In this document: piece after piece, positions 1 through 56,238 of the stretch
Layout: the number at the start of each line of letters is the position of its first letter
Numbering within the stretch: position 1 is the stretch's first letter
Assembly (NCBI GenBank): GCA_030669305.1
Contig: DAOVDU010000003.1
Location: 1 to 56,238 of the forward strand
Length of the DNA: 56,238 bases
Direction of reading: 5' to 3'
DNA from: Candidatus Aminicenantes bacterium
GTDB lineage: Bacteria > Acidobacteriota > Aminicenantia > Aminicenantales > Aminicenantaceae
Position numbers and translations under genes: made by a program
The notes under the pieces: generated by a model
What the model saw: the letters and a program-made list of their open reading frames with translations, nothing else
The model's database searches: none
Told to the model about the DNA's origin: nothing

Positions 1-419
1 CCTGTTCCAATGTCGATGATAACTCTTTTTGCTTCAAAGGTTTTTATGTGTCTTATTAATTTAAGCTTTTTATAATAATTTAGGTTTGCCATAAAGAGTA
101 CATTGTCCGTTCCTTTGATCAATTTCAATCCGTCAAAAGGGGTTAAAACCATAGTATCTTTGAGATTTGAAACTTTGTTTGTAATAAAATCTCCCAAATC
201 TAAATTTGATTCCCTCATTCCTAAGAATGTGTGTAGATTTGGCCCTCCCATGTCAGCGTCGATCAGAACGACATCGTTTTCGTGAGTTGCAAGCTGGATG
301 GCCAAGCTGGCTGAAATAAAGCTTTTGCCAGTTCCCCCTTTCCCCCCACCAACAGCCCAGATTGATTTTTGCCTTCCTTCGTGAAAAGACAATATGGGTA
401 TTTTTTCTTCTGAATTCAT
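1..419 (-). CDS. MinD/FlhG/ParA-family P-loop ATPase, 5' part only (runs off window start; alternative in-frame ATG at 479)
   Basis: Manual translation, not in ORF track: MNSEEK...SIWAVGGGKGGTGKSFISASLAIQLA...VVLIDADMGGPNLHTFLG...VIIDIGTG. Deviant Walker A KGGxGKS and IDAD motif. Confidence 0.88.
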   Translation of the reverse strand, partial: MNSEEKIPILSFHEGRQKSIWAVGGGKGGTGKSFISASLAIQLATHENDVVLIDADMGGPNLHTFLGMRESNLDLGDFITNKVSNLKDTMVLTPFDGLKLIKGTDNVLFMANLNYYKKLKLIRHIKTFEAKRVIIDIGT

Positions 420-792
420 CCTAATCCTGCTATTTTTGCCCCAATTGCTGATTCTTTGATCATACAATTTCGTTGTCATCTATTCTATCACTCTATCACA
501 AAAAAAGTTTTTTAGTAAATATAAATTTATTAAAAAAATATTTAATTATCAAGCGAAAAAAATTTAATGAAGGTTTAAAAATTTTACTTTTTTTGCCTTC
601 AAATTTCAATTTTTATCTTAAAACAACCTCTTAGTTCTAAAAATTGAGTTTTTTGCCTTTTACTATTAAATCCTTACTCTTTACTTTTGTATGAGTTTAG
701 AGTTTTGTAACAAAATATGTATTGAATTACTTTGAATATTTTGTTAACTTACAGGCTTATACGAAAGATTCTTTTTGAGGAGCAGAAGTTAG

Positions 793-1140
793 TTGAAAAC
801 TTACGGTGATATTGACAGTAAATTCAGGTTTGTCATTTTAGCTTCAATGAGAGCAAAGCAATTATTAAGAGGGGCAAAGCCTAGTGTAGAATCCAAATCA
901 AAAAACCTCATCCGCGTTGCTCAGGAAGAAGTGAAAAAAGGGTTAATCGACTATGAAATTGTCCAAGACAAGCAGGAATCATTTCATGAGCCAGATGAGG
1001 AAATGTTTATTGGAGAAGAAGTTGGAAAAGGGAGTGGAACAGTTGAAGGGAAAACAGGTGCAGGTGATGAAGAACAGGAAAATGATAAAGGACAGAAAGA
1101 TGATCTAAAAAAGGGGCCTAAAAAAAAGAAGAAGAATTAA
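793..1140 (+). CDS. rpoZ: RNA polymerase omega subunit with charged C-terminal tail
   Basis: IDSKFRFVILASMRAKQL...IRVAQEEV omega signature; TTG start after a GAGGAG RBS. Confidence 0.88.
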   Translation: MKTYGDIDSKFRFVILASMRAKQLLRGAKPSVESKSKNLIRVAQEEVKKGLIDYEIVQDKQESFHEPDEEMFIGEEVGKGSGTVEGKTGAGDEEQENDKGQKDDLKKGPKKKKKN

Positions 1141-1144
1141 TAAT

Positions 1145-1660
1145 TTACGTTTTCTCCTGTTTATCGTTCATAAGTTGGATGTAATCCAGCTTTATGAATT
1201 CTTTTTTTGAGAAACCTAAACCCTTTGCGAATTTAACGATTTCGTTTCGCTGACCCTCTAATTCCAAAAAATTACCGATTGATGTTTCATCAAGGCATAT
1301 TTTCAATCTTTTTTTTCTGTATACTGTTCTATATTTTTTATAGTTAAAGACGGGAAGAAGCCCTAAAGATTTCAGGATTTTTCTTATTTGCTTCTCGTTT
1401 TTTAATTCTGTTTCATATTCCTCCCTTACTTTAAATTTTCGCGATTTCAAAGGAGGCCCCTTAAAAGTTAAAAAAGCTTTTTTATTTATTTTTCGGAGCC
1501 TCAGAGCCTGGCGTTTATTGTACAGAATATTGGAGGGGAAATCATATAAAGTATTTTCCTCGAGATGCCGTTCTTTTTCCACTCGGGCGCCTTGAGCTAA
1601 TACTTTTTCACCAAGGGAACAGATATCTTTAACTCTAATTTTTACTTCAATTTCAAGCAT
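1145..1660 (-). CDS. CYTH-domain protein (class IV adenylate cyclase / triphosphatase family)
   Basis: N-terminal ExExK (EIEVK), ALRLR, LTFKGP, REEYET, YKKYR, LDET..GNFLELEG. Confidence 0.9.
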   Translation of the reverse strand: MLEIEVKIRVKDICSLGEKVLAQGARVEKERHLEENTLYDFPSNILYNKRQALRLRKINKKAFLTFKGPPLKSRKFKVREEYETELKNEKQIRKILKSLGLLPVFNYKKYRTVYRKKRLKICLDETSIGNFLELEGQRNEIVKFAKGLGFSKKEFIKLDYIQLMNDKQEKT

Positions 1661-1699
1661 TATCCACTCAGTTAGTCAGTTAGATAAGGAAATAAGACA

Positions 1700-1737
1700 G
1701 GCAAGACAACGCTTTGCTGGCAAGACAAAGAGGCAAG
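1700..1737 (-). repeat. Inverted copy of the GCAAGACA-rich dispersed module
   Basis: GGCAAGACAACGCTTTGCTGGCAAGACAAAGAGGCAAG is the reverse complement of sequence in the modules near 16285 and 17394. Confidence 0.9.
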
Positions 1738-1750
1738 GTAAAAAATTAGA

Positions 1751-1786
1751 ATGTCATTGCGAATAGTGAAGCGACATGGCAATCTC
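1751..1786 (+). repeat. REP-like imperfect palindrome (TGTCATTGC...GCAATCTC type)
   Basis: ATGTCATTGCGAATAGTGAAGCGACATGGCAATCTC; ATTGC/GCAAT stem; resembles CGTC-class REP elements. Single copy in the window. Confidence 0.5.
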
Positions 1787-1818
1787 ATAGTTTTGAATTT
1801 ATTTGTCTTGCTTAAATT

Positions 1819-2841
1819 TTATTTATTCCTATCAAGAATAAATTCAGATAATAAGAATAAAGCATTACGGTGGGAAGATTTTGGGAGTTGATTGATAATT
1901 TCTTTAGATTTGAGGGAAAATTCCTTGGCTTTCTTATATGTGTAATCCAGGGCTCCGTTGGACTTAATGATGTCGAGAATTTCTTCTTTATAATTTTTCT
2001 CTAGATTTTTCTTTCTTAACAAATTTGTAATACGATTTCGATTTGCCTTTCCATCATTATTGAGTGTGTATATCAAAGGCAGTGTGATGCGGCCTTCATT
2101 CAAGTCAGAGAGGACAGGTTTCCCCAGGGTTTTTTCATCGCCTGTATAGTCAAGAAGGTCATCAATAATCTGAAAAGACATTCCTAAATTCGTACCAAAT
2201 TCCGCTAAAAAATCTTCTTCCTTTTTTGGTGCATTTCCGAGGATTCCCCCGATCCGGCAAGAAGCGGAGAAAAGAGCGGCAGTCTTTTTATTGATGATGT
2301 CTAGATAATCTTTTTCCTTAATATCCAGATTTCCACTGATGTAATATTCGTTCAGTTCTCCTTCGATCATTTTAGATGAAACATCGGTGAGGATTTGTGT
2401 TATCTCTCTATGTTTACTCTGGAGAGATAAGCCAAAAGTTTTTATATAAAGATAATCTCCTAAGAGAACAGTAACGTTTGGGCCCCACTTGGCATGAACG
2501 GATTCCCTCCCTCTTCTTACATCTGAGTTATCAATTATGTCATCATGGATGAGGCTTGCAGTATGAATAGTCTCAACTAATGTGGACATCAAGATGTGCT
2601 CTTTTCCTTTATAGCCAAATAATTTTGTACAAAGCAAAAGAAGAGCAGGCCTAATTCTTTTGCCTGCTTTTTGAAAGAGATAGGTGCTTATTTCAGATAT
2701 GAGTTTATTTGAGGAATGAGAGAAAAGTTTAAGCTCTTCTTCAACCTCGTCCAGATCTTTTTGAATATCTAAATACAAATTTTTTAAGGAGAGATCCTGC
2801 TTCATTTTAGCTTTGATATATTCTTTAGTGGATCTTTTCAT
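1819..2841 (-). CDS. Long-chain polyprenyl diphosphate synthase (IspB/HepT family)
   Basis: GKRIRP, first DDxxD (HDDIID...RRG), KTA, second DDxxD (IDDLLD), GKP..SDL.EG..TLP. Confidence 0.95.
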   Translation of the reverse strand: MKRSTKEYIKAKMKQDLSLKNLYLDIQKDLDEVEEELKLFSHSSNKLISEISTYLFQKAGKRIRPALLLLCTKLFGYKGKEHILMSTLVETIHTASLIHDDIIDNSDVRRGRESVHAKWGPNVTVLLGDYLYIKTFGLSLQSKHREITQILTDVSSKMIEGELNEYYISGNLDIKEKDYLDIINKKTAALFSASCRIGGILGNAPKKEEDFLAEFGTNLGMSFQIIDDLLDYTGDEKTLGKPVLSDLNEGRITLPLIYTLNNDGKANRNRITNLLRKKNLEKNYKEEILDIIKSNGALDYTYKKAKEFSLKSKEIINQLPKSSHRNALFLLSEFILDRNK

Positions 2842-2912
2842 TGTTTACTTGTAAGTGTCTGTTAATTCCTATTCATATGCAGCTTTTATCTTAACATCTC
2901 AGGTTTTTTATT

Positions 2913-3707
2913 TCAAACCATAAATAAATACTCAAAATTTTTCGATGTTATCAAAGCCAATTCTTCCAAGGCTATATTCTTTAGTTCAGCTAGAATTTTT
3001 GCAACTTCTTTCACATAGATTGGTTCATTCCTTTTTATTCGTCCTCTAAAGGAAGCAGGGACAAGGTATGGAGAATCTGTTTCGATCAAAAGTTTTTCTA
3101 AAGGTATTTTTTTAGCAACATCTCTTAGGAGGAAAGCCTTGGGAAAAGTTAAAATTCCTGAGAACGAGATGAAGAAATTTTGATTCATCATTCGTTTGGC
3201 AAATTCCAAGTCTCCGGTGAAGCAGTGAAGGATACCTCCCTGGGTGAAATGTTCCTCTTCTACAGCTCTGGCTATCTCTTTGCCAGCTTTCCGGCTGTGG
3301 ACAATGATGGGAAGGCTCATTTTCTGTGCGACGTTGAGTTGATAGCGGAAGGCTTCAGTTTGATCTTGTTGAGGGGAGAAATTGTAATAAAAGTCGAGGC
3401 CAATTTCTCCTATGGCTTTAATCTTTTTTGCCTCAGCTAACTCCTCCATTTTTTCGGCATAATTTAAGTTATAGGCCTTTGCTTGATGGGGATGGACACC
3501 TGCTGCTGCTAAGATGTTCTCGTGTTTTTCTGTCAAATCAAGAGTTATTTGGAGATTCTTGGGGTCTGTGATTTCTGCTGGGCAGAGTATCGTGCTTATC
3601 TCTTCTTGGAATGCCCTTTGGATAACATGATTCCGGTCTTCATTGAACTCTTTCATGCTCAAATGGGCATGAGAGTCAACAAAAGACAGCGTCATTTTTT
3701 CCTCCAA
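2913..3707 (-). CDS. tatD: TatD-family nuclease
   Basis: DSHAH, GVHPH, IGEIGLDF, HSR, HCF, ETDSPY, RNEP. Confidence 0.95.
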   Translation of the reverse strand: MEEKMTLSFVDSHAHLSMKEFNEDRNHVIQRAFQEEISTILCPAEITDPKNLQITLDLTEKHENILAAAGVHPHQAKAYNLNYAEKMEELAEAKKIKAIGEIGLDFYYNFSPQQDQTEAFRYQLNVAQKMSLPIIVHSRKAGKEIARAVEEEHFTQGGILHCFTGDLEFAKRMMNQNFFISFSGILTFPKAFLLRDVAKKIPLEKLLIETDSPYLVPASFRGRIKRNEPIYVKEVAKILAELKNIALEELALITSKNFEYLFMV

Positions 3708-3761
3708 GAAAAGAGTAAGGAGTTAGAAGTAAGAGGAAAATCAAAGCTCAAAACTGATTTC

Positions 3762-3852
3762 TGTTGGTTGGTTAATCAGTCAGTCGGTTAATCTGTTATT
3801 TTAATTAAAATATTTAACAGACTAACAGACTAACAGATTAACAGATTAACAG
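3762..3852. repeat. Inverted heptamer arrays (GTTAATC/GTTAGTC vs TAACAGA) around the palindrome TATTTTAATTAAAATA (3797-3812)
   Basis: Directly visible; the same architecture recurs at about 14945-15067 and 32705-32840. Confidence 0.9.
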
Positions 3853-3881
3853 TTCGTTTTCACCCTGTCTTGCTTTTTATT

Positions 3882-5648
3882 TTATTCCAAAATCTTCTTT
3901 TTCAGTTCGCGGATAGGTAGGGCTCCGTAGCTGAGAAGCTTCTTGAGGAATTCTCTCTGGCTGAATGACTCGCCCTTAAGCTGTTTGTATTCTTTTTCCA
4001 TATCCAAAATTTCCTGGAAACCAACATAAGCATAGGCTGATTCACCTGGTTTAAGAATAATTTGGTTCCATTTTCTCTCAGCTTCAGCTTGCGTCTGAAA
4101 TCCCTTCCTCGTCATGTAAGCAACGGCATCTTCTTTTGTCCAAGAGCTTTCGTGGACATTGAATTCAACGATAAAATTTATGGCTCCTCTCAGTAGATAT
4201 TTGAGCTGATTCAAACGCAGTCTGAGATCGTAATTACCAAATCCATTTTTAACCAGCATCTCTTCAATATAAACGGGCCATCCTTTGATTAGAGGCATGT
4301 TGGAGTACATTTTTATGATGAGGGAGGCATTCTGTCTGGTGTAGAATGTGGGGACATAGGAACCAGGATAAACATTGCGGACAGTCCAGAAATAAAGTAA
4401 GAAATTGTTGTATTCTTCAAGAAAAGATGTTGTTTTTTCTTCATCCCAATCATCGGGAATTGGTGTGATTTCAAAAGAAAAATCATCTGATGTCTCATAA
4501 AGGGGAGGGGAGACGAGCCGTGTCCAGGTAATTCCTTGATATTCAAGAGGCATTGGTTTTATGTTGATGCTTCCTTCAGGCAATTCCACAAGTTGGTTCT
4601 CTGTGATGAAGCTCTTGATTTCTTCTGATATGGTCTTGATTTTGTTTAAAAAATCATCTTTTGTGGTGTGCTCTCCTTTTAACTTATCTAGGACACCTTT
4701 AATCGCTATTTGTTGAGTTTCATCTTCTCCGCGTTGGGCTGTGATCTGCTCCAGGATTAAGTTCGGGTACATTATTCGAAAGAAAGGAAGGGAAACGAGA
4801 GCCATTTCCCTCCTGATGTTGTTAACATCAGCTTTGGCTCTTGCTGCAAGTTCCTGGACAGGAATGTCATTCTGGAAAGTCAGCCGAACGAGCCTTGCAT
4901 GGGCTTCCATGAGCCGGAAATTTCCTGTTGAGCGTGGTAGAAGTTCATTTTGGAGAAAATATTGATAATCCTCCAGGACAGGAATAACTTTAGCCAGGTT
5001 TGATTGAAGCTTGGATTTCGAAGCTGCGGGCGCTTGTTCAATTAATTGAGGGAGTTTGGTCTTATAGAAATCTGAAATAGCAGGGAATTGTTTGATGGCA
5101 GTTTCTGTGTAGAGCTGAGGAGGTGTCTTTAAATTTTCTTTGGCCTGTTTGATAAGCTTGAGGAGTGCCTTTAATCTAGCTTCTGCATTCTTTGCGCTTG
5201 TGTCTAAAGGAGCAAATTCCTTTGTCAGAAGACTTCGGATGCAGTTGATGAGAATATTATTATAAAAGATGGGATTATATTCCCAAGGAAGAAGATTTTC
5301 GTGCTTGAGAAATTCACTCTCCACAGCGTCTAGTATCATCAGGTGGTAAATCTGATACTCTGGGCTCAGTTTCGTCCTGTCGACTTTAGTCACAAATTCC
5401 TCATTGAATTTATCCAAAGTATCATGGCGTTTTTCTATGCTTTTGCTGCTTAGGTCTTCTAATTTGTTGTCATATTTGTGGTAGCCTGCCATAGTTGCGG
5501 CTGTTGGGTAAAACTTCCACAATTCATCGAAAAAAGAATCAAGTGTCTTCTGGAACTTTTCATCTTCATTGTTCTGTTGAGAAAGGAGTGTGCTTGAGGC
5601 TAAGAGAGCAAAGATGACAATGAATAGTAGGGTTGTTGTTTTTCTCAT
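3882..5648 (-). CDS. Secreted DUF885-family protein
   Basis: Signal peptide; PTAATMAGYHKYDNKLEDLS N-terminus; YPG, GW.VY.E and AYAYVGFQEILDM..Y C-terminal pattern typical of DUF885. Confidence 0.8.
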   Translation of the reverse strand: MRKTTTLLFIVIFALLASSTLLSQQNNEDEKFQKTLDSFFDELWKFYPTAATMAGYHKYDNKLEDLSSKSIEKRHDTLDKFNEEFVTKVDRTKLSPEYQIYHLMILDAVESEFLKHENLLPWEYNPIFYNNILINCIRSLLTKEFAPLDTSAKNAEARLKALLKLIKQAKENLKTPPQLYTETAIKQFPAISDFYKTKLPQLIEQAPAASKSKLQSNLAKVIPVLEDYQYFLQNELLPRSTGNFRLMEAHARLVRLTFQNDIPVQELAARAKADVNNIRREMALVSLPFFRIMYPNLILEQITAQRGEDETQQIAIKGVLDKLKGEHTTKDDFLNKIKTISEEIKSFITENQLVELPEGSINIKPMPLEYQGITWTRLVSPPLYETSDDFSFEITPIPDDWDEEKTTSFLEEYNNFLLYFWTVRNVYPGSYVPTFYTRQNASLIIKMYSNMPLIKGWPVYIEEMLVKNGFGNYDLRLRLNQLKYLLRGAINFIVEFNVHESSWTKEDAVAYMTRKGFQTQAEAERKWNQIILKPGESAYAYVGFQEILDMEKEYKQLKGESFSQREFLKKLLSYGALPIRELKKKILE

Positions 5649-5770
5649 TAAATCCTCCTCAGTAAAAACTTTTTTTAAGTTGTTTAAAAGTGCAAAATTA
5701 AAATTTTAATTTGAAATCCTATCATATGATCTTCAATGAAGGCAACATTTTGCCCTCTAAATTGTAATCG

Positions 5771-6772
5771 TTACCACCTGATGACTACTGAAGCCCATGT
5801 GTATCCAGATCCAAAAGAAGTAAGGACGATTATATCGCCCTCTTTTATTTTTCCCTGTTTTATAGTTTCGTCCAGCGCTATAGGAATTGAGGCAGCTGTT
5901 GTGTTCCCAAAGCGGTCAATGTTTCTTATAACTTTTTCGACCGGAATTCTTAGATTCCTTGCGACCATCAGGCTGATCCTGTCATTAGCTTGGTGGGGAA
6001 TGAGGTGGTCTACATCTTCTATTGTGAGGCCGTTATGATTTAACGCGGTTCTTACGGCTTCTGGCATCTTTTGAACTGCGTTTATAAAAACGTTTCGGCC
6101 GTTCATACGGGGAAAAAATCTATTGTTTTCAAAATATTCTTTAGTGAATGTTGGTTTATCTTTTGAGCTTGGTTTTTCCATCCATAGATCAGATGCATAC
6201 CTCCCGTCTGAAAATAGATGTGTAGAGAGGATGCCTTTTTCATCGTTTTTTTCATTGGCCTCTAGGATAACTGCGCCACCTCCATCTCCAAAAAGCACAG
6301 CAATATCTCTACCTTCATCGGAGTAATCCATATTTGACGATTGAACCTCAGCGGCGACAATAAGAATTTTCTTGAAAGTTTGAGTCTTGATGTACTGGTC
6401 GGCAACAGAAAGGGCATAGATAAATCCACTGCACTGATTCCTCACATCCAGGGCTCCAATGTTGGAAAGACCTAATTTAGCCTGAACAAGGACACCAATT
6501 CCGGGAAAATAATGGTCTGGAGAAAGTGTTGCGGCGATGATGAAGTCGATTTCTGATTTGTCGATTTTGGCATCATCGATAGCTAGCAAAGCAGCTTTAT
6601 AGGCCAAATCAGAAGTTCCAATCCCTTTTTCAGCATAGTGCCTTTCCGAAATTCCTGACCTCTGGCGAATCCATTCATCAGAGGTGTTCATTATTTTCTC
6701 TAGATCGAAATTTGTAACAGTTTTAGGAGGGACGAACTGACCTGTTCCGGTTATAATTGATCTTATTTTCAT
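5771..6772 (-). CDS. fabH: 3-oxoacyl-ACP synthase III family (FabH)
   Basis: Likely start MKIRSIITGTG at 6772; catalytic Cys (NQCSGF), His (PHQAN), Asn (FGNTTAASIP); SFGSG. Confidence 0.93.
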   Translation of the reverse strand: MKIRSIITGTGQFVPPKTVTNFDLEKIMNTSDEWIRQRSGISERHYAEKGIGTSDLAYKAALLAIDDAKIDKSEIDFIIAATLSPDHYFPGIGVLVQAKLGLSNIGALDVRNQCSGFIYALSVADQYIKTQTFKKILIVAAEVQSSNMDYSDEGRDIAVLFGDGGGAVILEANEKNDEKGILSTHLFSDGRYASDLWMEKPSSKDKPTFTKEYFENNRFFPRMNGRNVFINAVQKMPEAVRTALNHNGLTIEDVDHLIPHQANDRISLMVARNLRIPVEKVIRNIDRFGNTTAASIPIALDETIKQGKIKEGDIIVLTSFGSGYTWASVVIRW

Positions 6773-6857
6773 TCGATATTGCACAATTATAATAGATGCG
6801 TAAAGAAAAATAAAGCCGAAATTTTCTTGACTCAAAAAGAGGGAAAGCATAATATGC

Positions 6858-7367
6858 ATGTTACAGAAGGAAGACGTAGGAGTTTTTTTGAAAAGATATA
6901 TTCTCCTTACTATTATGGTTGTTTTGCTTTCCTTTTTCCTTTTCCCTGAAGAAGAGGACATCTTGAAGATTGAAGCTTCTATAAGTCCAAAAAGACTTTC
7001 CAGAGGCCAAGAGGGAAAGGTTATAATAAATCTTACACTTAAAGATAATATCACAATCATTCCTCAACCTTCTTTTATCATCGAATTTAGTCCTTCTGAG
7101 GAACTTATTTTCCCGAAAAATTTTTTTACAGCCTCTGATTTAGAGATAGAAATTTTGGAGGAAAACGGAAAGGAGTACTTGAATCTAAAAGATCCGATTG
7201 AAATTCCATTTACTGTTAATTTAGAAGCAAAGCGAGGCGATCATACTCTTGAGGGAAAGATTAAATATTTTGCATGCTCTAGCAAAGAGGGGTGGTGTCT
7301 GAAGAATACTTCAAAATTTTCAGCCTCTTTCTATACCCGAAGCACTGTATTTAAGAAGAAGAGATAA
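6858..7367 (+). CDS. Exported stand-alone DsbD N-terminal (Ig-like) domain protein
   Basis: N-terminal hydrophobic segment; C-terminal IKYFACSSKEGWCL matches the DsbD-alpha Cys pair pattern. Confidence 0.6.
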   Translation: MLQKEDVGVFLKRYILLTIMVVLLSFFLFPEEEDILKIEASISPKRLSRGQEGKVIINLTLKDNITIIPQPSFIIEFSPSEELIFPKNFFTASDLEIEILEENGKEYLNLKDPIEIPFTVNLEAKRGDHTLEGKIKYFACSSKEGWCLKNTSKFSASFYTRSTVFKKKR

Positions 7368-7395
7368 ACTTCCCTCTTTAAATAAAGTCAAAACT

Positions 7396-7756
7396 GAGAA
7401 CTAGTTTAAGGTTTAAGGTAGAATGTTTAATGCAAGAAGAGAAACTGGTTTAAGGTTCAAGGTAGAATGTTTAATGCGAAGAAGAATTACATTAAACCTT
7501 AAACATTAAACCTTAAACTTAAAGTTAGGAGTGAGGAAAAGGGTGTCATTGATTATATGAAAGCGCTGCTATTGTCAGCGTTTGTCAGTACAGCAGTATG
7601 GCAGTATTTACTATTAACCATTCCCCATTAACTTATTTTTTTGTCTTGCCAGCAAAGCGTTGTCTTGCCCTTTAGTTTGTCTTGCTTTTATTATTATCTG
7701 TGTTACTGAGTTACAGTGTCACTGGTTTAGACAAACCAGATAAACCAGACAAACCG
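7396..7756. repeat. Composite intergenic repeat: two ~44-bp units, inverted AAACCTT heptamers, 61-bp GCAAGACA module (7640-7700), GTTACTG heptamers, AAACCAGAT 9-mers
   Basis: All modules are visible and recur in other intergenic regions. Confidence 0.88.
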
Positions 7757-7757
7757 T

Positions 7758-8732
7758 TTAAAGCCATCCGTGTTTGAAGTACCAATCTGTAGTTTCTTGG
7801 ATCGCTTCCTGGAGGGTAAATTGGGGAAAAAAAGAAAGCTTCTCCTGAGCTTTCTTTACATCTGCGATCCAGAATCTCTCTTTCATTTCTTTGTATTTAT
7901 GACGATTGAGAGCGCTCGGTTTCTTGGTAATTTTGCTTCCTAATTCAGAAATTAAAACAATAAGATAAACAATCGGGAGGGGAAAATTCACCCTTTTTAA
8001 GGTTTTCCCCATCGCCTGTCCTGCTGCTTTTCCTAATTCGTCCCAGCTGTAAGGTTTAGGGTTAGCGATATTGATTATTTCTCCGCTTTTTAGATCTTTT
8101 TTTGTACAGAGATCCATGACTTTTATAAGATCTTTGACATAGCATAGGCTATACAGCCTTTGCTTGGAGCCTATACGGGGAAGGATTCCTTTTTTTATGA
8201 ATCTGAAAAAGGATAGAAAGTCTTCATCCCGTGGGCCAAAGACAGAACTAGCCCTTAGTATGACAATCGAAAACTTGTTTATGAATTTTAAAGCCTCGGT
8301 TTCTCCCAATAGTTTACTCTTTCCATATGGTGTAACGGGATGAGGGAGGTCGTTTTCTTTGATTGGCTTTCCCTCAGAGGAAGGGCCTACAGCTGCGAGG
8401 CTGCTAAGGCAAATAATTTTTTTTGGATAGATCTTTTGAGAATCAAAAGATTGAAAAAGGCTTGCTGTTCCTTGTTGGTTTACTGTATAATAATCAGCCG
8501 ATTTATTTGATTTAGTAGAGCCTGCAATGTGGAAGACGTAGTCAATATCTTTAGGAAGAGAAGGGATAGAGAAAATATCTCCTTTTAAAAAATGTATATT
8601 GAGTCCTTTTAGCCATTTTAAATTATTGAGGTCTCGAACAAGGGCATATATATTAATATCTTTATGATTCATCAAATAATTGATAAGATGACTTCCGATA
8701 AATCCGGTTCCGCCAGTGACAAAGGCTTTCAT
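7758..8732 (-). CDS. Extended SDR / NAD-dependent epimerase-dehydratase family oxidoreductase
   Basis: Likely start MKAFVTGGTGFIG; HIAG, N..GT, SSLAA, YGKSK (YxxxK), VFGP. Confidence 0.9.
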   Translation of the reverse strand: MKAFVTGGTGFIGSHLINYLMNHKDINIYALVRDLNNLKWLKGLNIHFLKGDIFSIPSLPKDIDYVFHIAGSTKSNKSADYYTVNQQGTASLFQSFDSQKIYPKKIICLSSLAAVGPSSEGKPIKENDLPHPVTPYGKSKLLGETEALKFINKFSIVILRASSVFGPRDEDFLSFFRFIKKGILPRIGSKQRLYSLCYVKDLIKVMDLCTKKDLKSGEIINIANPKPYSWDELGKAAGQAMGKTLKRVNFPLPIVYLIVLISELGSKITKKPSALNRHKYKEMKERFWIADVKKAQEKLSFFPQFTLQEAIQETTDWYFKHGWL

Positions 8733-8850
8733 TTGTAGAATTGTATGAAAATTGCCTGCTACGGTCAAACCTAAATCGTTTCAGGAAGTTTTAAATTGAC
8801 ATGGTATTTTGTTAAACTTTTTATGAGATTATGCCTAGAAAGGAGGAATT

Positions 8851-10035
8851 GTGAGTATTTTCAATAAATGTTACAACTTCATCCGAGCTGAAGAAGCCAT
8901 AGAATTAGACATGTATCCTTATTTCACTCCTATCCAAGAGGTTAATGGAAATATAGTAAAAGTTAACGGCAAAGAGATGATAATGGTTGGATCTAACAAC
9001 TATTTAGGGCTTGTCAATCATCCCAAGGTGATGAAAGCAGCACAGGAGGCTGTTGACAGATATGGAGTTGCTACTTGTGGTTCAAGGTTTTTGAACGGAA
9101 CTCTGGATATTCATGTTGAGCTGGAAAGGAGATTAGGCAAATTTATGAAAAAAGAAGCAGCTCTTGCTTTCAGCACGGGATTCCAGACGAATCAGGGGAT
9201 AATATCAACAATCGTAGGAAGAGGAGATGCGATTATTACTGACAGGATGGTTCATGCAAGCATTGTGGATGCATCCCGTCTTTCTTATGGGAATATCTTT
9301 AAATTTAAACATAATGATATGGCTGACCTAGAGAGGATACTTTCCTCCATAGACGTAAATGATTCAAAATTGATTGTTGTTGATGGCGTCTTCAGTATGG
9401 AGGGAGACCTTGCAAATTTGCCAGAAATTGTTAAGTTGGCCAAGAAATATAAAGCGCAACTTATGGTTGATGATGCTCATGGAATAGGAGTTATGGGAGA
9501 AAATGGGAGAGGAACTTGTGAGCATTTTAATGTTGAGGATGATGTTGATTTGGTCATGGGCACATTCAGTAAATCTTTTGCTTCGTTGGGCGGGTTTGTA
9601 GCCGGGGAGAAGAAAGTCATTTCTTACATCAAACATCATGCGCGGGCCTTAATTTTTAGCGCCAGCACAACGCCTGCCTCTGTGGCTACAGTCTTGGCTT
9701 CGCTTGATGTCTTTGAAACAGAGCCAGAGAGAAGAGAAAAGCTTTGGCAGATTACAAAAAAAATGAAATCCGGATTTCAGACCATGGGTTATGACACAGG
9801 GCCGACAGAGACGCCAATTATTCCAGTCATCATTGGAAATGATGAGCTGGCTATTATGTTATGGAGATTACTAAGGGAGAATGGCATTTTTACAAATCCT
9901 GTGATTTATCCTGCTGTTCCCCATGGCCAGTCTCTTATCAGGACAAGCTATTCTGCCACGCATACAGATGAAGAATTGGGTACCGTTCTTAGCAGCTTTG
10001 AGGAATGTGGAAAGAGTCTGGGGATTATTAAATAG
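8851..10035 (+). CDS. PLP-dependent alpha-oxoamine synthase, most like serine palmitoyltransferase
   Basis: YPYF N-terminus, GSNNYLGL, CGSRFLNGT, FSTGF, HASI.D, DGVFSMEGD, VDDAHG, PLP Lys in GTFSKS. GTG start after AGGAGG. Confidence 0.8.
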   Translation: MSIFNKCYNFIRAEEAIELDMYPYFTPIQEVNGNIVKVNGKEMIMVGSNNYLGLVNHPKVMKAAQEAVDRYGVATCGSRFLNGTLDIHVELERRLGKFMKKEAALAFSTGFQTNQGIISTIVGRGDAIITDRMVHASIVDASRLSYGNIFKFKHNDMADLERILSSIDVNDSKLIVVDGVFSMEGDLANLPEIVKLAKKYKAQLMVDDAHGIGVMGENGRGTCEHFNVEDDVDLVMGTFSKSFASLGGFVAGEKKVISYIKHHARALIFSASTTPASVATVLASLDVFETEPERREKLWQITKKMKSGFQTMGYDTGPTETPIIPVIIGNDELAIMLWRLLRENGIFTNPVIYPAVPHGQSLIRTSYSATHTDEELGTVLSSFEECGKSLGIIK

Positions 10036-10052
10036 ATGAATGTGATTTAATT

Positions 10053-11861
10053 ATGAAAAAAAAGGTTGGACAATTTTTTTTGATATTACTCTTGACTTTC
10101 ACATTCGGTTTGAATGTTGAAGGCTCTTTGTCGATTCTTCCTGTAAGCCAGATTAAAGCCGGGATGAAAGGCAAAGGGAAATCTGTTTTTATGGGTGGTA
10201 AGATCGAAGAATTCGATGTTGAAATTCTGGGGGTTCTGCATAATTTTCAACCTAAAAGAAACTTGATATTGGCAAAACTTAAAAATAGCATATTGGATGA
10301 AGCGGGTGTTATCCAGGGCATGAGTGGAAGCCCGGTTTATGTGGATGGCAAGCTCATCGGGGCTGTTGCCTATAGCTATGGAACTTTTACCAAAGAGGCC
10401 ATTGCAGGTATTACTCCCATAGCTGAGATGCTGGCTATTTCAGAGGGAGACACTTCGAAGTCTTCCTTTTCTCCACGAATTCCAATAAAAAAGCACCTTA
10501 CATTGGAAGAGCTCTTTGAAATAAACAAGGAATTTTTTCAAGCTAGATCGTCAGGTGCCGCTGAAGGGCAAATCTTTAAACCCCTAAGCATACCTCTCGT
10601 TTTTAGTGGTTTTTCTTCCCCGGTGTTTGAAAAGGCAAAGACTTTTTTTTCGAAGCTGGGATTTATTCCTTTAAGAGCAGGCTCTTCTGCTCAGTCTCTA
10701 GATGAGGTTTCGCCTCCTGATATGACGCTTCAAGAAGGGGCCCCGGTTGGTGTTCAACTTATAAGTGGCGATATGAATATGTCTGCCGTGGGAACAGTGA
10801 CCTATGTTGACGGCAGCAGAATTCTTGCCTTTGGCCACCCTCTATATAATTTAGGTGCGGTTGATTATGCCATGACCAAGGCAAAGGTTATAGCCGTTAT
10901 TCCCAGTCTTTCTACTTCCGTCAGGGTTGCCGTTACAGATATCATAGTCGGGAGGTTTTCTCAAGATCGAACCTCAGGTGTACTTGGTGAGCTTGGAAAG
11001 ATGCCTCAGTTCATTCCTATCAATTTCAAGATGTTAAACGCCAAAGGCAAAATAAGGGATTTTAAAGTAAAAATCTCCAATGATAAAATTTTGACTCCAG
11101 CTCTTGTTAATCTTGCTGTGACAAATATCATGTCAGTTGAAGAGAGGTCTTATGGCGACCTTACAATCGAACTGAATGGAAATGTTTATTTAGACAACGG
11201 CATGAGTATTCATCTCGAAGACCTTTTTTCTGGGACTTTTGATTTCTCCATCGTAAACCTTTCAAGCCTTGTTTCAGCAGTTGTTTTTTTCTTGACTAAC
11301 AATGAATTTGAAGAGTTGGCCATTCATCGCATTGACCTGAATTTACGCGTAGCTGAAGAGGTTCGATTTTCCTATCTCGAAAAGGTTTGGCTTGACAAGT
11401 ATGATGTTTCTCCTGGTGAGAGGATTCAGATAAAGATTTATTCCAGGAATTTCAGAGGGGAAAGCATGCTCAAGGAAGTAAGCCTTGCCGCTCCCCATCT
11501 TCAGTCTGGCTCTGAATTCTATATTGTCATTGGTGATGCTGCCTCCATACATCAGATAGAAATGAGCCAATATCGAACTAAGGCTTTTGTTCCACGTAGC
11601 TTAAACCAACTGGTAAGGATATTAAGCAGCCTCAGGAAAAATAATCGCATTTATTTTAAAATACTCGCTGCCAAGCCAGGCCTATTTCTTAAAGGTGAAG
11701 AAATGCCAAACTTACCCCCGACCATGAAATCCATGTTTTCTTCTCCTCGAGCAGCTTCATCTGCCCCCACTGAACTCATTAGATCTACCCTAGGTGAATA
11801 TCAACTCCCTATTAATTATGTTTTCAAAGGAGCAGCGTTGATTCCCATTAAGATTAAATGA
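10053..11861 (+). CDS. Secreted SpoIVB-like (peptidase S55) serine protease
   Basis: Signal peptide; IQGMSGSPVYVDGKLIGAV (Ser motif); GTVTY...AFGHP (His motif). Confidence 0.85.
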   Translation: MKKKVGQFFLILLLTFTFGLNVEGSLSILPVSQIKAGMKGKGKSVFMGGKIEEFDVEILGVLHNFQPKRNLILAKLKNSILDEAGVIQGMSGSPVYVDGKLIGAVAYSYGTFTKEAIAGITPIAEMLAISEGDTSKSSFSPRIPIKKHLTLEELFEINKEFFQARSSGAAEGQIFKPLSIPLVFSGFSSPVFEKAKTFFSKLGFIPLRAGSSAQSLDEVSPPDMTLQEGAPVGVQLISGDMNMSAVGTVTYVDGSRILAFGHPLYNLGAVDYAMTKAKVIAVIPSLSTSVRVAVTDIIVGRFSQDRTSGVLGELGKMPQFIPINFKMLNAKGKIRDFKVKISNDKILTPALVNLAVTNIMSVEERSYGDLTIELNGNVYLDNGMSIHLEDLFSGTFDFSIVNLSSLVSAVVFFLTNNEFEELAIHRIDLNLRVAEEVRFSYLEKVWLDKYDVSPGERIQIKIYSRNFRGESMLKEVSLAAPHLQSGSEFYIVIGDAASIHQIEMSQYRTKAFVPRSLNQLVRILSSLRKNNRIYFKILAAKPGLFLKGEEMPNLPPTMKSMFSSPRAASSAPTELIRSTLGEYQLPINYVFKGAALIPIKIK

Positions 11862-11886
11862 ATAAGAAGTTCGAATCTAATAGGAG

Positions 11887-14052
11887 ATGGAAAGGATGAA
11901 AAAGACTTTGATTGTTGGTTTTACTGCTATGTTCTTTTTGGTGCAAGCGCTCCAAGGAGTTATCCCACAAAAGTGGGAGCATCGGAGATTAGAGGATTTT
12001 CTAAAGGGCAAGTTTGATGGAATATCTGTCTCCTTTGATGGTATTCTTTCTCTTTCTCCTAAGGAAGATAAAATAGAGGGGCCTGGGGAGGAGTTTTACT
12101 TGTCTCTTCTTCTTACGGAAAAAGAAGTGGCCTATCTTGGAACAGGACATGGAGGAAAAATATACAGAATTGATAAAGACGGCAAAGTCGAACTTTACTG
12201 CCAGGTGCCTGAGATGGATATCTACTGTCTTGCCCAGGATAGAAAAGGAAATCTTTATGCAGGAACTTCACCAAACGGCAAAATTTATAAAATCACAGCA
12301 AAAGGAGAACGTGCTGTTTTTTTTAACCCCCAGGAAAAATACATCTGGGATTTGTTGTTTACAGAAAAAGGATTTTTGCTGGCTGCGGTCGGTGAAAAGG
12401 GGGGAATTTATGAAATAAATAGCCAAGGTGAAGGTAGGTTAATACTGAAAGCAGAGGAAAATCATATCCTCTGTCTGAAGAATGATAGAAACGGGGATTT
12501 GATTGCTGGCAGCGGGGGAAAAGGAGCCCTTTATCGTATTAAGCCTGGGAAAAAAGTTTCAATCCTGTTTGAGTCTCCTTTCGAGGAGATAAAGAGCGTT
12601 GCTATAGACAGGGAAGGAAATATCTATGCTGCAGCCGGAGGAAGTGTTACCAGGCCAAGGAAAGAGGAAGCAATCCCAGTTTCTACTAAAGAAGATACAG
12701 ATATAACCATCACGGTCACCCCTTCTTCTGTCCAATCCAAAGGAGTTACAAGTATGAATCAGAAGCAGCCAGGGGCCCTTTACAGAGTAAATCCTGATGG
12801 TATAGCAAAAAGGCTTTGGTATTCCAGCGAGGAATTAATCTATACTTTGCTCTGGAATGAGAGAGAGGAAAGAATTATTTTCGGTACTGGAAATAAAGGG
12901 CGAATTTATACTATAGATAAAAATGAAAAAACATCGCTCCTTCTTCAGAAAAATTCTGAACAGGTTTATCTCCTCCTTCCTTCTAACTCAAAAATATACA
13001 CTTTATCAAACAATCCATCCAGCATGAGTCTTCTTTTTCCTGAGCAAAGATTCAAAGGAGAGTATTTCAGTCAGGTTCTGGATGCGAAAATCATTTCGTC
13101 ATGGGGAAGAATAAAATGGCAAGCAGAGCTTCCTCCTGGCTCGAGGCTCCAATTCCAGACGAGAAGTGGAAATACTGATAAAGTAGATAAGACTTGGAGC
13201 GAATGGTCTCCTCCTTATAAAAATATACAAGGCGAACAGATTTTAAGCCCTAAGGCCCGCTATGTCCAGTATAAAGCCATCTTTCAGATTCAGTCTGGCA
13301 ATATATCTCCTTATCTTCATGAAGTTTTTCTTTTCTATCTTCAAACAAATCTTGCTCCAGAAATAACTAAGTTAGATTTGCTTCCTTCGAACGAAGTGTA
13401 TCTAAAACCGCCTGAACAAGGTGAAATAATATGGGGAATAAATTCGGATTTATCCGAGCAAGCTAAAAGCAAGGATAAAACCTTGAGTTATATTGTAGCA
13501 AAGAAAGCCAAAAGAAAAGGATTCCAGACTATTATCTGGGCAGCGGCTGATGAGAATGGAGATAACCTTCTGTATTCAATCTATATAAAAAAAGAGGATG
13601 AGAACAAATGGAGAGTTTTCATGGAGAGATGCGCAGATAAAATCTTTGCCTTTGATACTTTGTCTTTTCCTGATGGGATCTATTATGTGAAGGTCGTGGC
13701 TTCTGATGCACCTTCTAATCCCCTTGGAATGGAGTTAAAAGCTGATAAAATCAGCCGGCCGATGATTATTGATAATTCTCTTCCTGTAATTAAATATTTC
13801 CGAGCAGCAAAAGATAGAAATAAGCTTAATGTAACCTTTTTGGCTGAAGATTCGATGACTTACATCAAGGAAGTCAAATTTCTCATCCGGCCGAATGAAT
13901 GGCAAAATATTTTTCCTGAGGATGGGATTTGTGACTCAAAGCAAGAGAAATTCAATGTAACTGTGACTTTATCCCCTAACTCTGACAACCTTATTGCTGT
14001 CAAAGTTCTAGACAGCCATGGCAATGTAGGTGTCTACAGAACCACGTTTTAA
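11887..14052 (+). CDS. Secreted beta-propeller protein with C-terminal beta-sandwich/FnIII-like domains
   Basis: Signal peptide; ~40-aa blades (YLGTGHGGKIYRI, LYAGTSPNGKIYKI, LIAGSGGKGALYRI, IFGTGNKGRIYTI); C-terminal DENGDNLLYSIY and PDGIYYVKVVASD. Confidence 0.75.
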   Translation: MERMKKTLIVGFTAMFFLVQALQGVIPQKWEHRRLEDFLKGKFDGISVSFDGILSLSPKEDKIEGPGEEFYLSLLLTEKEVAYLGTGHGGKIYRIDKDGKVELYCQVPEMDIYCLAQDRKGNLYAGTSPNGKIYKITAKGERAVFFNPQEKYIWDLLFTEKGFLLAAVGEKGGIYEINSQGEGRLILKAEENHILCLKNDRNGDLIAGSGGKGALYRIKPGKKVSILFESPFEEIKSVAIDREGNIYAAAGGSVTRPRKEEAIPVSTKEDTDITITVTPSSVQSKGVTSMNQKQPGALYRVNPDGIAKRLWYSSEELIYTLLWNEREERIIFGTGNKGRIYTIDKNEKTSLLLQKNSEQVYLLLPSNSKIYTLSNNPSSMSLLFPEQRFKGEYFSQVLDAKIISSWGRIKWQAELPPGSRLQFQTRSGNTDKVDKTWSEWSPPYKNIQGEQILSPKARYVQYKAIFQIQSGNISPYLHEVFLFYLQTNLAPEITKLDLLPSNEVYLKPPEQGEIIWGINSDLSEQAKSKDKTLSYIVAKKAKRKGFQTIIWAAADENGDNLLYSIYIKKEDENKWRVFMERCADKIFAFDTLSFPDGIYYVKVVASDAPSNPLGMELKADKISRPMIIDNSLPVIKYFRAAKDRNKLNVTFLAEDSMTYIKEVKFLIRPNEWQNIFPEDGICDSKQEKFNVTVTLSPNSDNLIAVKVLDSHGNVGVYRTTF

Positions 14053-14112
14053 TAAGTCTATTCCGTCTATTCGGTTTATCTGGTTTGTTTAAGTTTGTCT
14101 AAACCAACTTCC

Positions 14113-14241
14113 ATTCTTGCCTTAAACATTAAACCTTAATCCTTAAACCAATCTCAATTCTTGCCTTAAACATTAAACCTTAATCCTTAAACCAATCTCA
14201 ATTCTTGCCTTAAACATTAAACCTTCAACCTTAATCCTTAA
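14113..14241. repeat. 44-bp direct tandem repeat, two full copies (14113-14156, 14157-14200) plus a partial third
   Basis: Unit ATTCTTGCCTTAAACATTAAACCTTAATCCTTAAACCAATCTCA; no spacers. Confidence 0.93.
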
Positions 14242-14308
14242 GAAAATTGGGAATGATTTTTTCAGCTTATGGCTTACTGCTTACTGCTTACAAGTATTAA
14301 TTTTGAGC

Positions 14309-14875
14309 TTATTTGCTTCTTACTCTTTCCAGATATTTGTTGTCTCTTGTGTCGATTCGGACAATGTCTCCCTCTTTTATGAATTGTGGCACAGTTAATG
14401 TGATGCCCGTTTCAAGGGTAGCAGGTTTGTTGATAGCTGATTGAGTGGCACCCTTAAGGAAAGGTTCAGTTTGTACCACCTTTAAATCTATTGTTAAGAG
14501 AGGGTTTGCTCCCACTGGTTTTCCTTTGTACATTTCTATAGAGAAGACCACGTTGGGAATAAGATAGTTTATTCCGCTGCCTATAGTCTCTGCGGAAAGT
14601 TTAAATTGTTCGTAGTTTTTATGGCTCATAAAGATATAATCATCTCCTTCCCGATAGAGAAACTCCATTTCGATTTCCTCAAGATAGGCTTGTTCCACTT
14701 TGTCTTTCGAACGGAATCTGTAATCATATAGAGTTTGATCCTTGAGTTTGCGGAGTTTTGTTTGCATAATTGCCTGTCCTTTTCCAGGAGTTATATGGGT
14801 GGACTCGAGGACTTTGTAGATCTCTTCTTCGATTTTTATAATCATTCCTTTTCTTATTTGGGTTGCATTGATCAT
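14309..14875 (-). CDS. efp: Elongation factor P
   Basis: Start MINATQIRKGM after an AGGAGG RBS; TPGKG loop; KPATLETG...VPQFIKEGD.VRIDTR...YLER. Confidence 0.97.
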   Translation of the reverse strand: MINATQIRKGMIIKIEEEIYKVLESTHITPGKGQAIMQTKLRKLKDQTLYDYRFRSKDKVEQAYLEEIEMEFLYREGDDYIFMSHKNYEQFKLSAETIGSGINYLIPNVVFSIEMYKGKPVGANPLLTIDLKVVQTEPFLKGATQSAINKPATLETGITLTVPQFIKEGDIVRIDTRDNKYLERVRSK

Positions 14876-14888
14876 CTTTCCTCCTTTA

Positions 14889-15078
14889 CGGTCTGTTCGG
14901 TCTATTCGGTCTATTCCGTTTTTCAACCTTAAACCAACTTCCATTAATCAGTTAATCAGTTAGTCAGTTAATCAGTTAGACAGTTAGTCTGTTATTTTAA
15001 TAAAAATATTCAACTGACTAACAGATTAACAGATTAACCGACTAACCGAATAACAGACTAACAGAAATCAGTTTTGAG
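14889..15078. repeat. 9-mer array plus inverted heptamer hairpin element upstream of efp
   Basis: GGTCTATTC 9-mers, then GTTAATC/GTTAGTC array, core GTTAGTCTGTTATTTTAATAAAAATATTCAAC (14983-15014), then TAACAGA/TAACCGA array. Confidence 0.88.
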
Positions 15079-16170
15079 TTATCCTGTCTCCATTTCTTCT
15101 AATCGGACTCCCTCGTCGACTTGGATTATAAAGACTTTTGCGCCAATTTTTTTTATGGCTTCGGCAGTCTCCTCTGCTCTTCCAGGAGCATAAGCGAATA
15201 TACATCCTCCCGCTCCAGAGCCGTTTATTTTTGCCCCTAGAGCTCCGACTTTTAGAGCAGCTTCTATCATTTTTTCGATTTTTGGCGTGGAGGTATGAAG
15301 ATAGTCCCTGAGAACTTGTTGCTGTCGGGAAAGAAGTTTTCCAAACTGTTTATGGTCAAATTCCTCTGATTCGAAAAGTACTTTTCCTTCTGAGGTTATG
15401 TCACGTGTAAAGAGAGTGCCTTTTAAGAGCCTCTTTACATCAGGAGAAAGTTTTTCTATTTCCTCAAGTTCTTTCTGGCCAAGGGGAGTTTTTAAACTGA
15501 AACCTTCTATTTTTTTCTGGATGATGGTTAGTCCTTGAAGAACATGATTCTTGATATACCCAAGCATTCCGGTTGTGTCTTTTTTCTGAAGAGAATCGGC
15601 CAGAACAAATTCTTTGAGTGGATTTTTTAGTTTCTTGACTTTTAAAGTTTTATCAAAATGGACAGAAATTATGCCTCCCAGGGAGGATGCATAGTGATCC
15701 ATCTTGCCTCCTGGCTCATGAAACTCTGCCACTTCTGCCTGAAAGCCTAGTTCTGCAATTGTCTCTTGATTTTTGGCGCTCTCATCTTTGGCTGCCTCAA
15801 GTAGGAATTTTAACCAGGCAACGACAAGAGCCGATGAACTGGCAGTGCCAGAATTGATAGGAATTGAACCTTGAATGAGGCAGTCCCATCCTGATGGGAT
15901 AAGAATCCCTTTTCTTTTGAGAATATTGATGGTGCTTTTAAGGTAATCCCTTTCTTGGCCATAAACCAGCTTTTTGTCCAGGTTAAATTCTTCCTCTTCT
16001 CCTATATCCGGAAGGCTGAGCTGGAATATTTTATCTCTTCTTTTTTTTCCTTTGATGAATATCCTCAGATTTATTGCGGCAGCAATAATTGGCAAGCCGA
16101 AATAGTCTTGATGTTCGCCAAAAAGGCATATTCTCCCTGGAGCGGAAACACTAATTTCATCATTTCTCAT
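15079..16170 (-). CDS. GHMP-family sugar kinase (galactokinase-like)
   Basis: PGRICLFGEHQDY, PINSGTASSSA, GKMDHY, GAKINGSGAGG. Confidence 0.88.
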   Translation of the reverse strand: MRNDEISVSAPGRICLFGEHQDYFGLPIIAAAINLRIFIKGKKRRDKIFQLSLPDIGEEEEFNLDKKLVYGQERDYLKSTINILKRKGILIPSGWDCLIQGSIPINSGTASSSALVVAWLKFLLEAAKDESAKNQETIAELGFQAEVAEFHEPGGKMDHYASSLGGIISVHFDKTLKVKKLKNPLKEFVLADSLQKKDTTGMLGYIKNHVLQGLTIIQKKIEGFSLKTPLGQKELEEIEKLSPDVKRLLKGTLFTRDITSEGKVLFESEEFDHKQFGKLLSRQQQVLRDYLHTSTPKIEKMIEAALKVGALGAKINGSGAGGCIFAYAPGRAEETAEAIKKIGAKVFIIQVDEGVRLEEMETG

Positions 16171-16214
16171 GTCCTTTTTTTACATAAAATAGGTAGAGGC
16201 TGTCAACTAGAATC

Positions 16215-16545
16215 AGTTAAGTCGTGAGTCGTAAGCCGTAAGTCGTAAGCAGAAAAATCATTCAGCATTAACTTATTTTCTTGTCTTGCCTCTTTGTCTT
16301 GCCAGCAAAGCGTTGTCTTGCCCTTTAGTTTGTCTTGCTTTTATTATCATCTGAGTCACTGTGTTACTGAGTAACTGGTTCAGATAAACCAGATAAACCA
16401 AACAAACCAGATAAACCGAACAGACGGAACAGACCGAATAGACTAATTAAAGTTGATTTTATAGGAGTTTTTTTCTATAAATATACCTATCACCAGTGAC
16501 CGGTTACCAGTGACTAATGACTGGTTTCTAGTGACCAATTAGTAA
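16215..16545. repeat. Composite intergenic repeat: CGTAAG heptamers, 61-bp GCAAGACA module (16293-16353), GTTACTG heptamers, 9-mer array, CCAGTGA heptamers
   Basis: Directly visible; module order matches 7620-7756 and 17390-17530. Confidence 0.88.
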
Positions 16546-16546
16546 G

Positions 16547-17323
16547 ATGTCTAAACTTTGTTTTTTAGGGACAGGTGGTGCTTTTGCGGCCAAAGAAAGG
16601 GATAACACTTCTTTTATTCTTGATTCTGGCAAAACGTTGATTTTAATCGATTGCCCAGGAAGCATTATCCAAAAAATTTATAAGCTGAAGTTTAATCCTC
16701 GAGATGTAAGTTCGATATTAGTAACTCATATTCATCCTGACCATATTTATGGCTTGCCGTCCTTTGTTCACAGCCTCATGCTGGATGGATGCTCGGTAAA
16801 TCTCCTTGGATCGAAAGAAAGTATCAATTTCTGCAAAAAATTACTCGATTTGTTTAATCTGCAGGATAAAAGAATTAAATTCAGGTTTAATTTTGTATCT
16901 TTAAATCCAGGACACAGTTTTCAATTAGCATCTTCGCTATCCTGCACTTCGCTGAAAGTTCCTCATAGTCATTCGTCCCTGGCATTTCACTTTTACTTTG
17001 AAGAAGAAAAAAAAGAATTGCTCTATTCTGGAGACACTCCGATCCATCCTCCTCTTTTTCGAGAGGCTGCAGAAATAGATTATCTTGTTCATGATTGCAG
17101 TGCTCCATCGCGTTTTTTTAGGAAATACCCCTCTCTTCATTCTATGCATACAAATTCTATTGAACTCGGGCGTATTTCCCAAAAGACAGGTATAAAATGC
17201 CTTATTCCCTGTCATTTTTTTAGCGAATTGGATTATTCAATGTCAGAAATTGAGCGTGAGATTAGAAGGAATTACAATGGGAAGCTGATAATACCCGAGG
17301 ACTTAACAAAGATTACTTTATGA
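16547..17323 (+). CDS. RNase Z-like metallo-beta-lactamase hydrolase
   Basis: FLGTGG, LIDCPG, THIHPDHIYGL (HxHxDH), HS, YSGDT, HDCS, HT, PCHF. Confidence 0.88.
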   Translation: MSKLCFLGTGGAFAAKERDNTSFILDSGKTLILIDCPGSIIQKIYKLKFNPRDVSSILVTHIHPDHIYGLPSFVHSLMLDGCSVNLLGSKESINFCKKLLDLFNLQDKRIKFRFNFVSLNPGHSFQLASSLSCTSLKVPHSHSSLAFHFYFEEEKKELLYSGDTPIHPPLFREAAEIDYLVHDCSAPSRFFRKYPSLHSMHTNSIELGRISQKTGIKCLIPCHFFSELDYSMSEIEREIRRNYNGKLIIPEDLTKITL

Positions 17324-17348
17324 TAAAAATGTTGGAAAGGAAAGACAA

Positions 17349-17398
17349 GCAAGACACATGGAAATCAGGGACAGTCCCTTGATTTCCATGTGTCTTGC
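17349..17398. terminator. Perfect 19-bp-arm hairpin with GGGACAGTCCC in the loop; possible terminator or REP-like site
   Basis: GCAAGACACATGGAAATCA (17349-17367) pairs with TGATTTCCATGTGTCTTGC (17380-17398), just downstream of the RNase Z-like gene. Confidence 0.55.
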
Positions 17399-17401
17399 CT
17401 C

Positions 17402-17462
17402 TTTGTCTTGCCAGCAAAGCGTTGTCTTGCCCTTTAGTTTGTCTTGCTTTTATTATTATCTG
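17402..17462 (+). repeat. 61-bp GCAAGACA module, third full copy
   Basis: Identical to 7640-7700; one mismatch to 16293-16353. Confidence 0.93.
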
Positions 17463-17541
17463 AGTTACTGTGTTACAGTGTCACTGAGTCACTTGTTTTG
17501 ATAAACCAGGTAAACCGAATAGACGAAATTAGGAGGTATAG

Positions 17542-17610
17542 ATGAAAGGACTAAGCATTGTAGTTTTGGCTTTATTTTTTGCGATTGGAGTATCTTGCCA
17601 GGCAGCTTAA
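17542..17610 (+). pseudogene. Lipoprotein signal peptide cut off from the amidohydrolase by an in-frame TAA
   Basis: AGGAGG RBS, then MKGLSIVVLALFFAIGVSCQAA*; same frame as the ORF starting at 17620. Confidence 0.75.
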
Positions 17611-17619
17611 AAAAAAAGA

Positions 17620-19218
17620 ATGGCGGAACTTGTTCTTCTCAATGGGGCTATCTGGACAGTAAATCCCGACCAACCTCTGGCTGAGGCCGTAGCTTTAAGG
17701 GAAGAGAAAATCCTAAAAGTTGGCTCATCCAAAGAGATAAAAAAGATGGTTGGGGCTGATACACAGGTAATTGATTTGAAAGGAGACTTTGCCCTCCCAG
17801 GCTTCATCGACTGCCATACTCATTTTCTTGATGGAGGGTTATCTCTCTCGAACATTCAGTTAAGGGAGGCGAAGAGTCGGGAAGAGTTCGTCGCCAGGGT
17901 CAAAGAAAAAACTATGGAAATCGAAAAAGGAGAGTGGATTCTTGATGGAGATTGGGATAATCAGCAGTTTGATCCTCCAGTTCTGCCGGATAAAGAATGG
18001 ATTGATTCAGTTACTCCTCATAATCCTGTATGTGTATGCCGCCTTGATAGCCATATGGTTCTTGTAAATAGTCTCTCCTTGAAGCTTGCCGGAATAACAA
18101 AAAACACATCTTCCCCTGTTGGAGGTGAGATCGTCAAAGATTTTGAGAAAGGAGAACCTACAGGAATTTTAAAAGATGCAGCAATGAATCTCGTCATGCA
18201 GCACATACCAGAGCCTTCGCTAAAAGACAAGAAAAAAGCTGCGGAATTAGCTCTGAAATATGCCAATAAAGTAGGGGTGACCTCTATTCATGATATGGCA
18301 AATGCTGCAAATTTTGAGGTTTACCAAGAGCTTTTAAAGGAAAACAAACTGACAGCCCGCCTTTATGTTTATATTCCCATAACTGAAGTCGATCTTTATG
18401 TTCGTCTTAAATTAAAAAAACCTTTTAATAACAATTTTTTAAAGATCGGGGGATTAAAGGGGTTTGTTGATGGGTCTTTAGGTTCTTCGACTGCTCTGTT
18501 CTTTGAACCATACACCGATGATCCTGAAAAAACAGGCCTGCTCTATTCTCATATGTTTCCAGAGGGAATCATGGAAAAAAGGCTCATGCAGGCCGATAAA
18601 GCAGGACTTCAAGTGGCTATCCATGCTATCGGAGATAAAGCCAACCACATTATCCTTGATATTTTTGAGGAAGTGATGACTCTTAATGGAGCTAGAGACC
18701 GGCGCTGGAGAATTGAGCACGTTCAGCATCTCATTCCTGAAGATATCGAACGTATAGCTAAGCTTAATGTCATTGCTTCTGTCCAGCCTTATCATGCCAT
18801 TGATGATGGAAGATGGGCTGAAAAAAAGATTGGGCATAAGAGAGCCAAATATACATATGTCTTTAAATCTCTCTTGGAGAAAGGAACTGTCCTGGCCTGT
18901 GGTTCTGACTGGACCGTTGCACCTTTAAATCCTCTTACAGGAATCTATGCTGCAGTAACGCGTCAAACACTTGACGGCAAAAATGTAGAGGGCTGGATTC
19001 CCGCGCAAAAAATTTCCTTGGAGGAGGCTATCAGGGGATATACTATAAATGGGGCTTATGTAGAGTTTTCCGAGGATATTAAAGGCTCGATAGAAAAGGG
19101 GAAACTTGCTGATTTTGTCGTGCTCAATCAGAATCTTTTTGAAATTCCTCCTGAAAAAATTAAAGAAACAAAAGTTCAAATGACCATATTTAACGGGAAG
19201 ATTGTTTATAGAAAATAG
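17620..19218 (+). CDS. Amidohydrolase 3 family (YtcJ-like) metal-dependent hydrolase
   Basis: PGFIDCHTH, KGFVDGSLGS.TA, AIHAIGD, RIEHVQ, GSDW.V, KGSIEKGKLADFVVL. Confidence 0.92.
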   Translation: MAELVLLNGAIWTVNPDQPLAEAVALREEKILKVGSSKEIKKMVGADTQVIDLKGDFALPGFIDCHTHFLDGGLSLSNIQLREAKSREEFVARVKEKTMEIEKGEWILDGDWDNQQFDPPVLPDKEWIDSVTPHNPVCVCRLDSHMVLVNSLSLKLAGITKNTSSPVGGEIVKDFEKGEPTGILKDAAMNLVMQHIPEPSLKDKKKAAELALKYANKVGVTSIHDMANAANFEVYQELLKENKLTARLYVYIPITEVDLYVRLKLKKPFNNNFLKIGGLKGFVDGSLGSSTALFFEPYTDDPEKTGLLYSHMFPEGIMEKRLMQADKAGLQVAIHAIGDKANHIILDIFEEVMTLNGARDRRWRIEHVQHLIPEDIERIAKLNVIASVQPYHAIDDGRWAEKKIGHKRAKYTYVFKSLLEKGTVLACGSDWTVAPLNPLTGIYAAVTRQTLDGKNVEGWIPAQKISLEEAIRGYTINGAYVEFSEDIKGSIEKGKLADFVVLNQNLFEIPPEKIKETKVQMTIFNGKIVYRK

Positions 19219-19484
19219 CACATTACTCAGTATGAGATAAATCAAGAGATTTTCTTTCATTTTGTGTGGGTTATATGTATGATAATCTGATGACTAAATG
19301 CCCAATAGTTTGGGAAATCCGAAGTCCGACATATTGAAATCCGAAACAAATTCAAATGACCGTTTTAAAGTGAAAAGTAAAGAATAAGTAGTAAGAAGTA
19401 AACAAGAATAAAAATAATTTTCTCCTAACTTCTTACTCCTTACTTAGTTTTTGGTTTTGAAAATTGCAGGAAAATAGCATTTAG

Positions 19485-20468
19485 ATGATTTATTTGTATT
19501 TTTTCTCTTTTGTTGTTTCTTTCGTTGTTCTGTTTAGAAGTGCAGGTTTTTTTGTCGCGGGGGCTTCAGGTATAGCCAAGGTTCTGAATATTCCCAAAAT
19601 GGTTATAGGGATTGTGCTTGTCAGTCTGGCCACGACTGCACCTGAGTTTAGCGTCTCTGTGATGGCGGCCGCTTTAGGTGAACCAGAAATAGCTTTGGGA
19701 AATGCTGTTGGCTCTGTCATATGTGATGATGGGATTGCCCTTGGTCTGGCTGCAGTTCTTGCTCCGACAGTTATTCTGGTGAATTGCCGAATATTAAAGA
19801 TTGTCGGCATTTTTCTCCTGGCGATCGATTTTTTGGCTTATCTTTTGGCAAGGAATGGGACATTTGGCAGGGTAGAGGGGCTTATTCTTGTTATTATCCT
19901 GTGCCTTTATTTTATTTTAATTCTCAAAAACAAAAACTTCAGGTTTGATAGAGAAGGGCAAAGCAATAATAGTTTAAGCGACAATAAAAAGAATCTTACT
20001 CCATCAGAAAAATCCAGTTTGAAGCGTGTAATCTATCGGTTTATTCTAGGGCTTGTAGGCATCGTCATTACAAGCTATTTTATTGTTTGGGCTGCTAAAG
20101 GTATAGCTTTGCATTTTTCTGTTTCTGAAACCATCATCGGCGCAACAGTTATAGCTATCGGAACATCTCTTCCGGAAATAAGTATCTGTATCACTGCAGC
20201 CCTTAAAGGAGAAGGAGAAATCGCTGTGGGGAATATTATCGGTGCTGATATTCTTAACATTTTGTGGATAATAGGTGTCTCATCCATTGTTAATCCTATA
20301 AAGGTCGAATTGGATTTCATAAACTTTACATTTCCTTACATGATTCTAATGGTCACAGTTATGCTGGTGTGTATGCGAATCGGCTGTCGATTGGGAAAGA
20401 TAAAAGGTGTTATTCTCTTTGGATTCTATATTCTTTATTTGTTTTTAACCCTTAAGTTTTTTATATGA
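19485..20468 (+). CDS. Ca2+/Na+ (CaCA, YrbG-like) antiporter
   Basis: Two alpha repeats (SLATTAPE...GNAVGS; AIGTSLPE...GNIIGA); about 10 hydrophobic helices. Confidence 0.9.
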   Translation: MIYLYFFSFVVSFVVLFRSAGFFVAGASGIAKVLNIPKMVIGIVLVSLATTAPEFSVSVMAAALGEPEIALGNAVGSVICDDGIALGLAAVLAPTVILVNCRILKIVGIFLLAIDFLAYLLARNGTFGRVEGLILVIILCLYFILILKNKNFRFDREGQSNNSLSDNKKNLTPSEKSSLKRVIYRFILGLVGIVITSYFIVWAAKGIALHFSVSETIIGATVIAIGTSLPEISICITAALKGEGEIAVGNIIGADILNILWIIGVSSIVNPIKVELDFINFTFPYMILMVTVMLVCMRIGCRLGKIKGVILFGFYILYLFLTLKFFI

Positions 20469-20653
20469 CAATAAAGTAATATGTTAGTCTGTTTATCTGT
20501 TAGCCAGTTAGTCAGTTAATCTGTTAGTCAGTTAGTCGTCTCCCCCTCTCCCAGTCGTTCTTTTTGCTCCTTACTATTATTTTTTTATCTCTGGTGAACA
20601 AATTTATTTGAATTGAGAAATTAATTTGTTATTATATTCAGTCTTTTTTATGA

Positions 20654-21781
20654 TTGGAGGAAATTATGAATATTGGAGTAATAAACGAGAGTTCCAAGAT
20701 TGAGAACAGAGTAGGATTAACTCCGAGTAGTGTTTCTTTATTAGTGGAAAAGGGACATACGGTTTATGTGCAGGCTGGTGCAGGATTAAAAGCAGGATAC
20801 ACCAACGAAGAATACCTTTCTTTGGGAGCAGAGATTGTTTTTACCAAAGAAGAAGCTATTGGCCGTTCAGATATCGTGCTAAACATTTCGCCTCTTAATG
20901 AGGAAGAATGCGGATTAGTAAAAAAGGGCCAGATTTTATTCGGATTTCATCATTTAGCTGTTGCCCGGAAAAATATCGTGGAAGAACTGCTAAAGAAAAA
21001 TATCACCATGATTGGCTATGAGATCGTTCAAGAAGATAATGAAGACCTTCCATTTATCGAGAGTTTAAGCGAAATTGCTGGACAGATGTGTCTTGTCGTC
21101 TCTGGTCATTATCTCCAGACAAGTCAAGGGGGGCGGGGTAAAGTCATAGGTGGAGTTGTTAGCGTTCCTCCTGCAACTGCTGTTGTTGTGGGAAGTGGAG
21201 TTATTGCCAGAAGTGCCATTAAGGCCTTACTTGGAGCAGGAGCGCATACTATTGCTTTAAGCCGCAATATGGAAAAACTGAGAGAATTGGAAGAGATGAC
21301 CTCTGGGAGATTAATAACTCTTATAGCCAGTAAATACAACTTGGCGCGGATGGTAAAAATCGCAGATATCTTGATCGGAGCAGTCCTGAGGCCAGGAGAA
21401 AAGGCACCTGTTTTGATTACACGGGATATGGTCAAGACTATGAAAAAGAGTGCAGTCCTCATTGATTTAGCAATCGACCAAGGAGGCTGTGCTGAAACAT
21501 CCCGATTGACGACTCTCGAGAATCCTACTTATATAAATGAGGGAGTTATTCATTATTGTGTTCCCAATATCACATCTACGGTGAGCCGTACATCTACAAA
21601 AGTATTATCAAATCTGGTTGCACCTTACTTGCTCCAAATAGCAGCACTTGGGATAGAAAAAGCCTTGAAAGAGAATCCAACTTTGGCAAGGGGTGCATAT
21701 GTTTGCCAGGGAAATATAGTTAGGAAAAGTATTGCAGAAAGGTTTAGTATGCATCATAAAGATCTAGCGTCCATTTTATGA
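20654..21781 (+). CDS. Divergent alanine dehydrogenase / AlaDH-PNT family oxidoreductase
   Basis: ENRVGLTP, GAG..AG, HLA, SEIAG, GAVL.PG.KAP.LIT, DLAIDQGGC.ETS, HYCVPN. Probable start about 20666. Several catalytic and cofactor residues differ (see findings). Confidence 0.82.
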   Translation: MEEIMNIGVINESSKIENRVGLTPSSVSLLVEKGHTVYVQAGAGLKAGYTNEEYLSLGAEIVFTKEEAIGRSDIVLNISPLNEEECGLVKKGQILFGFHHLAVARKNIVEELLKKNITMIGYEIVQEDNEDLPFIESLSEIAGQMCLVVSGHYLQTSQGGRGKVIGGVVSVPPATAVVVGSGVIARSAIKALLGAGAHTIALSRNMEKLRELEEMTSGRLITLIASKYNLARMVKIADILIGAVLRPGEKAPVLITRDMVKTMKKSAVLIDLAIDQGGCAETSRLTTLENPTYINEGVIHYCVPNITSTVSRTSTKVLSNLVAPYLLQIAALGIEKALKENPTLARGAYVCQGNIVRKSIAERFSMHHKDLASIL

Positions 21782-21796
21782 GGGGCTGAGTTTAAA

Positions 21797-22246
21797 ATGG
21801 AAAATTTAAGCGAATTCGAAGCAAATCAAAAAGATCTTATTCATATTCTTCATAAAATCCAGGCAGAATATGGTTACATTCCTTCCCAGGCTTTATCTTC
21901 AATCTCAAAGCATTTGAAAATTTCTGAAAGTGAAATCTTCGGAGTGCTTACTTTTTATAAAGCCTTTAGTCTCAAGCCTCGTGGGAAACACCTCGTCACC
22001 ATATGTACGGGAACAGCCTGTCATGTTAGAGGGGCTCCGATGATTTTGGATGAATTGAAAAGGCAGTTAAGCATCGAGCCAGGAGAAACGACAGAGGATG
22101 ATTTGTTTACGTTAGAAACTGTCAATTGTGTAGGTGCGTGTGCTTTAGGTCCTATTGTTATTTCTGATGGCGATTATCACGGTCAGATGAATACAAGAGA
22201 AGTCAATAAATTGATTAAAAAAATAAAAAAAGAAATCAAGGAATAG
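21797..22246 (+). CDS. NuoE/HydC-like [2Fe-2S] subunit (BfuC)
   Basis: TFY..F, ICTGTACHVRG, TVNCVGACALGP. Confidence 0.92.
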   Translation: MENLSEFEANQKDLIHILHKIQAEYGYIPSQALSSISKHLKISESEIFGVLTFYKAFSLKPRGKHLVTICTGTACHVRGAPMILDELKRQLSIEPGETTEDDLFTLETVNCVGACALGPIVISDGDYHGQMNTREVNKLIKKIKKEIKE

Positions 22247-22255
22247 TATTGAATA

Positions 22256-24169
22256 ATGGATAAGATCAGCATCACAAGGTTAGAGGAAATAAAAACTGAA
22301 GTTGCAGAGTCCAGAAAGAAGCAAAAAACCTGCATTACTATCTGCGGAGGAACTGGATGTCATGCCTATGGATGCTTAGAAATAGCTCAAGCTTTTAAGA
22401 ATGCAATAAAGAAACAAAGACTGCAAAACCAGGTAAATGTAAGAACTACAGGGTGCCATGGATTTTGTGAGAGAGGGCCTATTGTTGTCATTCAACCTGC
22501 GGGAATTTTTTACCAAAGGGTTAAGCTTGATGATATAAATGAAATAATTTCTGAAACCATAATTAATAAAAAAGTCTTAGACAGGCTTCTTTATGTTGAT
22601 CCCAGAACAGGTGAGAGAATAGTTGAAGAAAAGGAAGTTCCTTTTTATAAAAAGCAAAAGCGCATAATTTTTGGGAATAACGGATTCATAGATCCCACAG
22701 ATGTCAAAGATTATATTGCCCTGGATGGTTATAAAGCTCTTACGAAAGTCCTCTTTAATTATACTTCAGAAGAGGTCATCAGCGAGATTAAGACATCCGG
22801 TCTTAGGGGAAGAGGAGGAGCGGGATTTCTTACTGGGATTAAGTGGGAAATTTGCCGCCAAAGTCTGGCTGATGTGAAATATGTCATCTGTAATGCAGAT
22901 GAGGGAGATCCAGGTGCCTACATGGACCGGAGTTTGTTAGAAGGTAATCCGCACAGCGTTATTGAGGGCATGATCATAGGGGCTTATGCCATTGGTGCAT
23001 CAGAGGGATATATTTATGTTCGTATGGAATATCCTCTTGCCGTTAAGAATATAACAGTAGCCTTAAAACAAGCCAGAAATCTTGGGCTGCTGGGTGAATT
23101 TATCCTCGGGTCTGAATTCAGCTTTGATATTAATATCTTCAGAGGAGCTGGGGCATTCGTTTCAGGAGAAGAGACTTCTTTGATGGCTTCCATAGAAGGT
23201 CGGCGTGCTTTCCCAAGACAGCGACCTCCTTTTCCTGCTCAAAAAGGATTATGGGGAAAGCCAACCAATATCAACAATGTGGAAACCTGGGCTAATGTTC
23301 CTTTGATTCTTAACAAAGGGGCTGACTGGTATTCTCAGATAGGCACAAAAAAGAGTAAGGGGACAAAAATATTTTCTCTTGTTGGGAAGATAAACAATAC
23401 TGGTTTGGTTGAAGTACCCATGGGAATTACACTGAGAGAGATTGTCTATGATATCGGTGGCGGCATAAAAGAAAACAAAAAGTTCAAAGCTGTACAGACA
23501 GGAGGCCCTTCAGGAGGCTGTATTCCTGCGGAGATGCTTGATTTAAGTATTGACTTTGATACCCTCACGAAAGTTGGGTCAATGATGGGCTCTGGCGGGA
23601 TGATTGTCATGGATGAAGATACATGTATGGTTGATATTGCTCGGTATTTTCTTGAATTTACCCAGGAAGAATCCTGCGGGAAGTGTGTTCCTTGTCGTAT
23701 TGGAACTAGACAGTTGGTAGAAATTTTAACGCGCATCACTCAGGGCAAAGGGGAAGAAGGAGATGTTAAAAAGCTCTTAGATTTGGCAAAGATTATAAAG
23801 GAAGGTTCGCTCTGTGGATTAGGTCAGACTGCTCCCAATCCCGTACTTACAACCATTAAGCATTTTCGAGATGAGTACGAAGCTCACATCATAGAAAAAA
23901 GTTGTCCGGCACTTTCCTGTAAAGACCTGATTGTCTATTACATAGAACCAAAAAAGTGCGTTGGATGTCTTTTATGTTTAAAGAGTTGCCCTGTAAGCGC
24001 TATTAAGGGGGAGAGGAAGATGGTGCATGTGATTGATCAAGATCTATGCATTAAGTGTGGTGCTTGCCTTGATGTGTGCCCTCCAAAGGTAGGGGCTGTC
24101 TCTAAATATACGGGTAAGAAGAGAGATAGAATTTTGAAAAAAGCTTCTTCGATAAGAGATAGAAAATGA
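22256..24169 (+). CDS. NuoF/HydB-like FMN/NAD(H) subunit of bifurcating type (BfuB)
   Basis: N-terminal CGGTGC...GCHGFC [2Fe-2S]; SGLRGRGGAGF, NADEGDPG, GEET; SCGKCVPCR..CGLG; H..EKSCPALSC; two C-terminal CxxCxxCxxxCP ferredoxin motifs. Confidence 0.92.
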   Translation: MDKISITRLEEIKTEVAESRKKQKTCITICGGTGCHAYGCLEIAQAFKNAIKKQRLQNQVNVRTTGCHGFCERGPIVVIQPAGIFYQRVKLDDINEIISETIINKKVLDRLLYVDPRTGERIVEEKEVPFYKKQKRIIFGNNGFIDPTDVKDYIALDGYKALTKVLFNYTSEEVISEIKTSGLRGRGGAGFLTGIKWEICRQSLADVKYVICNADEGDPGAYMDRSLLEGNPHSVIEGMIIGAYAIGASEGYIYVRMEYPLAVKNITVALKQARNLGLLGEFILGSEFSFDINIFRGAGAFVSGEETSLMASIEGRRAFPRQRPPFPAQKGLWGKPTNINNVETWANVPLILNKGADWYSQIGTKKSKGTKIFSLVGKINNTGLVEVPMGITLREIVYDIGGGIKENKKFKAVQTGGPSGGCIPAEMLDLSIDFDTLTKVGSMMGSGGMIVMDEDTCMVDIARYFLEFTQEESCGKCVPCRIGTRQLVEILTRITQGKGEEGDVKKLLDLAKIIKEGSLCGLGQTAPNPVLTTIKHFRDEYEAHIIEKSCPALSCKDLIVYYIEPKKCVGCLLCLKSCPVSAIKGERKMVHVIDQDLCIKCGACLDVCPPKVGAVSKYTGKKRDRILKKASSIRDRK

Positions 24170-26730
24170 TAATTTTCATCGATGGGAAAAAATTTGGAAT
24201 CGAGAGCAAAAAGACAATTTTGGAAGCTGCTCGGGAAAACGAAATCTATATCCCTTCACTTTGTGATCATTCTCGCTTGAGTCCTTTCAGTGGCTGCCGG
24301 CTTTGTATCGTCGAAATCAAAGGACGCAGAGGATATGTTCCCTCATGTAGCACTTATGTTGAAGAAGGAATGGATGTGAAGACAGATTCTCCCCGGCTAA
24401 GAAAAATGAGAAAACAGATTTTAGAGCTCATCCTTTCTGAACATCCGAATGCCTGTCTTATTTGTAGTGAGAAAGAAAATTGCGATGAATATAAGTCAAC
24501 AATCAGGAAGGTCGGCGAAGTTACAGGATGCGTGCTTTGTCCAAACAACGGCCGCTGTGAACTTCAGGATGTCGTAAAAGCTTTGAAAATTGATAAAGTA
24601 AGGTTTCCGTCTGTTTATAGAAATTATGAAGTTAAGAAGAATGATCCTTTTTTTGATCGAAACTACAATTTATGCATCCTGTGCGGAAGATGTGTTAGGG
24701 TTTGTCATGATTTAAGGGGATCATCAGCTGTTTCCTTTGTTTTTAGAGGTTCTAAAGCAGGAATAGGGACAGTATTTGATCAGACACTTCTTGAGGCAGG
24801 CTGTCAGTTCTGCGGTGCTTGTGTTGACGTGTGTCCAACAGGAGCTTTAACTGAAAGAGCCCTTAAGTATGAGACATTGCCTGATGAAACGAGAAAAACC
24901 ATTTGTCCCTTCTGTAGTATTGGCTGTGAGCTTAAAATGGAACTCAAGGAGGGCAGAATATTAAACTCTGCCCCTTCCGAAGATGGGCCTGTAAATCAAG
25001 GGCAGGCTTGTGTCAAGGGACGATTCACGATAAAGGATGCTGTCTATAGCTCCCAAAGAATTCTCAAGCCCATGATCCGAAAAAATAAAGAGCTTGAAGA
25101 GGTAAGCTGGGAAGAAGCTTTGGATTTTGTTGCCAAGAAGCTCAAAAAATATAAAGGGAAAGAGATTGGATTGATTGCTTCTCCTCAAGTCTCTAACGAA
25201 GACAATTTTCTTATTCATAAATTTGCGGAATATGTGTTGAAAACAGAAAATATTGACAGTGTTGTCCGGTTTTCATCTTACGCAGTTTTTCAGGATTTGG
25301 CTCAAAAAAATGGTTTCGAGCTCAATTTGAATTTTAAAATTGAGGATATCTCCAAGGCAAAGACCATATTCCTTCTTGGAGCCGATATCGTTGTTACTCA
25401 TCCAATAATTTGGCTCGAGGTTTTAAGAGCAGTTAATAACGGAGCTAAGCTCATTGTCGCGAGCTCAGTCGATTTTTTCCTTAACCGCTTTTCTTCGCTT
25501 TGGCTTAAGATGAAACCTGGATCTGAATACTTTTTGCTTAGTTTTCTCTCTAAAGTTATTATCGACAAAAGCAAAGTCGAAAATCTGGCCCAGATTGAAG
25601 GTTTTAAAAATCTCAAAAGCTCTCTGGATGAACTCGATTTATCTCAGGCCATTGAAAAAACTGACATTGAAGAGGAAAATATAAAGAAAGCAGCCGAGAT
25701 TCTTATTAAGGAGACGCCGTCGGTTTTTATATTTGGAATGGAGTTGACTCAGCTTCCGTGGGGAAGCCAAAATTTGGCTGGCCTCTGGAATTTATCTCTT
25801 CAGACCCAGGGTCAGCTTGTTCCTCTTGGCTTAGAAACTAATCTAAGAGGTCTTTTTGAGCTGAATCGCCATTGTTCTAGTAACACAAAAGGTTTTAAGC
25901 GAATCATCCAGGATGCTGAAGAAGGAAAAGTTAAAGCCCTTTACCTGGCAAGCCCAATTCCCTATTCCCAGAAAGCGAAGTTTGAATTTTTAGTTATTCA
26001 AGACAGCTTTATGAGTGAAAACATGAAAAAGGCTGATGCTGTTTTACCTGCCGCAAGTTTTGCAGAAATAGAAGGGACCTTTGTCAATGTTGAAGGAAGG
26101 ATTCAGAAATTTAATAAAGTCATTGAACCTCTCGGGGAAGCAAAACCTGATTGGTGGATAATCTCTCAATTAGCACAAAAGATGGGACATAACGAGTTAA
26201 ACTACAATGCCTCTTCAGAAATTTCTAAAGAGATGATTAAAAATATTCCTGGTTTTTCAGGTATATCGTTCCAAAAGTTGAAGAAAGGTGAGAGACTTTT
26301 TATTCAGGAGGAGAAGAAAGGAAAAAAGAAATTTGTACCAATAAAATTCTTTTCCACATCCATTGAAACCAGCAAAGAATATCCGTTTCTTATGCTTGTG
26401 GATTACAATTTAGATTACTACAAAAATCTTGATTTGAGTCAGGAAATCAAAGCCTTTGGAATAATCAGAAATTCAAGATGGTTTAAAATAAATCCAAATG
26501 ATGCAAAAAAAACAAAGCTGAAAGATGGAGAAACCATGGAGGTTGAATCCTCGAAGGGAAAAGTCAAGGGAATTGTTAAAGTTTTAGAATCAGTGCCCAG
26601 AGGAACAATAGTAGCCAGCTTCCTCTGGAATGAAGAAGAAACAATTTCTGTGGCGCGACTTGTCTCTCCTTTGTCTAATGCATCGCATTCTTTAGTATTA
26701 CTGCCCGTAAAAATTAAAAGAGGAAAATAA
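24166..26730 (+). CDS. NuoG/FdhA-like subunit (BfuA): Fe-S relay plus molybdopterin-oxidoreductase-fold domain lacking the metal ligand
   Basis: IPSLC...CRLC...SC, HxxxCxxC, CILCGRCVRVC, CQFCGACVDVCP, CPFCSIGC...CVKG, ADAVLPAA...E.EGTFVNVEGRIQ. Confidence 0.85.
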   Translation: MIIFIDGKKFGIESKKTILEAARENEIYIPSLCDHSRLSPFSGCRLCIVEIKGRRGYVPSCSTYVEEGMDVKTDSPRLRKMRKQILELILSEHPNACLICSEKENCDEYKSTIRKVGEVTGCVLCPNNGRCELQDVVKALKIDKVRFPSVYRNYEVKKNDPFFDRNYNLCILCGRCVRVCHDLRGSSAVSFVFRGSKAGIGTVFDQTLLEAGCQFCGACVDVCPTGALTERALKYETLPDETRKTICPFCSIGCELKMELKEGRILNSAPSEDGPVNQGQACVKGRFTIKDAVYSSQRILKPMIRKNKELEEVSWEEALDFVAKKLKKYKGKEIGLIASPQVSNEDNFLIHKFAEYVLKTENIDSVVRFSSYAVFQDLAQKNGFELNLNFKIEDISKAKTIFLLGADIVVTHPIIWLEVLRAVNNGAKLIVASSVDFFLNRFSSLWLKMKPGSEYFLLSFLSKVIIDKSKVENLAQIEGFKNLKSSLDELDLSQAIEKTDIEEENIKKAAEILIKETPSVFIFGMELTQLPWGSQNLAGLWNLSLQTQGQLVPLGLETNLRGLFELNRHCSSNTKGFKRIIQDAEEGKVKALYLASPIPYSQKAKFEFLVIQDSFMSENMKKADAVLPAASFAEIEGTFVNVEGRIQKFNKVIEPLGEAKPDWWIISQLAQKMGHNELNYNASSEISKEMIKNIPGFSGISFQKLKKGERLFIQEEKKGKKKFVPIKFFSTSIETSKEYPFLMLVDYNLDYYKNLDLSQEIKAFGIIRNSRWFKINPNDAKKTKLKDGETMEVESSKGKVKGIVKVLESVPRGTIVASFLWNEEETISVARLVSPLSNASHSLVLLPVKIKRGK

Positions 26731-27563
26731 TGGCAAAGATTTTGCAGAGAAAACGCTTAGTCCCAAATATTCATCTTCTGGAGGTACATGCTCCTGAGGT
26801 TGCCCAAAAATGTAAACCAGGTCAGTTTGTCATTATCATGCCTGACGAGCGTGGAGAAAGAATTCCATTAACCATAGGGGACTGGGATGAGAAAAAAGGT
26901 TCTGTTACTTCGGTGTTTCTTGTGGTTGGGACTTCAACCCACAAACTCTCGATGCTCGAAGCAGGAGATGAAGTACCTGTCTTTGTCGGGCCTTTAGGCA
27001 AGCCTTCTGAAATAGAAAAATACGGAACAGTCCTTTGTGCTGGAGGCTGTTTTGGTATTGCGGCCATTTATCCCATTGCCCGTGCTCTAAAAGAAGCAGG
27101 GAACAAGATTATCACTCTCTTGGATGTTAAAGCCAATTACCTAATTTATTGGGAAGATAAGTTAAAAGCTGTAAGCGATCAATTTTTTATTTCAGCTCGG
27201 GACAGCTATTACGACTGTAAGGAATACATCCCAAACACACTCGAGAAAATAGTGAAAAAGGAAAAGAAAATCGACCGTGTTGTTTCTATAGGGTGTACTT
27301 ATTTGATGTATACCTGTTCGGAAGCCACAAAACCTTATGGAATAAAGACAGTAGTCAGCCTCAATCCTATCATGGTGGATGGAACCGGGATGTGTGGAGC
27401 ATGCCGTGTAACCATTGACGGAAAGACGAAATTTGCCTGTGTGGACGGGCCAGATTTTGACGGCCATTTAGTCGACTGGGATGAGCTTTTTTCGAGAAGG
27501 AAGTCCTATTTTGAAGATGAAATTCAGTCTTTATGTTACTGGGAAAAGGAAACCTTTCCTTAA
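26730..27563 (+). CDS. nfnA: NfnA/SudB-like FAD/[2Fe-2S] subunit
   Basis: PGQFVI...GERIPLTI, VGPLGKP, SLNPIMVDGTGMCGACRV...FACVDGPDFD. Confidence 0.88.
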   Translation: MAKILQRKRLVPNIHLLEVHAPEVAQKCKPGQFVIIMPDERGERIPLTIGDWDEKKGSVTSVFLVVGTSTHKLSMLEAGDEVPVFVGPLGKPSEIEKYGTVLCAGGCFGIAAIYPIARALKEAGNKIITLLDVKANYLIYWEDKLKAVSDQFFISARDSYYDCKEYIPNTLEKIVKKEKKIDRVVSIGCTYLMYTCSEATKPYGIKTVVSLNPIMVDGTGMCGACRVTIDGKTKFACVDGPDFDGHLVDWDELFSRRKSYFEDEIQSLCYWEKETFP

Positions 27564-27593
27564 AAGCTTAAGACATGAAAGAGTAGAGAAAAC

Positions 27594-29096
27594 ATGAGTG
27601 AGAATAAAAAAGAAATGCCTCAGGAGCTCAAAAAAAGGCTCAGGACCGCGTTTAATGAAGAGTGGCGCAAAGAGCTGCGCAAATCCCTACCTGCGAAGGA
27701 AAGAATAAAGATTCCTCGCCAGAAGATGCCAGAGAGAGATGCTGAAGAACGGAACAAGGATTTTTATGAAGTTAACCTTGGTTTGGAAGCTAAGATGGCT
27801 AAGGCGGAAGCCCAGAGATGCCTGGATTGTGCTAATCCTCAATGTGTGACAGGCTGCCCTGTTGGTATTGATATTCCCACGTTCATAAAACTTATAGAGA
27901 TAGGAGATTTCGAACAGAGTGTTCGAATGATAAAAGAGACTAACAGTCTTCCAGCTATCTGTGGCCGTGTATGCCCGCAGGAAACTCAGTGTGAAGTTGT
28001 TTGCAATCTAAAAAAAGCCACTGGTGTTCCAGTTGCTATTGGAAATTTGGAGCGGTTTGTTGCTGATTATGAGAGAATTAATGGAAATGTTTATATCCCT
28101 CCTATACCGCCGGCAACTGGCAAGAAAGTGGCCATTATCGGAGCAGGGCCTGCAGGCCTTACTGTAGCCGGAGATCTGGCAAGAAAAGGCCATAAGGTGA
28201 CAATTTTTGAAGCCCTCCATATTGCAGGCGGTGTTCTGGTCTACGGAATACCCGAATTCAGGCTTCCAAAAAAAAGCCTTCAAGCAGAAGTGGAATACCT
28301 TGAACGACTAGGAGTTGAGTTGAAAACAAATTTTGTTGTGGGTAAAACTGCTACTCTGAAAGATTTAGAAAACGAGGGATACGATGCGTTTTTTATAGGG
28401 TCAGGGGCAGGGCTGCCGAATTTTATGAGGATTCCTGGAGAAAATTTGATCGGAGTCTATTCGGCTAACGAATATTTAACACGGGTAAATCTGATGAGGG
28501 CCTATGAATTTCCTAAATATGATACCCCCGTGTTTTTAGGAAAGAAAGCAGCAGTGCTTGGCGGTGGTAATGTTGCCATGGATTCAGTCCGAACAGCCAA
28601 GAGACTCGGTGCTGAAATGGCGGCTATTGTCTACCGCCGTTCAAGTGTTGAGATGCCGGCAAGGGCAGAAGAAGTGCATCATGCAGAAGAGGAAGGCATT
28701 GAGTTTCTTTTTTTGACAACCCCAATAAGATACTTTGGGGATGAAAAAGGCCGGGTTAAGGCTATGGAATGTTTGAGAATGGAACTCGGTGAGCCTGATG
28801 CTTCTGGAAGACGTCGGCCTATTCCTATTAAAGGTTCAGAGTTTGTCATGGATGCTGACTTGGTTGTTGTGGCGATTGGAAACAGCCCTAATCCATTGAT
28901 TCCACAGACTACTCCTCAATTAAAAGTTGGAAAATGGGGAAATGTGGAAGTTGATTGGGACACTATGGCTACCAGTATAAAAGGAGTTTATGCTGGAGGA
29001 GATATTATTCGTGGTGGAGCTACGGTTATTTTGGCAATGGGCGATGCCCGAATTGCAGCAGCCAGTATTGATAAATACCTGTCAAATAAAAAGTGA
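27594..29096 (+). CDS. nfnB: NfnB/SudA-like (GltD-family) NADP(H) flavoprotein
   Basis: RCLDC.NPQCVTGCP, CGRVCPQETQCE, GAGPAG, YGIPEFRLP, GGGNVAMD, YRRS, GGD..RG.ATVILAM; directly follows nfnA. Confidence 0.88.
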   Translation: MSENKKEMPQELKKRLRTAFNEEWRKELRKSLPAKERIKIPRQKMPERDAEERNKDFYEVNLGLEAKMAKAEAQRCLDCANPQCVTGCPVGIDIPTFIKLIEIGDFEQSVRMIKETNSLPAICGRVCPQETQCEVVCNLKKATGVPVAIGNLERFVADYERINGNVYIPPIPPATGKKVAIIGAGPAGLTVAGDLARKGHKVTIFEALHIAGGVLVYGIPEFRLPKKSLQAEVEYLERLGVELKTNFVVGKTATLKDLENEGYDAFFIGSGAGLPNFMRIPGENLIGVYSANEYLTRVNLMRAYEFPKYDTPVFLGKKAAVLGGGNVAMDSVRTAKRLGAEMAAIVYRRSSVEMPARAEEVHHAEEEGIEFLFLTTPIRYFGDEKGRVKAMECLRMELGEPDASGRRRPIPIKGSEFVMDADLVVVAIGNSPNPLIPQTTPQLKVGKWGNVEVDWDTMATSIKGVYAGGDIIRGGATVILAMGDARIAAASIDKYLSNKK

Positions 29097-29250
29097 ATAG
29101 TGAATGGTGAATAGTAAACACTGTTATACAGCCGTACTGCAATACTGCAAACTGAAGACTGCCTATTGGTATTTTCGCCCTGTCGCCATTTCTCCGTTTC
29201 GCCGGTTCGTTCTTTTTGCTCCTAACTCCTCACTTCTTACTAATCTTGGA
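29093..29250. repeat. Heptamer mosaic (GTGAATA, ACTGCAA, CTCCTAA families)
   Basis: AGTGAATAGTGAATGGTGAATAGTAAA...; CTCCTAACTCCTCACTTCTTACT. Confidence 0.7.
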
Positions 29251-29257
29251 GGTTTAA

Positions 29258-30553
29258 ATGCCTTGGGTAGATGATTACAAAAAAAAGTTAGTAACTGCCG
29301 AGGAAGCAGTTGCTAAAATTAATAGTCACAACCGCGTTTACATAAGCGGTAACGCTGCAACTCCTTATGTATTGATGAAAGCATTAGCTTCTAGGAAGGA
29401 TGAGCTGGAAGGCGTTGAACTTGTTCATGTTCTCCTTTTAGGGGAAGACCCTCTAGCTAAGCCTGAAATGGAGGGTCATTTTCGCCATAATTCTCTCTTT
29501 GTCGGCCCTGCAGACAGAAAAGCCATAAATGAAGGAAGAGCAGATTATATTCCGATCTTTCTTCACCAGATTCCCAATCTTTTTTATTCAGGGCAAATGC
29601 TCCTTGATGTGGCTGTGCTTCATCTTTCCCCGCCTGATGAGCATGGTTTTATGAGTTATGGTGTAGAGGTTTTGGCCTCCAAGGCTGCTGCAGAGACGGC
29701 GAAGATCGTTATTGCTCAGGTCAACGAAAAGATGCCGCGAGTTCTAGGAGATTCTTTTATTCATGTTTCTCGAGTCCACAAAATTATTGAGGTTTCGGAG
29801 GACCTTCCTCAGCTGGAGAAGAAACCTTTCAGTGAAGTGGAAAGAAAGATAGGCCATTTTATTGCTGAACTAATTGAAGATGGTTCCACTCTTCAGTTAG
29901 GCATTGGAGGAATCCCTGATGCTGTGCTTTCTGCCTTAAAAGGTAGGCAAGATTTAGGTATCCACACAGAAATGGTTTCAGATGGAGTAATGGAGGCCAT
30001 AGAAGATGGAATCATAACTGGGGCCAAAAAGACATTTCATCCATATAAAGTGATTTTGACTTTTATATTAGGGTCAAACAAACTTTATAAATTTGCCAAT
30101 AATAATCCAACATTTGAGGCACATCCTGTAGACTATGTAAATCATCCCTTTAACGTTTCTCAAAACGAGACTATGGTAGCTATAAATTCTGCCGTCGAAG
30201 TGGATATCACTGGTCAGGTCTGCTCTGATTCTATTGGCACCTATATTTATAGCGGCTTCGGCGGCCAGGTTGATTTCATTCGTGGAGCTGCTCATTCTAA
30301 AAAGGGTCTTCCAATCATTGCTCTTCCTTCCACAGCAAAGAAAGGAGAGATATCCCGGATTGTCCCTTTCCTCAAAAGAGGAGCAGGAGTTGTTACAACT
30401 CGAGGTGATGTCAAGTATGTGGTTACAGAATATGGAGTTGCCTATCTGCATGGGAAGAACTTAAAAGAAAGGACAGAAGCTTTGATCAACATTGCCCACC
30501 CAAATTTCAAAGATGATTTAATAAAAGAAGCAAAGGACAGGCATCTTATTTAA
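29258..30553 (+). CDS. Acetyl-CoA hydrolase/transferase family (4-hydroxybutyrate/succinate CoA-transferase-like)
   Basis: GRADYIP.FL, GSTLQLGIGGIP, catalytic Glu in HTEM, GGQVDF.RGA, VTT.RGDV.YVVTEYG.A. Confidence 0.92.
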   Translation: MPWVDDYKKKLVTAEEAVAKINSHNRVYISGNAATPYVLMKALASRKDELEGVELVHVLLLGEDPLAKPEMEGHFRHNSLFVGPADRKAINEGRADYIPIFLHQIPNLFYSGQMLLDVAVLHLSPPDEHGFMSYGVEVLASKAAAETAKIVIAQVNEKMPRVLGDSFIHVSRVHKIIEVSEDLPQLEKKPFSEVERKIGHFIAELIEDGSTLQLGIGGIPDAVLSALKGRQDLGIHTEMVSDGVMEAIEDGIITGAKKTFHPYKVILTFILGSNKLYKFANNNPTFEAHPVDYVNHPFNVSQNETMVAINSAVEVDITGQVCSDSIGTYIYSGFGGQVDFIRGAAHSKKGLPIIALPSTAKKGEISRIVPFLKRGAGVVTTRGDVKYVVTEYGVAYLHGKNLKERTEALINIAHPNFKDDLIKEAKDRHLI

Positions 30554-31228
30554 ATGCGGCAGCCAGAACTCTTTCAAGTGGAAAAAGGGCACATCGGAAC
30601 AGATGAATCAGGGAAGGGGGATTATTTCGGTCCTCTTGTGGTGGCGGGATTTTTTCTTCCAGATAAGCAGCAAAAAGTTCTTCGAGAATTTGGTGTAAAA
30701 GATAGTAAACAATTTTCGGACAACCGCGTCAGGGAATTGGCTGATTTCATAAAAAGGGGATACAAATATTCACTAGTAGTCATCGGACCGGAAAAATATA
30801 ATGAGCTTTATAATAAGTTGAGAAACCTTAACAGAATCCTTGCCTGGGCTCATTCTCGTGCTATCGAAAACATCCTCGAAGAAGTCCCTTGTAGTCTTGC
30901 CATCACTGATCAGTTTGGGGATAAGCTATATGTCAGTAATGCCCTGATGAAACGGGGAAGGAATATTGAGCTCATTCAAAGGCCAAAAGCTGAGGAAGAT
31001 TTGGCCGTGGCTGCAGCGTCGATTCTTGCTCGAGCTGAATTTTTGAGGCGGCTCTACTTTCTTTCTCAAGATATAGGGATGGGCCTTCCTAAAGGTTCCT
31101 CTCCTATGGCTGAAGAAGCTGCGGTGAAGCTTGTCAAACTCCAGGGAGTCCAGATTCTCGATAAAGTCACCAAGAAACACTTCAAACTCACCAAACGAGT
31201 GCTGGATTTAGTAAAGAGTGAGGAATGA
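30554..31228 (+). CDS. rnhC: Ribonuclease HIII, catalytic domain only
   Basis: DESGKGDYFGP, VKDSK, DQFG, KAE, AVAAASILAR are HIII-type motifs. Confidence 0.82.
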   Translation: MRQPELFQVEKGHIGTDESGKGDYFGPLVVAGFFLPDKQQKVLREFGVKDSKQFSDNRVRELADFIKRGYKYSLVVIGPEKYNELYNKLRNLNRILAWAHSRAIENILEEVPCSLAITDQFGDKLYVSNALMKRGRNIELIQRPKAEEDLAVAAASILARAEFLRRLYFLSQDIGMGLPKGSSPMAEEAAVKLVKLQGVQILDKVTKKHFKLTKRVLDLVKSEE

Positions 31229-31238
31229 GGAGCAGGAG

Positions 31239-31439
31239 AACTCAAAACTCAAAGCTCAAAACTCAAAACTGACATTCGTAAGCCGTAAACCGTAAGCCAT
31301 AAGCAGAAAAATCCATTCGCCATTTCCCATTCACTATTCACCATTCCCCATTTACTTATTTTTTTGTCTTGCCTCTTTGTCTTGCCAGCAAAGCGTTGTC
31401 TTGCTTGCCCAATAGGGCATTGTCTTGCCCGAATTGCTT
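31239..31439. repeat. Composite intergenic repeat: CTCAAAA, CGTAAGC and TTCACCA heptamers plus a partial GCAAGACA module
   Basis: Directly visible; 31376-31404 matches the first part of the 61-bp module. Confidence 0.88.
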
Positions 31440-31480
31440 TTTTATTAATAAATGTCAAATGTTGAGACGCGACCCCTTTA
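31440..31480 (+). repeat. 41-bp element, left copy of a perfect inverted pair
   Basis: TTTTATTAATAAATGTCAAATGTTGAGACGCGACCCCTTTA; exact reverse complement at 35506-35546. Confidence 0.95.
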
Positions 31481-31521
31481 TTTCTTGCTTTATTTGTTTT
31501 ACGATGAACAGGGTGAAATTA

Positions 31522-32721
31522 ATGAATAAACAAACCAAACGGCTTTATTTTGAAAATCCCTATCAAGTTGAGTTTGATGCGAAGATTATAGAAAAAACAA
31601 CTTATGAGGAAAAATCTGCCTTGATCCTTGATAAAACCTGTTTTTATCCTGAATCAGGAGGACAGCCTTCGGATAAAGGAACCATAAACGGAATCAAAGT
31701 AATAAAAGTAATGGAGGAAAATTCCAGAATCCTTCATGTTCTCGAGGAAGATGTTTTCTCTGAAGACATAAAAGGAGTCATTGATTGGACAGTTCGTTTT
31801 GACTATATGCAGCAGCATACAGGTCAGCACATTCTTTCTCAGAGTTTTGATGAAATCTACAATGCAGAGACCTTATCTTTCCATTTAGGGGATAAGATTT
31901 CTTCTGTTGAGATTGATTTAAGGAAGATTACAGAAGAGGAAGTTGAAAAGGTAGAAAGATTGGCTAATGAGATCGTATTCCAGGACAGGGAGATAAAAAC
32001 TTATTTCATAAAGGAAGAAGAAACACAGAGCATCCCGTTGAGAAAGCCTCCAAAGAAGAAGGGACTTATTCGTATTGTCGAAATATCAGATTTCGATTAT
32101 TCAGCCTGTGGAGGAACACATCTGCGCAGGACAGGTGAAGTCGGTATTATAAAAATCCTCAAGTTGGAGAGAATCAGGAACAATGTCAGATTTGAATTTT
32201 TATGCGGGAAGAGAGCACTTCAAGATTATACACGGAAAAACAGAGATCTTCGTCATCTTTCCAATAAGCTAACCGTTAGTGAAGGCGAAATCCTTAATTC
32301 ATTCGAAAAACTTGTTTTTGAACTCAAGGATCAAAAAAAGAAGAATAAAAATACCCAAGAGAAACTTATCCAGTATGAGGCTCAGGAAGCCATTCAAGGA
32401 GCGAAAGAAAAAATAATCAAAGAGATTTATTCTGGAAGAAACCCAGAGGAAGTGAAATCTCTGGCCCTAAATATAATAAAAAAAGGAGAATATGTTGTTC
32501 TTTATGGGCTAAAAGCAGAGAAGAGAGTTCATTTGGTACTGGCAAGCTCTGAGACTTTAGACATAGACATGAGAGAGCTTGTTCCCATAGTTACACCTAT
32601 GATAAAAGGAAAGGGAGGAGGAAGTCCTTCTTTGGTTCAGATAGCAGGAGAAGATCCAGAAAATCTAGAATTGGCATTGGATAGAGCCTATGAGTATATT
32701 AATAATCGGTTAGTCAGTTAG
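31522..32721 (+). CDS. AlaX-L alanyl-tRNA editing protein with C-terminal DHHA1/C-Ala domain
   Basis: Likely start MNKQTKRLYFENPY; FYPESGGQPSD.G, MQQHTGQH (HxxxH), CGGTH, GKGGGS. Confidence 0.9.
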   Translation: MNKQTKRLYFENPYQVEFDAKIIEKTTYEEKSALILDKTCFYPESGGQPSDKGTINGIKVIKVMEENSRILHVLEEDVFSEDIKGVIDWTVRFDYMQQHTGQHILSQSFDEIYNAETLSFHLGDKISSVEIDLRKITEEEVEKVERLANEIVFQDREIKTYFIKEEETQSIPLRKPPKKKGLIRIVEISDFDYSACGGTHLRRTGEVGIIKILKLERIRNNVRFEFLCGKRALQDYTRKNRDLRHLSNKLTVSEGEILNSFEKLVFELKDQKKKNKNTQEKLIQYEAQEAIQGAKEKIIKEIYSGRNPEEVKSLALNIIKKGEYVVLYGLKAEKRVHLVLASSETLDIDMRELVPIVTPMIKGKGGGSPSLVQIAGEDPENLELALDRAYEYINNRLVS

Positions 32722-32840
32722 TCTGTTAATCAGTTAATCGGTTAATCAGTTAGTCAGTTATTCAGTTAATCGGTTAAATATTTTAATTAAAATAACAGAC
32801 TAACTGATTAACAGACTAACTGATTAACCGACTAACCGAT
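32705..32840. repeat. Long inverted heptamer hairpin filling the gap between convergent alaX and ABC permease genes
   Basis: GTTAGTC/GTTAATC array, palindrome TATTTTAATTAAAATA (32779-32794), TAACAGA/TAACTGA array. The alaX stop TAG lies inside the array. Confidence 0.92.
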
Positions 32841-34088
32841 TCATTCATGCCTAAGCGCGACAATTGGGTCGAGCTTGGCTGCCTTTTGAGCAGGAAAGAT
32901 TCCGAAGAAAAGACCCACAGAGACAGAGACAAAAAATCCTAATAAAACGGACCAGAGAGTTACAGAAGCAGGAAGAGGAGTTGCAGCCTTTACAAGAAAA
33001 GCTATGGAGAAGCCTATAATTATGCCTGATGTGCCTCCTATGCAAGTAAGGAGGATTGCCTCAATCAAAAACTGCTTTAGGATATCCCCCGAGCGGGCTC
33101 CGATGGCTTTTCGAATTCCGATTTCTCTTGTTCTTTCCTTGACAGAGACCAGCATGATATTCATGACGCCAATTCCACCTACAAGAAGGCCGATTGAGGA
33201 GATAACAATCATGACCAGGTAGACTGCCCCTGTGATTTGGTTGTAAAGGTCTATAATAGTATCCTGAGTAAAAATGGCAAAGTCGTTGGGTTTTCCGAAT
33301 CCGACTTTTCTTCTTTTACGGAGAACGTTAATTATCTGTTCCATGGTTTCTTGGATATAACCATGTTTTTCGGGAGTGGCAGTAATTTCGATTCCTGAGA
33401 GGTCATAAGGAAAATACTTCATAAGAGTTGTGATGGGAATGCCAATAAAATTATCCTGGCTCTGTCCGAATATACTACCTCTTTTTTCGAGCAATCCAAT
33501 AACCGTAAATTTTTCAGGTCCAATTCTTATTTCTTTTCCCAGAGCTTCAGTGTAAGGAAAGAGAGTCTCAGTCAGCTCAGACCCAAGGACACAAACTTTA
33601 GTGCGGTGAATAATATCTGATTCAGATATGAATCTTCCCTTTTGCGGAAGATAAACAGATAGAACCATAGGGAATTTCTCGTTCATCCCAATAATTATAG
33701 AATCCTGACTTTTGATATTTTGGTATTTGATAGGGATGTTCTCAAAGACATCCACAACAAGGTCAACGGCAACTGCTTTGACCAATGAACATTCATTCTC
33801 GATAGCGAGAGCATCTTCAAAGGTGAAGTCTTTTCTCTGTCTTATTTCCTCAGAAGAGCGGCCTATGTGAACGCCTGGTTCGGATTTGCTCACCATGATT
33901 ATGTCTGAACCGATGGATTCAAGTTCACTGAGAAAAGTTCTGTTTAAACCCTGGATAATAGATACCATCCCAATAACGGTCGCCACACCGATCATGATTC
34001 CTAACAGTGTTAAGAAAGATCGGAGTTTATGGCTTTTTATCGAATCAAAGGCCATTTGAAATATTTCTTTAAGAATTCCAATTCTCAT
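32841..34088 (-). CDS. MacB/FtsX-family ABC permease
   Basis: RSFLTLLGIMIGV, periplasmic domain, GGIGVMNIMLVSVKERTREIGIRKAIGA, FPAQKAAKLDPIVALR. Confidence 0.93.
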   Translation of the reverse strand: MRIGILKEIFQMAFDSIKSHKLRSFLTLLGIMIGVATVIGMVSIIQGLNRTFLSELESIGSDIIMVSKSEPGVHIGRSSEEIRQRKDFTFEDALAIENECSLVKAVAVDLVVDVFENIPIKYQNIKSQDSIIIGMNEKFPMVLSVYLPQKGRFISESDIIHRTKVCVLGSELTETLFPYTEALGKEIRIGPEKFTVIGLLEKRGSIFGQSQDNFIGIPITTLMKYFPYDLSGIEITATPEKHGYIQETMEQIINVLRKRRKVGFGKPNDFAIFTQDTIIDLYNQITGAVYLVMIVISSIGLLVGGIGVMNIMLVSVKERTREIGIRKAIGARSGDILKQFLIEAILLTCIGGTSGIIIGFSIAFLVKAATPLPASVTLWSVLLGFFVSVSVGLFFGIFPAQKAAKLDPIVALRHE

Positions 34089-35320
34089 TGTTCTGACCTG
34101 AGGGATTCTATGGGATTAAGCTTAGAAGCCTTACTGGCTGGATAAAGGCCGAAAAAGATACCTACAGAGGTAGAAACAAGAATGGCAATAATGATGGAGA
34201 CAGGTTCAATACTCGAAGGCAAAGACGTGGTTGCCGTGACAATCCTGGCAATGATAAACCCTATGAGAATACCAATTATTCCTCCGGAAGCAGAGAGGGC
34301 AGCGGATTCGACCAAGAACTGTAATAAAATGTCCATGCGGCGGGCTCCAACAGCCATACGAATACCAATTTCTTTAGTCCTTTCAGTGACAGCTACGAGC
34401 ATGATGTTCATGATAACAATTCCGCCCACGATGAGGGCAATAGAGGAGATGGCAATCATGGCAAAATAGATGCTTGAAGTTATTGTTTTGTAAAGCTGAA
34501 TAAAAGTTTCTGAACTTCTGAAAGAGAAGTCATCCGGGTCATTAAAAGAAAGATGGCGCTTGGAACGAAGAATGGTTCTCACTTCTTCTTTAGCCTGTTC
34601 CATCTGTTCTTGTGAGGATGTGTGAACATTGATGTCGATGCTTCGTCTTGAGCCATAGATTTTATAAAAAGTTGAGATTGGAATGCGGATATAATTATCC
34701 TGACTCATCCCCAAAAGTTTTCCTTTCTTTTTACCTATGCCAATTACTAAAAAATTATGCTGACCAACTTTGATCCTTTTGCCCAGGGGATCTAGATGAG
34801 GGAACAGCTCTTCTACTAGGTCTGTTCCAATGACACAGACGAAGCGGGAGCGGTCTTCATCTTCTTTAAGTATATGTCTTCCTCTTTCAAGCTCCTCCAC
34901 ATTTCCGATCATATGGTCAAGATGAGTCAAGCCTCTTATTGATACATCTTTGAGGAATTGGCTTCCGAATTTTGCGGTTCTACTTGTGCCAGTCGAGGCT
35001 CCTATGAGTTCGCATGATTCGCACTGGCGGCGGAGGAGTCTCATGTCATCAAGAGTTAGATTTTTCCTCTTTAGCATTTCCCGCCACTCTTTCAAGGAAG
35101 TTCCAGTTATGGAATATTTAGACACTGAAAAGTCATTAGCACCGTGGAAAGCCAATTCTGTATAGACAAAGTTGTTTAGACCTTGGATGATAGAGATAAC
35201 TGTGATTATAGTGAGGACGCCGATGATGACACCCAATAATGTGAGGAACGTCCTGAGCTTATTCGCCCAGAGAGAACTCATGGCCATTGAAACAGCTTCG
35301 CCAACATTAATTCTTGCCAT
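34085..35320 (-). CDS. MacB/FtsX-family ABC permease
   Basis: RTFLTLLGVIIGV, GGIVIMNIMLVAVTERTKEIGIRMAVGA, YPASKASKLNPIESLR. Confidence 0.93.
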   Translation of the reverse strand: MARINVGEAVSMAMSSLWANKLRTFLTLLGVIIGVLTIITVISIIQGLNNFVYTELAFHGANDFSVSKYSITGTSLKEWREMLKRKNLTLDDMRLLRRQCESCELIGASTGTSRTAKFGSQFLKDVSIRGLTHLDHMIGNVEELERGRHILKEDEDRSRFVCVIGTDLVEELFPHLDPLGKRIKVGQHNFLVIGIGKKKGKLLGMSQDNYIRIPISTFYKIYGSRRSIDINVHTSSQEQMEQAKEEVRTILRSKRHLSFNDPDDFSFRSSETFIQLYKTITSSIYFAMIAISSIALIVGGIVIMNIMLVAVTERTKEIGIRMAVGARRMDILLQFLVESAALSASGGIIGILIGFIIARIVTATTSLPSSIEPVSIIIAILVSTSVGIFFGLYPASKASKLNPIESLRSEQ

Positions 35321-35505
35321 TGTTCTACTGCTTTATTACATTTAACTCATATTATATATGATACGGAAGAATTTGAGAAAGGTTTTATCCGGTTCGTTTC
35401 TTCAAATCTCAAAACTGACACAACTGACTAAACTGTGTTGTTTCTCGCTTTTCTAGCGTTTCTAGCTTAAAATAATGAACAAGGAGATTTTTTTATAAAA
35501 AAATT

Positions 35506-35546
35506 TAAAGGGGTCGCGTCTCAACATTTGACATTTATTAATAAAA
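35506..35546 (-). repeat. 41-bp element, right (inverted) copy
   Basis: TAAAGGGGTCGCGTCTCAACATTTGACATTTATTAATAAAA. Confidence 0.95.
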
Positions 35547-35712
35547 GTACAAGGAGGGCAAGACAAAACAAACTCAAAGCTCAAAACTGAGAAATGGTTG
35601 AAGGTTTAAGGCAAGAATAGAAATTTGTTTGAGGCTTGATGTTAAATTTAAGAAACCTTTAACGTTAAAGCTTAAACTTTAAACTTACCTTAAGGAATGA
35701 GGAGTAAAAAGA

Positions 35713-36294
35713 ATGAAAAGGAGAATGGATATGAAAAAAATATTAATTTCAGCCTTTATTTTGGTATTTTCCCTTGTGTTTGTTTCTAGTGCATATGGAC
35801 AGGGAGGCTTTTATCTTGGTCTTCAGGGAGGATTATCTGCTCAGAAACCCAGCCTCACCGATATCGAGTTCAATACCAATACAACCTTTCTTTATGGGGC
35901 TCGAGCCGGAATAAAATTCATGATGCTTGCTCTTGAAGTAAACTACTTCCAGGCCGCCCACGACATTGACCTCAAAGAGTTCCCGACTTTTGATTGGGCA
36001 GATCGCGAAATTGATTACAATTACTTAGGTTTAAACTTGAAGTATTTTTTTCCTCTCTCTTTCTTGAATCCTTATATCACTGCAGGTTATGGCTACTATA
36101 CAGCAAGCATTCGTAATATCGATAAAGATACGGATCGAGGATTCAATTTTGGACTGGGGTTAGAATTACATTTAGGGAAAAAGTTTTCTCTTCTGGCTGA
36201 AGGAAAATATCATCATGTCAAACTTGATATTGAAGAAAGAGATTTGAAGATTGGTGATTTTACCTTCAGCGGCGGGTTTAATATTTATTTTTAA
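35713..36294 (+). CDS. Outer-membrane beta-barrel (OmpA-like transmembrane domain) protein
   Basis: Signal peptide, alternating amphipathic strands (PYITAGYGY, GFNFGLGLEL, LLAEGKYH), terminal Phe (FNIYF). Confidence 0.8.
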   Translation: MKRRMDMKKILISAFILVFSLVFVSSAYGQGGFYLGLQGGLSAQKPSLTDIEFNTNTTFLYGARAGIKFMMLALEVNYFQAAHDIDLKEFPTFDWADREIDYNYLGLNLKYFFPLSFLNPYITAGYGYYTASIRNIDKDTDRGFNFGLGLELHLGKKFSLLAEGKYHHVKLDIEERDLKIGDFTFSGGFNIYF

Positions 36295-36307
36295 TATTAT
36301 TATACAA

Positions 36308-36380
36308 AAAACGTAAAACGACAAACGCAAAACGATTATCTAATATTTTTTTTATACTTCTTACGTTTTACGTTTGACGT
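36308..36380. repeat. Inverted AAACGTA/TTTACGT heptamer arrays
   Basis: AAAACGTAAAACGACAAACGCAAAACG ... CTTACGTTTTACGTTTGACGT. Confidence 0.7.
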
Positions 36381-36418
36381 CTTGCGGAATCAGGTTTAAC
36401 ATTTGGATTTTTATAACA

Positions 36419-37525
36419 ATGGGAAAATGTGTCAACTGCGGAAAGGAAAACAGGCTGATCTCTGAATTTTTGGGCCTATGTCGGGAGTGTATCCTCATGG
36501 ATTTCCAGAGTGTTGAGCCCCATATCCATAGGGTTCATCAGGTTTCGCGGGAACCTTTTGATTTGCCGCCAGCACCTCCTAAAGAAGAAAGGGGAATTAC
36601 ATGCAAATATTGTTTTAACCTTTGCCAGCTTGGAGAGGGAATGAAAGGATACTGCGGAGTAAGAGAAAATAGCAACGGTAAGAGAATTACTCCTTCTCCA
36701 GAGCAGGGGTATTTTTCCTGGCATTATGATCCTTTGCCTACGAATTGTGTGGCTGACTGGGTCTGTCCAGGGGGCACAGGGGCTGGCTATCCCCGTTATT
36801 CTTGTTCCAAAGGACCTGAATACGGGTTTAAAAATTTGGCTGTTTTCTACTATGGATGCACCTTCAACTGTCTTTTCTGCCAGAATTGGCATCACAAGGA
36901 GGACCTTAAGGCAAAGAAGTCTCAATCAGCTCATGACCTGGCTCAGGCTGTGGACGAAGAAACTTCATGCATCTGTTATTTTGGAGGAGATCCTTCTCCA
37001 CAGCTTCTTCACTCCATCCATGTTTCGCGCTTTGCTTTAGCTCAAAGAAAAAATAAATTATTAAGATTCTGCTGGGAAACCAACGGATCCATGAACAGCC
37101 GTTTATTAGAAGAAATCCTAGATCTTGCTTTAGAGAGCGGCGGATGTGTGAAGTTTGATCTAAAGACATTTAATCCTGGCATAAACATGGCTTTGTGCGG
37201 GCGGAGCAACGATCAAACCATGATGAATTTTGAACTTGCCGCAAAACGGATTAAAAAGCGAGAGGAGCCACCTATGATTATTGGCAGTACCCTCCTAGTT
37301 CCAGGATATGTTGAAAAAGAGGAGGTTTATCAAATAGCCAAATTTATAGCTTCCCTCGACCCTGAAATTCCATACGCTCTCCTAGGGTTTTATCCCCATT
37401 TTTATTTCAAAGATTTACCTTCAACGTCTCGCCTCCATGCATTTGAGTGCAAAGAGGCGGCGTTAGAAGCAGGCCTTAAAAGGGTCAAAATTGGAAATAT
37501 TCATCTGCTTGGCAAGGATTACTGA
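36419..37525 (+). CDS. Radical SAM protein (PflA/AmmeMemoRadiSam-like) with N-terminal Cys-rich zinc-ribbon motifs
   Basis: Likely start MGKCVNCG; DPLPTNC; CTFNCLFCQNW (CxxxCxxC); FGGDP, ETNG, KFDLK. Confidence 0.87.
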   Translation: MGKCVNCGKENRLISEFLGLCRECILMDFQSVEPHIHRVHQVSREPFDLPPAPPKEERGITCKYCFNLCQLGEGMKGYCGVRENSNGKRITPSPEQGYFSWHYDPLPTNCVADWVCPGGTGAGYPRYSCSKGPEYGFKNLAVFYYGCTFNCLFCQNWHHKEDLKAKKSQSAHDLAQAVDEETSCICYFGGDPSPQLLHSIHVSRFALAQRKNKLLRFCWETNGSMNSRLLEEILDLALESGGCVKFDLKTFNPGINMALCGRSNDQTMMNFELAAKRIKKREEPPMIIGSTLLVPGYVEKEEVYQIAKFIASLDPEIPYALLGFYPHFYFKDLPSTSRLHAFECKEAALEAGLKRVKIGNIHLLGKDY

Positions 37526-37527
37526 AA

Positions 37528-38253
37528 ATGCAACTCAGATTGAACAAATTCCTTTCTAAGGCTGGAATTACATCAAGAAGAGAGGCGGATAAAATGATTG
37601 CTGAAGGCAGGGTGAAAGTGAATGGCGAAGTCATCCAGATTCTTGGTTACAAGATAGATGATGAGGAGGATTGTGTTGATCTGGACGGAAAAAGAGTAAA
37701 GAGTGATAAAGGCTTGACCTATTTATTGTTGAACAAGCCATCTGGTTATCTTGTGACCCTTAAAGACCCTTTTAAAAGACCTACAATCATGAGTTTACTT
37801 CCCCAAATGAAGAGGCGGATTTTTCCTGTAGGAAGATTGGATTTTGACAGTGAAGGCCTACTGCTTTTAACAAATAATGGAGAACTGGCTTATCGCTTGA
37901 TGCATCCTCGCTATAAAGTCAGAAAAGAGTATCTTCTAACAGTAAAAGGGAAGCCTGATCCTTCCAGCCTCTCCAGTATTAAGAAAGGTATCTATCTGAA
38001 TGGTAAAAAGACAGCTCCTGCAAAAATCACTCAAATAGCTTCCAGCCAAAAAAGGAGTCATCTTAGAGTTGAGATCTGTGAAGGAAGAAAACGGGAGCTA
38101 AGAAGAATGTTCGAAGCCACAGGTTATAGAGTGATGAAACTTAAACGGATAAAATTTGCTGGCTTAACCCTGGGCAAGCTGAAAAAAGGAGAGTGGCGTT
38201 ATCTTACCCGAAAAGAAATAGATCTTCTCAGGAGAGAAGTCGGGCTGGGATAA
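37528..38253 (+). CDS. RsuA/RluB-family rRNA pseudouridine synthase
   Basis: S4 domain (RLNKFLSKAGITSRR.AD..I..GRV.VNG), LNKP.G, GRLDFDSEGLLLLT, EGRKRELRRM. Confidence 0.93.
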   Translation: MQLRLNKFLSKAGITSRREADKMIAEGRVKVNGEVIQILGYKIDDEEDCVDLDGKRVKSDKGLTYLLLNKPSGYLVTLKDPFKRPTIMSLLPQMKRRIFPVGRLDFDSEGLLLLTNNGELAYRLMHPRYKVRKEYLLTVKGKPDPSSLSSIKKGIYLNGKKTAPAKITQIASSQKRSHLRVEICEGRKRELRRMFEATGYRVMKLKRIKFAGLTLGKLKKGEWRYLTRKEIDLLRREVGLG

Positions 38254-38276
38254 AAGTCATCTCCCTCTTCTCCCAA

Positions 38277-38406
38277 TTAGTTGATGCAAAGGGTTCGAGG
38301 ATTCAAGTGTTTTTTTTGTAGCGATTTAGTAAGTGCTTTGAGCATCCTCTCAACCTCTCCTATTCCCTCCTGTGCAAACTTTTAATTCTTTGTAATTCTT
38401 AAGCAT
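38277..38406 (-). pseudogene. Internally deleted four-helix-bundle (23S rRNA IVS family) gene
   Basis: ATG at 38406 gives MLKNYKELKVC; a shifted frame gives GIGEVERMLKALTKSLQKKHLNP. These match the typical N- and C-termini of this family with the middle missing. Confidence 0.72.
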
Positions 38407-38659
38407 TTCACTCGAATCCCTGACCCCTTGACTCCTTGAATCCTTATGATCCTACCAACTCTTTTGGAGATGATCCATAATTAAATTACCTTTAACTTTC
38501 AACTTTAAACCTTAAACCAAATATGTATTGCCGCCCGATAGGGATTTGTCTTGCTAATTACTTAACGGTCTAAACAGACTAAACGGACCTAACGGACTAA
38601 ACTGATTGAATCATTGACTAAAATATACTGAGATGCAATAATATTTTTTAAGGTGCAAA

Positions 38660-40453
38660 TTGAGAGACTGCAAACATATTATTGTAATCTTTCTCATAAT
38701 TATTCTTTCTCTGTTTTTATGGAACTGCTCTTCCCATAAGAAGCTTTTAATTGAAATCCAAAAAGATCCTCCTTCTCCAGCATTAGAGGAGCATATTTCC
38801 CAGGAAGCTTTAACTGAGAAGGAACCTCCTCCTATTGAAGAAAAAAAAGAACAAAGCGATCAGGAACAGCTCCCTCAAGAAGCAGACATAACTCAAAAAG
38901 AGCAAGGCCCCTCTGAATTGCTCGAAGAAGCTCTGGATGCCTACCAAGATGCTCGTATTGCATGGGAAAGGGGAGATTTTGATACCTCTCTTGCAGCACT
39001 TGATGAAGCCTACAGCCTTATTCTGAAGCTGGAACTTCCCCAGGATTCATCCCTTATCCAAGCAAAAAACGATTTAAGGCTTCTCATCGCCCAGAGAATT
39101 CAAGAGATCTATGGTTCGCGCCTCATCACAGTCGGAGATAACCATCAGACTATTCCGCTCGTTGAAAACAAATATGTTCTGGCTGAGATTAAAAGTTTTC
39201 AGACAAAAGAAAAGAAAGATTTTGAAGAAGCCTATAAGCGCTCCGGCCGCTATAAAGAGATGATAAATGAAGAAATGAAAAAAGCAGGTCTTCCAGAAGA
39301 GCTTTCCTGGATGCCGATAATCGAAAGCGGGTTTAAAGTCAATGCTTATTCCCGCGCTCGAGCCCTTGGTCTCTGGCAGTTCATTTCATCTACAGGATAC
39401 CGCTTTGGATTAAAGAGGGATCGATGGATCGATGAAAGAATGGATCCAGTCAAAGCTACACAAGCAGCTATAAAGTACCTTAATGAGCTCCATTCCCTCT
39501 TTGGTGACTGGACAACTGCGCTGGCAGCTTATAACTGCGGAGAGTTTAGAGTTCAAAGGGTCATCCGCTTACAGCGAATAGAATATCTTGACAACTTCTG
39601 GGATCTGTATACCATGCTTCCAAAGGAAACAGCTCGGTTTGTTCCCAGGCTCATCGCCACCCTTCTCATTATTAACAACCCGGAAAAATATGGCTTCAAC
39701 CTTCCTTCTCCCGATCCTCCTCTAAGATATGAAACAATCAAAATCAATCGACCTATTAGGCTTTCTTCACTCTCAAAGAAACTGGGATTAGGATCTGAAG
39801 CTCTTGCCTCCCTAAATTCTGAACTCCGGTACAAAGCTACTCCTGAACATGAATACCTCCTCAAGATCCCAATTGGCTCTGGCGGAAAAGCGCTGGCTGC
39901 AGTAAATTCTATCTCCCGCTGGATTCCCCCTGAAGCTACTTATGTCTATCATTATGTTAGAAGGGGAGAGACGGTCTCAGGCATCGCAAAACGCTACAGA
40001 ACATCTGTCACAGCCATTGCCCAGTTAAACCGCCTTAGCCGGAATTATCTTATCAGGCCAGGACAAAGGCTTAAAGTTCCTGGCAGGGGGAGAAGTTATG
40101 TCTCAGCTCGTCCTTTTCAGCTTATCAAAGACGGGGAAAAACTCGTTTATATAGTTAGAAGAGGAGATTCTCTCTATCGAATCGCAAACAGTTTTAGCAC
40201 AACTGTTCAAAGAATAAAAAAAGAGAACAATCTTAGAAGCGATAATCTGAGTATCGGACAGAAGCTTGTGATTCAATCTGGAAGGCCTGAAGGGGCTACC
40301 TTATACACAGTGAAAACTGGCGATACACCTTTCGAGATCGCGAAAAAATATAGAATGAACCTCAATACTTTGCTCAATCTTAATGGTCTCCATTCAAGGT
40401 CAAAAATTTATCCTGGACAAAAGCTCTGGGTCACACCTAATGACAATAAGTAG
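38660..40453 (+). CDS. MltD-like lytic murein transglycosylase lipoprotein with three LysM domains
   Basis: Lipobox LWNC; IIESGF catalytic Glu, ARALGLWQF, AAYNCGE, ETARFVP; three VRRGE/VRRGD/VKTGD LysM repeats. Confidence 0.92.
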   Translation: MRDCKHIIVIFLIIILSLFLWNCSSHKKLLIEIQKDPPSPALEEHISQEALTEKEPPPIEEKKEQSDQEQLPQEADITQKEQGPSELLEEALDAYQDARIAWERGDFDTSLAALDEAYSLILKLELPQDSSLIQAKNDLRLLIAQRIQEIYGSRLITVGDNHQTIPLVENKYVLAEIKSFQTKEKKDFEEAYKRSGRYKEMINEEMKKAGLPEELSWMPIIESGFKVNAYSRARALGLWQFISSTGYRFGLKRDRWIDERMDPVKATQAAIKYLNELHSLFGDWTTALAAYNCGEFRVQRVIRLQRIEYLDNFWDLYTMLPKETARFVPRLIATLLIINNPEKYGFNLPSPDPPLRYETIKINRPIRLSSLSKKLGLGSEALASLNSELRYKATPEHEYLLKIPIGSGGKALAAVNSISRWIPPEATYVYHYVRRGETVSGIAKRYRTSVTAIAQLNRLSRNYLIRPGQRLKVPGRGRSYVSARPFQLIKDGEKLVYIVRRGDSLYRIANSFSTTVQRIKKENNLRSDNLSIGQKLVIQSGRPEGATLYTVKTGDTPFEIAKKYRMNLNTLLNLNGLHSRSKIYPGQKLWVTPNDNK

Positions 40454-40485
40454 TAAGCAGACTGCATTCTTCATTAATAACTCAA

Positions 40486-40680
40486 AACTCATATCTCAAA
40501 GCTCAAAACTTATTTCTGTTAACCAGTTACTCGGTTAGTCTGTTTGTCAGTTAACCGAATAACAGACAAACTGACTAACAGTTCTTTTTCTCGCATATTA
40601 TTTGTCTTGCCTGTCTTGCCTATATACATAAACCAAACAAACCAGATAAACGGAACAGACTTAATAGACCGAATAGACGG
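40486..40680. repeat. Composite intergenic repeat at the mltD/rplQ convergence
   Basis: CTCAAAA heptamers, GTTAGTC/TAACAGA inverted heptamers, TGTCTTGCC doublet, AAACCAGAT/AATAGACCG 9-mers. Confidence 0.85.
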
Positions 40681-40689
40681 ATTTGTGCT

Positions 40690-41115
40690 TTATTTCTTTG
40701 CCTTAGCTGTTTCTTTTACTTTCTCTTTAAGCTTTTTCTTCTTTTCCTTCTTCTTAAACTCTATATCGATAAGCTCCAGAATGGCCATCTCAGCTCCATC
40801 ACCTGAGCGAGGGCCGATTTTCACTATCCTTGTATATCCTCCAGGTCTTTCGCTAAATCGAGGGCCAATCTCACTAAAAAGCCTCTTCACCACTTCTTTT
40901 TTATAGATAAACCTTAAGGCCAAACGCCTAGTATGAATAGTGTCCTTTTTGGCTAAAGTAATCATTTTCTCAGCAAGAGGTCTAGCTGCCTTTGCCTTGG
41001 CCAGAGTTGTTCTAATGCGTTCTTTTTCCAGAAAGGATGTAACAAGATTACGAAGCAAAGCGCGCCTCTGTGAAGTGTTACGTCTTAGTTTCTTCCCCTT
41101 AACTAGATGTCTCAT
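40690..41115 (-). CDS. rplQ: 50S ribosomal protein L17
   Basis: MRHLVKGKKLRR...RPGGYTRIVK...R.GDGAEMAILEL. Confidence 0.98.
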   Translation of the reverse strand: MRHLVKGKKLRRNTSQRRALLRNLVTSFLEKERIRTTLAKAKAARPLAEKMITLAKKDTIHTRRLALRFIYKKEVVKRLFSEIGPRFSERPGGYTRIVKIGPRSGDGAEMAILELIDIEFKKKEKKKKLKEKVKETAKAKK

Positions 41116-42140
41116 ACTACGATCTCTTCCTCTTTTTCTTCCTTCTTATCGCCCTCAATTTTCTCTAATAATTTGGGGTGAAGATCCAAATTTAAGCCTA
41201 ATCCCAATTCCTGCAGAGTCTGTTTAATTTCCGTCAAAGATTTACGGCCGAAATTCTTTGTCTTCAGGAGTTCATCTTCTGTTTTCTGAACAAGTCCATG
41301 AATTTTATCGATTCCAGCTGACCTGAGACAGTTACTCGACCTGACAGAGAGCTCGAGATGGTCTATAGACTTAGAAAGAATATCTATCTGCGAAAAATGC
41401 GGAATCTCTTTTTTTACTGGGGCCTGCTCTCTTTCTGCTTGCTCATCAACAATGTTGAGGAATATAACAAGATGATCTCTCAATATTTTAGCTGCCTGAG
41501 CTAAAGCGTCTTGGGGCAAAACAGCGCCTGTTGTCCAAATTTCCAGCGAAAGATTTTCATAATCGATTCTTTTGCCCACTCTAGCAGGATCCACCTTGTA
41601 GTTCACCTTTACGACAGGTGAATGGGAAGAATCGATAGGGATAAAATCCACGCTCAAGTCTTCATCGAAATTCAGATCAGCAGAAATATATCCCCTGTTA
41701 TTCTTAACAATAATCTCCATATCTAATTTCCCATCTTTATCGAGGGAAGCAATATGAATTTCAGGATCAAGAATCTCAACATCTGAATCATGAACAATAT
41801 CAGACGCTCTGGCTTCAGCCGTTCCCTCTTTTTTTAGTGTTAGTATTTTTGGTTCATCTCCCTTAAGCTTCAGGGGGATACTCTTCAAATTCAGTATGAT
41901 ATCAGTCACATCCTCTACAATCCCTGGAATAGTTGAAAATTCGTGGAGAACATTTTGAATGCGAACATTTGTAATGGCTGCTCCGGTTATGGAAGAAAGA
42001 AGAATCCTCCGTAATGAGTTTCCAATAGTGATCCCGTATCCCCTCTCAAAAGGTTGGGCCGAAAACCTGGCGTATTTCTCCGTTAAAGTCTCATAATCAC
42101 ATTCTAGATACCTAGGCCTCTGAAAACCTGTTTCTATCAT
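41112..42140 (-). CDS. rpoA: RNA polymerase alpha subunit
   Basis: PFERGYGITIGNSLRRILLSS, LHEFSTIPG, LELSVRSSNCL, KNFGRKSL; start MIETGFQRP. Confidence 0.98.
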   Translation of the reverse strand: MIETGFQRPRYLECDYETLTEKYARFSAQPFERGYGITIGNSLRRILLSSITGAAITNVRIQNVLHEFSTIPGIVEDVTDIILNLKSIPLKLKGDEPKILTLKKEGTAEARASDIVHDSDVEILDPEIHIASLDKDGKLDMEIIVKNNRGYISADLNFDEDLSVDFIPIDSSHSPVVKVNYKVDPARVGKRIDYENLSLEIWTTGAVLPQDALAQAAKILRDHLVIFLNIVDEQAEREQAPVKKEIPHFSQIDILSKSIDHLELSVRSSNCLRSAGIDKIHGLVQKTEDELLKTKNFGRKSLTEIKQTLQELGLGLNLDLHPKLLEKIEGDKKEEKEEEIVV

Positions 42141-42234
42141 ACTTCCTCCTCTCCTCATTCCATTATTGTCATATCAAGCCGCCTGGCGGAAAAAATTCAA
42201 ATTTTCAATTCTCCACGTGATATCAGAGAGTAAT

Positions 42235-42861
42235 TTATTTCGAGTAGAGCTCAACAACTAAATGTTCTTCCACAGGAAAAGTAACATCTTCACGAGTAGG
42301 AAAAGAAAGAATATTTGTCTCCACCTTTTTCCGGTCGACTTCGAGCCATCCTGGGACAGTTTTATTCTTATTAAATTCCACGATAGCCTTCAATTCTTCA
42401 TGCTTTTTTGATTTATCCCGAAATGACAAAACATCCCCTTTATTCACTAACATAGATGGGATGGAAGCTTTCCTTCCGTTAATACGAAAATGACCATGAG
42501 TGATCAACTGCCGCGCATGAGCTCGAGAATGAGAGAATCCTATTAAAAAGACGACATTATCCAGCCTCCTTTCTAGCATGATTAAGAGATTCTCTCCTGT
42601 GACTCCTCTTTTTTGTAAAGCTCTTTTGAAGAACAACCGGAATTGTTTTTCAGACATACAATAGTATCTCTTTAACTTCTGTTTTTCCCTGAGCTGAATA
42701 CCATATCCCAGAATTCTTCTCCTTGCTCTTCCGTGCTCGCCAGGAGGATAGGGCCTCCGCTCCACAGAACATTTTTCAGTTAAACATTTACTTCCTTTTA
42801 GAAAAAGTTTTACTCTCTCTGTACGACAAATGCGACAAAGTGATTCTCTGGATCTTGACAT
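42235..42861 (-). CDS. rpsD: 30S ribosomal protein S4 (zinc-binding C+ form)
   Basis: CRICR...KC...KC, QLREKQKL, LERRLDNVV, VVELYSK. Confidence 0.98.
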   Translation of the reverse strand: MSRSRESLCRICRTERVKLFLKGSKCLTEKCSVERRPYPPGEHGRARRRILGYGIQLREKQKLKRYYCMSEKQFRLFFKRALQKRGVTGENLLIMLERRLDNVVFLIGFSHSRAHARQLITHGHFRINGRKASIPSMLVNKGDVLSFRDKSKKHEELKAIVEFNKNKTVPGWLEVDRKKVETNILSFPTREDVTFPVEEHLVVELYSK

Positions 42862-42885
42862 ACTTATCTCCTTATTAGCACATCT

Positions 42886-43278
42886 CTAAACTCTTCTTCT
42901 TTTTCGAACGCGACAGCCATTATGGGGAATTGGAGTAACGTCCCTAATGGATTTTATTTCCAACCCTTCTGCCTGAAGGGCTCGAATAGCTGACTCTCTT
43001 CCAGCACCAGGGCCTTTGATCTTAACATCTACATACCGTACCCCACTTTCTCTAGCCTTAGCTGAAGCCTCTTTGGCTGCCAGCTGAGCCGCAAAAGGTG
43101 TTCCCTTGCGAGCACCCTTAAATCCAGCAGTACCAGAGCTGGCCCAACAAATGGAGTTTCCCTCCTGATCTGTTATAGTAATGATTGTATTGTTAAATGT
43201 TGACCGAATATAAGCCACACCAAATCCAATATCCTTTTTTACTTTTTTTTTCTTTACCTTTCTTCTGGGTTTCGGCAT
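42886..43278 (-). CDS. rpsK: 30S ribosomal protein S11
   Basis: [31 protein letters not shown]. Confidence 0.98.
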
Positions 43279-43290
43279 TAATAACTCCCT

Positions 43291-43656
43291 CTATGTTTTC
43301 TTTATAGTATGTCCTCGAGGGCCTTTCCTCGTCCGGGCATTCGTTTTTGTCCTTTGACCTCTTACAGGTAATCTTCTTCTATGTCTAAGCCCCCTATAAG
43401 AGCTTATATCCATCAATCTTTTAATATTCAAGGTGGTTTCTTGTCTCAAGTCACCTTCTATCTTATCGCGTTTCTCAATGATTTGGCGGATTTTATTTAT
43501 CTCATCTTCGCTCAATGTTTTTACTTTTTTATCTCTATCGATTTCTGCCTCTTTAAGAATTTTGTTCGCTTTAGATCGGCCAATACCAAAAATGTAAGTT
43601 AACCCAATCTCAATCCTTTTTTCCGAAGGAAGAGTAATTCCTGCAATTCGTGCCAT
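43291..43656 (-). CDS. rpsM: 30S ribosomal protein S13
   Basis: [20 protein letters not shown]...[18 protein letters not shown]. Confidence 0.98.
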
Positions 43657-43667
43657 TTTTACCTCAT

Positions 43668-43781
43668 TTAACCTTGTTTTTGTTTATGTCTTGGATTTGA
43701 GCATATAACTCTGAGAGTCCCTTTCCTTTTTATTATTCTACAATTCCTGCAGATTTTTTTTATGGATGCTCGGACTTTCAT
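43668..43781 (-). CDS. rpmJ: 50S ribosomal protein L36 (not in ORF track)
   Basis: Manual translation [37 protein letters not shown]. Confidence 0.97.
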
Positions 43782-43792
43782 TCGCTTTTCCT

Positions 43793-44011
43793 TTATTTGA
43801 ATCGATAAGTAATTCTTCCTTTTGTCAGATCATAAGGTGAAAGCTCGACTAACACCTTGTCTCCAGGAAGAATGCGGATAAAATGCTTCCGCATTCTTCC
43901 TGATATATGTGCTAAAATCCTGTGCTTATTTGCCAATTCAACACGAAACATGGCATTCGGGAGAGTTTCAAGAACAGTTCCTTCAGTCTCAAAAATATCC
44001 TGCTTAGGCAT
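43793..44011 (-). CDS. infA: Translation initiation factor IF-1
   Basis: [10 protein letters not shown]...ISGRMR...[25 protein letters not shown]. Confidence 0.98.
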
Positions 44012-44795
44012 ACCGGGACTCCTTTAAAGATTGCAGGCTCTCTTTTTCATCTAATAAGCTTAAAATCTTAGTACCTTCTTGAGTCACCGCTGCTGTATGT
44101 TCGTAATGGGCTGATAGGCTTCTATCTTTGGTTACAGCTGTCCAGCTATCAGCTAGAATCTCTACATTCCAATCCCCCATGGCAATCATCGGTTCAATAG
44201 CTAGAACCATTCCTCGTTTTATCTTTGGCCCGCGTCCAGGTTGACCAAAATTTGGAACTTGGGGGTCTTCATGCAAGAAAAAGCCGACTCCATGTCCAAC
44301 AAATGATCTGATGACTGAGAACCCTTGAGATTCGACATAACTTTGAATGGCAAAAGATATATCTGATATCCTACACCCTTCTCTCATTTGTCCCAAACCT
44401 TTATAGAAGGCCTCTTTAGCAGTTTCAATAATTTTTTTTGCTTCCGATGTAACTTCTCCTACAGGATAGGTCACAGCTGCATCTCCATAATAGCCATCAC
44501 AGACGACACCAAAATCAAGGCTGATGATGTCACCTTCATGCAGAGCTCGCGAAGAGGGAATACCATGGACAATTTCCTCATTTATGGAAGTGCATAGAGA
44601 TGCGGGATAACCTCGATAGCCCTTAAACGCTGGGACAGCTCCCATCTCTCTGGCTCTTTTTTCTGCATACTCGTCCAATTTTTTCGTTTGCACTCCTGGT
44701 TTAATCATGGTTCTTAGCTCATCCAAAACTTTAGCCACAATTTGATTACTTCTCCTTATTGCACGAATCTCGTCTTCGTTCTTGTAAATAATCAT
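44004..44795 (-). CDS. map: Type I methionine aminopeptidase
   Basis: [16 protein letters not shown]...GYYGD, GHGVG..LHEDP, AIEPM, SAHYEHT. Confidence 0.97.
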
Positions 44796-45463
44796 TTAGG
44801 AGCTTCTACCTCTATAAATCTATTGATCTTCTTATCTAGAATAGAACAAATATCGCTAAATATTGCCTCAATTTTTTTCTCACCATCTATTCTGAAATAT
44901 ACCTTTCTGTTCTGATAATAATCAACAAGCCCTTCTCTCTGTTCATGATAAACTCTCAGACGTTCTTCGATAACCTCAGGTTTATCGTCTTCTCTTAGAG
45001 TAAGTTTCTCCCTGCAAACATCGCATATTTCCTTTTTATTCGGAGTTCGAACAAAAAGATTGTATATTGCTCCACAGCTTGAACATATCAGCCTTGCTCC
45101 AAGTCTGTCAAATACAACTCGGTCACTTAAATATATCTCAATAGCAACCTCTGTATGTTCCTGGTTAATCTCCTCTAACTTCTTAGCCTGATGGATATTT
45201 CTAGGAAAACCATCTAAGATATAACCTTTTTTACAATCAGCTTTGGAAATCCTTTCCTTGATCACCTCGACAACTATATCATCATTTACCAACTCACCTC
45301 GTTTCATACTAGCTTCTGCCTTTTTGCCTGAAGGAGTTCTCTCTTGAACAGCCTGGCGAAGCATATCTCCAGAGGAAATTTTAGGGAAACCGTACTTTTT
45401 CTCGATAAGCTCCCCTTGGGTTCCCTTTCCGCTCCCAGGAGGACCAAGAAAGATGATTCTCAT
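44792..45463 (-). CDS. adk: Adenylate kinase with zinc LID
   Basis: GPPGSGKGTQ, ILDGFPR, CSSC...CDVC, REDD. Confidence 0.97.
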   Translation of the reverse strand: MRIIFLGPPGSGKGTQGELIEKKYGFPKISSGDMLRQAVQERTPSGKKAEASMKRGELVNDDIVVEVIKERISKADCKKGYILDGFPRNIHQAKKLEEINQEHTEVAIEIYLSDRVVFDRLGARLICSSCGAIYNLFVRTPNKKEICDVCREKLTLREDDKPEVIEERLRVYHEQREGLVDYYQNRKVYFRIDGEKKIEAIFSDICSILDKKINRFIEVEAPK

Positions 45464-46842
45464 CCTCTCCTCCCTTTGAGGCGGCCTCGGCGCATGAATC
45501 CATCATAATGACGCATAACAAGCTGTGCCTCGATCTGTTGCAGAGTATCCATAGCCACTCCGACCACGATAAGAATAGAGGTTCCTCCAAAATAAAAATC
45601 AACATTCAATCCCTGAGTAAACCATCTGGGTAAATTCTGATCTAAGAAGCTTCCGATAAAAGGCAGGGTAGCTACACGAAATCCTCTTGTGAGAAAATCT
45701 GGTAAAATAGCAACTGCAGCCAAATAGATGGCCCCTATTAACGTGAGCCGTGAAAGGACACTATCTATAAAATCAGAAGTGTTTTTTCCCGGCCTTATTC
45801 CAGGAATAAAGCCTCCGTATTTTCTTAAGTTGTCTGCAACATCGGTTGGATTGAAAATAATAGAAACATAAAAATATGTGAAAAAGATAATAGCTCCAAT
45901 ATAAAACAAGCTATAGAGAGGCATACCTGGTATGAATTGTTGGGCGATATTCTGAATAAAAGGGACTTTGATCATTTGAGCAATAGTGGAAGGAATGGTA
46001 ATGACAGAAGCGGCGAAAATTATGGGGATAACTCCTCCTGTATTAACTCTCAAAGGAAGATGTGTACTCTGGCCACCATAAATCTTCCTTCCTACTACTC
46101 TTTTGGCATAAGATACAGGGATTCGCCTCTGCCCTCTCTCAACAAAAACTATTATAGCAATGACCAAAAGCATCAAGACTACAAGAAAAATTAATCTCAG
46201 CGGATCCATATCTCCTGTTCTCAACCCTTCCACAACGCTTTGGACTCCCCTGGGAAAATTGACTACAATGCCTGCAAAGATGATAAGAGAGATGCCGTTG
46301 CCGATCCCGCGTTCGGATATCTGCTCACCCAGCCACATGATGAAAACGGTTCCTGTAGTCAGCGTTAAGACTGTCATGAACTTAAATCCCCAACCAGGGT
46401 TTGGAACAATGGCTAATCCGCCAGGGCTCTTTAGACCTTCCAATAACATGCTTATCCCAAATGACTGGATTATACATATAAAAAGGGTCCCATATCGAGT
46501 ATACTGAGTGATTTTTTTTCTGCCAAGCTCTCCCTCTTTTGATAATTTCTCCAGGTAAGGCCATACAACTTGAAGCAGCTGGAGGATAATAGACGCACTG
46601 ATATAAGGCATAATGCCAAGGGCAAAAATTGTCATTCGGGACATATTTTGTCCTGTGAAAAGATCCATCATGCCAAAAATCGTTCCCTTCTGCATTTCCC
46701 AGAACTCGGCCAGCGCTGAGCCACTTATTCCAGGATTTGGAATTTGGGCGCCGATACGATAGACAGCTAAAATAAACAGAGTAAAGATCACCCTTTTTCT
46801 AAGGTCAGGTATGCTAAAAATGTTTCTTATACTAGCAAGCAT
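45460..46842 (-). CDS. secY: Preprotein translocase SecY
   Basis: ALGIMPYISASII, GIGNGISLIIF, GVIPIIFA, GFIPGIRPG, FGGTSILIVVGV. Confidence 0.98.
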   Translation of the reverse strand: MLASIRNIFSIPDLRKRVIFTLFILAVYRIGAQIPNPGISGSALAEFWEMQKGTIFGMMDLFTGQNMSRMTIFALGIMPYISASIILQLLQVVWPYLEKLSKEGELGRKKITQYTRYGTLFICIIQSFGISMLLEGLKSPGGLAIVPNPGWGFKFMTVLTLTTGTVFIMWLGEQISERGIGNGISLIIFAGIVVNFPRGVQSVVEGLRTGDMDPLRLIFLVVLMLLVIAIIVFVERGQRRIPVSYAKRVVGRKIYGGQSTHLPLRVNTGGVIPIIFAASVITIPSTIAQMIKVPFIQNIAQQFIPGMPLYSLFYIGAIIFFTYFYVSIIFNPTDVADNLRKYGGFIPGIRPGKNTSDFIDSVLSRLTLIGAIYLAAVAILPDFLTRGFRVATLPFIGSFLDQNLPRWFTQGLNVDFYFGGTSILIVVGVAMDTLQQIEAQLVMRHYDGFMRRGRLKGRRG

Positions 46843-47288
46843 TATTTACTTCCAATAAGAATTGCTTTCCCACCCGCAGCCTCAATCTTCTTTTGTGCGG
46901 ATCGAGAAAATTTATGTGCATATATTGTTTTTGAGGAAGAAATGTCTCCTCTCCCTAAAACTTTAACAGCTTCAGATTCTTTCTTTATAATCCGGGCCTT
47001 GACTAAATCTTTTAGCTCGATTTTATTCTTGCTGATTTTCTCCAAGCGATAAAGATTCACTTCACTATACTCTTTTCTAAAAATATTGGTGAAGCCTCTT
47101 TTAGGAAGCCGGCGACTAAGGGGCATTTGACCACCTTCAAATCCTCTCTTGCGAGAATATCCAGATATGGATTTTTGGCCCTTTGTACCGCGGCCAGCAG
47201 TCTTTCCACGTCCAGAACCAGGTCCTCGTCCAACCCTTCTTCTCTTTTTTCTGGAATTTTTTGCAGGATGAAGATTGCTCAGATTCAT
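46842..47288 (-). CDS. rplO: 50S ribosomal protein L15
   Basis: RVGRGPGSG.GKTAGRG.KGQ, FEGGQMPL.RRLPKRGF. Confidence 0.98.
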   Translation of the reverse strand: MNLSNLHPAKNSRKKRRRVGRGPGSGRGKTAGRGTKGQKSISGYSRKRGFEGGQMPLSRRLPKRGFTNIFRKEYSEVNLYRLEKISKNKIELKDLVKARIIKKESEAVKVLGRGDISSSKTIYAHKFSRSAQKKIEAAGGKAILIGSK

Positions 47289-47554
47289 TTTTTTCCCAAC
47301 TCCTCCACTTTCACCAAATGATTTATTTTCTTGATCATACCCATAATTTCAGGACAATCTTTGCGTATCACTTCCGAACTAATCTTTCTCAATCCTAATC
47401 CTCTTACTACTTCTCTCTGTTCTCTGGGTCGGCCGATGAGGCTTCGCACCAATTTTATTTTTAATTGTTTTTCAGAGGAATCAGCTTTTTCTTCTTGCAC
47501 TTTCATTCTTATACCTTTTTTAGTTTTCTTTGGCTTGGTTTCCTTCACTGCCAT
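47285..47554 (-). CDS. rpmD: 50S ribosomal protein L30 with N-terminal extension (start uncertain)
   Basis: LKIKLVRSLIG...LGLRKI...GMIKKINHLVKVE; position between rpsE and rplO. Confidence 0.93.
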   Translation of the reverse strand: MAVKETKPKKTKKGIRMKVQEEKADSSEKQLKIKLVRSLIGRPREQREVVRGLGLRKISSEVIRKDCPEIMGMIKKINHLVKVEELGKK

Positions 47555-48051
47555 ATAGTTTCCTCTGGCTTACCCCTATTTTTTGAAACTAACTCAGCAT
47601 TTTTTAGTTTTCTTAAGCCATTCATAGTAGCATTTGCCACACTTATAGGATTATTGCTTCTAAGAGATTTGGTCAAAACATCTTTTATTCCAGCCAACTC
47701 CATGATTATTCTGACAGCACCTCCCGCAATAACACCTGTCCCTTTTGAAGCAGGTCGTAGAACCACAGCGCCTCCACAATGTTCTCCTTTAATAAAATGA
47801 GGGATTGTCGTCTTCATTATGGGCACTTTAAACAAATCTTTCTTTGCGGCCTGCACTGCCTTGGCAATTGCCATAGGAACCTCTCGCGCTTTTCCCTTTC
47901 CTATCCCGACTAAGCCATTTTCATTCCCAACTGCCACTAACGCTGTAAAACTTAGATTCTTACCTCCCTTGACAACTTTAGTCACCCTCCGGATAGAAAT
48001 CACCTGATCTTTTAACTCGACTTCCTGTTCTTCGACTTTTTCTTCAGGCAC
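47545..48051 (-). CDS. rpsE: 30S ribosomal protein S5
   Basis: RRVTKVVKGG, GKAREVP.AI.KA, PAS.GTGVIAGG. Confidence 0.98.
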   Translation of the reverse strand: MPEEKVEEQEVELKDQVISIRRVTKVVKGGKNLSFTALVAVGNENGLVGIGKGKAREVPMAIAKAVQAAKKDLFKVPIMKTTIPHFIKGEHCGGAVVLRPASKGTGVIAGGAVRIIMELAGIKDVLTKSLRSNNPISVANATMNGLRKLKNAELVSKNRGKPEETIWQ

Positions 48052-48085
48052 TCTATTTCCTCCTCACCAAATCCTTTCATTTGGA

Positions 48086-48460
48086 CTAAAAAATGAGTCC
48101 TCCTTTTCTCATGGCTTCAGCAAGAGCTTTGATGCGGCCGTGATAGGGATAAATCCCTCTATCAAAAACCACTTTGTCAATTTTCCTTTGTTTCAGTCTT
48201 TTAGTCAACATCTCACCAAGAATTTTAGAGGCTTCTATGTTTTTCTTTTTTTTGTTTTTTGTTTTAAACTCTTTCTCTAAAGTAGAGGCTGACACCAAAA
48301 TAGTTCCATTATCATCGTCAATAGCCTGAGAATAGATATATCGATTGCTTTTGAAGACGTAAACTCTGGGCCTTTCAAGGCTTCCTTTTATCTTCTTTCG
48401 AACTCTCTTTCTTATTCGCCCTTTAGCTTTTTTCTTCATAAACACTTTATCTTTATACAT
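48086..48460 (-). CDS. rplR: 50S ribosomal protein L18
   Basis: RPRV.V..SN.YIY.Q, VVFDRG.Y.YHGR..ALA...R.GGL.F. Confidence 0.97.
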   Translation of the reverse strand: MYKDKVFMKKKAKGRIRKRVRKKIKGSLERPRVYVFKSNRYIYSQAIDDDNGTILVSASTLEKEFKTKNKKKKNIEASKILGEMLTKRLKQRKIDKVVFDRGIYPYHGRIKALAEAMRKGGLIF

Positions 48461-49019
48461 CGCTAACCCCTGCTCTACGTTCTTTCTTAATCAAACGCTC
48501 ACCCACGTAGCGAATCCCTTTCAATTTGTAGGGATCGGGCTTGCGAAAACTGCGTATTCTGTAAGCTTCTTGACCTACTCGCTGCTTATCTATTCCTTCA
48601 ATTCTTATAAGGGTTGGCTTTTCCAGAACGATTTGGATATCTTTTGGTATCTTATAGATAACCGGTTTTGAGTAGCCCAGAATTAGTTCCATTCTATCTT
48701 TATCGAGTTTAGCCCGATATCCCACACCTACTATTTCCAGTTGCCTGGAAAAGCCAGAAGAAACACCTACGGCAGCATTAAAGGCTAGAGATCGGCTCAA
48801 ACCATGAAAAGACCGCTGTTCTCCAGTATCATTCTTTCTTGTCAAGATAAGTTGATTGTCTTGGATTTCTGCCTTTATGCTAGCAAACAGAGGCGAAGAG
48901 AGTTTCCCTTTTGGGCCTTCAAATTCAATTTTATCAGATAAAATATTGACCTTTACTCCCTCTGGTATTGCAATAGGTTGCTTTCCTACTCTCGACACTT
49001 TTCTATTCCCCTCTTTCAA
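48453..49019 (-). CDS. rplF: 50S ribosomal protein L6
   Basis: SRVGKQPI, GPKG.L, GVGYRA, PDPYK.KGIRY. Confidence 0.97.
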   Translation of the reverse strand: MKEGNRKVSRVGKQPIAIPEGVKVNILSDKIEFEGPKGKLSSPLFASIKAEIQDNQLILTRKNDTGEQRSFHGLSRSLAFNAAVGVSSGFSRQLEIVGVGYRAKLDKDRMELILGYSKPVIYKIPKDIQIVLEKPTLIRIEGIDKQRVGQEAYRIRSFRKPDPYKLKGIRYVGERLIKKERRAGVSDV

Positions 49020-49022
49020 GAA

Positions 49023-49421
49023 CTACCATATATAACATATAACCTCTCCCCCTACCCCTAACTCTTTGCATCTTTTCCCAGTGGCAATTTCTTTCGATGT
49101 AGATACGATCACAATACCCAGTCCATCAAGAACCTTAGGGATGGAATCTTTCTTGCAGTAAATGCGGCACCCTGGCTTACTCACTTTTCGGAGTCCAGAA
49201 ATAATGCTTTTATTATCTTCAGTGTATTTGAGTGTAATAATCAAAATCCCTTGTTTATTATCATCGATAACTTTAAAATTTTTGATATATCCTTCATCTT
49301 TCAAAATCTTGGCGATTTCGACCTTTACACGGGAAGATGGAATGTTCACCTCTCTCTTCTTAACCAGAGCAGCATTTCTCATCCTTGTTAACATATCAGC
49401 AATAGGATCTGTCAAACTCAT
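49023..49421 (-). CDS. rpsH: 30S ribosomal protein S8
   Basis: DPIADMLTR.RNA, VSKPG.R.Y, GLGI.IVSTS, GGEV. Confidence 0.98.
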   Translation of the reverse strand: MSLTDPIADMLTRMRNAALVKKREVNIPSSRVKVEIAKILKDEGYIKNFKVIDDNKQGILIITLKYTEDNKSIISGLRKVSKPGCRIYCKKDSIPKVLDGLGIVIVSTSKEIATGKRCKELGVGGEVICYIW

Positions 49422-49442
49422 GATTTTATCCTCTTTTCTATT

Positions 49443-49628
49443 TTACCACGAAGCCTTAATAATCCCAGGAATCTCTCCTCTCAAGGCAAGTTCACGGAAG
49501 CATAAACGGCACATATCGAACTTTCGATAATAGCCCTTAGAACGCCCGCATATCCGACAGCGGGACTTCCTTCTTGTCGTGTATTTAGGCTCTTTCAGAT
49601 ATTTTGCCACACATGATTTTCTTGCCAT
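49443..49628 (-). CDS. rpsN: 30S ribosomal protein S14 (type Z, zinc-binding)
   Basis: RCRICGR...[17 protein letters not shown]. Confidence 0.98.
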
Positions 49629-49639
49629 TCTTTCTTTCC

Positions 49640-50185
49640 TTATAAATCTTCACTAAAAGGCATCCCTAATTTCTTCAACAAGGCATAAGCTTCTTCATCT
49701 TTCTTAGCAGAAGTGATTATCGTGATATTCAAGCCTCGCAGCCTTTCTACTTTTGTATAGTCAATCTCTGGGAAAACCAGCTGTTCTTTCATACCCAGAG
49801 TATAATTTCCTCTTCCATCAAAGGATCGAGAAGACACTCCTCTGAAATCTCTCACACGAGGAAGAACAATATTGACCAGGCGGTCAAAAAACTCGTACAT
49901 CCTTTTCCCGCGCAAGGTTACATAACAAGCTATGGCCTGTCCCTTACGAAGTTTAAAAGACGAAATAGATTTTTTTGCCCTCCCAACAGCAGGCCATTGA
50001 CCTGAAATAAGACTCAATTCTTTTTTTGCCGTGTCTAACAATTTAATATTCTGGATAGCATCCCCTACGCCTACGTTTATAACGACTTTCTCGAGCCTGG
50101 GAACAGCCATCTTATTTTTTATTGCGAGATCCTTTTGTAGTTCGCTAACAATCTTTTTTTTACATTTTTCTAAAAGCCGGCTCAT
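49640..50185 (-). CDS. rplE: 50S ribosomal protein L5
   Basis: [39 protein letters not shown]. Confidence 0.98.
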
Positions 50186-50201
50186 TCCTCGTTCCTCTTT
50201 T

Positions 50202-50531
50202 TTACTTTTCTAAGGCTCCTTCACACTTATTGCAAACTCTGATTTTGCTTCCGTCCTCTAACTTCTTTATCTTTACTCTAACTCCCTGACCACATTCTGA
50301 ACAATACAGCTTCAAATTGGAAATATGGATAGGAGCTTCCTTCTCCATAACTCCTCCCTGAATGTTCTTGCTCTGGTCACGGCGAATAAATTCCTTGATA
50401 AAATTGGCCTTTTCAACAATAGCTCTTCTTTTTTCAGGAAAAACTTTTAAAATCTTCCCTGTTTTTCCTTTATCTTTCCCGTTTATAACAACGACAACGT
50501 CATCTTTCTTTAATATTATCTTATTCATCAT
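50202..50531 (-). CDS. rplX: 50S ribosomal protein L24
   Basis: [25 protein letters not shown]. Confidence 0.97.
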
Positions 50532-50896
50532 AAAACCTCCGGAGCGAGAGAAACGATCTTCATAAATTTTCTCTCTCGCAATTCTCTTCCAACAGGGCCA
50601 AAAACTCGAGTCCCTATCGGTTCACCCTGGCGGTCAATGATGACAGCAGCATTATCATCGAAACGGATGTATGAACCATCCTTGCGTCTAATTTCCTTTT
50701 TTGTTCGCACAATAACAGCTCGAATAACCTTTCCTTTTGGAATTTTACTCTCGGGCTCCGCCTCTTTAACTGATGCTGAAATAAGATCTCCTATCGTAGC
50801 TGTTTTTCCCGTTCTTCCCCCTAGAGGAGTAATGCATAGAATCCTTCTGGCTCCGGAATTATCTGCAACTTTAAGCATAGTCTCTGTCTGTATCAT
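50528..50896 (-). CDS. rplN: 50S ribosomal protein L14
   Basis: [39 protein letters not shown]. Confidence 0.98.
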
Positions 50897-51189
50897 TATT
50901 TTGTATCCTCATTTTCTTCTTCTCTCTCGCTGGAGGAAAGCTCAACAATTTCCTGAATCCGCCATCTCTTTCTTCTGCTCAAGGGTCTTGTTTCAACAAT
51001 TTTGACCACATCTCCAATCTTACATTTTTCATACTCGTCATGCGCAAGGAACTTTTTCCTTCGCTTAACAATCTTTTTATAAAAAGAATGCTTGACTCGT
51101 CGTTCACTGAGAACAGTAACTGTCTTTTCCATGTTATTCCCGATAACCACACCGATTTTAGTTTTTTTCCGCCCTTGACTCTTATTCAT
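50896..51189 (-). CDS. rpsQ: 30S ribosomal protein S17
   Basis: MEKTV.V, AHDE, GD.V.I.ETRPLS..KRW. Confidence 0.97.
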
Positions 51190-51192
51190 TCT

Positions 51193-51390
51193 TTATTCCA
51201 TCCCTTGACTCTTTTCTCTGAGTACTGTTTTTATTCTTGCAATATCTAACTTAATATTCTTCAGTTTCATCGTGTTTTCTAGTTGACCCAATGCATGCTG
51301 AAACTTTAACTTAAAAAGCTGGTCTTTCAATTCTGCTTCTTTACTTTTCAACTCCTCCTCGGAGAGCTCTAGCATCTCTCTAGTCTTCAT
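51193..51390 (-). CDS. rpmC: 50S ribosomal protein L29
   Basis: LF.LKFQ...GQLEN......K.DIARIKT. Confidence 0.96.
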   Translation of the reverse strand: MKTREMLELSEEELKSKEAELKDQLFKLKFQHALGQLENTMKLKNIKLDIARIKTVLREKSQGME

Positions 51391-51394
51391 TTCT

Positions 51395-51814
51395 TTACCT
51401 GCTTTCCCTTGAAATAAACCTAGTTTTTATTGGAAGCTTATGGGAAGCCAATCTCATGGCCTCCTTGGCCACGGTCTCAAGTACACCCTCTAATTCATAT
51501 ATTATTTTCCCAGGCTTAACCACATCCACCCAGAATTCAGGATCTCCTTTGCCTTTTCCCATCCGGACTTCTGTAGGCTTCTTTGTAACGGGCTTCCAGG
51601 GAAAAACTCTAACCCAAAGTTTGCCTTTTCTTTTGGCATGTCGGCTTATTGTGATTCGGCCAGCCTCAATCTGCCGCGCTGTGAGCCAGCAGGGTTCTAA
51701 AGCTTGTAGACCATACTCTCCAAAGGACAAGTCTGATCCTCGATAGGCTTTCCCTTTCATTCTTCCTCTATGGTGTTTACGATGCTTGACTTTTTTTGGC
51801 ATAAGCACTGTCAA
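51395..51814 (-). CDS. rplP: 50S ribosomal protein L16
   Basis: [31 protein letters not shown]. Confidence 0.98.
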
Positions 51815-52479
51815 ATCTCCTCAACTTCTCCAGTCTGGGATGTCATTTTTGACTTCTCAACATCCATTCTATAAATCCATACTTTTATCCCTATCTGTCC
51901 ATATGTAGTGAAAGCCTCAGTAAAGCCGTAGTCAATATCTGCCCTTAGAGTCTGAAGCGGCAACTGGCCTTTTAAATACCATTCTGACCGGGCTATCTCC
52001 ACTCCTCCTAATCTGCCGGAACACATCACCTTTATCCCCTTTGCTCCCATTTTCAAAGCCATATCCACAGCTCTCCTCATGGCTCTCCGATAAGCGATAC
52101 GTTTCTCAAGCTGGATAGCAACTCCTTCTGCTACCAACAACGCATCAACTTCAGGTTTATCTACTTCTCTGATATCAATGTAAACTTCTTTCTGAGCAAT
52201 TTCTTGAAGATAACCTTTTAGACTCTCAATCTCTTTTCCTCCACGCCCTATGACAATGCCAGGACGAGCAGTGTGCACAATAACTCTGATTTTAGGGCCT
52301 ACACGCTCAACAGCCACCTCAGAAATTCCCGCATGAAAATATCTCTCCTTAATAATTTTTTTCATCTTTAGATCTTCATGAATCAGGCGTTTGTACTCAG
52401 CTCCTTTAGAAAACCATCTAGAACTCCACTGTTTGTTAAACCCCAATCTAAATCCGTGTGGATGTGTTTTCTGGCCCAC
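51811..52479 (-). CDS. rpsC: 30S ribosomal protein S3
   Basis: [45 protein letters not shown]. Confidence 0.98.
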
Positions 52480-52482
52480 TTT

Positions 52483-52845
52483 TTATCTCCCTTTCTTTTC
52501 TTCTAAATGAATATAGACATGACTTGTCCTTTTGAGGATACGGGATGCCCTTCCCATAGGAGCAGCTCTGAATCTCTTCCATTGAGGACCTTGGTTGATA
52601 AAGATTCTTGATATGAACAAATTATCCACGTCGATGTTGGGAACCTTCTGTTGAGCATTGGCAATCGCAGAACGAAGCACTTTTTCAATAATGGAGCTTG
52701 CTTTCTTTTTCTTGGAAAAATGGAGGATGGTCAGAGCCTCTCCCACATATCTATCACTGATTAAATCGGCAACCAAGCGACCCTTTTGAGGCGAAATTCT
52801 CATGTACTTTGCCACTGCTCGATAAACAATATTTTGTTCTTCCAT
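52483..52845 (-). CDS. rplV: 50S ribosomal protein L22
   Basis: RISPQK.RLVADLI, SAIANA, GP..KR......GRA..I.KRTSH. Confidence 0.97.
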   Translation of the reverse strand: MEEQNIVYRAVAKYMRISPQKGRLVADLISDRYVGEALTILHFSKKKKASSIIEKVLRSAIANAQQKVPNIDVDNLFISRIFINQGPQWKRFRAAPMGRASRILKRTSHVYIHLEEKKGR

Positions 52846-52846
52846 A

Positions 52847-53137
52847 TTACTTTTTCATCCTGATTGTGCGCGCTGTTTTTGATGTATGCCCCTTGAAGGT
52901 TCTGGTTGGGGAAAACTCCCCTAATTTATGACCAACCATATTTTCCGTTAAAAACACTGGAATGAATTTTTTTCCGTTATGCACGGCAATGGTAAGTCCG
53001 ACCATCTCTGGAGTGATAGTCGAATGGCGGGCCCAAGTTTTGATAACTTGTCTTTTTCCTCTTTGAGATCCTAAAGCCTCGATTTTTTTCATTAGCTTTT
53101 CATTAATAAAGGGACCTTTCTTTATAGACCTGCCCAT
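52847..53137 (-). CDS. rpsS: 30S ribosomal protein S19
   Basis: [29 protein letters not shown]. Confidence 0.98.
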
Positions 53138-53139
53138 GA

Positions 53140-53967
53140 TTACTTACTCCTTCTCCTTACAATGAACCCTTGGGTTCTTTTATTTCTTCTTGTTTTGTAT
53201 CCTTTTGTAGGCTTTCCCCACGGTGTAACAGGATTTCGACCGCCTTTTGCTTTTCCTTCACCCCCGCCGTGTGGATGGTCAATAGGATTCATAGCTGTTC
53301 CCCTAACATGTGGCTTTTTTCCTTTCCAACGGTTCCTTCCAGCTTTGCCAATAGAGATATTCTGGTAGTTTACATTCCCCACCTGGCCAATTGTAGCCCG
53401 ACAATCTAAATGAATCTTCCTGATTTCAGAAGATGGCAGTCGAACCTGGGCATAATCTCCTTCTTTAGCCAATATTTGAGCACCTGTCCCTGCCGATTTG
53501 GCAATCTGTCCTCCCTTGCTTTTCCTCATTTCGATGTTGTGAATAATTGTACCCAAGGGAATATATCTAAGAGGCATTGCATTTCCAGGGAGAATATCCA
53601 CTTGCTTATTAGAGGAGATGATTGCTTGGCCAACTTCCAAATCTAAAGGAGCCAGTATGTATCGCCTTTCACCATCCTTATACTTTACCAAAGAGATAAA
53701 AGCGGAACGGTTCGGGTCATATTCAACAGTTTCTACTTCGCCAGGAACTTCGATCTTGTCTCTTTTGAAGTCAATAATGCGATACGACCTCTTATGACCG
53801 CCTCCACGATGCCGAATGGAAATCCGCCCACGAGAGTTTCTTCCTCCTGATTTATTTAAAGATTGAAGTAATGGCTTATAAGGATGCCGAATAGTCAACT
53901 CCTCATAAGTTAGCCCAGTCTTCTGGCGTAAACTCGAGGTTGTTGGCCTGTATATTTTTATTCCCAT
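53140..53967 (-). CDS. rplB: 50S ribosomal protein L2
   Basis: [47 protein letters not shown]. Confidence 0.98.
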
Positions 53968-53969
53968 TG

Positions 53970-54266
53970 CTAAACAGCCTCAAAATATTCAATCATTTTT
54001 TCGCCTTCTTTAAGCTTCACATAAGCTTTCTTCCAGTCCTTAGTTTTCCCTTCATTCCGGCCTACCCTTCTCTTTTTTCCTTTTCTCTTCATGACTCGAA
54101 CTCTCTCCACTTTTACTTTAAAGATACGTTCTGTAGCTTCCTTGATTTCAATCTTATTTGCTTTTGGGTTTACTTCAAAGCAAATCTCTCTGTTTTTATC
54201 TTTTAACCATGTACTTTTTTCGGTAATTACAGGTCTTATAATAATTTGATAAGGGTCTTTAATCAC
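53970..54266 (-). CDS. rplW: 50S ribosomal protein L23
   Basis: [27 protein letters not shown]. Confidence 0.97.
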
Positions 54267-54889
54267 TTCAGCCTCTCTATTAAAGACTCAAAAGCCCTCT
54301 GAGTAAGCACAAGCCATTTGTAATTTAAAACATCATATACATTGACTTGATTATGATCAACAGCTTTTACTTTTGGAATATTTCCTAGAGATAGGAATAG
54401 GTTCTCATTTTCATGATCATCAACAATCAAAGCCGAATCCAAGCTTAACATCTCCAGTAGCTTTGCTCCTTCCTTGGTTTTAGGTTCTTTAAAATTCAGT
54501 TTTTCTAGGACAAGCAGCTGATTCTCCGCAAATTTCATAGACAAGGCAGATTTTAATGCATTCCTTTTAACCTTTTTAGGCAAGCTGTAATAGTAAGTTT
54601 TAGGCTTTGGCCCAAAAACTATCCCACCTTTTCTCCACAGAGGCGACCGATTACTCCCGGCCCTTGCCCTTCCTGTTCCTTTCTGTCTCCAAGGCTTACG
54701 GCCCCCTCCTCTCACTTCACTCCTTGTTTTTGTAGAAGCAGTTCCATGCCTCTGGTTCGTGCGATAATTTATAACAACCTCGTATAACAAGTGCTCTTTT
54801 ACCGGATAGGAAAAAATTTCCTTAGGTGCATTAATTTCCTTTGTTTTTTTCCCGCTCTGGTTTAAAACCTGCACTTTTTGCATTTTCAC
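54263..54889 (-). CDS. rplD: 50S ribosomal protein L4
   Basis: GTASTKTRSEVRGGGRKPWRQKGTGRARAGS.RSP.W..GG..FGPKP. Confidence 0.98.
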   Translation of the reverse strand: MKMQKVQVLNQSGKKTKEINAPKEIFSYPVKEHLLYEVVINYRTNQRHGTASTKTRSEVRGGGRKPWRQKGTGRARAGSNRSPLWRKGGIVFGPKPKTYYYSLPKKVKRNALKSALSMKFAENQLLVLEKLNFKEPKTKEGAKLLEMLSLDSALIVDDHENENLFLSLGNIPKVKAVDHNQVNVYDVLNYKWLVLTQRAFESLIERLK

Positions 54890-55548
54890 TCTTTCTCTGC
54901 ATTTCTTGAAGCTTCAGTCTGAAAATTTGATTTTTTTATCAATAGATAGCTTCCGTTCGCTCCAGGAATAGCTCCTTTGACGACAAGGAGGTTGTTTTCT
55001 TTATCAGATTGAATAACTATCAAGTTCTTGATTGTAATTCTCTCATGCCCCATGTGGCCTGGGAGTTTTTTTCCTTTTACTACACGCGAAGGATAGGCAG
55101 AAGCTCCAGTTGAACCTGGAGACCTATGAAACATAGATCCATGAGTGGCCTTGCCGCCTCGAAAACCCCAGCGTTTAACAACACCGGCAAAGCCTTTTCC
55201 TTTGCTTTTTCCTGCAACATTAACTTTTTCTCCTACCTGGAAAATATCCACAAAAAATTGATCTCCCTCCTTGATCTCACTTTTTTCATCAAAACAAAAT
55301 TCTCGCAGGATTTTTGTCGGAGGAATACCTGCCTTTTTAAACTGTCCGATAAGCGACTTGCTTGTCTTTTTGGCCCCTTTCTCTTCTACCAAGCCTAATT
55401 GGAGAGATGAATAACCATCTTTTTCTCTTGATTTCTTCTGGATAACAGTACACGGCCCTGCCTGAATTACGGTAACAGGGACAACATTTCCCTTATCGTC
55501 GAAACTCTGTGTTATGCCGATCTTCTTCCCGATTAATCCCTCAACCAT
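54886..55548 (-). CDS. rplC: 50S ribosomal protein L3
   Basis: Start MVEGLIGKK after AGGAG; VPVTV, SKGKGFAG..KRW.F, HGS..HR.PGS, GHMG. Confidence 0.98.
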   Translation of the reverse strand: MVEGLIGKKIGITQSFDDKGNVVPVTVIQAGPCTVIQKKSREKDGYSSLQLGLVEEKGAKKTSKSLIGQFKKAGIPPTKILREFCFDEKSEIKEGDQFFVDIFQVGEKVNVAGKSKGKGFAGVVKRWGFRGGKATHGSMFHRSPGSTGASAYPSRVVKGKKLPGHMGHERITIKNLIVIQSDKENNLLVVKGAIPGANGSYLLIKKSNFQTEASRNAEKE

Positions 55549-55549
55549 G

Positions 55550-55870
55550 CTATTCTCCTGCGGCTCCAAAAGCCTGGATTTCTACATCTATCCCTGCTGG
55601 TAAATCCAACTTCTGAAGCTCCTCGATGGTTTCATTGTTGTAATCACTTATGTCGATCAGCCTCTTGTGTATTCTCATTTCAAAGTGCTCTCTAGACCTT
55701 TTATCAACATGAGGAGAACGAAGAACACAAAACCTATGAATACGAGTTGGCAAAGGAATAGGCCCTGATATCTTTGCCCCTGTTCTTTTTGCCTTGACGA
55801 CAATATCTTTCACAGACTGGTCTAATAATCGATGATCAAATGATTGGAGTCTGATTCGTATTCTTTCCAT
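55550..55870 (-). CDS. rpsJ: 30S ribosomal protein S10
   Basis: [38 protein letters not shown]. Confidence 0.98.
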
Positions 55871-55883
55871 TTACCTATTCCTT

Positions 55884-55953
55884 GTTCATTCGGTTTATCT
55901 CGTTTATCTCGTTTATCTGGTTTATTCGGTTTATATGGTTCATCTGGTTTATA
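55884..55953. repeat. 9-mer tandem array (GTTTATCTG consensus, about 8 units) in the tuf-rpsJ spacer
   Basis: GTTCATTCG GTTTATCTC GTTTATCTC GTTTATCTG GTTTATTCG GTTTATATG GTTCATCTG GTTTATA. Confidence 0.92.
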
Positions 55954-55967
55954 TAATTCTTAACTCT

Positions 55968-56238
55968 TCACTCCAAAACGTCTGTAACACTCCCTGCTCC
56001 TACAGTCCGTCCACCCTCTCTAATTGCAAACCGCAATCCTTTCTCCATCGCCACATCAGTAATCAACCCTACTTCTAAATTCACATTGTCACCAGGCATC
56101 ACCATCTCTACCCCACCTACTAACTTAACCGAACCTGTAACATCTGTCGTCCGAAAATAAAACTGCGGCCTATACCCAGTGAAAAACGGCGTGTGACGCC
56201 CTCCTTCCTCCTTCTTCAACGCATATATCTCCGCATTA
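55968..56238 (-). CDS. tuf: Elongation factor Tu, 3' end (runs off window)
   Basis: [25 protein letters not shown]...EMVMPGDN...[13 protein letters not shown]. Confidence 0.98.

Follow-up and report, generated by a model that had tools for sequence, protein, structure and literature searches.

Nearly all of the longer gaps between genes in the window, the 56,238-nucleotide stretch of a Candidatus Aminicenantes genome analysed here, are filled by a common kit of tandem repeats with units of 7, 8 and 9 bases. The source is an uncultured bacterium and the gene content of the window is entirely housekeeping. The arrays are probably (at about 0.6) the arms and arm fragments of small cassettes, whose complete form is a PF05635/TIGR02436 gene between inverted arrays of 7-9 nt units. 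On the best reading, they are gene-less derivatives of cassettes resembling the intervening sequence (IVS) of 23S rRNA, reshuffled by recombination and slippage. An earlier, sequence-only reading had seen in them the layered scars of small mobile or recombinogenic cassettes, each with its own short-repeat flank; as a whole, this interpretation is partly supported.

Repeat arrays in the window

Tandem Repeats Finder (TRF) detects about 60 distinct short-period arrays in the window. Arrays of period 6-10 with at least 2.8 copies take up 1285 of 5842 intergenic bases (22%) and 131 of 50396 bases in coding sequence (0.26%). When the same gaps are simulated with a first-order Markov model, they hold 9 bp of array on average and 67 bp at most. 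Seventeen gaps bear arrays, where at least 16 had been claimed, and every repeat family named by the sequence-only reading was found at or near its reported position. Some descriptions have to be amended. The GTTAGTC/GTTAATC and GTTACTG families are present, but their units are the 8-mers GTTAATCA and CTGAGTTA rather than heptamers. The GTGAATA repeat (29092) is the CCATTCA family (31313) in reverse complement, and the CCAGTGA repeat has a period of 21 bp. In the following list, M denotes the GTCTTGCC module and H the AAGGTTT/AAACCTT hairpin element; z values and energies come from folding.

1664-1811 (-): gene-less inverted M pair; 8-mers CAGTTAGT x2 (1664-1683), reverse-strand M units with the exact 28-mer (1700-1727), centre of about 75 bp, forward M unit (1803-1811); two more 8-mer units in relative L082
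3713-3874 (+): GTAAGGA-type and CTCAAAA heptamers, 8-mer palindrome (3770-3852; GTTAATCA arm, AT-rich core, TAACAGAC arm; stem -30.6 kcal/mol, z -9.3), one M unit (3866-3874); fills the whole TatD/DUF885 junction, content wholly replaced in L082
7399-7545 (+): H hairpin element; 44-bp unit x2 (7399-7485) opposite AAACCTT heptamers (7489-7527), then AGTTAGGAGTGAGG; z -4.1
7570-7755 (+): compound block; CAGCAGTA-type units, CCATTCC units, M module (7641-7690), CTGAGTTA-type 8-mers (7693-7728), 9-mers AGACAAACC x3 (7729-7755); in L088 the 8-mers are replaced by a 97-bp MITE-like (miniature inverted-repeat) element
14053-14291 (-): reverse-orientation 9-mers GTCTATTCC/GGTTTATCT (14053-14100), AAACCTT-rich 44-bp unit x3.1 (14100-14241), GCTTACT heptamers (14263-14291); content replaced in L088
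14889-15065 (-): 9-mers CGGTCTATT x3 (14889-14916) and a short AAACCTT stretch, the arrays at 14889-14944 lying in the efp leader, outside the gene; 120-bp 8-mer palindrome (14944-15065) directly after the galK stop codon (-55.2 kcal/mol, z -10), with a different module series in its place in L084
16218-16539 (+): CGTAAGT heptamers (16218-16249), CATTCAG units, four-unit M module (16281-16338), 8-mers (16351-16377), 9-mers CAGATAAAC and GAACAGACC (16381-16443), CCAGTGA-containing 21-bp repeats (16492-16539); the 118-bp block 16334-16451 is absent from L109 and L111, which have one heptamer more than the window
17335-17625 (+): 291-bp insertion (filled site 17324-17619), junction empty in three relatives; perfect 22-bp hairpin between inverted M units (17349-17398), M module (17403-17447), 8-mers (17460-17493), 9-mers (17500-17530), then a ribosome-binding site and 22-codon signal-peptide-like ORF (17543-17611); z -10.1
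19314-19444 (+): AAATCCG units (19314-19346), inverted GTAAGAA / CTCCTTA heptamers with AT-rich centre (19375-19444); weak stem, z -2.6; one-unit difference in relatives
20482-20580 (+): single arm, 8-mers GTTAGTCN x7 (20482-20537), motif GTTCTTTTTGCTCCTTACT; two-unit difference in L109 and L110
29092-29245 (-): AGTGAAT heptamers (reverse complement of CCATTCA), TACTGCAA 8-mers, TTTCGCC units, CTCCTAA-type heptamers up to the ribosome-binding site; identical in same-strain Logan contig L091
31211-31428 (+): fullest forward series; GTGAGGA units, CTCAAAA x4.6, CGTAAGC x4, CCATTCA x5.7, then M module with GCCCAATAGGGC hairpin (31364-31428)
32703-32841 (+): 8-mer palindrome filling a convergent junction and overlapping both stop codons; -54.4 kcal/mol, z -12.2
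35410-35700 (+): 9-mers (35410-35468), 41-bp dispersed element (35506-35546; inverted copy of 31440-31480), reverse M unit (35558-35566), CTCAAAA units, AAGGTTT/AAACCTT hairpin (35596-35700)
36307-36380 (+): AAAACG / CGTTTTA heptamers as inverted pair, AT-rich centre; weak stem, z -2.7
38266-38602 (+): dispersed element of about 220 bp with CCTTGA 8-mers (38266-38484), AAACCTT units (38486-38518), GCCCGATAGGG hairpin and M unit (38528-38554), 9-mers ACTAAACGG x4.8 (38560-38602)
40479-40680 (+): CTCAAAA x4.6, short 8-mer palindrome (40515-40580), M units x2 (40602-40621), 9-mers (40628-40680); at least three alleles among strains about 98.7% identical
55884-55954 (-): 9-mers GTTTATCTN x7 in the tuf-rpsJ gap, the minus-strand rpsJ leader; window four units longer than L095

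All forms in the window are gene-less: either two arrays in inverted orientation that enclose a short centre, AT-rich or with a hairpin, or concatenated solo arms. The M copy at 31364-31428 is the fifth of the module and lies within a spurious TTG-start ORF, the real start of that gene being at 31522. The frequent inverted pairs, already described in the sequence-only reading, are borne out by folding, which predicts stems of 50-60 bp for the 8-mer palindromes (about -55 kcal/mol, z -10 to -12). A recurring module order had also been described. A compound block of 85-86 bp does recur with 97.6% identity at 7640-7724, 16282-16367 and 17391-17476, but the unit families have preferred neighbours rather than a single strict linear order. 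The paralogous M-plus-8-mer blocks, at 97.6%, are as similar to one another as orthologues are. There are five copies of the 28-mer TGTCTTGCCAGCAAAGCGTTGTCTTGCC and 20 of TTGTCTTGC; for the latter, 0.66 would be expected.

The kit recurs at seven unlinked loci of the species, its unit families being present at L081, L083 and L085-L090, and is nearly missing from the other Aminicenantes loci fetched: 30 kit arrays were counted in the 56 kb window versus 3 across 1.08 Mb of loci surrounding efp, a set made up mostly of other Aminicenantes. One scan of JGI metagenome contigs with the M-module 28-mer gave 10 matching stretches: three on two contigs that share synteny with the window, and seven others that carry the same kit.

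Array junctions between strains

Are the arrays fixed at orthologous junctions? All 11 array-bearing junctions that can be compared differ between strains that are 97.7-99% identical. Four differ in the number of whole units alone, and seven by block insertions, deletions or complete module replacement. Both checks suggested by the sequence-only reading, this comparison and the search for cargo genes described below, turned out to favour it. Array-free junctions (2842-2912, 5649-5770 and 8769-8850) are about 98% identical with zero indels between strains, and 15,278 bp of the ribosomal operon form a single alignment block, equally long in both strains and free of indels.

Two sites are filled in one strain and empty in another: 17324-17619, and 11861/11887, which is empty in the window and in a relative is occupied by a palindromic heptamer element of 172 bp. 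Neither has defined ends or a clean duplication of the target site. The 17324 insert contains a fragment of a foreign gene start and looks more like a copy-paste of a junction than like transposition. Most breakpoints of inserted, deleted or replaced blocks fall inside shared modules, those of the replaced junctions within M, 9-mers, AAACCTT or CTCAAAA. In the hairpin at 7399-7545 the indels match, L088 lacking 14 bp in each arm. With neither a mobilising enzyme nor a clean target-site duplication found, calling the cassettes mobile depends on presence/absence polymorphism and on breakpoints in shared modules. Recombination fits the polymorphism and the breakpoints at least as well as transposition.

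Link to a four-helix-bundle gene

What would a complete cassette look like? The sequence-only reading had suggested looking for the repeat families beside intact four-helix-bundle genes, and two were found there: M in the window's own species and AAACCTT in Riemerella. The gene belongs to PF05635/TIGR02436 ('S23p', '23S rRNA intervening sequence protein'). At L090 (7417-7836, same species), a profile search matched PF05635 (E 1e-32) as well as TIGR02436, and the gene is flanked by (GTGCAAGGC)n and inverted (CGCCTTGC)n. An orthologue 83% identical to it (L115) has an M module downstream. A paralogue (L119), from a sample shared with a 98.7% relative of the window, is followed by repeats of the TGTCTTGCC-AGCAAAGCGT type, about 230 bp in all, with the M-module 28-mer among them. 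In Riemerella the flanking unit is the window's AAACCTT heptamer; an 18-nt stretch of 7399-7545 is identical to that flank, a match that could reflect convergence.

The combination of gene and array recurs across phyla. Periodicity of 7-9 nt lies beside the gene at 19 of 19 homologue loci (Aminicenantes, Desulfosarcina, cyanobacteria, Riemerella), which were chosen by homology and have no matched control for background array density in cyanobacteria. Nine of the 19 have strongly inverted flanks of the same unit (z 7.5-16), at least four more have weaker ones, and three have direct arrays. Unit motifs are shared within protein clusters, unit sequence tracking protein subfamily.

The notion that each repeat family has its own cargo cassette holds for M and AAACCTT, but these are only two of about 12 unit families; the 8-mer palindrome, 9-mers, CTCAAAA, CGTAAGC and CCATTCA show no tie to the gene. 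Nor can 'scars' be taken literally. A tblastn search of the window found neither a four-helix-bundle gene nor a decayed remnant, so the array copies are better termed gene-less derivatives. The L090 cassette occupies the same junction in the relative with 83% protein identity; this copy has thus not been recently mobile.

The known counterpart is the 23S rRNA IVS, to which the window elements are likened as gene-less derivatives. In Coxiella, this selfish element carries an S23p ORF, is bounded by a 28-bp terminal-inverted-repeat stem that is cut by RNase III, and has tandem GACAGAT heptamers before the ORF whose copy number varies between strains (PMC4990558). The searchable literature yielded no link between the cargo gene and such arrays outside rRNA.

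Alternative explanations

Could the arrays instead be selected cis-acting sites, either regulator-binding platforms or unstructured translational leaders, retained for regulating their neighbours? The four-helix-bundle protein could then be the binder, and unit sequence does co-vary with protein subfamily. The 9-mer arrays lie directly upstream of the efp and rpsJ ribosome-binding sites, and CTCCTTA arrays directly upstream of several others. The window 8-mer, TAAC[T/A/C]GA[T/C], is TAACTGA with one base added; this heptamer is reported to precede start codons in Beggiatoaceae, cyanobacteria and Bacteroidetes, and a cis-acting role has been proposed for it (PMC4679880). This explanation is nevertheless unlikely. 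The same series occur in both orientations relative to genes and also in convergent junctions. Near-identical strains have wholly different modules at the same housekeeping junction, which is hard to reconcile with a specific regulatory need. In consensus scans, promoter- and terminator-like sites were no more frequent than in shuffled sequence; this lack of an excess, together with the absence of T-tracts from the stems, also counts against the cassette reading.

It is similarly improbable that the arrays are non-autonomous MITE- or REPIN-like elements moved by a conventional enzyme whose gene lies elsewhere, for instance a RAYT (REP-associated tyrosine transposase)/IS200-605 Y1 transposase, with the four-helix-bundle gene as no more than a frequent passenger or preferred target. 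Hairpin-forming extragenic repeats are RAYT substrates (PMC3116915), and a related strain has a 105-bp MITE-like element with inverted ends GTCATTGCGAG/CTCGCAATGAC, located directly after the M module in five of five copies; nested in it is a second element of about 220 bp with a 7-bp target duplication. However, the absence of a transposase from the window, as originally noted, is upheld: Pfam scanning of the large non-ribosomal genes to about 40.5 kb matched no transposase, integrase or RAYT (ribosomal-operon genes were identified via an orthologous locus), and none was present among 59 ORFs at seven other loci of about 64 kb (L082-L087, L090). Instead of fixed terminal repeats, the arms consist of degenerate tandem arrays that vary in length, the two filled/empty sites have no clean target duplication, and co-variation of unit and protein is unexpected for a passenger gene.

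Slippage alone, in which ordinary long simple-sequence repeats would form separately at each junction and neither cassettes nor movement would be involved, is very unlikely and already contradicted. Heptamers are reported to be the commonest class of long simple repeats in bacteria, and slippage has been proposed for them (Mrazek 2007, as cited in PMC4679880); the four junctions that vary by whole units alone show that it also acts here, contrary to the original dismissal of simple slippage. Yet many unlinked loci share one set of a dozen units, arranged in preferred orders, the 85-bp compound blocks shared by three loci are non-repetitive, entire module sets are swapped between identical flanks, filled and empty sites are clean, and other Aminicenantes loci nearly lack the kit.

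An assembly or binning artefact of short-read metagenomics is ruled out: although the ends of same-strain short-read Logan contigs tend to fall in or close to arrays (L091 stops at 31268, within the CTCAAAA array, and L096 begins within the 9-mer array), at least four independent assemblies (JGI, ENA, NCBI MAG, Logan) carry the same arrays and modules with flanks 97.7-99.97% identical, and the 22 mismatches between L091 and the window are all coding, its arrays at 29097-29257 matching base for base.

Proposed behaviour of the cassettes

If the arrays are gene-less derivatives of IVS-like cassettes, their arms would grow and shrink through replication slippage, while blocks may swap between junctions when dispersed copies of the same modules undergo homology-driven ectopic recombination or template switching. 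Now and then, an element would insert into a naive site. At the RNA level, inverted arms could pair as long double-stranded stems cuttable by RNase III, by analogy with the 23S rRNA intervening sequences. The element might then be removed from the host transcript, or separate it, and it is proposed that this would make insertion at operon junctions tolerable.

Arrays in the gaps between housekeeping genes

The 56-kb window has a GC content of about 40%, and its genes are of a housekeeping type: a CYTH protein, polyprenyl synthase, TatD, FabH, EF-P, galactokinase, a NuoEFG-like complex, RNase HII, MacB-type permeases, a LysM/SLT protein and the S10-spc-alpha ribosomal operon. The best EF-P relatives in a set of 185,579 species genomes belong to Candidatus Aminicenantes MAGs and are at most 77% identical. 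On these grounds the organism is placed in the Aminicenantes (Acidobacteriota), without a close species representative, and a Nostocales cyanobacterium carrying STRR heptamers is rejected as the source. The cumulative GC skew peaks at about 36-38 kb, and gene orientation changes from mostly plus to all minus in the same region (36000-40500). This indicates that forks or transcription converge there, replication skew and coding-strand bias being inseparable at this site.

What fills the gaps between these genes? TRF found about 60 distinct short-period arrays. Those with a unit of 6-10 nt in at least 2.8 copies occupy 22% of the intergenic sequence (5.8 kb) versus 0.26% of coding bases. The intergenic arrays amount to 1285 bp, against an expectation of about 9 bp (maximum 67) from first-order Markov simulation of the gaps. 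They are spread over 17 gaps, and none of the scanned window genes matched a transposase, an integrase or a RAYT; the sequence-only reading, which had placed arrays in the longer intergenic gaps and had noted that no transposase is present, agrees with both results. No Rfam family, rRNA included, was detected in the window at gathering thresholds and the tRNA scan returned no gene; thus, the gaps contain no known structured RNA. Pfam and NCBIfam searches of small unannotated ORFs near arrays gave only a weak match to RNA polymerase omega (793-1140).

A shared kit of units and modules

The arrays draw on a limited set of unit families, among which the 8-mer TAACNGAN, AAACCTT, GTAAGGA and the 9-mers are abundant.

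Unit families of the kit
8-mers: GTTAATCA/GTTAGTCA, reverse complement TAAC[T/A/C]GA[T/C]
8-mers, second set: CTGAGTTA
Heptamers: AAACCTT, CTCAAAA, CGTAAGC, CCATTCA, GTAAGGA/CTCCTTA
9-mers: AAACCAGAT, GAACAGACC
Other units: TACTGCAA, TTTCGCC and a few singletons

A further recurrent block, the M module, is non-tandem and has TTGTCTTGC as its core; in the window its 28-mer occurs five times and its 9-mer 20 times, where 0.66 would be expected. Together with the 8-mers that follow it, M is 97.6% identical across 85 bp at three junctions. Are the modules joined in a recurring order, as had been noted? Preferred adjacencies do exist, for example GTAAGGA-CTCAAAA-CGTAAGC-CCATTCA-M-8-mers-9-mers at both 31211-31428 and 16218-16443. 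A single strict linear order is ruled out by the comparison stretch L082, which reads CCATTCC-AAGGTTT-9-mer-M, and by the occurrence of CTCAAAA in both orientations beside M.

Many arrays form inverted pairs flanking an AT-rich core. Folding predicts stems of 50-60 bp with z from -9 to -12 for palindromes of the window; for the 8-mer palindromes the predicted stems reach a dG of about -55 kcal/mol, with z from -10 to -12.

Predicted stems
14944-15065
32703-32841
7399-7527

The two arms of an 8-mer palindrome do not co-vary in a strictly compensatory way; since mismatches sit at variable unit positions, arm pairing follows from the unit consensus.

Two further elements accompany the arrays. A 41-bp non-repetitive element (ATGTCAAATGTTGAGACGCGACCCCTTTA...) is found as two perfect inverted copies 4 kb apart (31440-31480 and 35506-35546), both adjoining M units. 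A dispersed element of about 220 bp, containing CCTTGA/AAGGATTC 8-mers, is 95% identical at two unlinked loci (38266-38484, and 380-608 of the related-strain stretch L087), and carries on its minus strand a ribosome-binding site and a 22-codon ORF (MLKALTKSLQKKHLNPRTLCIN). Mechanical ORF calls overrun the arrays: the efp ORF is stretched to 14944 over a 9-mer leader (14881-14944), and an AlaX-like gene is given a TTG start at 31369 within an M module, its real ATG being at 31522 (31369-31521). False N-terminal extensions are to be expected from automatic annotation of such genomes.

How far does the kit extend beyond the window? An exact search with the 28-mer in JGI metagenome contigs returned 10 stretches, three on two contigs syntenic with the window and seven at unlinked loci; the seven are taken to come from the same species because the same unit families are present. 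Kit families recur at the unlinked loci L081-L090. In 1.08 Mb fetched around efp, mostly from other Aminicenantes, there were three kit arrays of at least three units, compared with 30 in the window. Two distant Aminicenantes have array mosaics, one built of other units (L043) and one of TCCTTAC x17 in inverted arrangement (L008). No copy of M was found in viral contigs. The sole viral match to the 8-mer pattern is an unrelated AT-rich contig, L112, which contains TAACTGAT x3.5 and TTATTCT x14.7 (1430-1457, 2100-2201).

Array junctions differ between near-identical strains

Synteny with the window, at an identity of 97.7-99%, is shared by the contig Ga0209979_1000092 and by several contigs from ENA, NCBI and Logan; some Logan contigs represent the same strain (99.8-99.97%). 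The array-free junctions 2842-2912, 5649-5770 and 8769-8850 are about 98% identical with no indels, and the ribosomal operon (15,278 bp) aligns as one block of equal length in both strains. Were the arrays fixed at orthologous junctions, they would be hard to regard as mobile scars; every comparable array junction in fact differs between strains.

Differences at array junctions
Unit-number change only
1661-1818: 2 units
19219-19484: 1 unit
20469-20653: 2 units
55871-55967: 4 units
Block change
3708-3881: content fully swapped for other kit modules, flanks identical
7368-7757: 97-bp GC-rich MITE-like element in place of 8-mers; matching 14-bp indel in both hairpin arms
14053-14308 and 14945-15078: replaced
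16171-16546: a 118-bp block with the direct repeat TTGNTTTTAT at its borders is missing from relatives
40454-40689: at least three alleles
Filled or empty site (insert in one strain, none in relatives)
17324-17619: filled in the window by a 291-bp insert; empty in three relatives, where the stop codon of a metallo-beta-lactamase-fold (MBL) gene overlaps the amidohydrolase start (ATGA)
11861/11887: empty in the window; the related-strain stretch L088 has a 172-bp palindromic element of ACCAAAT heptamers

Whole-unit differences of 1-4 are found at 1661, 16218, 19422, 20482, 40454 and 55884. Where a junction has been replaced, one breakpoint or more falls within a shared module (M, 9-mers, AAACCTT or CTCAAAA), a sign of exchange driven by homology. 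Neither insertion into a naive site shows a clean target duplication; only imperfect direct repeats of 5-12 bp are present. The strain-specific insert at 17324 carries a strong ribosome-binding site and a 22-codon ORF (MKGLSIVVLALFFAIGVSCQAA, 17543-17611) that resembles a lipoprotein signal peptide and is probably the copied start of another gene. A foreign ribosome-binding site followed by signal-peptide codons looks like junction copy-paste; no donor was found, and about 200 kb of sequence from the species contains neither the hairpin nor the small ORF a second time.

Some short-read contigs from Logan and ENA (L091, L096, L105-L108) have an end at or inside an array or a dispersed element, for example at window positions 31268, ~55891 and 38295, as is expected of multi-copy repeats.

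Related JGI strains also contain a 105-bp GC-rich MITE-like element with inverted ends GTCATTGCGAG / CTCGCAATGAC, which is not present in the window. Its copies (L088 1635-1739, 8279-8383 and 9164-9268; L084 40-129 and 2321-2410) stand directly behind the last GTCTTGC unit of an M module in five of five cases, so that the end of M looks like a module-specific insertion target for this element. In L084 it is interrupted by a second element of about 220 bp (2400-2650), with inverted ends of about 24 bp (GGCATAATACTCA...) and a 7-bp target duplication, CGCAATG; among the insertions observed, this nested element alone combines inverted ends with a clean target duplication.

The M module flanks a four-helix-bundle gene

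Does any repeat family of the kit flank an intact gene elsewhere? The sequence-only reading had named four-helix-bundle genes among the candidates, beside GxxExxY and RAYT genes, and in the same species the M module does flank them. A PF05635/TIGR02436 gene ('S23p', '23S rRNA intervening sequence protein') lies at 7417-7836 of the same-species stretch L090, with (GTGCAAGGC)x4-5 on one side and inverted (CGCCTTGC)x4 on the other. The cassette is positionally stable: the gene occupies the same dsbD-like/POR junction in L113 and L114 (99% protein identity) as well as in L115 (83%), and the number of 9-mers differs among the four. The downstream flank in L115, TGTCTTGCC-TCCT-TGTCTTGC-TAACGAAGTGT-TGTCTTGCC, is the M module. 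L119, from the sample that also yielded a 98.7% relative of the window, contains a paralogue with 66% identity. After this gene come about 230 bp of TGTCTTGCC-AGCAAAGCGT repeats that include the 28-mer; the GCCCGATAGGGC hairpin in these repeats recurs in the window at 31405-31420 and 38528-38545. The homologue in L117 (63%) has AGCAAGACT x3 upstream and AGTCTTGCT x3 downstream.

The M flanks in L115 and L119 identify the window's M modules as material from the arms of a four-helix-bundle cassette. The window contains gene-less inverted M pairs (1693-1811 and 17340-17450) and solo arms; a tblastn search of the window for the gene or a decayed remnant gave noise only. No transposase was found by Pfam scan among 59 ORFs of other same-species loci.

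Gene and arms in other phyla

Nineteen distinct homologue loci were fetched, from metagenomic contigs, Desulfosarcina variabilis and plasmids of Nostoc, Anabaena, Calothrix, Geminocystis, Picosynechococcus, Pseudanabaena, Stanieria and Riemerella; being chosen by homology, they give counts that are not relative to background array density. At every one of the 19 homology-picked loci, a periodicity of 7-9 nt is present no more than 100 bp from the gene. Strongly inverted flanks of the same unit are present at nine of the 19 (z 7.5-16 versus shuffles), weaker or more distant inverted flanks at no fewer than four others, and direct arrays at three.

Examples of gene and flanks
Nostoc C052: (GGGAACA)x4-gene-(TGTTCCC)x7
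Desulfosarcina: (AGCGGGAAA)x10-gene-(TTTCCCGC)n
Riemerella: GGTTTAAGGTTCAAGGTTTAAG-gene-(AAACCTT)n

The AAACCTT flank in Riemerella is a heptamer of the window, with an 18-nt identity to 7446-7463; a match this short could be due to convergence. Clusters of related proteins share units: GCAAG[A/G]C in the Aminicenantes group, GCGGGAAA in the L116/L120/L122 group, CTTCAAA and CTTCTGCC in PCC 7120/Stanieria, and GGGAA in Nostoc C052/Geminocystis. Gene and arms are thus inherited together. Within the plasmid collection, the PF05635 family is confined to cyanobacteria and Riemerella; cyanobacteria and Bacteroidetes are groups already known for heptamer arrays (PMC4679880).

On cyanobacterial plasmids (L125, L131, L132, L129) the genes and their arms lie within operons, where they separate cas6 from cas4 in Anabaena 90 and Pseudanabaena, cas10 from cmr3 in Picosynechococcus, and the two ribonucleotide reductase subunit genes from each other in Nostoc edaphicum. 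Such placement is typical of an intruding element. A survey lists '23S rRNA IVP' among CRISPR associations (PMC10910872), which cassettes between cas genes may explain. The related-strain stretch L087 contains a HEPN/nucleotidyltransferase pair and a large AAA_23/SMC-like ATPase (5533-6251 and 8721-10904), a set resembling a defence island. Similar pairs adjoin four-helix-bundle genes as well, HEPN/NTase in L120 and NTase/HepT-like in L116.

Comparison with known repeat systems

Intergenic heptamer arrays have been known since about 1990, and the intervening sequences (IVS) of 23S rRNA for equally long. To our knowledge, neither has an agreed origin or mechanism. Cyanobacterial short tandemly repeated repetitive sequences (STRR) were reportedly described by Mazel in 1990. 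Tandem intergenic arrays of 5-11 nt, with heptamers the commonest, figure as a recognised class (long simple sequence repeats, Mrazek 2007) in a report on TAACTGA arrays (PMC4679880). TAACTGA arrays, described in Beggiatoaceae, cyanobacteria and Bacteroidetes, comprise heptamer mixtures with repeat-free gaps in relatives, indels in 7-nt steps and contigs ending in repeats, and have no established mechanism (PMC4679880). The window arrays match this class in unit size and excess over chance, in tandem 7-9 nt units at many intergenic loci per genome, in mixed unit types per gap, in whole-unit strain indels, in shorter repeat-free gaps in relatives and in contig breaks; TAACTGA itself is contained in the window 8-mer. 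They differ in that 8- and 9-mers equal heptamers in prominence, and in their long palindromes with a conserved AT-rich core and recurrent multi-module series. The candidate binders of TAACTGA arrays were S1, Csp and CsrA (PMC4679880); PF05635, the family linked to arrays here, is not among them.

The 23S IVS of Coxiella is described as a selfish element with an S23p ORF, a 28-bp stem of terminal inverted repeats and RNase III cleavage; tandem GACAGAT heptamers, strain-variable in number, precede the ORF, and a transposition origin has been hypothesised (PMC4990558). PF05635 resembles Avd, the accessory protein of diversity-generating retroelements (DGRs) (PMC10053308). Like the IVS of Coxiella burnetii and Leptospira, complete cassettes, of which the present analysis found examples in the same species and at 18 other loci, carry a PF05635/TIGR02436 gene and have tandem heptamer-type repeats of strain-variable number beside the ORF; complementary ends with a predicted long stem are shared by complete cassettes and window palindromes. 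The Coxiella unit GACAGAT resembles the window arm units TAACAGAT/TAACAGAC. Unlike the IVS, which interrupts helix 25 or 45 of 23S rRNA, the elements described here lie between protein-coding genes. Instead of a 28-bp stem they have arms made of long degenerate arrays, each reaching about 60 bp and, in L119, about 230 bp. The majority of copies in this genome lack an ORF, and several arm families are concatenated; a PF05635 ORF is enclosed in L090 and L119 but not in the window.

The literature searched, with incomplete coverage, held no report of such repeats in Aminicenantes/Acidobacteriota and none linking PF05635 to tandem-repeat flanks outside rRNA. REPINs and BIMEs are imperfect palindromes, typically arranged as inverted doublets with fixed spacing. 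The window elements resemble REP/BIME and REPIN-RAYT systems in being extragenic, hairpin-forming, highly repeated, mosaic and strain-variable, and in that a single small gene family, flanked by the non-coding repeats, is proposed as their partner (PMC3116915). The unit here is a short tandem array of variable length and spacing, not a single palindrome of 20-40 bp, and the product of the flanked gene is a four-helix bundle for which no catalytic activity is known; about 120 kb of this species (the window and 59 ORFs of other loci) yielded no RAYT. Elhai et al. (2008) reportedly found small dispersed repeats of 21-27 nt inserted within Nostoc heptamer arrays, which are said to differ in presence between related genomes and to have no known mobilising enzyme; the apparent likeness is that of very small elements nested in tandem heptamers. 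CRISPRs consist of direct repeats of 24-48 nt with unique spacers of similar size; a CRISPR array is ruled out here, the units being 7-9 nt, head to tail and spacer-free, with no cas genes in the window. The window elements are a variant of known STRR-type arrays and rRNA IVS.

Origin of the arrays

Most plausibly, the window is packed with derivatives, lacking the gene, of cassettes that resemble the 23S rRNA IVS (probability about 0.6). This reading draws on the enrichment of arrays, the shared kit, hypervariability restricted to array junctions, filled and empty sites, breakpoints in modules, the identity of M with the arms of a same-species cassette, and the association of gene and array across phyla with co-variation of unit and protein. 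Against it stand the lack of a cargo gene or remnant in the window, the fact that most unit families have no gene tied to them, the positional stability of the L090 cassette and the lack of a clean target duplication. The sequence-only reading had seen layered scars of small mobile or recombinogenic cassettes in place of plain slippage microsatellites. The arrays do appear cassette-derived, recombinogenic, polymorphic and not mere microsatellites; slippage acts on them too, and the window contains no literal gene scars.

Could the arrays have been selected for regulation? The M module holds recurrent weak promoter-like matches (TTGCCC-18-TATTAT, and GTGACA-18-GATAAT on the minus strand), and promoter and terminator consensus scans gave no excess over shuffles; selected regulatory arrays seem unlikely. 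MITEs and BOX-type elements are non-coding, with inverted ends and a modular interior whose middle modules vary in number, much like the 44-bp unit present twice at 7399 and three times at 14100. The window elements differ from them in having no fixed terminal inverted repeat, their ends being inverted arrays of variable length, and no clean target-site duplication or parent insertion sequence was identified. That they are conventional transposase-driven MITEs with the four-helix-bundle gene as a passenger is improbable. Slippage would account for the changes in unit number, and ectopic recombination or template switching may account for block exchange; in-situ slippage alone is a very unlikely explanation of the arrays as a whole. 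Assembly artefact, which would have spoken against the sequence-only reading, can be dismissed: the same-strain Logan contig L091 reproduces the 29097-29257 arrays base for base, with all of its 22 mismatches in coding sequence, so the arrays are stable within the strain.

For the IVS-like derivatives, insertion would also have to reach new sites. By analogy with the IVS, RNase III may process the stems, which would make insertions tolerable at operon junctions. A wider proposal is offered tentatively: PF05635 (Avd-like, 'S23p') genes in inverted short tandem repeats might form a widespread class of selfish cassettes, the 23S IVS being the special case noticed first and the STRR, TAACTGA-type and window arrays its gene-less progeny, with the protein acting in trans on the arms of its own subfamily in a RAYT-REPIN-like manner. 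No description of such a class was found in the literature searched.

What do the arrays mean for these genomes? In practical terms, they break short-read assemblies and give spurious ORF starts (31369, 14944). In the window and its near-identical strains they act as exchangeable modules at gene boundaries, and in at least four phyla arrays are tied to one small gene family. It is predicted that each unit family has a cognate four-helix-bundle gene, that array density tracks gene copy number and that the stems are RNase III sites. Two old puzzles, STRR-type arrays and rRNA IVS, are thereby tied together, and polymorphism between strains makes the mechanism testable.

Follow-up and report, generated by a model that had tools for sequence, protein, structure and literature searches.

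A divergent gene pair of Candidatus Aminicenantes, comprising an alpha-oxoamine synthase (AOS) and an extended SDR, probably encodes two enzymes of a bacterial route to sphingoid bases and ceramides, the initial one and the ketoreductase. Judging from the sequences, we put the probability of this assignment at about 0.7. The bacterium carrying the pair probably makes sphingolipid-type lipids. We document here the sequence family of the enzymes, the conservation of catalytic residues, and the repeated, rearranged co-location of the genes across phyla.

Organization of the locus

The window, i.e. the whole 56-kb stretch of DNA that was analysed (56,238 nucleotides), belongs to an uncultured Acidobacteriota-related lineage, Candidatus Aminicenantes, from marine sediment or a cold seep. 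The features of the locus are listed in Table 1. The AOS gene starts with a GTG located 7 nt 3' of an AGGAGG Shine-Dalgarno sequence. The mechanically called ORF of the SDR spans 7758-8768 on the minus strand. As every SDR homolog begins at MKAFVTGGTGFIGS, we placed the start at the ATG at position 8732, and with this start the length of the divergent spacer given in the first-pass annotation is exact. On the minus strand, a -35/-10-like TTGACC-17-TACAAT arrangement lies immediately 5' of the SDR start, and the promoter and terminator scan returned sites that were no more common than in shuffled sequence. The Rfam scan of the window, spacer included, matched no family.

Table 1. Positions, strands and supporting evidence for the features surrounding the AOS and SDR genes.
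Feature	Position in the window	Strand	Evidence
FabH (KAS III)	5771..6772	-	NCBIfam PRK09352/TIGR00747, above cutoff
Predicted secreted protein, 169 aa, between fabH and SDR	6858..7367	+	Family without Pfam/NCBIfam match
Extended SDR, predicted CerR-family NADPH-dependent 3-keto reductase, 324 aa	7758..8732	-	Pfam Epimerase/3Beta_HSD, synteny
Divergent intergenic region between the AOS and SDR starts, 118 bp	8733..8850	.	
Spt-like AOS (PLP-dependent acyltransferase), 394 aa	8851..10035	+	NCBIfam, PDB, motifs, tree
S55 (SpoIVB-like) peptidase-domain protein	10053..11861	+	Pfam PF05580

With regard to the neighbouring genes, fabH is located 1 kb beyond the SDR gene, and its 429-aa ORF is over-extended, since the FabH match starts at residue 99. 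The first-pass annotation had mentioned the proximity of fabH. The gene is indeed present, but a functional link is not supported, as FabH homologs are found near the AOS in Aminicenantes loci only and in none of the other 75 genome loci. Because this proximity is lineage-specific and not conserved beyond Aminicenantes, it adds nothing, and fabH was rejected as a member of the system for want of support beyond the collinear Aminicenantes loci. The S55 peptidase gene, 18 bp 3' of the AOS gene, is probably co-transcribed with it; this collinearity is confined to Aminicenantes, and we know of no link between the S55 peptidase-domain protein and lipids. A gene for the 169-aa predicted secreted protein, which has no match in Pfam or NCBIfam, adjoins the SDR gene in every Aminicenantes locus as well as in L014 of the sister clade (31% identity), and the protein is possibly associated with the SDR-AOS pair. 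About 20 kb around the pair, comprising housekeeping genes, are collinear throughout Aminicenantes. As the whole region is collinear, the pairing of the SDR and the AOS inside Aminicenantes does not constitute independent evidence.

The SDR and its association with Spt-like genes

The SDR exhibits a complete Ser-Tyr-Lys triad, with TGGTGFIGS as the Rossmann motif, LSSLAAVGP containing the catalytic serine, and YGKSK containing the tyrosine and the lysine. Its cofactor is probably NADPH, since a basic Arg follows beta-strand 2. CerR is periplasmic in Caulobacter; the window SDR has no obvious signal peptide, as the protein opens directly on its Rossmann motif. The window protein is Epimerase/3beta-HSD-like (Pfam Epimerase/3Beta_HSD), whereas the SDRs found at the cerR position in sphingomonads are NDUFA9/NmrA-like (Pfam NAD_binding_10/NmrA-like). 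On an HMM of 45 of these sphingomonad SDRs, it scores 115.5 bits at an identity of only 22-28%, and the same HMM gives 5-44 bits for E. coli extended SDRs (six outgroups only; 43.5 for GalE). Cross-scoring by HMM keeps the family apart from the nucleotide-sugar SDRs of E. coli. The motifs L(V/T)R, SSLAAxxP, RPPxVYGPxD and a C-terminal WYxxxGWL are common to the window protein and the sphingomonad SDRs. The sphingomonad metagenome loci are used here as a proxy, their SDR and GNAT being equated with Caulobacter CerR and bCerS by published gene order. Their gene order, SDR-ACP-Spt and, 4-9 kb away, the GNAT gene, matches the published layout cerR-acpR-spt...cerS (PMC11324152).

The context survey covered 80 genomes that carry related AOS genes and represent more than 15 phyla, with 57 informative loci outside Aminicenantes. 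In 28 of these 57 loci, a full-length SDR homolog lies no more than 1.5 kb from the AOS, and a GNAT acyltransferase of about 380 aa is found beside the AOS in 30 of them. The bCerS-type GNAT is also present in 21 of the 28 SDR-bearing loci, and loci with one partner comprise 7/57 with the SDR only and 9/57 with the GNAT only. The placement of the SDR homolog varies: it may be upstream of the AOS, divergent from it, or 3' of the GNAT gene. Among 8,918 ORFs from 165 loci, all 89 phmmer matches to the SDR lie within 6 kb of an AOS/Spt gene, most of them within 1.5 kb. As the same SDR and GNAT families flank Spt in sphingomonads and in many phyla, the adjacency is likely functional, and the data support the assignment of the SDR to the CerR family rather than its being a chance neighbour of the AOS. 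The role of pathway reductase proposed for it in the first-pass annotation thus gains support from its cross-phylum adjacency to Spt and from the motifs it has in common with the sphingomonad SDRs.

The pair resembles the ceramide cluster of Caulobacter and Sphingomonas (spt, acpR, cerR, aasR and cerS/bCerS; PMC11324152, PMC11087976) in having an Spt-type AOS beside a predicted CerR-family SDR. In contrast to this cluster, the Aminicenantes genes are divergent instead of co-directional, and genes for an ACP, an acyl-ACP synthetase and bCerS are missing from their surroundings. Ding et al. (2024, PMC11334938) described 'Spt-like' clade B loci, in which bCerS and CerR are co-located, from MAGs belonging to about 40 phyla; neither the text of that paper nor the supplements examined mention Aminicenantes. 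The same three-family module is seen in our dataset (50-66% identity for the AOS and 28-42% for the SDR) and is reproduced by L011-L084, whereas Aminicenantes, L010 and L014 retain only the SDR and AOS pair at this site. The 3-ketosphinganine reductase BT_0972 of Bacteroides thetaiotaomicron (PMC9278070) has the chemistry proposed here, i.e. NADPH-dependent 3-keto reduction, but it is a 31-kDa classical SDR unlinked to spt, whereas the window protein is an extended SDR.

That no bCerS gene is visible in the window, as the first-pass annotation stated, was borne out: tblastn found no bCerS homolog in the window, and the best E-value of its six-frame translation against the bCerS-family HMM was 1.4. 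The window yielded neither a bCerS-type GNAT, a FemAB-type acyltransferase, an ACP nor an acyl-ACP synthetase, and nor did nine other Aminicenantes loci to a distance of 10 kb. The SDR and the AOS are thus present with no bCerS-type GNAT within 10 kb in the window, in the nine other Aminicenantes loci (L001-L009, L168) and in both sister loci, L010 and L014. In contrast, the next-closest AOS relatives (L011, L012 and L013) carry a bCerS-type GNAT gene directly 3' of the AOS. Natural fusions of an AOS with a bCerS-type GNAT are found among close relatives (P0122 and P0132). Other fusions join an AOS to a FemAB-like acyltransferase (P0128, P0137 and P0139), of which no homolog was found in any locus compared.

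This distribution could be explained by the same enzymes acting in a truncated or altered pathway. In that case, bCerS would be absent from Aminicenantes and the sister clade, and the CerR-type reductase would act directly on 3-ketodihydrosphingosine, yielding sphingoid bases that are free or carry other modifications; or else an N-acyltransferase not homologous to bCerS would take its place. In the bCerS-family profile search, no named protein among the best 120 of more than 7,900 matches was from Aminicenantes, although most of these proteins are nameless and the best 120 of such a number cannot show absence. We nevertheless consider a truncated pathway rather unlikely, because dispersed sphingolipid genes are normal. 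The distance of the GNAT gene in sphingomonads illustrates this, the sphingolipid genes of Bacteroidota are unlinked (PMC11334938), and loci with a single partner also occur elsewhere, as indicated above.

The predicted substrates of the AOS

With regard to the AOS, which shows about 80% identity across Aminicenantes (more than 100 protein clusters), the sequence family, the catalytic residues and the phylogeny point to an SPT-type enzyme with serine as the probable substrate. The best NCBIfam model is NF047600 (SPT-CFB, Bacteroidota SPT), with 538.2 bits, which exceeds the score of the next model by about 105 bits; this score is below the curated equivalog cutoff of 640 bits, and the nearest environmental AOS representatives reach 497-625 bits on the same model. 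The scores on the other models are 432 bits for TIGR01825, 408 for Kbl and 395 for BioF, none of which reaches its own cutoff. In the PDB ranking, the SPT of S. multivorum comes first (425 bits), followed by Thermus BioF/KBL (328 bits), Kbl (285 bits) and a cysteate acyltransferase (270 bits).

The AOS and the S. multivorum SPT (PDB 3A2B and 8GUH; 'CFB' type, NF047600) are 50% identical over a 374-aa alignment without gaps; the identity with sphingomonad Spt is 37%. Residues K241, H135, D207 and H210 of the AOS align with K244 (the PLP lysine), H138, D210 and H213 of the S. multivorum enzyme. The residues compared were taken from the published SPT-serine complex (PMC10196870), and those conserved in the AOS are, in S. 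multivorum numbering, Asn52, Tyr54, Gly80, Ser81, Phe83, Leu84, Asn85, Phe114, His138, Ser185, Asp210, Ala212, His213, Thr241, Ser243, Lys244, Phe272 and Ala274. The Gly80-Ser81-Arg-Phe-Leu-Asn85 loop and the N-terminal YxYF wall of the acyl pocket are also common to both enzymes, and the differences include the substitutions of Ala79 by Cys, Ser53 by Asn and Met271 by Ile. The use of another amino acid (cysteate, glycine, alanine or another), which would lead to a sulfonolipid-type or other amino-lipid base, is improbable. Several amino acids are known substrates for AOS enzymes of this clade (PMC10196870) and cysteate acyltransferases are homologous to the AOS, but the SPT match is 155 bits above that of the cysteate-C-fatty acyltransferase, the residues of the networks contacting the serine hydroxyl and carboxylate are conserved, and no cysteate synthase was found in the window.

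The four motifs highlighted in the first-pass annotation, YPYF (residues 22-25), SRFLNGT, FSTGF and GTFSKS, are all present in the 394-aa ORF. The corresponding motifs are YAYF, AGSRFLNGT, FSTGFQSN and GTFSKS in the S. multivorum SPT, and NGSRMLNGT, FSTGYMAN and GTFSKS in sphingomonad Spt. E. coli Kbl exhibits ASVRFICGT, YSSCFDAN and GTLGKA at these positions, and E. coli BioF exhibits GGSGHVSGY, FISGFAAN and VTFGKG; GTLGKA, which had been attributed to BioF, is therefore the motif of Kbl. In the aligned motif table, the substrate loop of the AOS is Spt-type (GSRxLNGT, FSTG[FY] and GTFSKS), and the Kbl and BioF motifs are absent. In an NJ tree of 102 sequences, which covers Spt, Kbl and BioF and has weak internal nodes, the Aminicenantes AOS falls within an 87-sequence clade containing the S. 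multivorum SPT (bootstrap 80). This clade joins sphingomonad Spt (bootstrap 85), with Kbl (clade bootstrap 94) and BioF outside. The phylogeny suggested as a check in the first-pass annotation, run in this form, hence places the AOS with Spt and apart from Kbl and BioF. Family scores, PDB ranking, residue comparison and tree agree that the AOS is closer to SPT than to BioF or Kbl, and they support its assignment as an SPT-type enzyme.

A housekeeping role is highly improbable: the AOS would be Kbl or BioF, and the SDR would be adjacent by chance, as an unrelated sugar epimerase or a threonine dehydrogenase of the SDR type. Both identities were rejected. A housekeeping role would fit the JGI labels (8-amino-7-oxononanoate synthase for the AOS homologs, nucleoside-diphosphate-sugar epimerase for the SDR homologs), the known pairing of Kbl with SDR-type Tdh, and the 395-408 bits obtained on the BioF and Kbl models. 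However, these scores are more than 130 bits below that of SPT-CFB and under the curated equivalog cutoffs (408 against 460 and 330 against 493 bits for Kbl, 395 against 426 for BioF), and the motifs and the tree place the AOS elsewhere. E. coli Kbl-Tdh (b3617/b3616) and BioF (b0776) are similar to the AOS in fold and PLP chemistry (33-36% identity) but differ in all these respects. Moreover, the match of the SDR to SDR-type threonine dehydrogenase (3A1N) amounts to 34.7 bits only, the related genome with locus L010 has, next to its Spt-like gene, a genuine tdh-kbl operon as a separate unit, and homologs of the SDR accompany Spt-like genes across phyla. None of bioA, bioB, bioC and bioD was found among the window ORFs scanned.

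Proposed pathway and implications

In the proposed sphingoid-base/ceramide pathway, by homology, the PLP enzyme would form an external aldimine with L-serine and catalyse its decarboxylative Claisen condensation with the CoA or ACP thioester of a long-chain acyl group to 3-ketodihydrosphingosine. An unlinked N-acyltransferase, for which no candidate gene was found at the locus, may then acylate the amine. Based on its family and on synteny, the extended SDR would reduce the 3-keto group by means of its Ser-Tyr-Lys triad, the product being sphinganine or dihydroceramide.

The pair mainly extends the published spread of Spt/bCerS/CerR modules over many phyla and does not represent a novel type of system. 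The sole novelty is that, in the Aminicenantes lineage, the locus lacks the acyltransferase gene. If Aminicenantes and the sister lineage (L010 and L014) truly had no bCerS, the 'ceramide reductase' family would act here as a 3-ketosphinganine reductase. The sphingoid bases made by these abundant sediment bacteria would then be free, modified in an unconventional way, or N-acylated by means of a non-homologous enzyme. Aminicenantes occur widely in anoxic marine sediments, at cold seeps and in the subsurface; to our knowledge, none has been cultured and no lipids are known from them. Ceramides and sphingoid bases in sediments serve as biomarkers, and the conserved pair of predicted Spt and CerR makes Aminicenantes candidate sources of these compounds.

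Assignment of the alpha-oxoamine synthase

Judged by its sequence, the alpha-oxoamine synthase (AOS) of the window belongs to the serine palmitoyltransferase (SPT, Spt) type. Its best NCBIfam model is NF047600, the Bacteroidota serine palmitoyltransferase equivalog (538 bits), followed by TIGR01825 (BioF/Kbl-related; 432), Kbl (408), beta-proteobacterial SPT (404), and BioF (395 bits), and the AOS lies below the curated cutoff of every one of these models (640 bits for NF047600). Among solved structures, Sphingobacterium multivorum SPT ranks first (425 bits), before Thermus BioF/KBL (328), Sphingomonas SPT (289), Kbl (285), and cysteate-C-fatty acyltransferase (270 bits). The AOS aligns with the S. 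multivorum enzyme over 374 residues without gaps, with 50% identity. At the SPT positions around PLP and L-serine taken from a crystallographic study (PMC10196870), the AOS exhibits identical residues at Asn52, Tyr54, Gly80, Ser81, Phe83, Leu84, Asn85, Phe114, His138, Ser185, Asp210, Ala212, His213, Thr241, Ser243, Lys244, Phe272, and Ala274; three mapped positions are substituted (Ala79 by Cys, Ser53 by Asn, and Met271 by Ile).

The four motifs that the first-pass annotation had read in the AOS (YPYF, SRFLNGT, FSTGF, and GTFSKS) were all found in its ORF. When aligned, the Spt-type motifs of the AOS are common to S. multivorum and sphingomonad Spt, whereas E. coli Kbl and BioF differ; GTLGKA, previously attributed to BioF, is in fact the Kbl motif. 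In a neighbour-joining tree (102 sequences, 392 columns, 100 bootstraps), the Aminicenantes AOSs form one clade (bootstrap 100), sister to those of loci L010 and L014 (99), and all of these are nested in an 87-member clade holding S. multivorum SPT (80), with poorly supported internal nodes. This clade joins sphingomonad Spt (85); Kbl forms a separate clade (94) and BioF is the outgroup. Family scores, structure ranking, residues, motifs, and phylogeny thus uphold the earlier view that the AOS is nearer to Spt than to BioF or Kbl.

It is unlikely that the AOS takes cysteate or another amino acid, as its match to SPT is far better than that to cysteate-C-fatty acyltransferase (425 vs 270 bits). 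A Kbl with an SDR-type threonine dehydrogenase partner was rejected: the AOS falls below the Kbl cutoffs, its motifs are not those of Kbl, and SDR-type Tdh reaches only 34.7 bits. The canonical Zn-ADH tdh and kbl operon located 900 bp downstream of the Spt-like gene in sister locus L010 also counts against this reading. BioF was likewise rejected on score, motifs, tree, and the lack of bio genes among the window ORFs scanned. In L010 (9690-12831), a gene for a cNMP-binding/FHA protein lies between the Spt-like gene and the Zn-ADH threonine dehydrogenase and Kbl operon, and the two AOS paralogs are less than 3 kb apart.

Gene layout in the window and in other Aminicenantes

The window has a G+C content of about 39%, its proteins share up to 99% identity with NCBI proteins labelled Candidatus Aminicenantes, and metagenomes from marine sediment, cold seeps, and hydrothermal vents contain the same DNA. 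The longest ORF of the divergent short-chain dehydrogenase/reductase (SDR) begins at 8768, yet all homologs start at MKAFVTGGTGFIGS, so the true gene begins at 8732, which leaves a divergent spacer of 118 bp, as first reported. The proximity of fabH to the pair was likewise confirmed.

Features of the AOS/SDR region
Feature	Coordinates	Strand	Remarks
fabH	5771-6772	-	429-aa ORF over-called
Predicted secreted protein	6858-7367	+	169 aa; between fabH and SDR
SDR, extended	7758-8732	-	324 aa; start set by homologs
AOS	8851-10035	+	394 aa; GTG start 7 nt behind AGGAGG
S55-peptidase-domain protein (602 aa), then beta-propeller protein (721 aa)	10053-14052	+	begins 18 bp downstream of AOS

Pfam and NCBIfam searches gave no family for the 169-aa protein. 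Its position is kept in all Aminicenantes loci, and in L014 it adjoins the SDR, with 31% identity. The sole domain match of the 602-aa protein is a short SpoIVB/S55 peptidase match; this gene and the beta-propeller gene are collinear in every Aminicenantes locus and missing from the loci of other phyla. Apart from the genes described here, the ORFs scanned (to ~40.5 kb) are housekeeping and none is lipid-related. A GHMP kinase (15079-16170, minus strand), for which mevalonate kinase and galactokinase were the best matches, though sub-threshold, and a polyprenyl diphosphate synthase (1819-2841, minus strand) showed no connection to the Spt pair. On the plus strand (21797-29096), genes for NuoE-like, NuoF-like, and 854-aa NuoG/formate-dehydrogenase-like subunits are clustered, and behind them come those for a sulfide-dehydrogenase-like FAD/NAD protein and a GltD-type, NADPH-dependent subunit (NfnAB-like); the set resembles a redox module for electron bifurcation or confurcation. 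The cumulative GC skew has its peak at about 36-38 kb; the long ORFs are mostly plus-strand from ~16.5 to 40.5 kb, except two at 32.8-35.3 kb, and all minus-strand from ~40.7 to 56 kb. The skew peak and strand switch (~36000-41000) could mark a convergence point or simply reflect transcription-linked skew.

Aminicenantes are collinear here over ~20 kb (CYTH, polyprenyl synthase, TatD, DUF885, FabH, the 169-aa protein, SDR, AOS, S55 peptidase, propeller, EF-P), including the SDR/AOS arrangement, as is the closed 4.43-Mb Candidatus Aminicenantes genome CP070825.1 (232088-253068). As such collinearity is uninformative on function, neighbours were compared in more distant relatives.

Neighbours and fusions in distant relatives

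When representatives of 50%-identity clusters were searched, the clusters nearest to the AOS shared 45-58% identity with it, and for all top representatives checked the best-scoring model was the NF047600 SPT model (497-625 bits). Several representatives are natural fusions joining Spt-like enzymes to two acyltransferase families. P0122 and P0132 carry a C-terminal ~380-aa GNAT-like domain of the bacterial ceramide synthase (bCerS) type behind the AOS, while in P0128, P0137, and P0139 an N-terminal FemAB-like/Acetyltransf_6 domain stands ahead of the AOS and may be an alternative N-acyltransferase. P0137 carries an extra C-terminal PilZ domain. No stand-alone FemAB-like acyltransferase gene was found in any locus retrieved.

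When one genome for each GTDB species was scanned with an alignment of AOS relatives as query, 80 loci were returned: five from Aminicenantes (72-80% AOS identity) and 75 from other lineages (50-66%), including Zixibacteria, Nitrospirota, Planctomycetota, Gemmatimonadota, Chloroflexota, Bacteroidota, Eisenbacteria, Thermoanaerobaculaceae, Geobacter, and Spirochaetes. Outside Aminicenantes, a full-length SDR homolog (28-42% identity to the window SDR), where present, adjoins the AOS; its gene can precede the AOS gene in the same direction, be transcribed divergently as it is in the window, or follow the GNAT gene. The gene immediately downstream of the AOS usually encodes a homolog of the GNAT domain seen in P0122/P0132. 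Of the 57 loci from outside Aminicenantes whose flanking sequence was long enough to be counted, 21 have both SDR and GNAT, 7 SDR alone, 9 GNAT alone, and 20 neither (mostly Anaerolineae/Chloroflexia, Bacteroidales, and Spirochaetes). All 89 matches to the window SDR (E < 1e-3) among the 8,918 ORFs of all 165 loci retrieved are within 6 kb of an AOS/Spt gene, and most are no more than 1.5 kb away. Co-location that recurs while gene order and orientation change is a classical sign of a functional link, and points to such a link between SDR and AOS.

Putative ceramide reductase and ceramide synthase families, and the proposed pathway

As a proxy for Caulobacter/Bacteroides reference proteins, we used 80 metagenomic loci around relatives of Sphingomonas paucimobilis SPT (73-95% identity). 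These exhibit a ~300-aa SDR, an ACP (PF00550), and Spt, with a GNAT of the same family (30-40% identity) 4-9 kb downstream, matching the published order cerR-acpR-spt...cerS (PMC11324152; PMC11087976). From this shared order, we infer that the ~380-aa GNAT family would be bCerS and the SDR family ceramide reductase (CerR).

With an HMM from 45 sphingomonad SDRs only, the window SDR scored 115.5 bits (E 1e-35), compared with 116-144 for the SDRs of other Aminicenantes, 92-217 for other-phyla SDRs, and 5-44 bits for six E. coli SDRs (GalE, RfbB, HldD, Fcl, Gmd, RfbD). An HMM from the other-phyla SDRs gave 351-371 bits for Aminicenantes, 204-253 for sphingomonads, and 112 for GalE. The three SDR groups, unlike the E. 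coli enzymes, exhibit L(V/T)R after beta-strand 2, (L/V)SSLAAxxP, YG(K/R/W)SK, RPPxVYGP(R/G)D, and a C-terminal WY(R/K)xxGWL. In SDRs, a basic residue after beta-strand 2 goes with NADP(H), which is therefore indicated here. Family profile, motifs, and synteny with Spt-like genes support the earlier suggestion of a sphingolipid reductase. However, the window SDR shares only 22-28% identity with the sphingomonad SDRs in the CerR position, and is Epimerase/3beta-HSD-like in Pfam where these are NAD_binding_10/NmrA-like; its assignment as a direct CerR homolog is thus convincing only when sequence and synteny are combined.

As already noted in the first-pass annotation, the window has no bCerS gene: neither a bCerS-type GNAT, nor a FemAB-type acyltransferase, ACP, or acyl-ACP synthetase was found there, or within 10 kb in the other Aminicenantes loci, L010, and L014. 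The next-closest relatives (L011-L013) carry the GNAT gene. A protein-database profile search gave more than 7,900 bCerS-family members; among the best 120, few of which have a source name, none of those named is labelled Aminicenantes. Sphingolipid genes are commonly dispersed in genomes, and a bCerS-type gene probably lies elsewhere in the Aminicenantes genome; a genuine two-enzyme or otherwise altered pathway is rather improbable. The sole lineage-specific feature is that the locus has lost the acyltransferase.

Given its 50% identity to SPT and its conserved residues, the AOS would form the serine-PLP external aldimine and catalyse a decarboxylative Claisen condensation with a long-chain acyl thioester, yielding 3-ketodihydrosphingosine. 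An unlinked enzyme may perform N-acylation, before or after reduction of the 3-keto group, which the SDR would carry out, probably with NADPH, as suggested by its family, triad, and synteny.

The three-gene ceramide pathway is already known (Stankeviciute et al. 2022, as cited in PMC11087976), and so is the co-location of bCerS and CerR with Spt-like genes in MAGs from about 40 phyla (PMC11334938), a pattern that our neighbourhood survey independently reproduces. Our literature search found no link between Aminicenantes and serine palmitoyltransferase, and the sole co-mention of Aminicenantes and sphingolipid found concerned an unrelated subject. Since both the pathway and its wide occurrence are published, the Aminicenantes pair is not a new type of system; it extends the known Spt/bCerS/CerR distribution to another lineage.

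Follow-up and report, generated by a model that had tools for sequence, protein, structure and literature searches.

A probable alanine dehydrogenase-like pseudoenzyme predicted to sense NADP(H) and regulate a clustered CoA-transferase in Aminicenantia

We analysed a 56,238-nt stretch of Candidatus Aminicenantes DNA (hereafter the window) and propose that the gene at 20666–21781, annotated as alanine dehydrogenase in the Aminicenantia genomes and metagenomes that name it, encodes an NADP(H)-sensing, catalytically inactive regulator of the CoA-transferase encoded at 29258–30553 in the same cluster. From sequence comparison and by analogy with Thermus thermophilus, we put the probability of this reading at roughly 0.6. 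An alanine dehydrogenase (AlaDH)-like pseudoenzyme that regulates a CoA-transferase (CoAT) is already known from Thermus; what appears to be new is an NADP-type nucleotide pocket and the electron-bifurcation genes that lie between the two genes.

The gene and its cluster

Translation of 20654–21781 (+) yields a single open reading frame of 375 codons. A previous interpretation of the letters alone (the sequence-only reading) started the gene at TTG 20654; we replace this with ATG 20666, 12 nt further downstream, as the likely start, because GGAGG lies 5 nt before it and most homologues begin MNIGV or MNVGV. Pfam domains AlaDh_PNT_N and AlaDh_PNT_C cover the full length of the product. The 197-nt spacer 5′ of the gene contains two candidate promoters (TTGAAT-16-TATTAT with a TG, and TTGTTA-17-TATGAT); promoter and terminator scans yielded sites no more often than in shuffled sequence. 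With the stop codon ending at 21781 and bfuC beginning at 21797, the 15-bp spacer reported earlier is confirmed, as is the position of the gene at the head of a co-directional cluster with bfu and nfn genes:

20608..20654 (+): two overlapping sigma-70-like −35/−10 matches, a possible operon promoter (consensus matches only)
20656..20660 (+): Shine–Dalgarno GGAGG, 5 nt 5′ of ATG 20666
20666..21781 (+): ADLP-type alanine-dehydrogenase-like protein, 371 aa, predicted inactive NADP(H)-binding regulator (Pfam AlaDh_PNT_N/C, ADLP HMM, neighbour-joining placement)
21797..22246 (+): BfuC/NuoE-like [2Fe-2S] subunit
22256..24169 (+): BfuB/NuoF-like FMN subunit with N-terminal [2Fe-2S] and C-terminal 2x[4Fe-4S] domains
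24166..26730 (+): BfuA-like Fe-S subunit; contains a molybdopterin-like domain of Fdh/NuoG type
26730..27563 (+): NfnA/SudB-like FAD/NAD(H) subunit (NF004862, 374 bits, above cut-off)
27594..29096 (+): NfnB/GltD-like NADPH Fe-S flavoprotein (TIGR01316, 617.9 bits, above cut-off)
29258..30553 (+): short-chain acyl-CoA:acetate CoA-transferase, TtCoAT (TT_C1083) orthologue, proposed ADLP target (PDB 9vag_F/9wns/9wnu, 620.7 bits)
29627..29647 (+): SPPDEHG loop of the CoA-transferase, the same as residues 120–126 of TtCoAT

The domain set of the product of 22256..24169 matches that of the bifurcating BfuB (PMC9304861). The CoAT gene is not adjacent to the window gene; it lies about 7.5 kb away on the same strand, with five genes between and a 162-nt spacer before it. 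The one true metatranscriptome (X28) gave a single short contig (208 nt) from within the gene. Runs labelled ‘METAGENOMIC RNA-Seq’ contain contigs of 90–170 kb with even coverage that span the junction of the gene and bfuC; they are probably DNA and no proof of co-transcription. We set aside an AlphaFold2 model of the protein built from 42 close homologues, as its low mean pLDDT (41.8) reflects an alignment that was too shallow and uniform.

Placement among the pseudoenzymes and loss of the catalytic lysine

By profile score and shared characters, the window protein falls in the clade of Lys-less AlaDH-like pseudoenzymes (ADLPs), apart from canonical AlaDH. It scores 350.9 bits against TIGR00518 (alaDH), below the cut-off of 391.85. 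Against an HMM of 25 CoAT-adjacent ADLPs, with no Aminicenantia among them, it scores 483.4 bits, versus 413.8 against an HMM of 32 canonical AlaDHs (+69.6); for held-out controls, the same difference was +68 to +164 in ADLPs and −56 to −110 in canonical AlaDHs. In neighbour-joining trees without bootstrap support, the family sits among the CoAT-adjacent ADLPs. The family and the ADLPs also have derived characters in common (Arg67, an aromatic residue at 59, a one-residue insertion at 100, Gly117 and Tyr345), as well as the losses of Lys10, Lys75, Glu76 and His284. The sub-cut-off TIGR00518 score, the missing Lys and the better fit to the ADLP profile all agree with the sequence-only reading that this is no ordinary alanine dehydrogenase.

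The phylogeny suggested with that reading was obtained for AlaDHs and ADLPs, as trees and HMMs that give the ADLP placement; PntA was compared by profile score, far below cut-off (NF006942, 130.8 against 383; TIGR00561, 113.7 against 444.4). None of ten window proteins scanned (16547–30553) had a qualifying match to the PntA/PntB family. As candidate identities, PntA domain I, relatives of saccharopine dehydrogenase and opine synthase, and amino-acid fermentation dehydrogenases were dropped, with scores, clade and context favouring an ADLP. The protein is 39% identical to a Thermus ADLP. A search for the latter among 150 representatives by the published residue numbers gave no match, and the Thermus orthologue was reached through the CoAT, by PDB alignment, homologue search and then the encoding contig. 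The nearest relatives (L081, L083 and P0121) are not beside a CoAT, and the ABC/MacB genes around P0121, the nearest out-group protein, offer no functional clue.

Residue states were read from column tables and from an alignment with solved AlaDHs, among them 2EEZ of T. thermophilus, with conservation counted in 89 Aminicenantia orthologues and compared with 41 other CoAT-adjacent ADLPs. The positions that matter are:

20864..20866 (+): Arg67 codon, an ADLP-specific invariant, probably equivalent to TtADLP Arg69
20882..20893 (+): N73-I74-S75-P76 replacing K-V-K-E of the KVKEP segment; pyruvate-binding catalytic Lys missing
20948..20953 (+): H95-H96, the conserved AlaDH His (H96) preceded by a family-specific His (H95)
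21191..21208 (+): dinucleotide fingerprint GSGVIA (GxGxxA), G176–A181
21260..21265 (+): S199-R200 at the end of β2; adenine-ribose Asp lost
21473..21487 (+): IDQGG, with the nicotinamide-ribose ligands D271 and Q272 kept

All of the motif changes reported from the sequence-only reading (NISP, GSGVIA, Ser-Arg and AGQM) recur in the alignment, and most of the 89 orthologues share the loss of the Lys, the Ala that ends the fingerprint, the loss of the Asp at 199 and the Gln of AGQM. Neither chance nor sequencing error accounts for states that are constant, or nearly so, in so many Aminicenantia orthologues. No Lys occurs anywhere in the segment of the window protein that aligns with KVKEP of solved AlaDHs: the Lys column (75) holds Ser or Ala in 89/89 orthologues (S75 in 86/89), and N73 and P76 are each present in 89/89. 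AGRM has become AGQM, with Q140 in 85/89. Lys is likewise missing from this column in 40 of the 41 other CoAT-adjacent ADLPs, where G, S, Q, R, A and M are found instead; Ala, Ser, Gly, Asp and Thr are the residues given for the ADLP clade by Yoshida et al. (2025 preprint, bioRxiv 10.1101/2025.10.31.685773). Arg67 is invariant in Aminicenantia (100%) and almost so in the other CoAT-adjacent ADLPs (98%); canonical AlaDH has no dominant residue at this position.

The T. thermophilus ADLP (TT_C1082), which has no catalytic Lys, is inactive on alanine, pyruvate and 19 other amino acids, unlike the active canonical paralogue TT_C1770 (Lys73). TT_C1082 binds NAD+ and NADH, and its NAD+-bound form inhibits the neighbouring CoA-transferase TT_C1083 (TtCoAT), with which it forms a complex. 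Loop 120–126 of TtCoAT inserts into the ADLP cleft, where ADLP Arg69 contacts Asp123–His125 of the transferase; Asp199 hydrogen-bonds the 2′/3′-OH of the adenine ribose and Arg200 stacks on the adenine (all bioRxiv 10.1101/2025.10.31.685773). PDB entries 9wns and 9wnu contain both ADLP and CoA-transferase chains. The precedent for regulation by an ADLP is a single preprint.

The sequence-only reading had also observed that Arg15, the catalytic His and the Asp are retained, and they are: Arg15 is invariant, and H96 and D271 occur in 89/89 orthologues. These residues, with the conserved new His95, would be compatible with a working active site too. Such an enzyme would be an AlaDH-fold dehydrogenase that uses NADP(H), acts on a new substrate with no need of the Lys75 carboxylate clamp (for example, one tied to the acids of the CoA-transferase) and exchanges NADPH with Nfn/Bfu. 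Consistent with this are the conservation of the family-specific His95 and Asn73, strong purifying selection (orthologues are 61–82% identical across about 80 species) and an NADP-type pocket encoded beside the NADPH-linked NfnB. However, the Arg/His/Asp set does not discriminate, because the inactive Thermus ADLP has it too, and the filling of the cleft by the CoAT loop in the Thermus complex explains conservation without catalysis. The variability of the Lys column among CoAT-adjacent ADLPs, which is expected of a relaxed catalytic site, and membership of the ADLP clade also oppose catalysis. The inactivity of the Thermus protein weakens the earlier proposal of an NADPH-linked enzyme with a new substrate, which we now consider unlikely.

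The nucleotide pocket and the link to the CoA-transferase

The pocket of the window protein looks NADP-type, and we predict that it binds NADP(H) rather than NAD(H). The fingerprint ends in Ala (A181) in 86 of 89 family members, versus Gly (GxGxxG) in 41/41 other CoAT-adjacent ADLPs. Position 199 lacks Asp in 87/89 orthologues and is acidic in 41/41 of the comparison set (40 Asp, 1 Glu). Most family members have Gly at 199 (85/89), the Ser of the window protein being a minority state, and position 200 is variable among the 89 (R 46, H 24, T 7, L 4, others). Set against the 41 other CoAT-adjacent ADLPs, this type of pocket is found in the Aminicenantia clade only; L081 and L083, two basal family members linked to neither CoAT nor Nfn, retain GxGxxG and the Asp. 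In true AlaDHs, loss of the Asp at the end of β2 is tabulated as an NAD-to-NADP conversion (Shewanella AlaDH D198A; B. subtilis AlaDH D196A/L197R; PMC5817062). The NADP signatures first pointed out in the sequence-only reading are therefore informative as far as the Asp loss and GxGxxA are concerned, but the ‘gain of Arg’ is not diagnostic, because the NAD-binding T. thermophilus ADLP has Asp199–Arg200. In 18/89 orthologues, Thr, Ser or Ala stands in place of the second Gly of the fingerprint, and position 200 does not always carry a basic residue; some family members may therefore bind the nucleotide more weakly or in a different way.

Wherever enough DNA is available downstream of an NADP-type orthologue (the informative loci), a CoAT gene follows on the same strand (54/54). 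Approached from the transferase, 62 informative CoAT-anchored metagenome loci have an ADLP gene directly upstream in 43 cases, about 500 bp upstream in 1 and separated by Nfn/Bfu genes in 10; with an ADLP upstream in about 87%, the pairing is common, not rare. Thermus, WOR-3 and Eisenbacteria contigs also carry a Lys-less AlaDH-like gene directly upstream of the CoAT orthologue. The window CoA-transferase is 66% identical to TtCoAT, and the DEH triad is present in 104 of 109 ADLP-linked CoATs versus 1 of 9 ADLP-less CoATs (Fisher p = 1.5e-8, phylogeny ignored). On the side of the ADLP, window Arg67 is probably the counterpart of TtADLP Arg69, mapped through the Thermus orthologue with a numbering offset of 4–5 residues.

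We propose that a hexamer-forming AlaDH fold lost its catalytic Lys and, presumably, amino-acid turnover, and kept its dinucleotide site and inter-domain cleft. By analogy with TtADLP–TtCoAT, it would bind CoA-transferase dimers and accept the SPPDEHG loop of the transferase in the cleft. The redox form of the bound nucleotide would set the strength of this grip, and so the activity of the transferase. Given the remodelled pocket (GxGxxA, and Gly or Ser, usually followed by Arg or His, for the adenine-ribose Asp), the sensed couple would be NADP+/NADPH, not NAD+/NADH. Short-chain acyl-CoA/acetate exchange may in this way be tied to the NADP(H) pool that is set by the NADPH-linked Nfn/Bfu bifurcating module. 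In a doubtful extension of this mechanism, the ADLP hexamer would be an NADP(H)-sensing hub that couples Nfn/Bfu bifurcation to acyl-CoA transfer, physically or kinetically, for example by docking both CoA-transferase dimers and NfnB, such that the bifurcation-made NADPH/NADP+ ratio gates fermentative acyl-CoA flux.

The intervening genes could instead point to a transhydrogenase-domain-I-like structural or nucleotide-binding subunit of Bfu/Nfn, which would pass hydride or NADP(H) to NfnB/BfuB and possibly also bind CoAT. The 15 nt that separate the gene from bfuC in a tight co-directional cluster, the restriction of the NADP-type pocket to the lineage with nfn/bfu genes in the cluster, and the presence of at least one redox gene between ADLP and CoAT in 53/54 informative loci, with all five in 46/54, are compatible with such a subunit. 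Yet co-occurrence is not obligate: the intervening genes vary from all five, through BfuB+BfuA+NfnB, BfuB+NfnB, BfuB alone or NfnB alone, to none, and BfuCBA–NfnAB–CoAT clusters without an ADLP-like gene exist (L095, L099). In addition, the PntA models score far below cut-off, hydride transfer in transhydrogenases requires a dIII partner that is absent here, and a survey of the Bfu family contains no AlaDH-like subunit (PMC9304861); literature searches combining AlaDH with Bfu or with Aminicenantes found nothing. We regard this reading as quite improbable. A partner of the Bfu/Nfn complex, as first suggested, is disfavoured by loci at which the redox genes are dispensable and CoAT is constant; the broader idea of a non-catalytic nucleotide-binding partner was close in spirit, with the CoA-transferase, rather than Bfu/Nfn, as the partner. 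Hardly credible, finally, is an ordinary NADP-preferring alanine dehydrogenase of a divergent phylum with irrelevant neighbours, for which the annotation and full-length alignments to solved AlaDHs (E = 3e-88) speak, but against which stand a score below the TIGR00518 trusted cut-off, the absence of the pyruvate-binding Lys and the neighbouring Glu, a lead of 70 bits for the ADLP over the canonical profile and, in Thermus, a Lys-less homologue that is inactive alongside an active canonical paralogue.

If the protein is a regulator of the CoA-transferase, metabolic reconstructions that use this gene for alanine or ammonium metabolism are wrong, and a regulatory principle so far described once, in Thermus, is widened. 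The Aminicenantia proteins would be the first ADLPs whose predicted input is NADP(H), not NAD(H), and their gene clusters also encode the enzymes that set this pool. In abundant uncultured bacteria of marine sediments, the exchange of short-chain fatty acids and acyl-CoA would then be linked to electron bifurcation and the NADPH balance; the hub, if real, would represent a redox-to-carbon-flux switch of a new type in uncultured Aminicenantia from sediment.

Comparison with known systems

Canonical L-alanine dehydrogenase (EC 1.4.1.1; M. tuberculosis Rv2780, 2vhw; T. thermophilus 2eez) has the same two-domain fold and length as the window protein, about 40–44% identity to it, and the equivalents of Arg15, His96 and Asp270. 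Unlike these enzymes, the window protein lacks Lys75 and Glu76, has Gln in place of Arg140, carries a one-residue insertion after HLA and has an NADP-type fingerprint. Engineered NADP-accepting AlaDHs (Shewanella D198A; B. subtilis D196A/L197R; PMC5817062) have the same replacement of the Asp at the end of β2 by a small residue, and Ser199 followed by Arg200 resembles the B. subtilis double mutant; however, those enzymes are active and have the catalytic Lys, whereas the window protein, a presumed pseudoenzyme, carries the replacement naturally.

PntA domain I belongs to the same AlaDh_PNT superfamily and likewise binds a nucleotide and works through a partner protein, not on a small substrate. 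It differs in binding NAD(H), not NADP(H), and the window protein reaches 114–131 bits against PntA cut-offs of 383–444 and has no membrane domain or dIII partner. The products of 21797–29096 have the BfuC/BfuB/BfuA and NfnA/NfnB domain sets of the Bfu family and of the NfnABC/NfnSL transhydrogenases (PMC9304861, PMC11829005, PMC12018979); among the Bfu and Nfn enzymes described, none contains a subunit of AlaDH type, and the ADLP-like gene of the window lies outside these families.

The T. thermophilus ADLP/TtCoAT system (PDB 9vae, 9vag, 9wns, 9wnu) resembles the window pair in its AlaDH fold without the catalytic Lys, its retained Arg15/His/Asp and IDQGG, its ADLP-specific Arg (Tt Arg69, probably Arg67 here) and an orthologous CoA-transferase with the same SPPDEHG loop. 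In both, the ADLP and CoAT genes are clustered on one strand, and in two Aminicenantia loci (L073 and L130) they are directly adjacent. Unlike in Thermus, five redox genes separate the window ADLP from its CoAT; with GxGxxA and Ser or Gly in place of Asp199, the window protein is predicted to bind NADP(H), not NAD(H).

Active-site residues and the Thermus precedent

The alanine-dehydrogenase-like gene translates as a single open reading frame across 20654-21781 (+). Its probable start is ATG 20666, which has GGAGG (20656-20660) 5 nt upstream; MNIGV or MNVGV is the N terminus of most homologues. The 371-amino-acid product contains both AlaDH/PNT Pfam domains at full length, and its closest solved structures are true alanine dehydrogenases (AlaDHs; 2eez, E = 3e-88). 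Against the NCBIfam alanine dehydrogenase model TIGR00518 it scores 350.9 bits, below the curated cut-off of 391.85. The spacer upstream contains a run of near-repeats (20484-20538; GTTAGTCAGTTAATCTGTTAGTC...). In public runs this stretch shows 4-6x flank depth and many loose ends into unrelated sequence, which marks it as a short repeat dispersed through these genomes; it may be a REP-like or regulatory element.

Alignment to solved AlaDHs and column tables bore out the motifs proposed in the sequence-only reading. Arg15, the catalytic His96 of the HH motif and Asp271 (IDQGG) are retained; KVKEP is replaced by N73-I74-S75-P76, a segment without lysine, AGRM by AGQM, GxGxxG by GSGVIA, and the Asp that ends beta-2 by Ser199, followed by Arg200. 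Among 89 Aminicenantia orthologues, N73, P76, H96 and D271 are each found in 89/89, S75 in 86, Q140 in 85 and A181 in 86, and Asp199 is absent from 87; counts across orthologues and loci, here and below, are phylogenetically non-independent. The motif changes are not noise, given this constancy. Residue 199 is Gly in 85/89, so that the Ser of the window protein is a minority state, and residue 200 varies (R in 46, H in 24, T in 7, L in 4, and others).

Thousands of matches were found among 5.8 billion proteins, the best 120 being 75-98% identical and, where named, from Aminicenantes. One genome per species yielded 80 loci (61-81% identity), all in Aminicenantia MAGs, and the next cluster beyond the family in a 50%-identity representative library is only 49% identical, which together mark the family as a compact clade under strong constraint within a single bacterial class. 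The public runs in which the window sequence occurs are marine-sediment and cold-seep metagenomes.

The CoA-transferase (CoAT) encoded downstream matches PDB chain 9vag_F at 620.7 bits, and entries 9wns and 9wnu combine that chain with one named 'alanine dehydrogenase'. The Nishiyama laboratory describes TT_C1082 of Thermus thermophilus, in a preprint (bioRxiv 10.1101/2025.10.31.685773), as an AlaDH-like protein (ADLP) in which the catalytic Lys is Ala and which is inactive on alanine, pyruvate and the 19 remaining amino acids. Its Kd is 9 uM for NAD+ and 0.2 uM for NADH, and its hexamer binds dimers of TT_C1083 (TtCoAT), the short-chain acyl-CoA:acetate CoA-transferase encoded by the adjoining gene; the NAD+-bound form is inhibitory to the transferase, an effect that NADH lifts. 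By cryo-EM, transferase loop 120-126 inserts in the cleft between the two ADLP domains, and Asp123-His125 also touch Glu2, Arg69 and Arg88 of another ADLP subunit. The same preprint places ADLPs in a clade distinct from true AlaDHs, with the Lys replaced throughout. That the window protein is an active NADP-dependent dehydrogenase acting on some new substrate, a reading favoured by the invariance of Arg15, His96, Asp271 and a new His95, is nonetheless unlikely: the Arg-His-Asp triad is also retained by the inactive Thermus protein, and the cleft serves a purpose other than catalysis.

Gene neighbourhood and linkage to the CoA-transferase

Features of the gene cluster
20666-21781, +, alanine-dehydrogenase-like protein, AlaDH/PNT Pfam domains
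21797-22246, +, BfuC/NuoE-like
22256-24169, +, BfuB/NuoF-like, with an additional [2Fe-2S] domain at the N terminus and a 2x[4Fe-4S] domain at the C terminus
24166-26730, +, BfuA-like
26730-27563, +, NfnA-like
27594-29096, +, NfnB/GltD-like
29258-30553, +, CoA-transferase, PF02550/PF13336
3' of the CoA-transferase, +, RNase HII

The gap between the ADLP-like gene and bfuC is 15 nt, as originally read, and a 162-nt spacer precedes the CoAT gene. Directly after the nfnB stop, this spacer contains the heptamer repeats GTGAATA GTGAATG GTGAATA GTAAAC (29093-29120). Promoter and terminator scans found sites no more often than in shuffled sequence, and the available public 'RNA' runs look like DNA.

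We compared neighbourhoods by tblastn of the window proteins against all fetched loci. Among the 80 genome loci, 54 extend far enough downstream of the ADLP-like gene to be informative, and a CoAT lies downstream on the same strand in all 54. The genes in between vary: all five redox genes in 46, NfnB alone in three (L078, L079 and L082), BfuB and NfnB in two, BfuB alone in one, BfuB, BfuA and NfnB in one, and none in one (L073). The constant partner is thus the CoAT, not Bfu or Nfn. L079 (10001-14002), where the spacers measure 61 and 23 nt, comes from a complete chromosome. The loci that show this variation in Aminicenantia include L034/L035, L026, L085 and L130.

In a CoAT-anchored metagenome scan (80 loci, 62 with upstream room), the ADLP-like gene lies directly upstream in 43, about 500 bp upstream in one, and farther upstream with Nfn/Bfu genes between in ten; six have no ADLP-like gene and two are Bfu-Nfn-CoAT clusters without one. 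L095 (2713-11293) and L099 are BfuCBA-NfnAB-CoAT-RNase HII clusters of this last kind, the upstream gene in L095 being a divergent sulfatase/TPR gene, so Bfu/Nfn and the CoAT stay linked where the ADLP-like gene is missing. That the window protein is a subunit of a Bfu/Nfn complex, as its place at the head of the redox genes might suggest, is improbable, since those genes vary freely between loci and such ADLP-less clusters exist. In L151 (136-8434), which belongs to an unrelated lineage, the neighbour of an NAD-type ADLP-CoAT pair is a Bfu-type cluster in divergent orientation, made up of BfuC, BfuB and joined NfnB-like and BfuA-like domains; as the sole such case among 43 directly adjacent pairs, it may be coincidence.

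Clade membership, contact loop and cofactor pocket

We recovered a Thermus ADLP orthologue (L091, 345 amino acids), which overlaps the start of its own CoAT; ADLP-like genes also overlap or abut CoAT orthologues in a WOR-3 contig, an Eisenbacteria contig and L006. Across 41 complete CoAT-adjacent ADLPs from outside Aminicenantia, the catalytic-Lys column holds Lys once (otherwise G, S, Q, R, A, M, L, N or H), and Arg15 (41/41) and Asp271 (40/41) are kept. The window protein scores 483.4 bits against a profile of 25 of these ADLPs versus 413.8 bits against one of 32 canonical AlaDHs; the corresponding differences are +68 to +164 bits for held-out ADLPs (Thermus +67.9) and -56 to -110 bits for held-out canonical AlaDHs. 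In neighbour-joining trees, built without support values, the Aminicenantia family falls within the Lys-less assemblage, where its neighbours are CoAT-adjacent sequences such as L094 and the L006/L150/L151/L161 group. Arg67, on the alignment probably equivalent to the Thermus contact residue Arg69, occurs in 100% of the family and 98% of other ADLPs and is absent from canonical AlaDHs. Both groups also share, to the exclusion of canonical AlaDHs, an aromatic residue 59, a one-residue insertion after HLAV, Gly117 and Tyr345, and have lost Lys10, Lys75, Glu76 and His284. We therefore assign the window protein to the ADLP clade with a probability of roughly 0.85-0.9. An ordinary AlaDH is very improbable: this reading fails on the lysine, the TIGR00518 cut-off and the profile comparison.

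The window CoAT shares 66% identity with TtCoAT, and its loop SPPDEHG is identical to TtCoAT residues 120-126. The Asp-Glu-His triad is present in 104/109 fetched CoAT orthologues with an ADLP in the locus and in 1/9 that have upstream room but no ADLP, in which DEF, DNH, DDY, DSK, DIH and DDH occur (Fisher p = 1.5e-8, ignoring shared ancestry). A conserved protein-protein contact predicts such co-variation, which suggests that the ADLP-CoAT interaction is retained in the window organism. The triad is altered in all of L092 (5001-6359), L129, L133, L134, L140, L142 and L157, CoATs without an upstream ADLP from Calidithermus and several metagenome lineages; L099 has DIH and L095 keeps DEH. TtCoAT Lys5, whose acetylation relieves ADLP inhibition, is said to be conserved only in Thermus (bioRxiv 10.1101/2025.10.31.685773). 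Yet Lys-Lys or Lys-Arg (YKKKL, YKKRL) aligns with Lys5-Lys6 in many CoATs, from Aminicenantia and elsewhere; in the window CoAT these are Lys9-Lys10 (29282-29287).

An NADP-type state, with Ala at the third fingerprint position and a non-acidic residue 199, occurs in 86-87 of 89 family members and 0 of 41 other ADLPs, all of which have GxGxxG and Asp (40) or Glu (1). Within the family only the basal L081 and L083 keep GxGxxG and Asp, making the switch a derived one; ResB/CcsA genes follow in both, with no CoAT or Nfn nearby. On these alignments, the predicted switch coincides with the lineage whose cluster has the NADPH-linked nfnB. In the Thermus ADLP, Asp199 binds the adenine-ribose hydroxyls (bioRxiv 10.1101/2025.10.31.685773), and replacement of the same Asp is listed as converting real AlaDHs from NAD to NADP (Shewanella D198A, B. 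subtilis D196A/L197R; PMC5817062). For that reason NADP(H) is the ligand we infer as the best candidate, and a reasonably likely one. Arg200, originally taken as a gained NADP mark, is not one, as it adjoins Asp199 in the NAD-binding Thermus homologue and stacks on adenine. Some members may bind the nucleotide more weakly or in another way, because Thr, Ser or Ala replaces the second Gly of the fingerprint in 18/89 and residue 200 is sometimes non-basic.

The fingerprint is most degenerate in the loci with NfnB alone, where it reads G-x-S-x-x-A with Gly-Leu after it. The family's closest relatives, L081, L083 (10001-13911) and L005 (8001-9119, P0121), have NISP or KISP without the catalytic Lys, an NAD-type pocket and no adjacent CoAT; their neighbours are ResB/CcsA cytochrome c biogenesis genes 1 nt downstream, or else efflux genes of the HlyD/MacB type. 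Eleven AlaDH library representatives (P0152, P0159, P0182, P0195, P0196, P0201, P0216, P0227, P0236, P0246 and P0250) end beta-2 with Ser, Asn, Gly or Ala then Arg in place of Asp and keep the catalytic Lys, except P0159 (Gln); they may be natural NADP-preferring alanine dehydrogenases.

Proposed mechanism and known systems

We propose that a catalytically dead, hexameric AlaDH fold would bind NADP+ or NADPH, one redox form favouring an open ADLP conformation that accepts the CoAT loop. The open ADLP would clamp the transferase dimer and lower its activity, the other form would release it, and acyl-CoA/acetate exchange would be tied to the NADP(H) pool. The cluster would provide this coupling because it also encodes an Nfn/Bfu-type module interconverting NADPH, NADH and ferredoxin.

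That module (21797-29096), BfuC-BfuB-BfuA with separate NfnA and NfnB genes, matches none of the Bfu types described in PMC9304861, whose Nfn-Bfu type has a GltD-like domain fused into BfuA. By sequence, the window BfuA has an Fdh/NuoG-like molybdopterin domain; R. capsulatus FdsA gives the best PDB match, at 301 bits and over residues 4-572 only, and the protein reaches neither the Fdh-alpha nor the NuoG cut-off of NCBIfam. An AlaDH-derived pseudoenzyme regulating a CoA-transferase is a known kind since late 2025; new here are the predicted NADP-type pocket, the bifurcation genes inserted between sensor and target, and the wide occurrence of the ADLP-CoAT pair in metagenomes.

Follow-up and report, generated by a model that had tools for sequence, protein, structure and literature searches.

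An operon of Candidatus Aminicenantes bacterium that probably encodes a hybrid of a HydBC-type bifurcating core and NfnAB

The operon and its surroundings

The window analyzed here is a stretch of 56,238 nucleotides from Candidatus Aminicenantes bacterium. On its + strand, positions 21797-29096 hold five genes in the order bfuC-bfuB-bfuA-nfnA-nfnB, preceded by an alanine-dehydrogenase-like (ald-like) gene:

20608..20635, + strand: promoter-like site TTGAAT-16-TATTAT with extended TG, directly upstream of the ald-like gene; candidate operon promoter
20666..21781, + strand: ald-like gene, 371 aa from an ATG after GGAGG (Pfam AlaDh_PNT_N/C)
21797..22246, + strand: BfuC, HydC/NuoE-like, 149 aa (PF01257, 163 bits; HoxE/NuoE models)
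22256..24169, + strand: BfuB, HydB/NuoF-like, 637 aa (Pfam, alignments with solved structures, Cys motifs)
24166..26730, + strand: BfuA, 854 aa (Pfam, PDB sequence matches, AF2 and Foldseek, active-site alignments)
26730..27563, + strand: NfnA (NfnS), 277 aa (NF004862, 374 bits; motifs)
27594..29096, + strand: NfnB (NfnL), 500 aa (TIGR01316, 618 bits; motifs)

The ORF coordinates bear out the tight spacing described in an earlier note on this DNA, with 9, -4, -1 and 30 bp between successive genes. The BfuB/BfuA junction reads ATGA and the BfuA/NfnA junction TAATG, the bfuA stop overlapping the nfnA start; through these overlaps the genes are translationally coupled. The ald-like gene ends only 15 bp upstream of bfuC. 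The transcription unit is thus probably composed of six genes, the ald-like gene being the first. Where Aminicenantes-type loci extend upstream of bfuC, this gene almost always adjoins it; one locus (L011) lacks it. Its product scores 351 bits against the NCBIfam alaDH model TIGR00518, below the cut-off of 392. The candidate promoter is a weak indication, since promoter-like sites show no excess in the scanned region (21 observed, 25.9 expected from shuffled sequence). Among the window ORFs of at least 120 aa scanned with Pfam, the small ORFs of the ribosomal-protein block being only partly covered, no hydrogenase, Nuo membrane subunit or Moco gene was found, in agreement with the earlier note as regards an adjacent hydrogenase or membrane Nuo subunit.

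Cofactor sites and predicted roles of the subunits

BfuC has the ligands of a thioredoxin-like [2Fe-2S] cluster (C70, C75, C111, C115). In BfuB, a NuoF core (PF01512, PF10589) with a predicted FMN/NAD(H) site and B1 [4Fe-4S] cluster (CGKCVPC at 474 plus C520) is accompanied by an N-terminal thioredoxin-like [2Fe-2S] domain (residues 20-100; C30, C35, C67, C71), a linker site (B2/Zn; H544/C550/C555) and a C-terminal 2x[4Fe-4S] domain (residues 562-611; ligands C568-C608). Non-bifurcating NuoF and FdsB lack the N-terminal [2Fe-2S], the His/Cys (B2/Zn) linker and the C-terminal 2x[4Fe-4S] (PMC9304861). The extra sites of BfuB align with the same residues in solved NiFe-HydB and FeFe-HydB. In the alignment with the bifurcating NiFe-HydB 7t2r_B (852 bits, residues 26-616), the cluster Cys and H544/C550/C555 are all conserved, in line with the HydB/BfuB extensions that the earlier note had read from the sequence. 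Scores against solved bifurcating HydB/NfnB/StnB chains range from 691 to 852 bits, versus about 280-400 bits, over residues ~126-551 at most, against non-bifurcating NuoF/FdsB chains. BfuB also has, at position 416, the GGPSGG loop cited as bifurcation-specific (PMC12018979). As judged by the sequence features of the Bfu family (Schut et al., 2022; PMC9304861), the NuoF-type domain with B1, the three extra BfuB sites and the BfuC [2Fe-2S] site are all present. BfuB therefore carries every sequence hallmark of bifurcating HydB/BfuB proteins, and BfuBC would form a HydBC-type FMN/FeS bifurcating core that binds NAD(H) and ferredoxin.

The N-terminal part of BfuA carries predicted sites for a [2Fe-2S], a His-ligated [4Fe-4S], two ferredoxin-type [4Fe-4S] and an A5 [4Fe-4S] cluster (C247, C250, C254, C282). 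Its C-terminal part is predicted to adopt a four-domain FDH/NuoG-like molybdopterin fold, and the top Foldseek matches of the AF2 model are metal FDHs (TMq 0.73). Pfam finds neither Fer4_20 nor Pyr_redox_2 in the protein. Three segments distinguish it:

24442..24558, + strand: duplicated cluster motif, HPNACLICSEKENC, 15 aa, GCVLCPNNGRC; invariant columns in alignments
25249..25281, + strand: degenerate FDH active-site segment NIDSVVRFSSY, aligned to FdsA ...ARVCHS...
25819..25854, + strand: degenerate Arg loop VPLGLETNLRGL, standing where FDH has PLRGQNNVQG

The duplicated motif adds three conserved Cys (C122, C125, C131) and is absent in the canonical FDH/NuoG-type representatives compared (P0206, P0235, P0128). 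As the earlier note had recognized, the FDH site is degenerate: S370 aligns with the Mo/W-ligating Cys/Sec and S371 with the catalytic His. The catalytic Arg is replaced too, by Gly555 in a loop reading PLGLETNLRG and flanked by deletions of 6 and ~43 aa. Most orthologues have Ser-Pro at the ligand and His positions; within the lineage, Ser is common as the ligand-site residue, and the residue after it is variable, mostly Pro. The molybdopterin part keeps 49 of 85 FDH-invariant columns (58%), among them K284 and EGTFxNxEGR, and the FeS part 29 of 31. It is also the fastest-evolving part (identities of 53% and 46%, versus 75% for the FeS part), with further truncation in fused relatives. BfuA thus combines an FDH fold with a site from which the catalytic Cys, His and Arg are gone, and it would therefore need an external catalytic partner.

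Both proteins encoded downstream are canonical NfnS and NfnL by their motifs and scores. NfnA shows RIPLT at 44 (FAD), GGCFG at 105 (Gly-rich, NAD(H)) and a predicted [2Fe-2S] site (D217, C222, C225, C237), and it scores 321 bits against Pfu NfnI-S (5jca_S) and 251 bits against Tma NfnA (4ylf_A). NfnB has two predicted [4Fe-4S] sites (C76/79/84/88 and C123/127/133/137) as well as FAD and NADPH Rossmann folds (GAGPAG at 183, YRR at 347). Its R223, in EFRLP, matches the Arg next to flavin N5 by sequence motif only. NfnB scores 563 bits against Tma NfnB (4ylf_B), 537 bits against Pfu NfnI-L and 320-356 bits against the NfnL-like domains of Stn/NfnABC. No extra docking element was found in NfnA or NfnB.

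One complex or separate enzymes

Within Aminicenantes the entire neighborhood is syntenic, RNase HII included, so that synteny inside the lineage proves little. The survey of gene order that the earlier note had called for was therefore of value mainly outside it. Outside Aminicenantes, bfuC-bfuB-bfuA-nfnA-nfnB stand in the same order, between unrelated flanking genes, in five lineages that span Bacteria and Archaea, Asgard archaea among them: Ca. Desulfaltia (Desulfobacterota), Thermoplasmatales, Dehalococcoidia, Lokiarchaeota and Promethearchaeota. Moreover, BfuA and NfnS form a single polypeptide in 82 of the 399 proteins compared; the fused NfnS domain is 48% identical to NfnA of the window and includes its [2Fe-2S] motif. 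When one natural fusion was modeled with AF2 (pTM 0.57), the linker came out disordered and the placement of the domains relative to each other stayed undefined. This cross-phylum gene order and these fusions make it very probable that the Bfu and Nfn modules belong to one complex, and they argue against a free NfnAB heterodimer here. BfuB of the window scores higher against the NiFe-HydB of Acetomicrobium mobile than against the cluster members of other phyla, and for NfnA and NfnB the stand-alone Pfu and Tma Nfn give scores much like those of these members; in both cases the other-phylum scores come from tblastn, and the scoring methods thus differ. Even so, these comparisons leave room for repeated origins of the Bfu-NfnAB association or for an exchange of modules.

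The operon could also be read as encoding a stand-alone NfnAB and a BfuABC trimer that are merely co-transcribed, both serving redox balance in amino-acid fermentation. NfnA and NfnB are indeed nearest to the Tma and Pfu proteins, which act alone in Thermotoga and Pyrococcus, the synteny in Aminicenantes does reach unrelated genes, and in C. autoethanogenum an nfn gene is reported beside multimeric [FeFe] hydrogenase genes without a complex being known (PMC6405883). However, a BfuABC with a catalytically empty A subunit would have no third substrate of its own, and a pair of unrelated enzymes is hard to reconcile with five modules that travel together across phyla and domains and with BfuA-NfnS fusions in many genomes. 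We consider this reading rather unlikely. It is quite improbable that BfuCBA instead serves to feed electrons into a partner encoded at another place in the genome (NiFe SL as in A. mobile HydABCSL, an Hdr-like protein or an 11-subunit Nuo), with NfnAB as a bystander. Nuo-Bfu and NiFe-Bfu types exist, the top solved match of BfuB is an NiFe-HydB, the empty-BfuA family occurs amid Hdr-like genes in Ca. Lokiarchaeum ossiferum, and a NuoL-like gene adjoins one variant cluster (L037). Yet the scanned ORFs of the window include no gene for such a partner. In characterized or proposed Type 2/3 Bfu enzymes the partner genes are always in the same cluster, a position occupied here by nfnA and nfnB, and the overlap of bfuA with nfnA also speaks against a bystander.

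A last alternative is that BfuA still works as a Mo/W-dependent formate dehydrogenase (Fdh-Bfu), in which Ser might ligate the metal, and that NfnAB is a separate supplier or consumer of NADPH. Relatives of BfuA are annotated "formate dehydrogenase alpha subunit" in the sources, and the modeled fold, the widespread Ser and the invariant columns that are kept would fit. Nevertheless, the loss of all three catalytic residues, the variability of the residue after Ser, the deletions around the Arg loop and the fast evolution and shortening of the molybdopterin part all count against it; pterin is absent from the corresponding domains in Stn and Csac NfnABC, and no Moco gene was detected among the scanned ORFs. 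This leaves an active FDH as a very remote prospect.

We therefore favor, with reasonable though not high confidence, the reading in which the operon ald-bfuC-bfuB-bfuA-nfnA-nfnB of an Aminicenantes-type fermenter specifies a single soluble oxidoreductase of five subunits, acting on NAD(H), NADP(H) and ferredoxin. The HydBC-type core, the cofactor-less FDH-like subunit and NfnAB would probably assemble into one hybrid complex in this organism. BfuA, with no active site of its own, would use its FeS chain and pterin-less body as a conduit and scaffold carrying NfnS and NfnL; NfnL would bind NADP(H) and may continue to bifurcate, which would make the complex doubly bifurcating as the earlier note proposed, and NfnS would provide a second NAD(H) site. 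The earlier note had proposed the empty A domain as the wire between the modules. In Stn, however, the Fdh-like branch lies off the electron path and NADPH electrons enter near the N-terminal clusters, which makes the empty domain neither the sole nor the likeliest route. By analogy, electrons would probably pass from the [4Fe-4S] chain of NfnL to the N-terminal clusters of BfuA. The complex would tie NADH from amino-acid dehydrogenases to the NADPH pool and reduced ferredoxin, and thereby balance NADH, NADPH and ferredoxin.

Comparison with known systems

When set against the Bfu types, the operon shows the core sequence features of the family. NiFe-Bfu (Type 3) does not apply, as the cluster has no genes for NiFe small and large subunits and bfuA is followed by nfnA and nfnB; nor does a complex I N-module or Nuo-Bfu, no nuo membrane-subunit gene being present among the scanned window ORFs. 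Nfn-Bfu/Stn (Type 1) shares BfuBC and the pterin-less domain, but as a class it does not accommodate the operon, in which the inserted NfnL domain is absent and NfnS is present. The closest match in module kinds is nevertheless Stn/NfnABC itself, known from Sporomusa ovata, Caldicellulosiruptor saccharolyticus and Thermococcus sibiricus (PDB 8oh5, 9bov, 9n5u), in which a Bfu core, an Fdh/NuoG-like domain free of pterin and an NADPH/FAD domain resembling NfnL are already brought together (PMC10482914, PMC11829005). Common to both are HydBC-type BfuBC, an A subunit that joins NuoG-type clusters and an N-terminal [2Fe-2S] to an inactive Fdh-like domain, an NfnL/GltD-type FAD/NADPH module, and NAD(H), NADP(H) and ferredoxin as substrates, predicted here from the genes. 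In Stn/NfnABC, however, the NfnL-like domain has lost bifurcation and is inserted in the A subunit, at the point where BfuA has only its 3-Cys duplicated motif, whereas the operon has a separate NfnL gene. Stn/NfnABC also has no NfnA homologue, whereas an intact nfnA stands here between bfuA and nfnB. The Bfu-NfnAB super-complex put forward in the earlier note is thus very probable as one complex, but it is not a wholly undescribed combination; the match to this characterized type is partial, NfnS and the separate NfnL being the differences. In function, the proposed complex would be an unfused relative of the Stn/NfnABC transhydrogenase, plus NfnS. As far as the gene content tells, the novel part is the separate canonical NfnL together with the NfnS subunit missing from Stn, and no earlier description of a Bfu core with separate NfnL and NfnS was found in the literature searched.

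Both subunits of NfnAB/NfnSL from Thermotoga maritima and Pyrococcus furiosus (PDB 4ylf, 5jca) have counterparts in the operon, at high sequence scores and with no cofactor ligand or nucleotide motif missing. In its known form NfnSL is a free heterodimer, and ferredoxin is reduced at its distal [4Fe-4S]; here it is encoded behind BfuA, to which NfnS is fused in other phyla. Geobacter SfrAB, which is NADPH-dependent, pairs an FdhA-like FeS subunit with a GltD-like NADPH flavoprotein; to our knowledge, it has neither a BfuBC core nor NfnS. One NCBIfam model, PRK12814, has hits in both NfnB and the N-terminal part of BfuA.

The NiFe-HydABCSL of A. mobile (Type 3 Bfu; PDB 7t2r), which gave the 852-bit match to BfuB, has in HydA a cofactor-less NuoG-like conduit bearing two extra catalytic subunits, as proposed here for BfuA. 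There, the small and large subunits of a NiFe hydrogenase take the place that NfnS and NfnL would have here, and HydA is shorter (692 aa), apparently without the duplicated Cys motif, as judged from alignment coordinates. The operon can also be likened to the class II benzoyl-CoA reductase (BCRII) BamB-I (Bam-Bfu), where a HydBC-type con/bifurcating module is joined via the BfuA-like BamI to a second flavin-based bifurcating module. There the second module is of HdrA type, with a tungsten benzoyl-CoA reductase and ETF as output; here it would be NfnSL, with pyridine nucleotides and ferredoxin as substrates. BCRII, which physically couples HydBC-type and HdrA-type bifurcation modules, and Stn/NfnABC would thus both serve as precedents for the proposed complex.

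Gene layout and cofactor sites

The ORF check returned five consecutive genes on the forward strand:

21797-22246, + strand, BfuC (149 aa)
22256-24169, + strand, BfuB (637 aa)
24166-26730, + strand, BfuA (854 aa)
26730-27563, + strand, NfnA (277 aa)
27594-29096, + strand, NfnB (500 aa)

The gaps between them (9, -4, -1 and 30 bp) are those read in the earlier note. The overlaps within the set, ATGA and TAATG, are the usual signs of translational coupling. A sixth, alanine-dehydrogenase-like gene (ald) stops 15 bp before bfuC and scores 351 bits against TIGR00518, slightly below the curated cut-off. Its mechanical ORF start is a TTG at 20654; an ATG at 20666 has GGAGG before it and opens a frame of 371 aa, orthologues being 369-371 aa long. 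A PntA-like dI domain was rejected for this gene, pntA reaching 114-131 bits over half of it as against 351 bits at full length for alaDH. A promoter-like site at 20608-20635 lies upstream of ald; its position alone is suggestive, the counts of the promoter and terminator scans being at or below shuffled expectation.

On the other side of the operon, the terminator scan gave no terminator after nfnB, and no terminator-like hairpin was found in the spacer between nfnB and the next gene, which encodes a butyryl-CoA:acetate CoA-transferase-like protein (29258-30553; 338 bits against a cut-off of 675). This spacer measures 161 bp in the window versus just 18-80 bp in several relatives, and three adjacent short tandem arrays occupy 29092-29209 (AGTGAAT x3.4, TACTGCAA x3.8 and TTTCGCCG x4.6). 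The CoA-transferase-like gene comes after nfnB in every Aminicenantes-type locus, with a gap of 18 bp in some, and may share a transcript with nfnB. A ribosomal-protein/SecY/RpoA block forms the right end of the window. In a Pfam scan of window ORFs of at least 120 aa, by which the small ORFs of that block are only partly covered, no hydrogenase, Nuo membrane or Moco gene was found, in agreement with what had been noticed for the immediate neighbourhood.

BfuC belongs to the NuoE/HydC type of thioredoxin-like [2Fe-2S] proteins. In BfuB, the extensions expected of a bifurcating subunit are indeed present, the NuoF core being accompanied by an N-terminal [2Fe-2S] site, a His/Cys linker site and C-terminal 2x[4Fe-4S] sites. 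Compared with solved structures, BfuB scores 852 bits against the bifurcating NiFe-HydB of A. mobile (residues 26-616), 691-800 bits against FeFe-HydB chains and 729-744 bits against the B subunits of the characterised transhydrogenase Stn/NfnABC; non-bifurcating NuoF/FdsB give only about 280-400 bits, over at most residues ~126-551. NfnB reaches 563 bits with T. maritima NfnB and 537 bits with P. furiosus NfnI-L, but only 320-356 bits with the NfnL-like domains embedded in Stn/NfnABC, and NfnA reaches 321 bits with Pfu NfnI-S. Since NfnS (NfnA) and NfnL (NfnB) have their full sets of cluster ligands and nucleotide motifs, the Nfn half is a canonical NfnSL. Judged by sequence, the cofactor sites of the Bfu and Nfn modules are shown to be all intact, and BfuA to be without a catalytic site.

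An FDH-like subunit without the catalytic residues

BfuA carries the Pfam domains Fer2_4, NADH-G_4Fe-4S_3, Fer4_Nqo3, Molybdop_Fe4S4, Molybdopterin and Molydop_binding. The best structural matches of its AF2 model are metal FDHs (TMq 0.73 for 8j83_A and 0.72 for FdsA 6tg9_A), resemblance to NuoG being lower (TMq 0.53-0.60). The molybdopterin part is modelled confidently (pLDDT about 90), and the FeS part, including the extra-Cys insertion described below, has a pLDDT below 50. The proposed loss of the metal-ligating pair is borne out by the alignment, where ARVCHS of FdsA faces VRFSSY, so that Cys is replaced by S370 and His by S371. The Arg loop has changed as well, PLRGQNNVQG becoming PLGLETNLRG with Gly where Arg stood, and is flanked by deletions of 6 residues on one side and about 43 on the other. 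Among columns that do not vary in seven relatives with Cys-His, the window BfuA retains 29/31 in the FeS part versus 49/85 in the molybdopterin part. Identity is distributed as follows.

Mean identity to the window BfuA among Aminicenantes-type orthologues
N-terminal FeS part: 75%
Molybdopterin part: 53%
C-terminal part: 46%

In the Aminicenantes-type lineage, Ser is often found at the ligand position; because of this, and because K284 and an EGTFxNxEGR motif are kept, a bound nucleotide remnant in BfuA is possible. A Cys-His pair occupies the aligned site in only 7 of the 150 nearest representative relatives, and source annotations name relatives of BfuA 'formate dehydrogenase alpha subunit', a naming problem that we flag here.

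At the insertion in the FeS part, the His-ligated cluster motif occurs in duplicate (24442-24558, BfuA residues 93-131): HPNACLICSEKENC is followed after 15 aa by GCVLCPNNGRC-ELQ, which supplies three extra invariant or near-invariant Cys (C122, C125 and C131). The duplication occurs in 334 of the 376 long BfuA-like proteins compared and was not found in canonical FDH/NuoG-type representatives. Its position is exactly that of the NfnL-like insertion in Stn/NfnABC. It might bind a metal, as an additional or inter-subunit site, or might serve for docking.

Fusions and gene order across phyla

Without exception, the BfuA homologues that are 48-66% identical belong to Aminicenantes-type MAGs, a number of them labelled Eubacteriales, Zixibacteria or Acidobacteriota. 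Records named 'uncultured Eubacteriales bacterium' or 'Zixibacteria bacterium SM1_73' (loci L004, L005, L008-L010, L014, L016, L021, L023 and L025) show the complete Aminicenantes-type neighbourhood with a BfuA 50-64% identical to that of the window, and their taxonomic labels look unreliable. The 25 genome loci, together with L001/L002, all belong to this one lineage, with a syntenic block composed of MBL, amidohydrolase, Na/Ca exchanger, ald, bfuCBA, nfnAB, CoA-transferase and RNase HII genes. Synteny among such close relatives was rejected as functional evidence: unrelated genes are conserved too, so function and inheritance are not distinguished. A profile search from the nearest non-Aminicenantes representatives was again saturated with Aminicenantes proteins, the only new ones (P0121, P0122 and P0385-P0387) having an identical neighbourhood.

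More distant relatives came to light in an exhaustive search of 1.84 billion cluster representatives, which reduced the Aminicenantes lineage to one entry. Three BfuA-like proteins (P0176, P0213 and P0242) have an NfnS domain fused at the C-terminus, that of P0176 and P0213 being 48% identical to the window NfnA. Such fusions make up 79 of 115 new hits in a follow-up search and 82 of the 399 proteins collected overall; by NCBI names, their sources are Loki-, Promethe-, Hel- and Thorarchaeota and Dehalococcoidia. In the fusions, NfnS follows a flexible linker and takes the place of the C-terminal Molydop_binding domain; the AF2 model of the natural fusion P0328 has a pTM of 0.57 and a disordered linker at 722-732. 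The order BfuC-BfuB-BfuA-NfnA-NfnB recurs beyond Aminicenantes at five loci with wholly different flanking genes, BfuA and NfnS being fused in some and separate in others.

Loci with the five-module order (source names)
L028, Lokiarchaeota, BfuA and NfnS fused
L029, Dehalococcoidia, BfuA and NfnS fused
L030, Promethearchaeota, BfuA and NfnS fused
L033, Ca. Desulfaltia, BfuA and NfnS unfused
L034, Thermoplasmatales (complete genome, BfuB ORF intact), BfuA and NfnS unfused

That the two halves act as a single complex is supported most strongly, of all the evidence gathered, by gene fusion combined with an order conserved across two domains of life. On this comparative evidence, the proposal that the Bfu core and NfnSL form one complex is well supported.

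The empty BfuA also occurs in other settings. In Ca. Lokiarchaeum ossiferum (L036; CP104013, 3789968-3804886), a member of the family stands behind bfuC-bfuB among Hdr-like genes (CCG-domain proteins, an HdrA-like protein and FlpD). It has 972 aa and a C-terminal 2x[4Fe-4S] ferredoxin domain, without NfnS; this is probably a Bfu-Hdr arrangement. In two metagenomic loci, BfuB forms one protein with a GltD/NfnL-like Fer4_20 + Pyr_redox_2 portion (L035 2855-5932 and L037 2730-5852; 1025-1040 aa). Both clusters also encode a fusion of BfuA to NfnS, and NfnL as a protein of its own, which makes two NfnL-type modules per cluster. Given the NfnSL-coupled loci, these variants and the Hdr context, the empty BfuA is a general adaptor, for which coupling to NfnSL is one use that recurs widely. 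An NuoL/Mrp-type antiporter-like gene (Proton_antipo_N/M; L037 1-1661, - strand), divergent from bfuC, is the sole hint of a membrane partner among the contexts examined.

Amino-acid dehydrogenase genes adjoin the module in three unrelated lineages, of GDH-type ELFV in the archaeal loci (L030 11327-12667; L034 1-361) and alaDH-like in the window (20666-21781); a glutamate synthase gene lies upstream in L030. This recurrence is consistent with a function of the module in removing or redistributing the NAD(P)H that arises when amino acids are oxidised.

Electron routes and relation to known bifurcating enzymes

BfuA would hold NfnSL and carry electrons between it and the BfuBC core. In Stn, electrons pass from FAD through the NfnL clusters, the N-terminal A clusters and B1 to FMN, the Fdh-like branch being a dead end. 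By analogy, electrons are no less likely to enter near the N-terminal BfuA clusters than via the empty pterin pocket. A contact of NfnS near the A5 cluster of BfuA is possible, since in the fusions NfnS stands, on its flexible linker, in place of the Molydop_binding domain.

Two schemes fit. In a Stn-like scheme (a), NfnL would merely deliver NADPH electrons, with the net reaction 2 NADPH + NAD+ + 2 Fd(ox) = 2 NADP+ + NADH + 2 Fd(red). In scheme (b), NfnL would split the NADPH electrons, sending the high-potential one via NfnS to NAD+ and the low-potential one via BfuA to the BfuBC core instead of to free ferredoxin; BfuBC would then bifurcate again, to NAD+ and ferredoxin (4 NADPH + 3 NAD+ + 2 Fd(ox) = 4 NADP+ + 3 NADH + 2 Fd(red)). 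Such a true two-stage machine, the double bifurcation imagined in the earlier note, seems to us rather unlikely. Were it true, the system would be a geared transhydrogenase. With physiological potentials of -380 mV for NADP and -280 mV for NAD (PMC9304861), our own arithmetic indicates that a ferredoxin-type carrier could be pushed to roughly -680 mV and that, in reverse, NADPH would be made at half the usual ferredoxin cost. Asgard archaea commonly carry the fused form, so that scheme (b) would then be a core redox device of eukaryotes' closest archaeal relatives.

The Bfu types listed by Schut et al. are FeFe, NiFe, Nfn (Type 1), Fdh, F420, Wor, Bam, Codh, Por, Mbh, Nuo and Rub (PMC9304861), the Nfn-Bfu of this classification being the Stn/NfnABC enzyme. 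By cryo-EM, the A subunit of the latter has four parts: an N-terminal [2Fe-2S] domain, a GltD/NfnL-like FAD/NADPH domain that is inserted and has lost the ability to bifurcate, the NuoG clusters, and an FdhF-like domain that contains no pterin and lies off the electron pathway. The enzyme has 'no NfnA homologue'. The window system has the same core and substrates as this enzyme and likewise an empty Fdh-like domain. It differs in two defining features, NfnL not being inserted in A and NfnS being present, so that the match to a characterised type is partial. The suggestion of an undescribed system holds only for the NfnS-containing architecture, unfused or A-S-fused, for which our search of open-access text returned no description of BfuABC with NfnSL. 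It does not hold for the general wiring plan, in which an empty Fdh-like subunit links a Bfu core with an NADPH module of Nfn type and which is already known from Stn/NfnABC.

NfnSL and NfnABC/Stn have been presented as unrelated, alternative answers to one and the same transhydrogenase problem, organisms typically having one or the other (PMC12018979, 2025), and in an Asgard comparison 'FdhA-HydBC' and 'NfnAB' appear as two distinct enzymes. A HydBC-type core together with a complete NfnSL contradicts this either-or view (PMC12018979) and represents a third, widespread architecture, found in Aminicenantes-type bacteria, Desulfobacterota, Dehalococcoidia, Thermoplasmatales and Loki-, Hel- and Thorarchaeota. 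If the two halves form one complex, its predicted stoichiometry is directly testable, and it bears on the NADH/NADPH/ferredoxin balance of amino-acid-fermenting syntrophs, Asgard archaea included. Experimental precedent for a HydBC-type module coupled to a second bifurcating module is provided by BCRII, after which the present system would be the second case of hierarchically coupled bifurcation modules.
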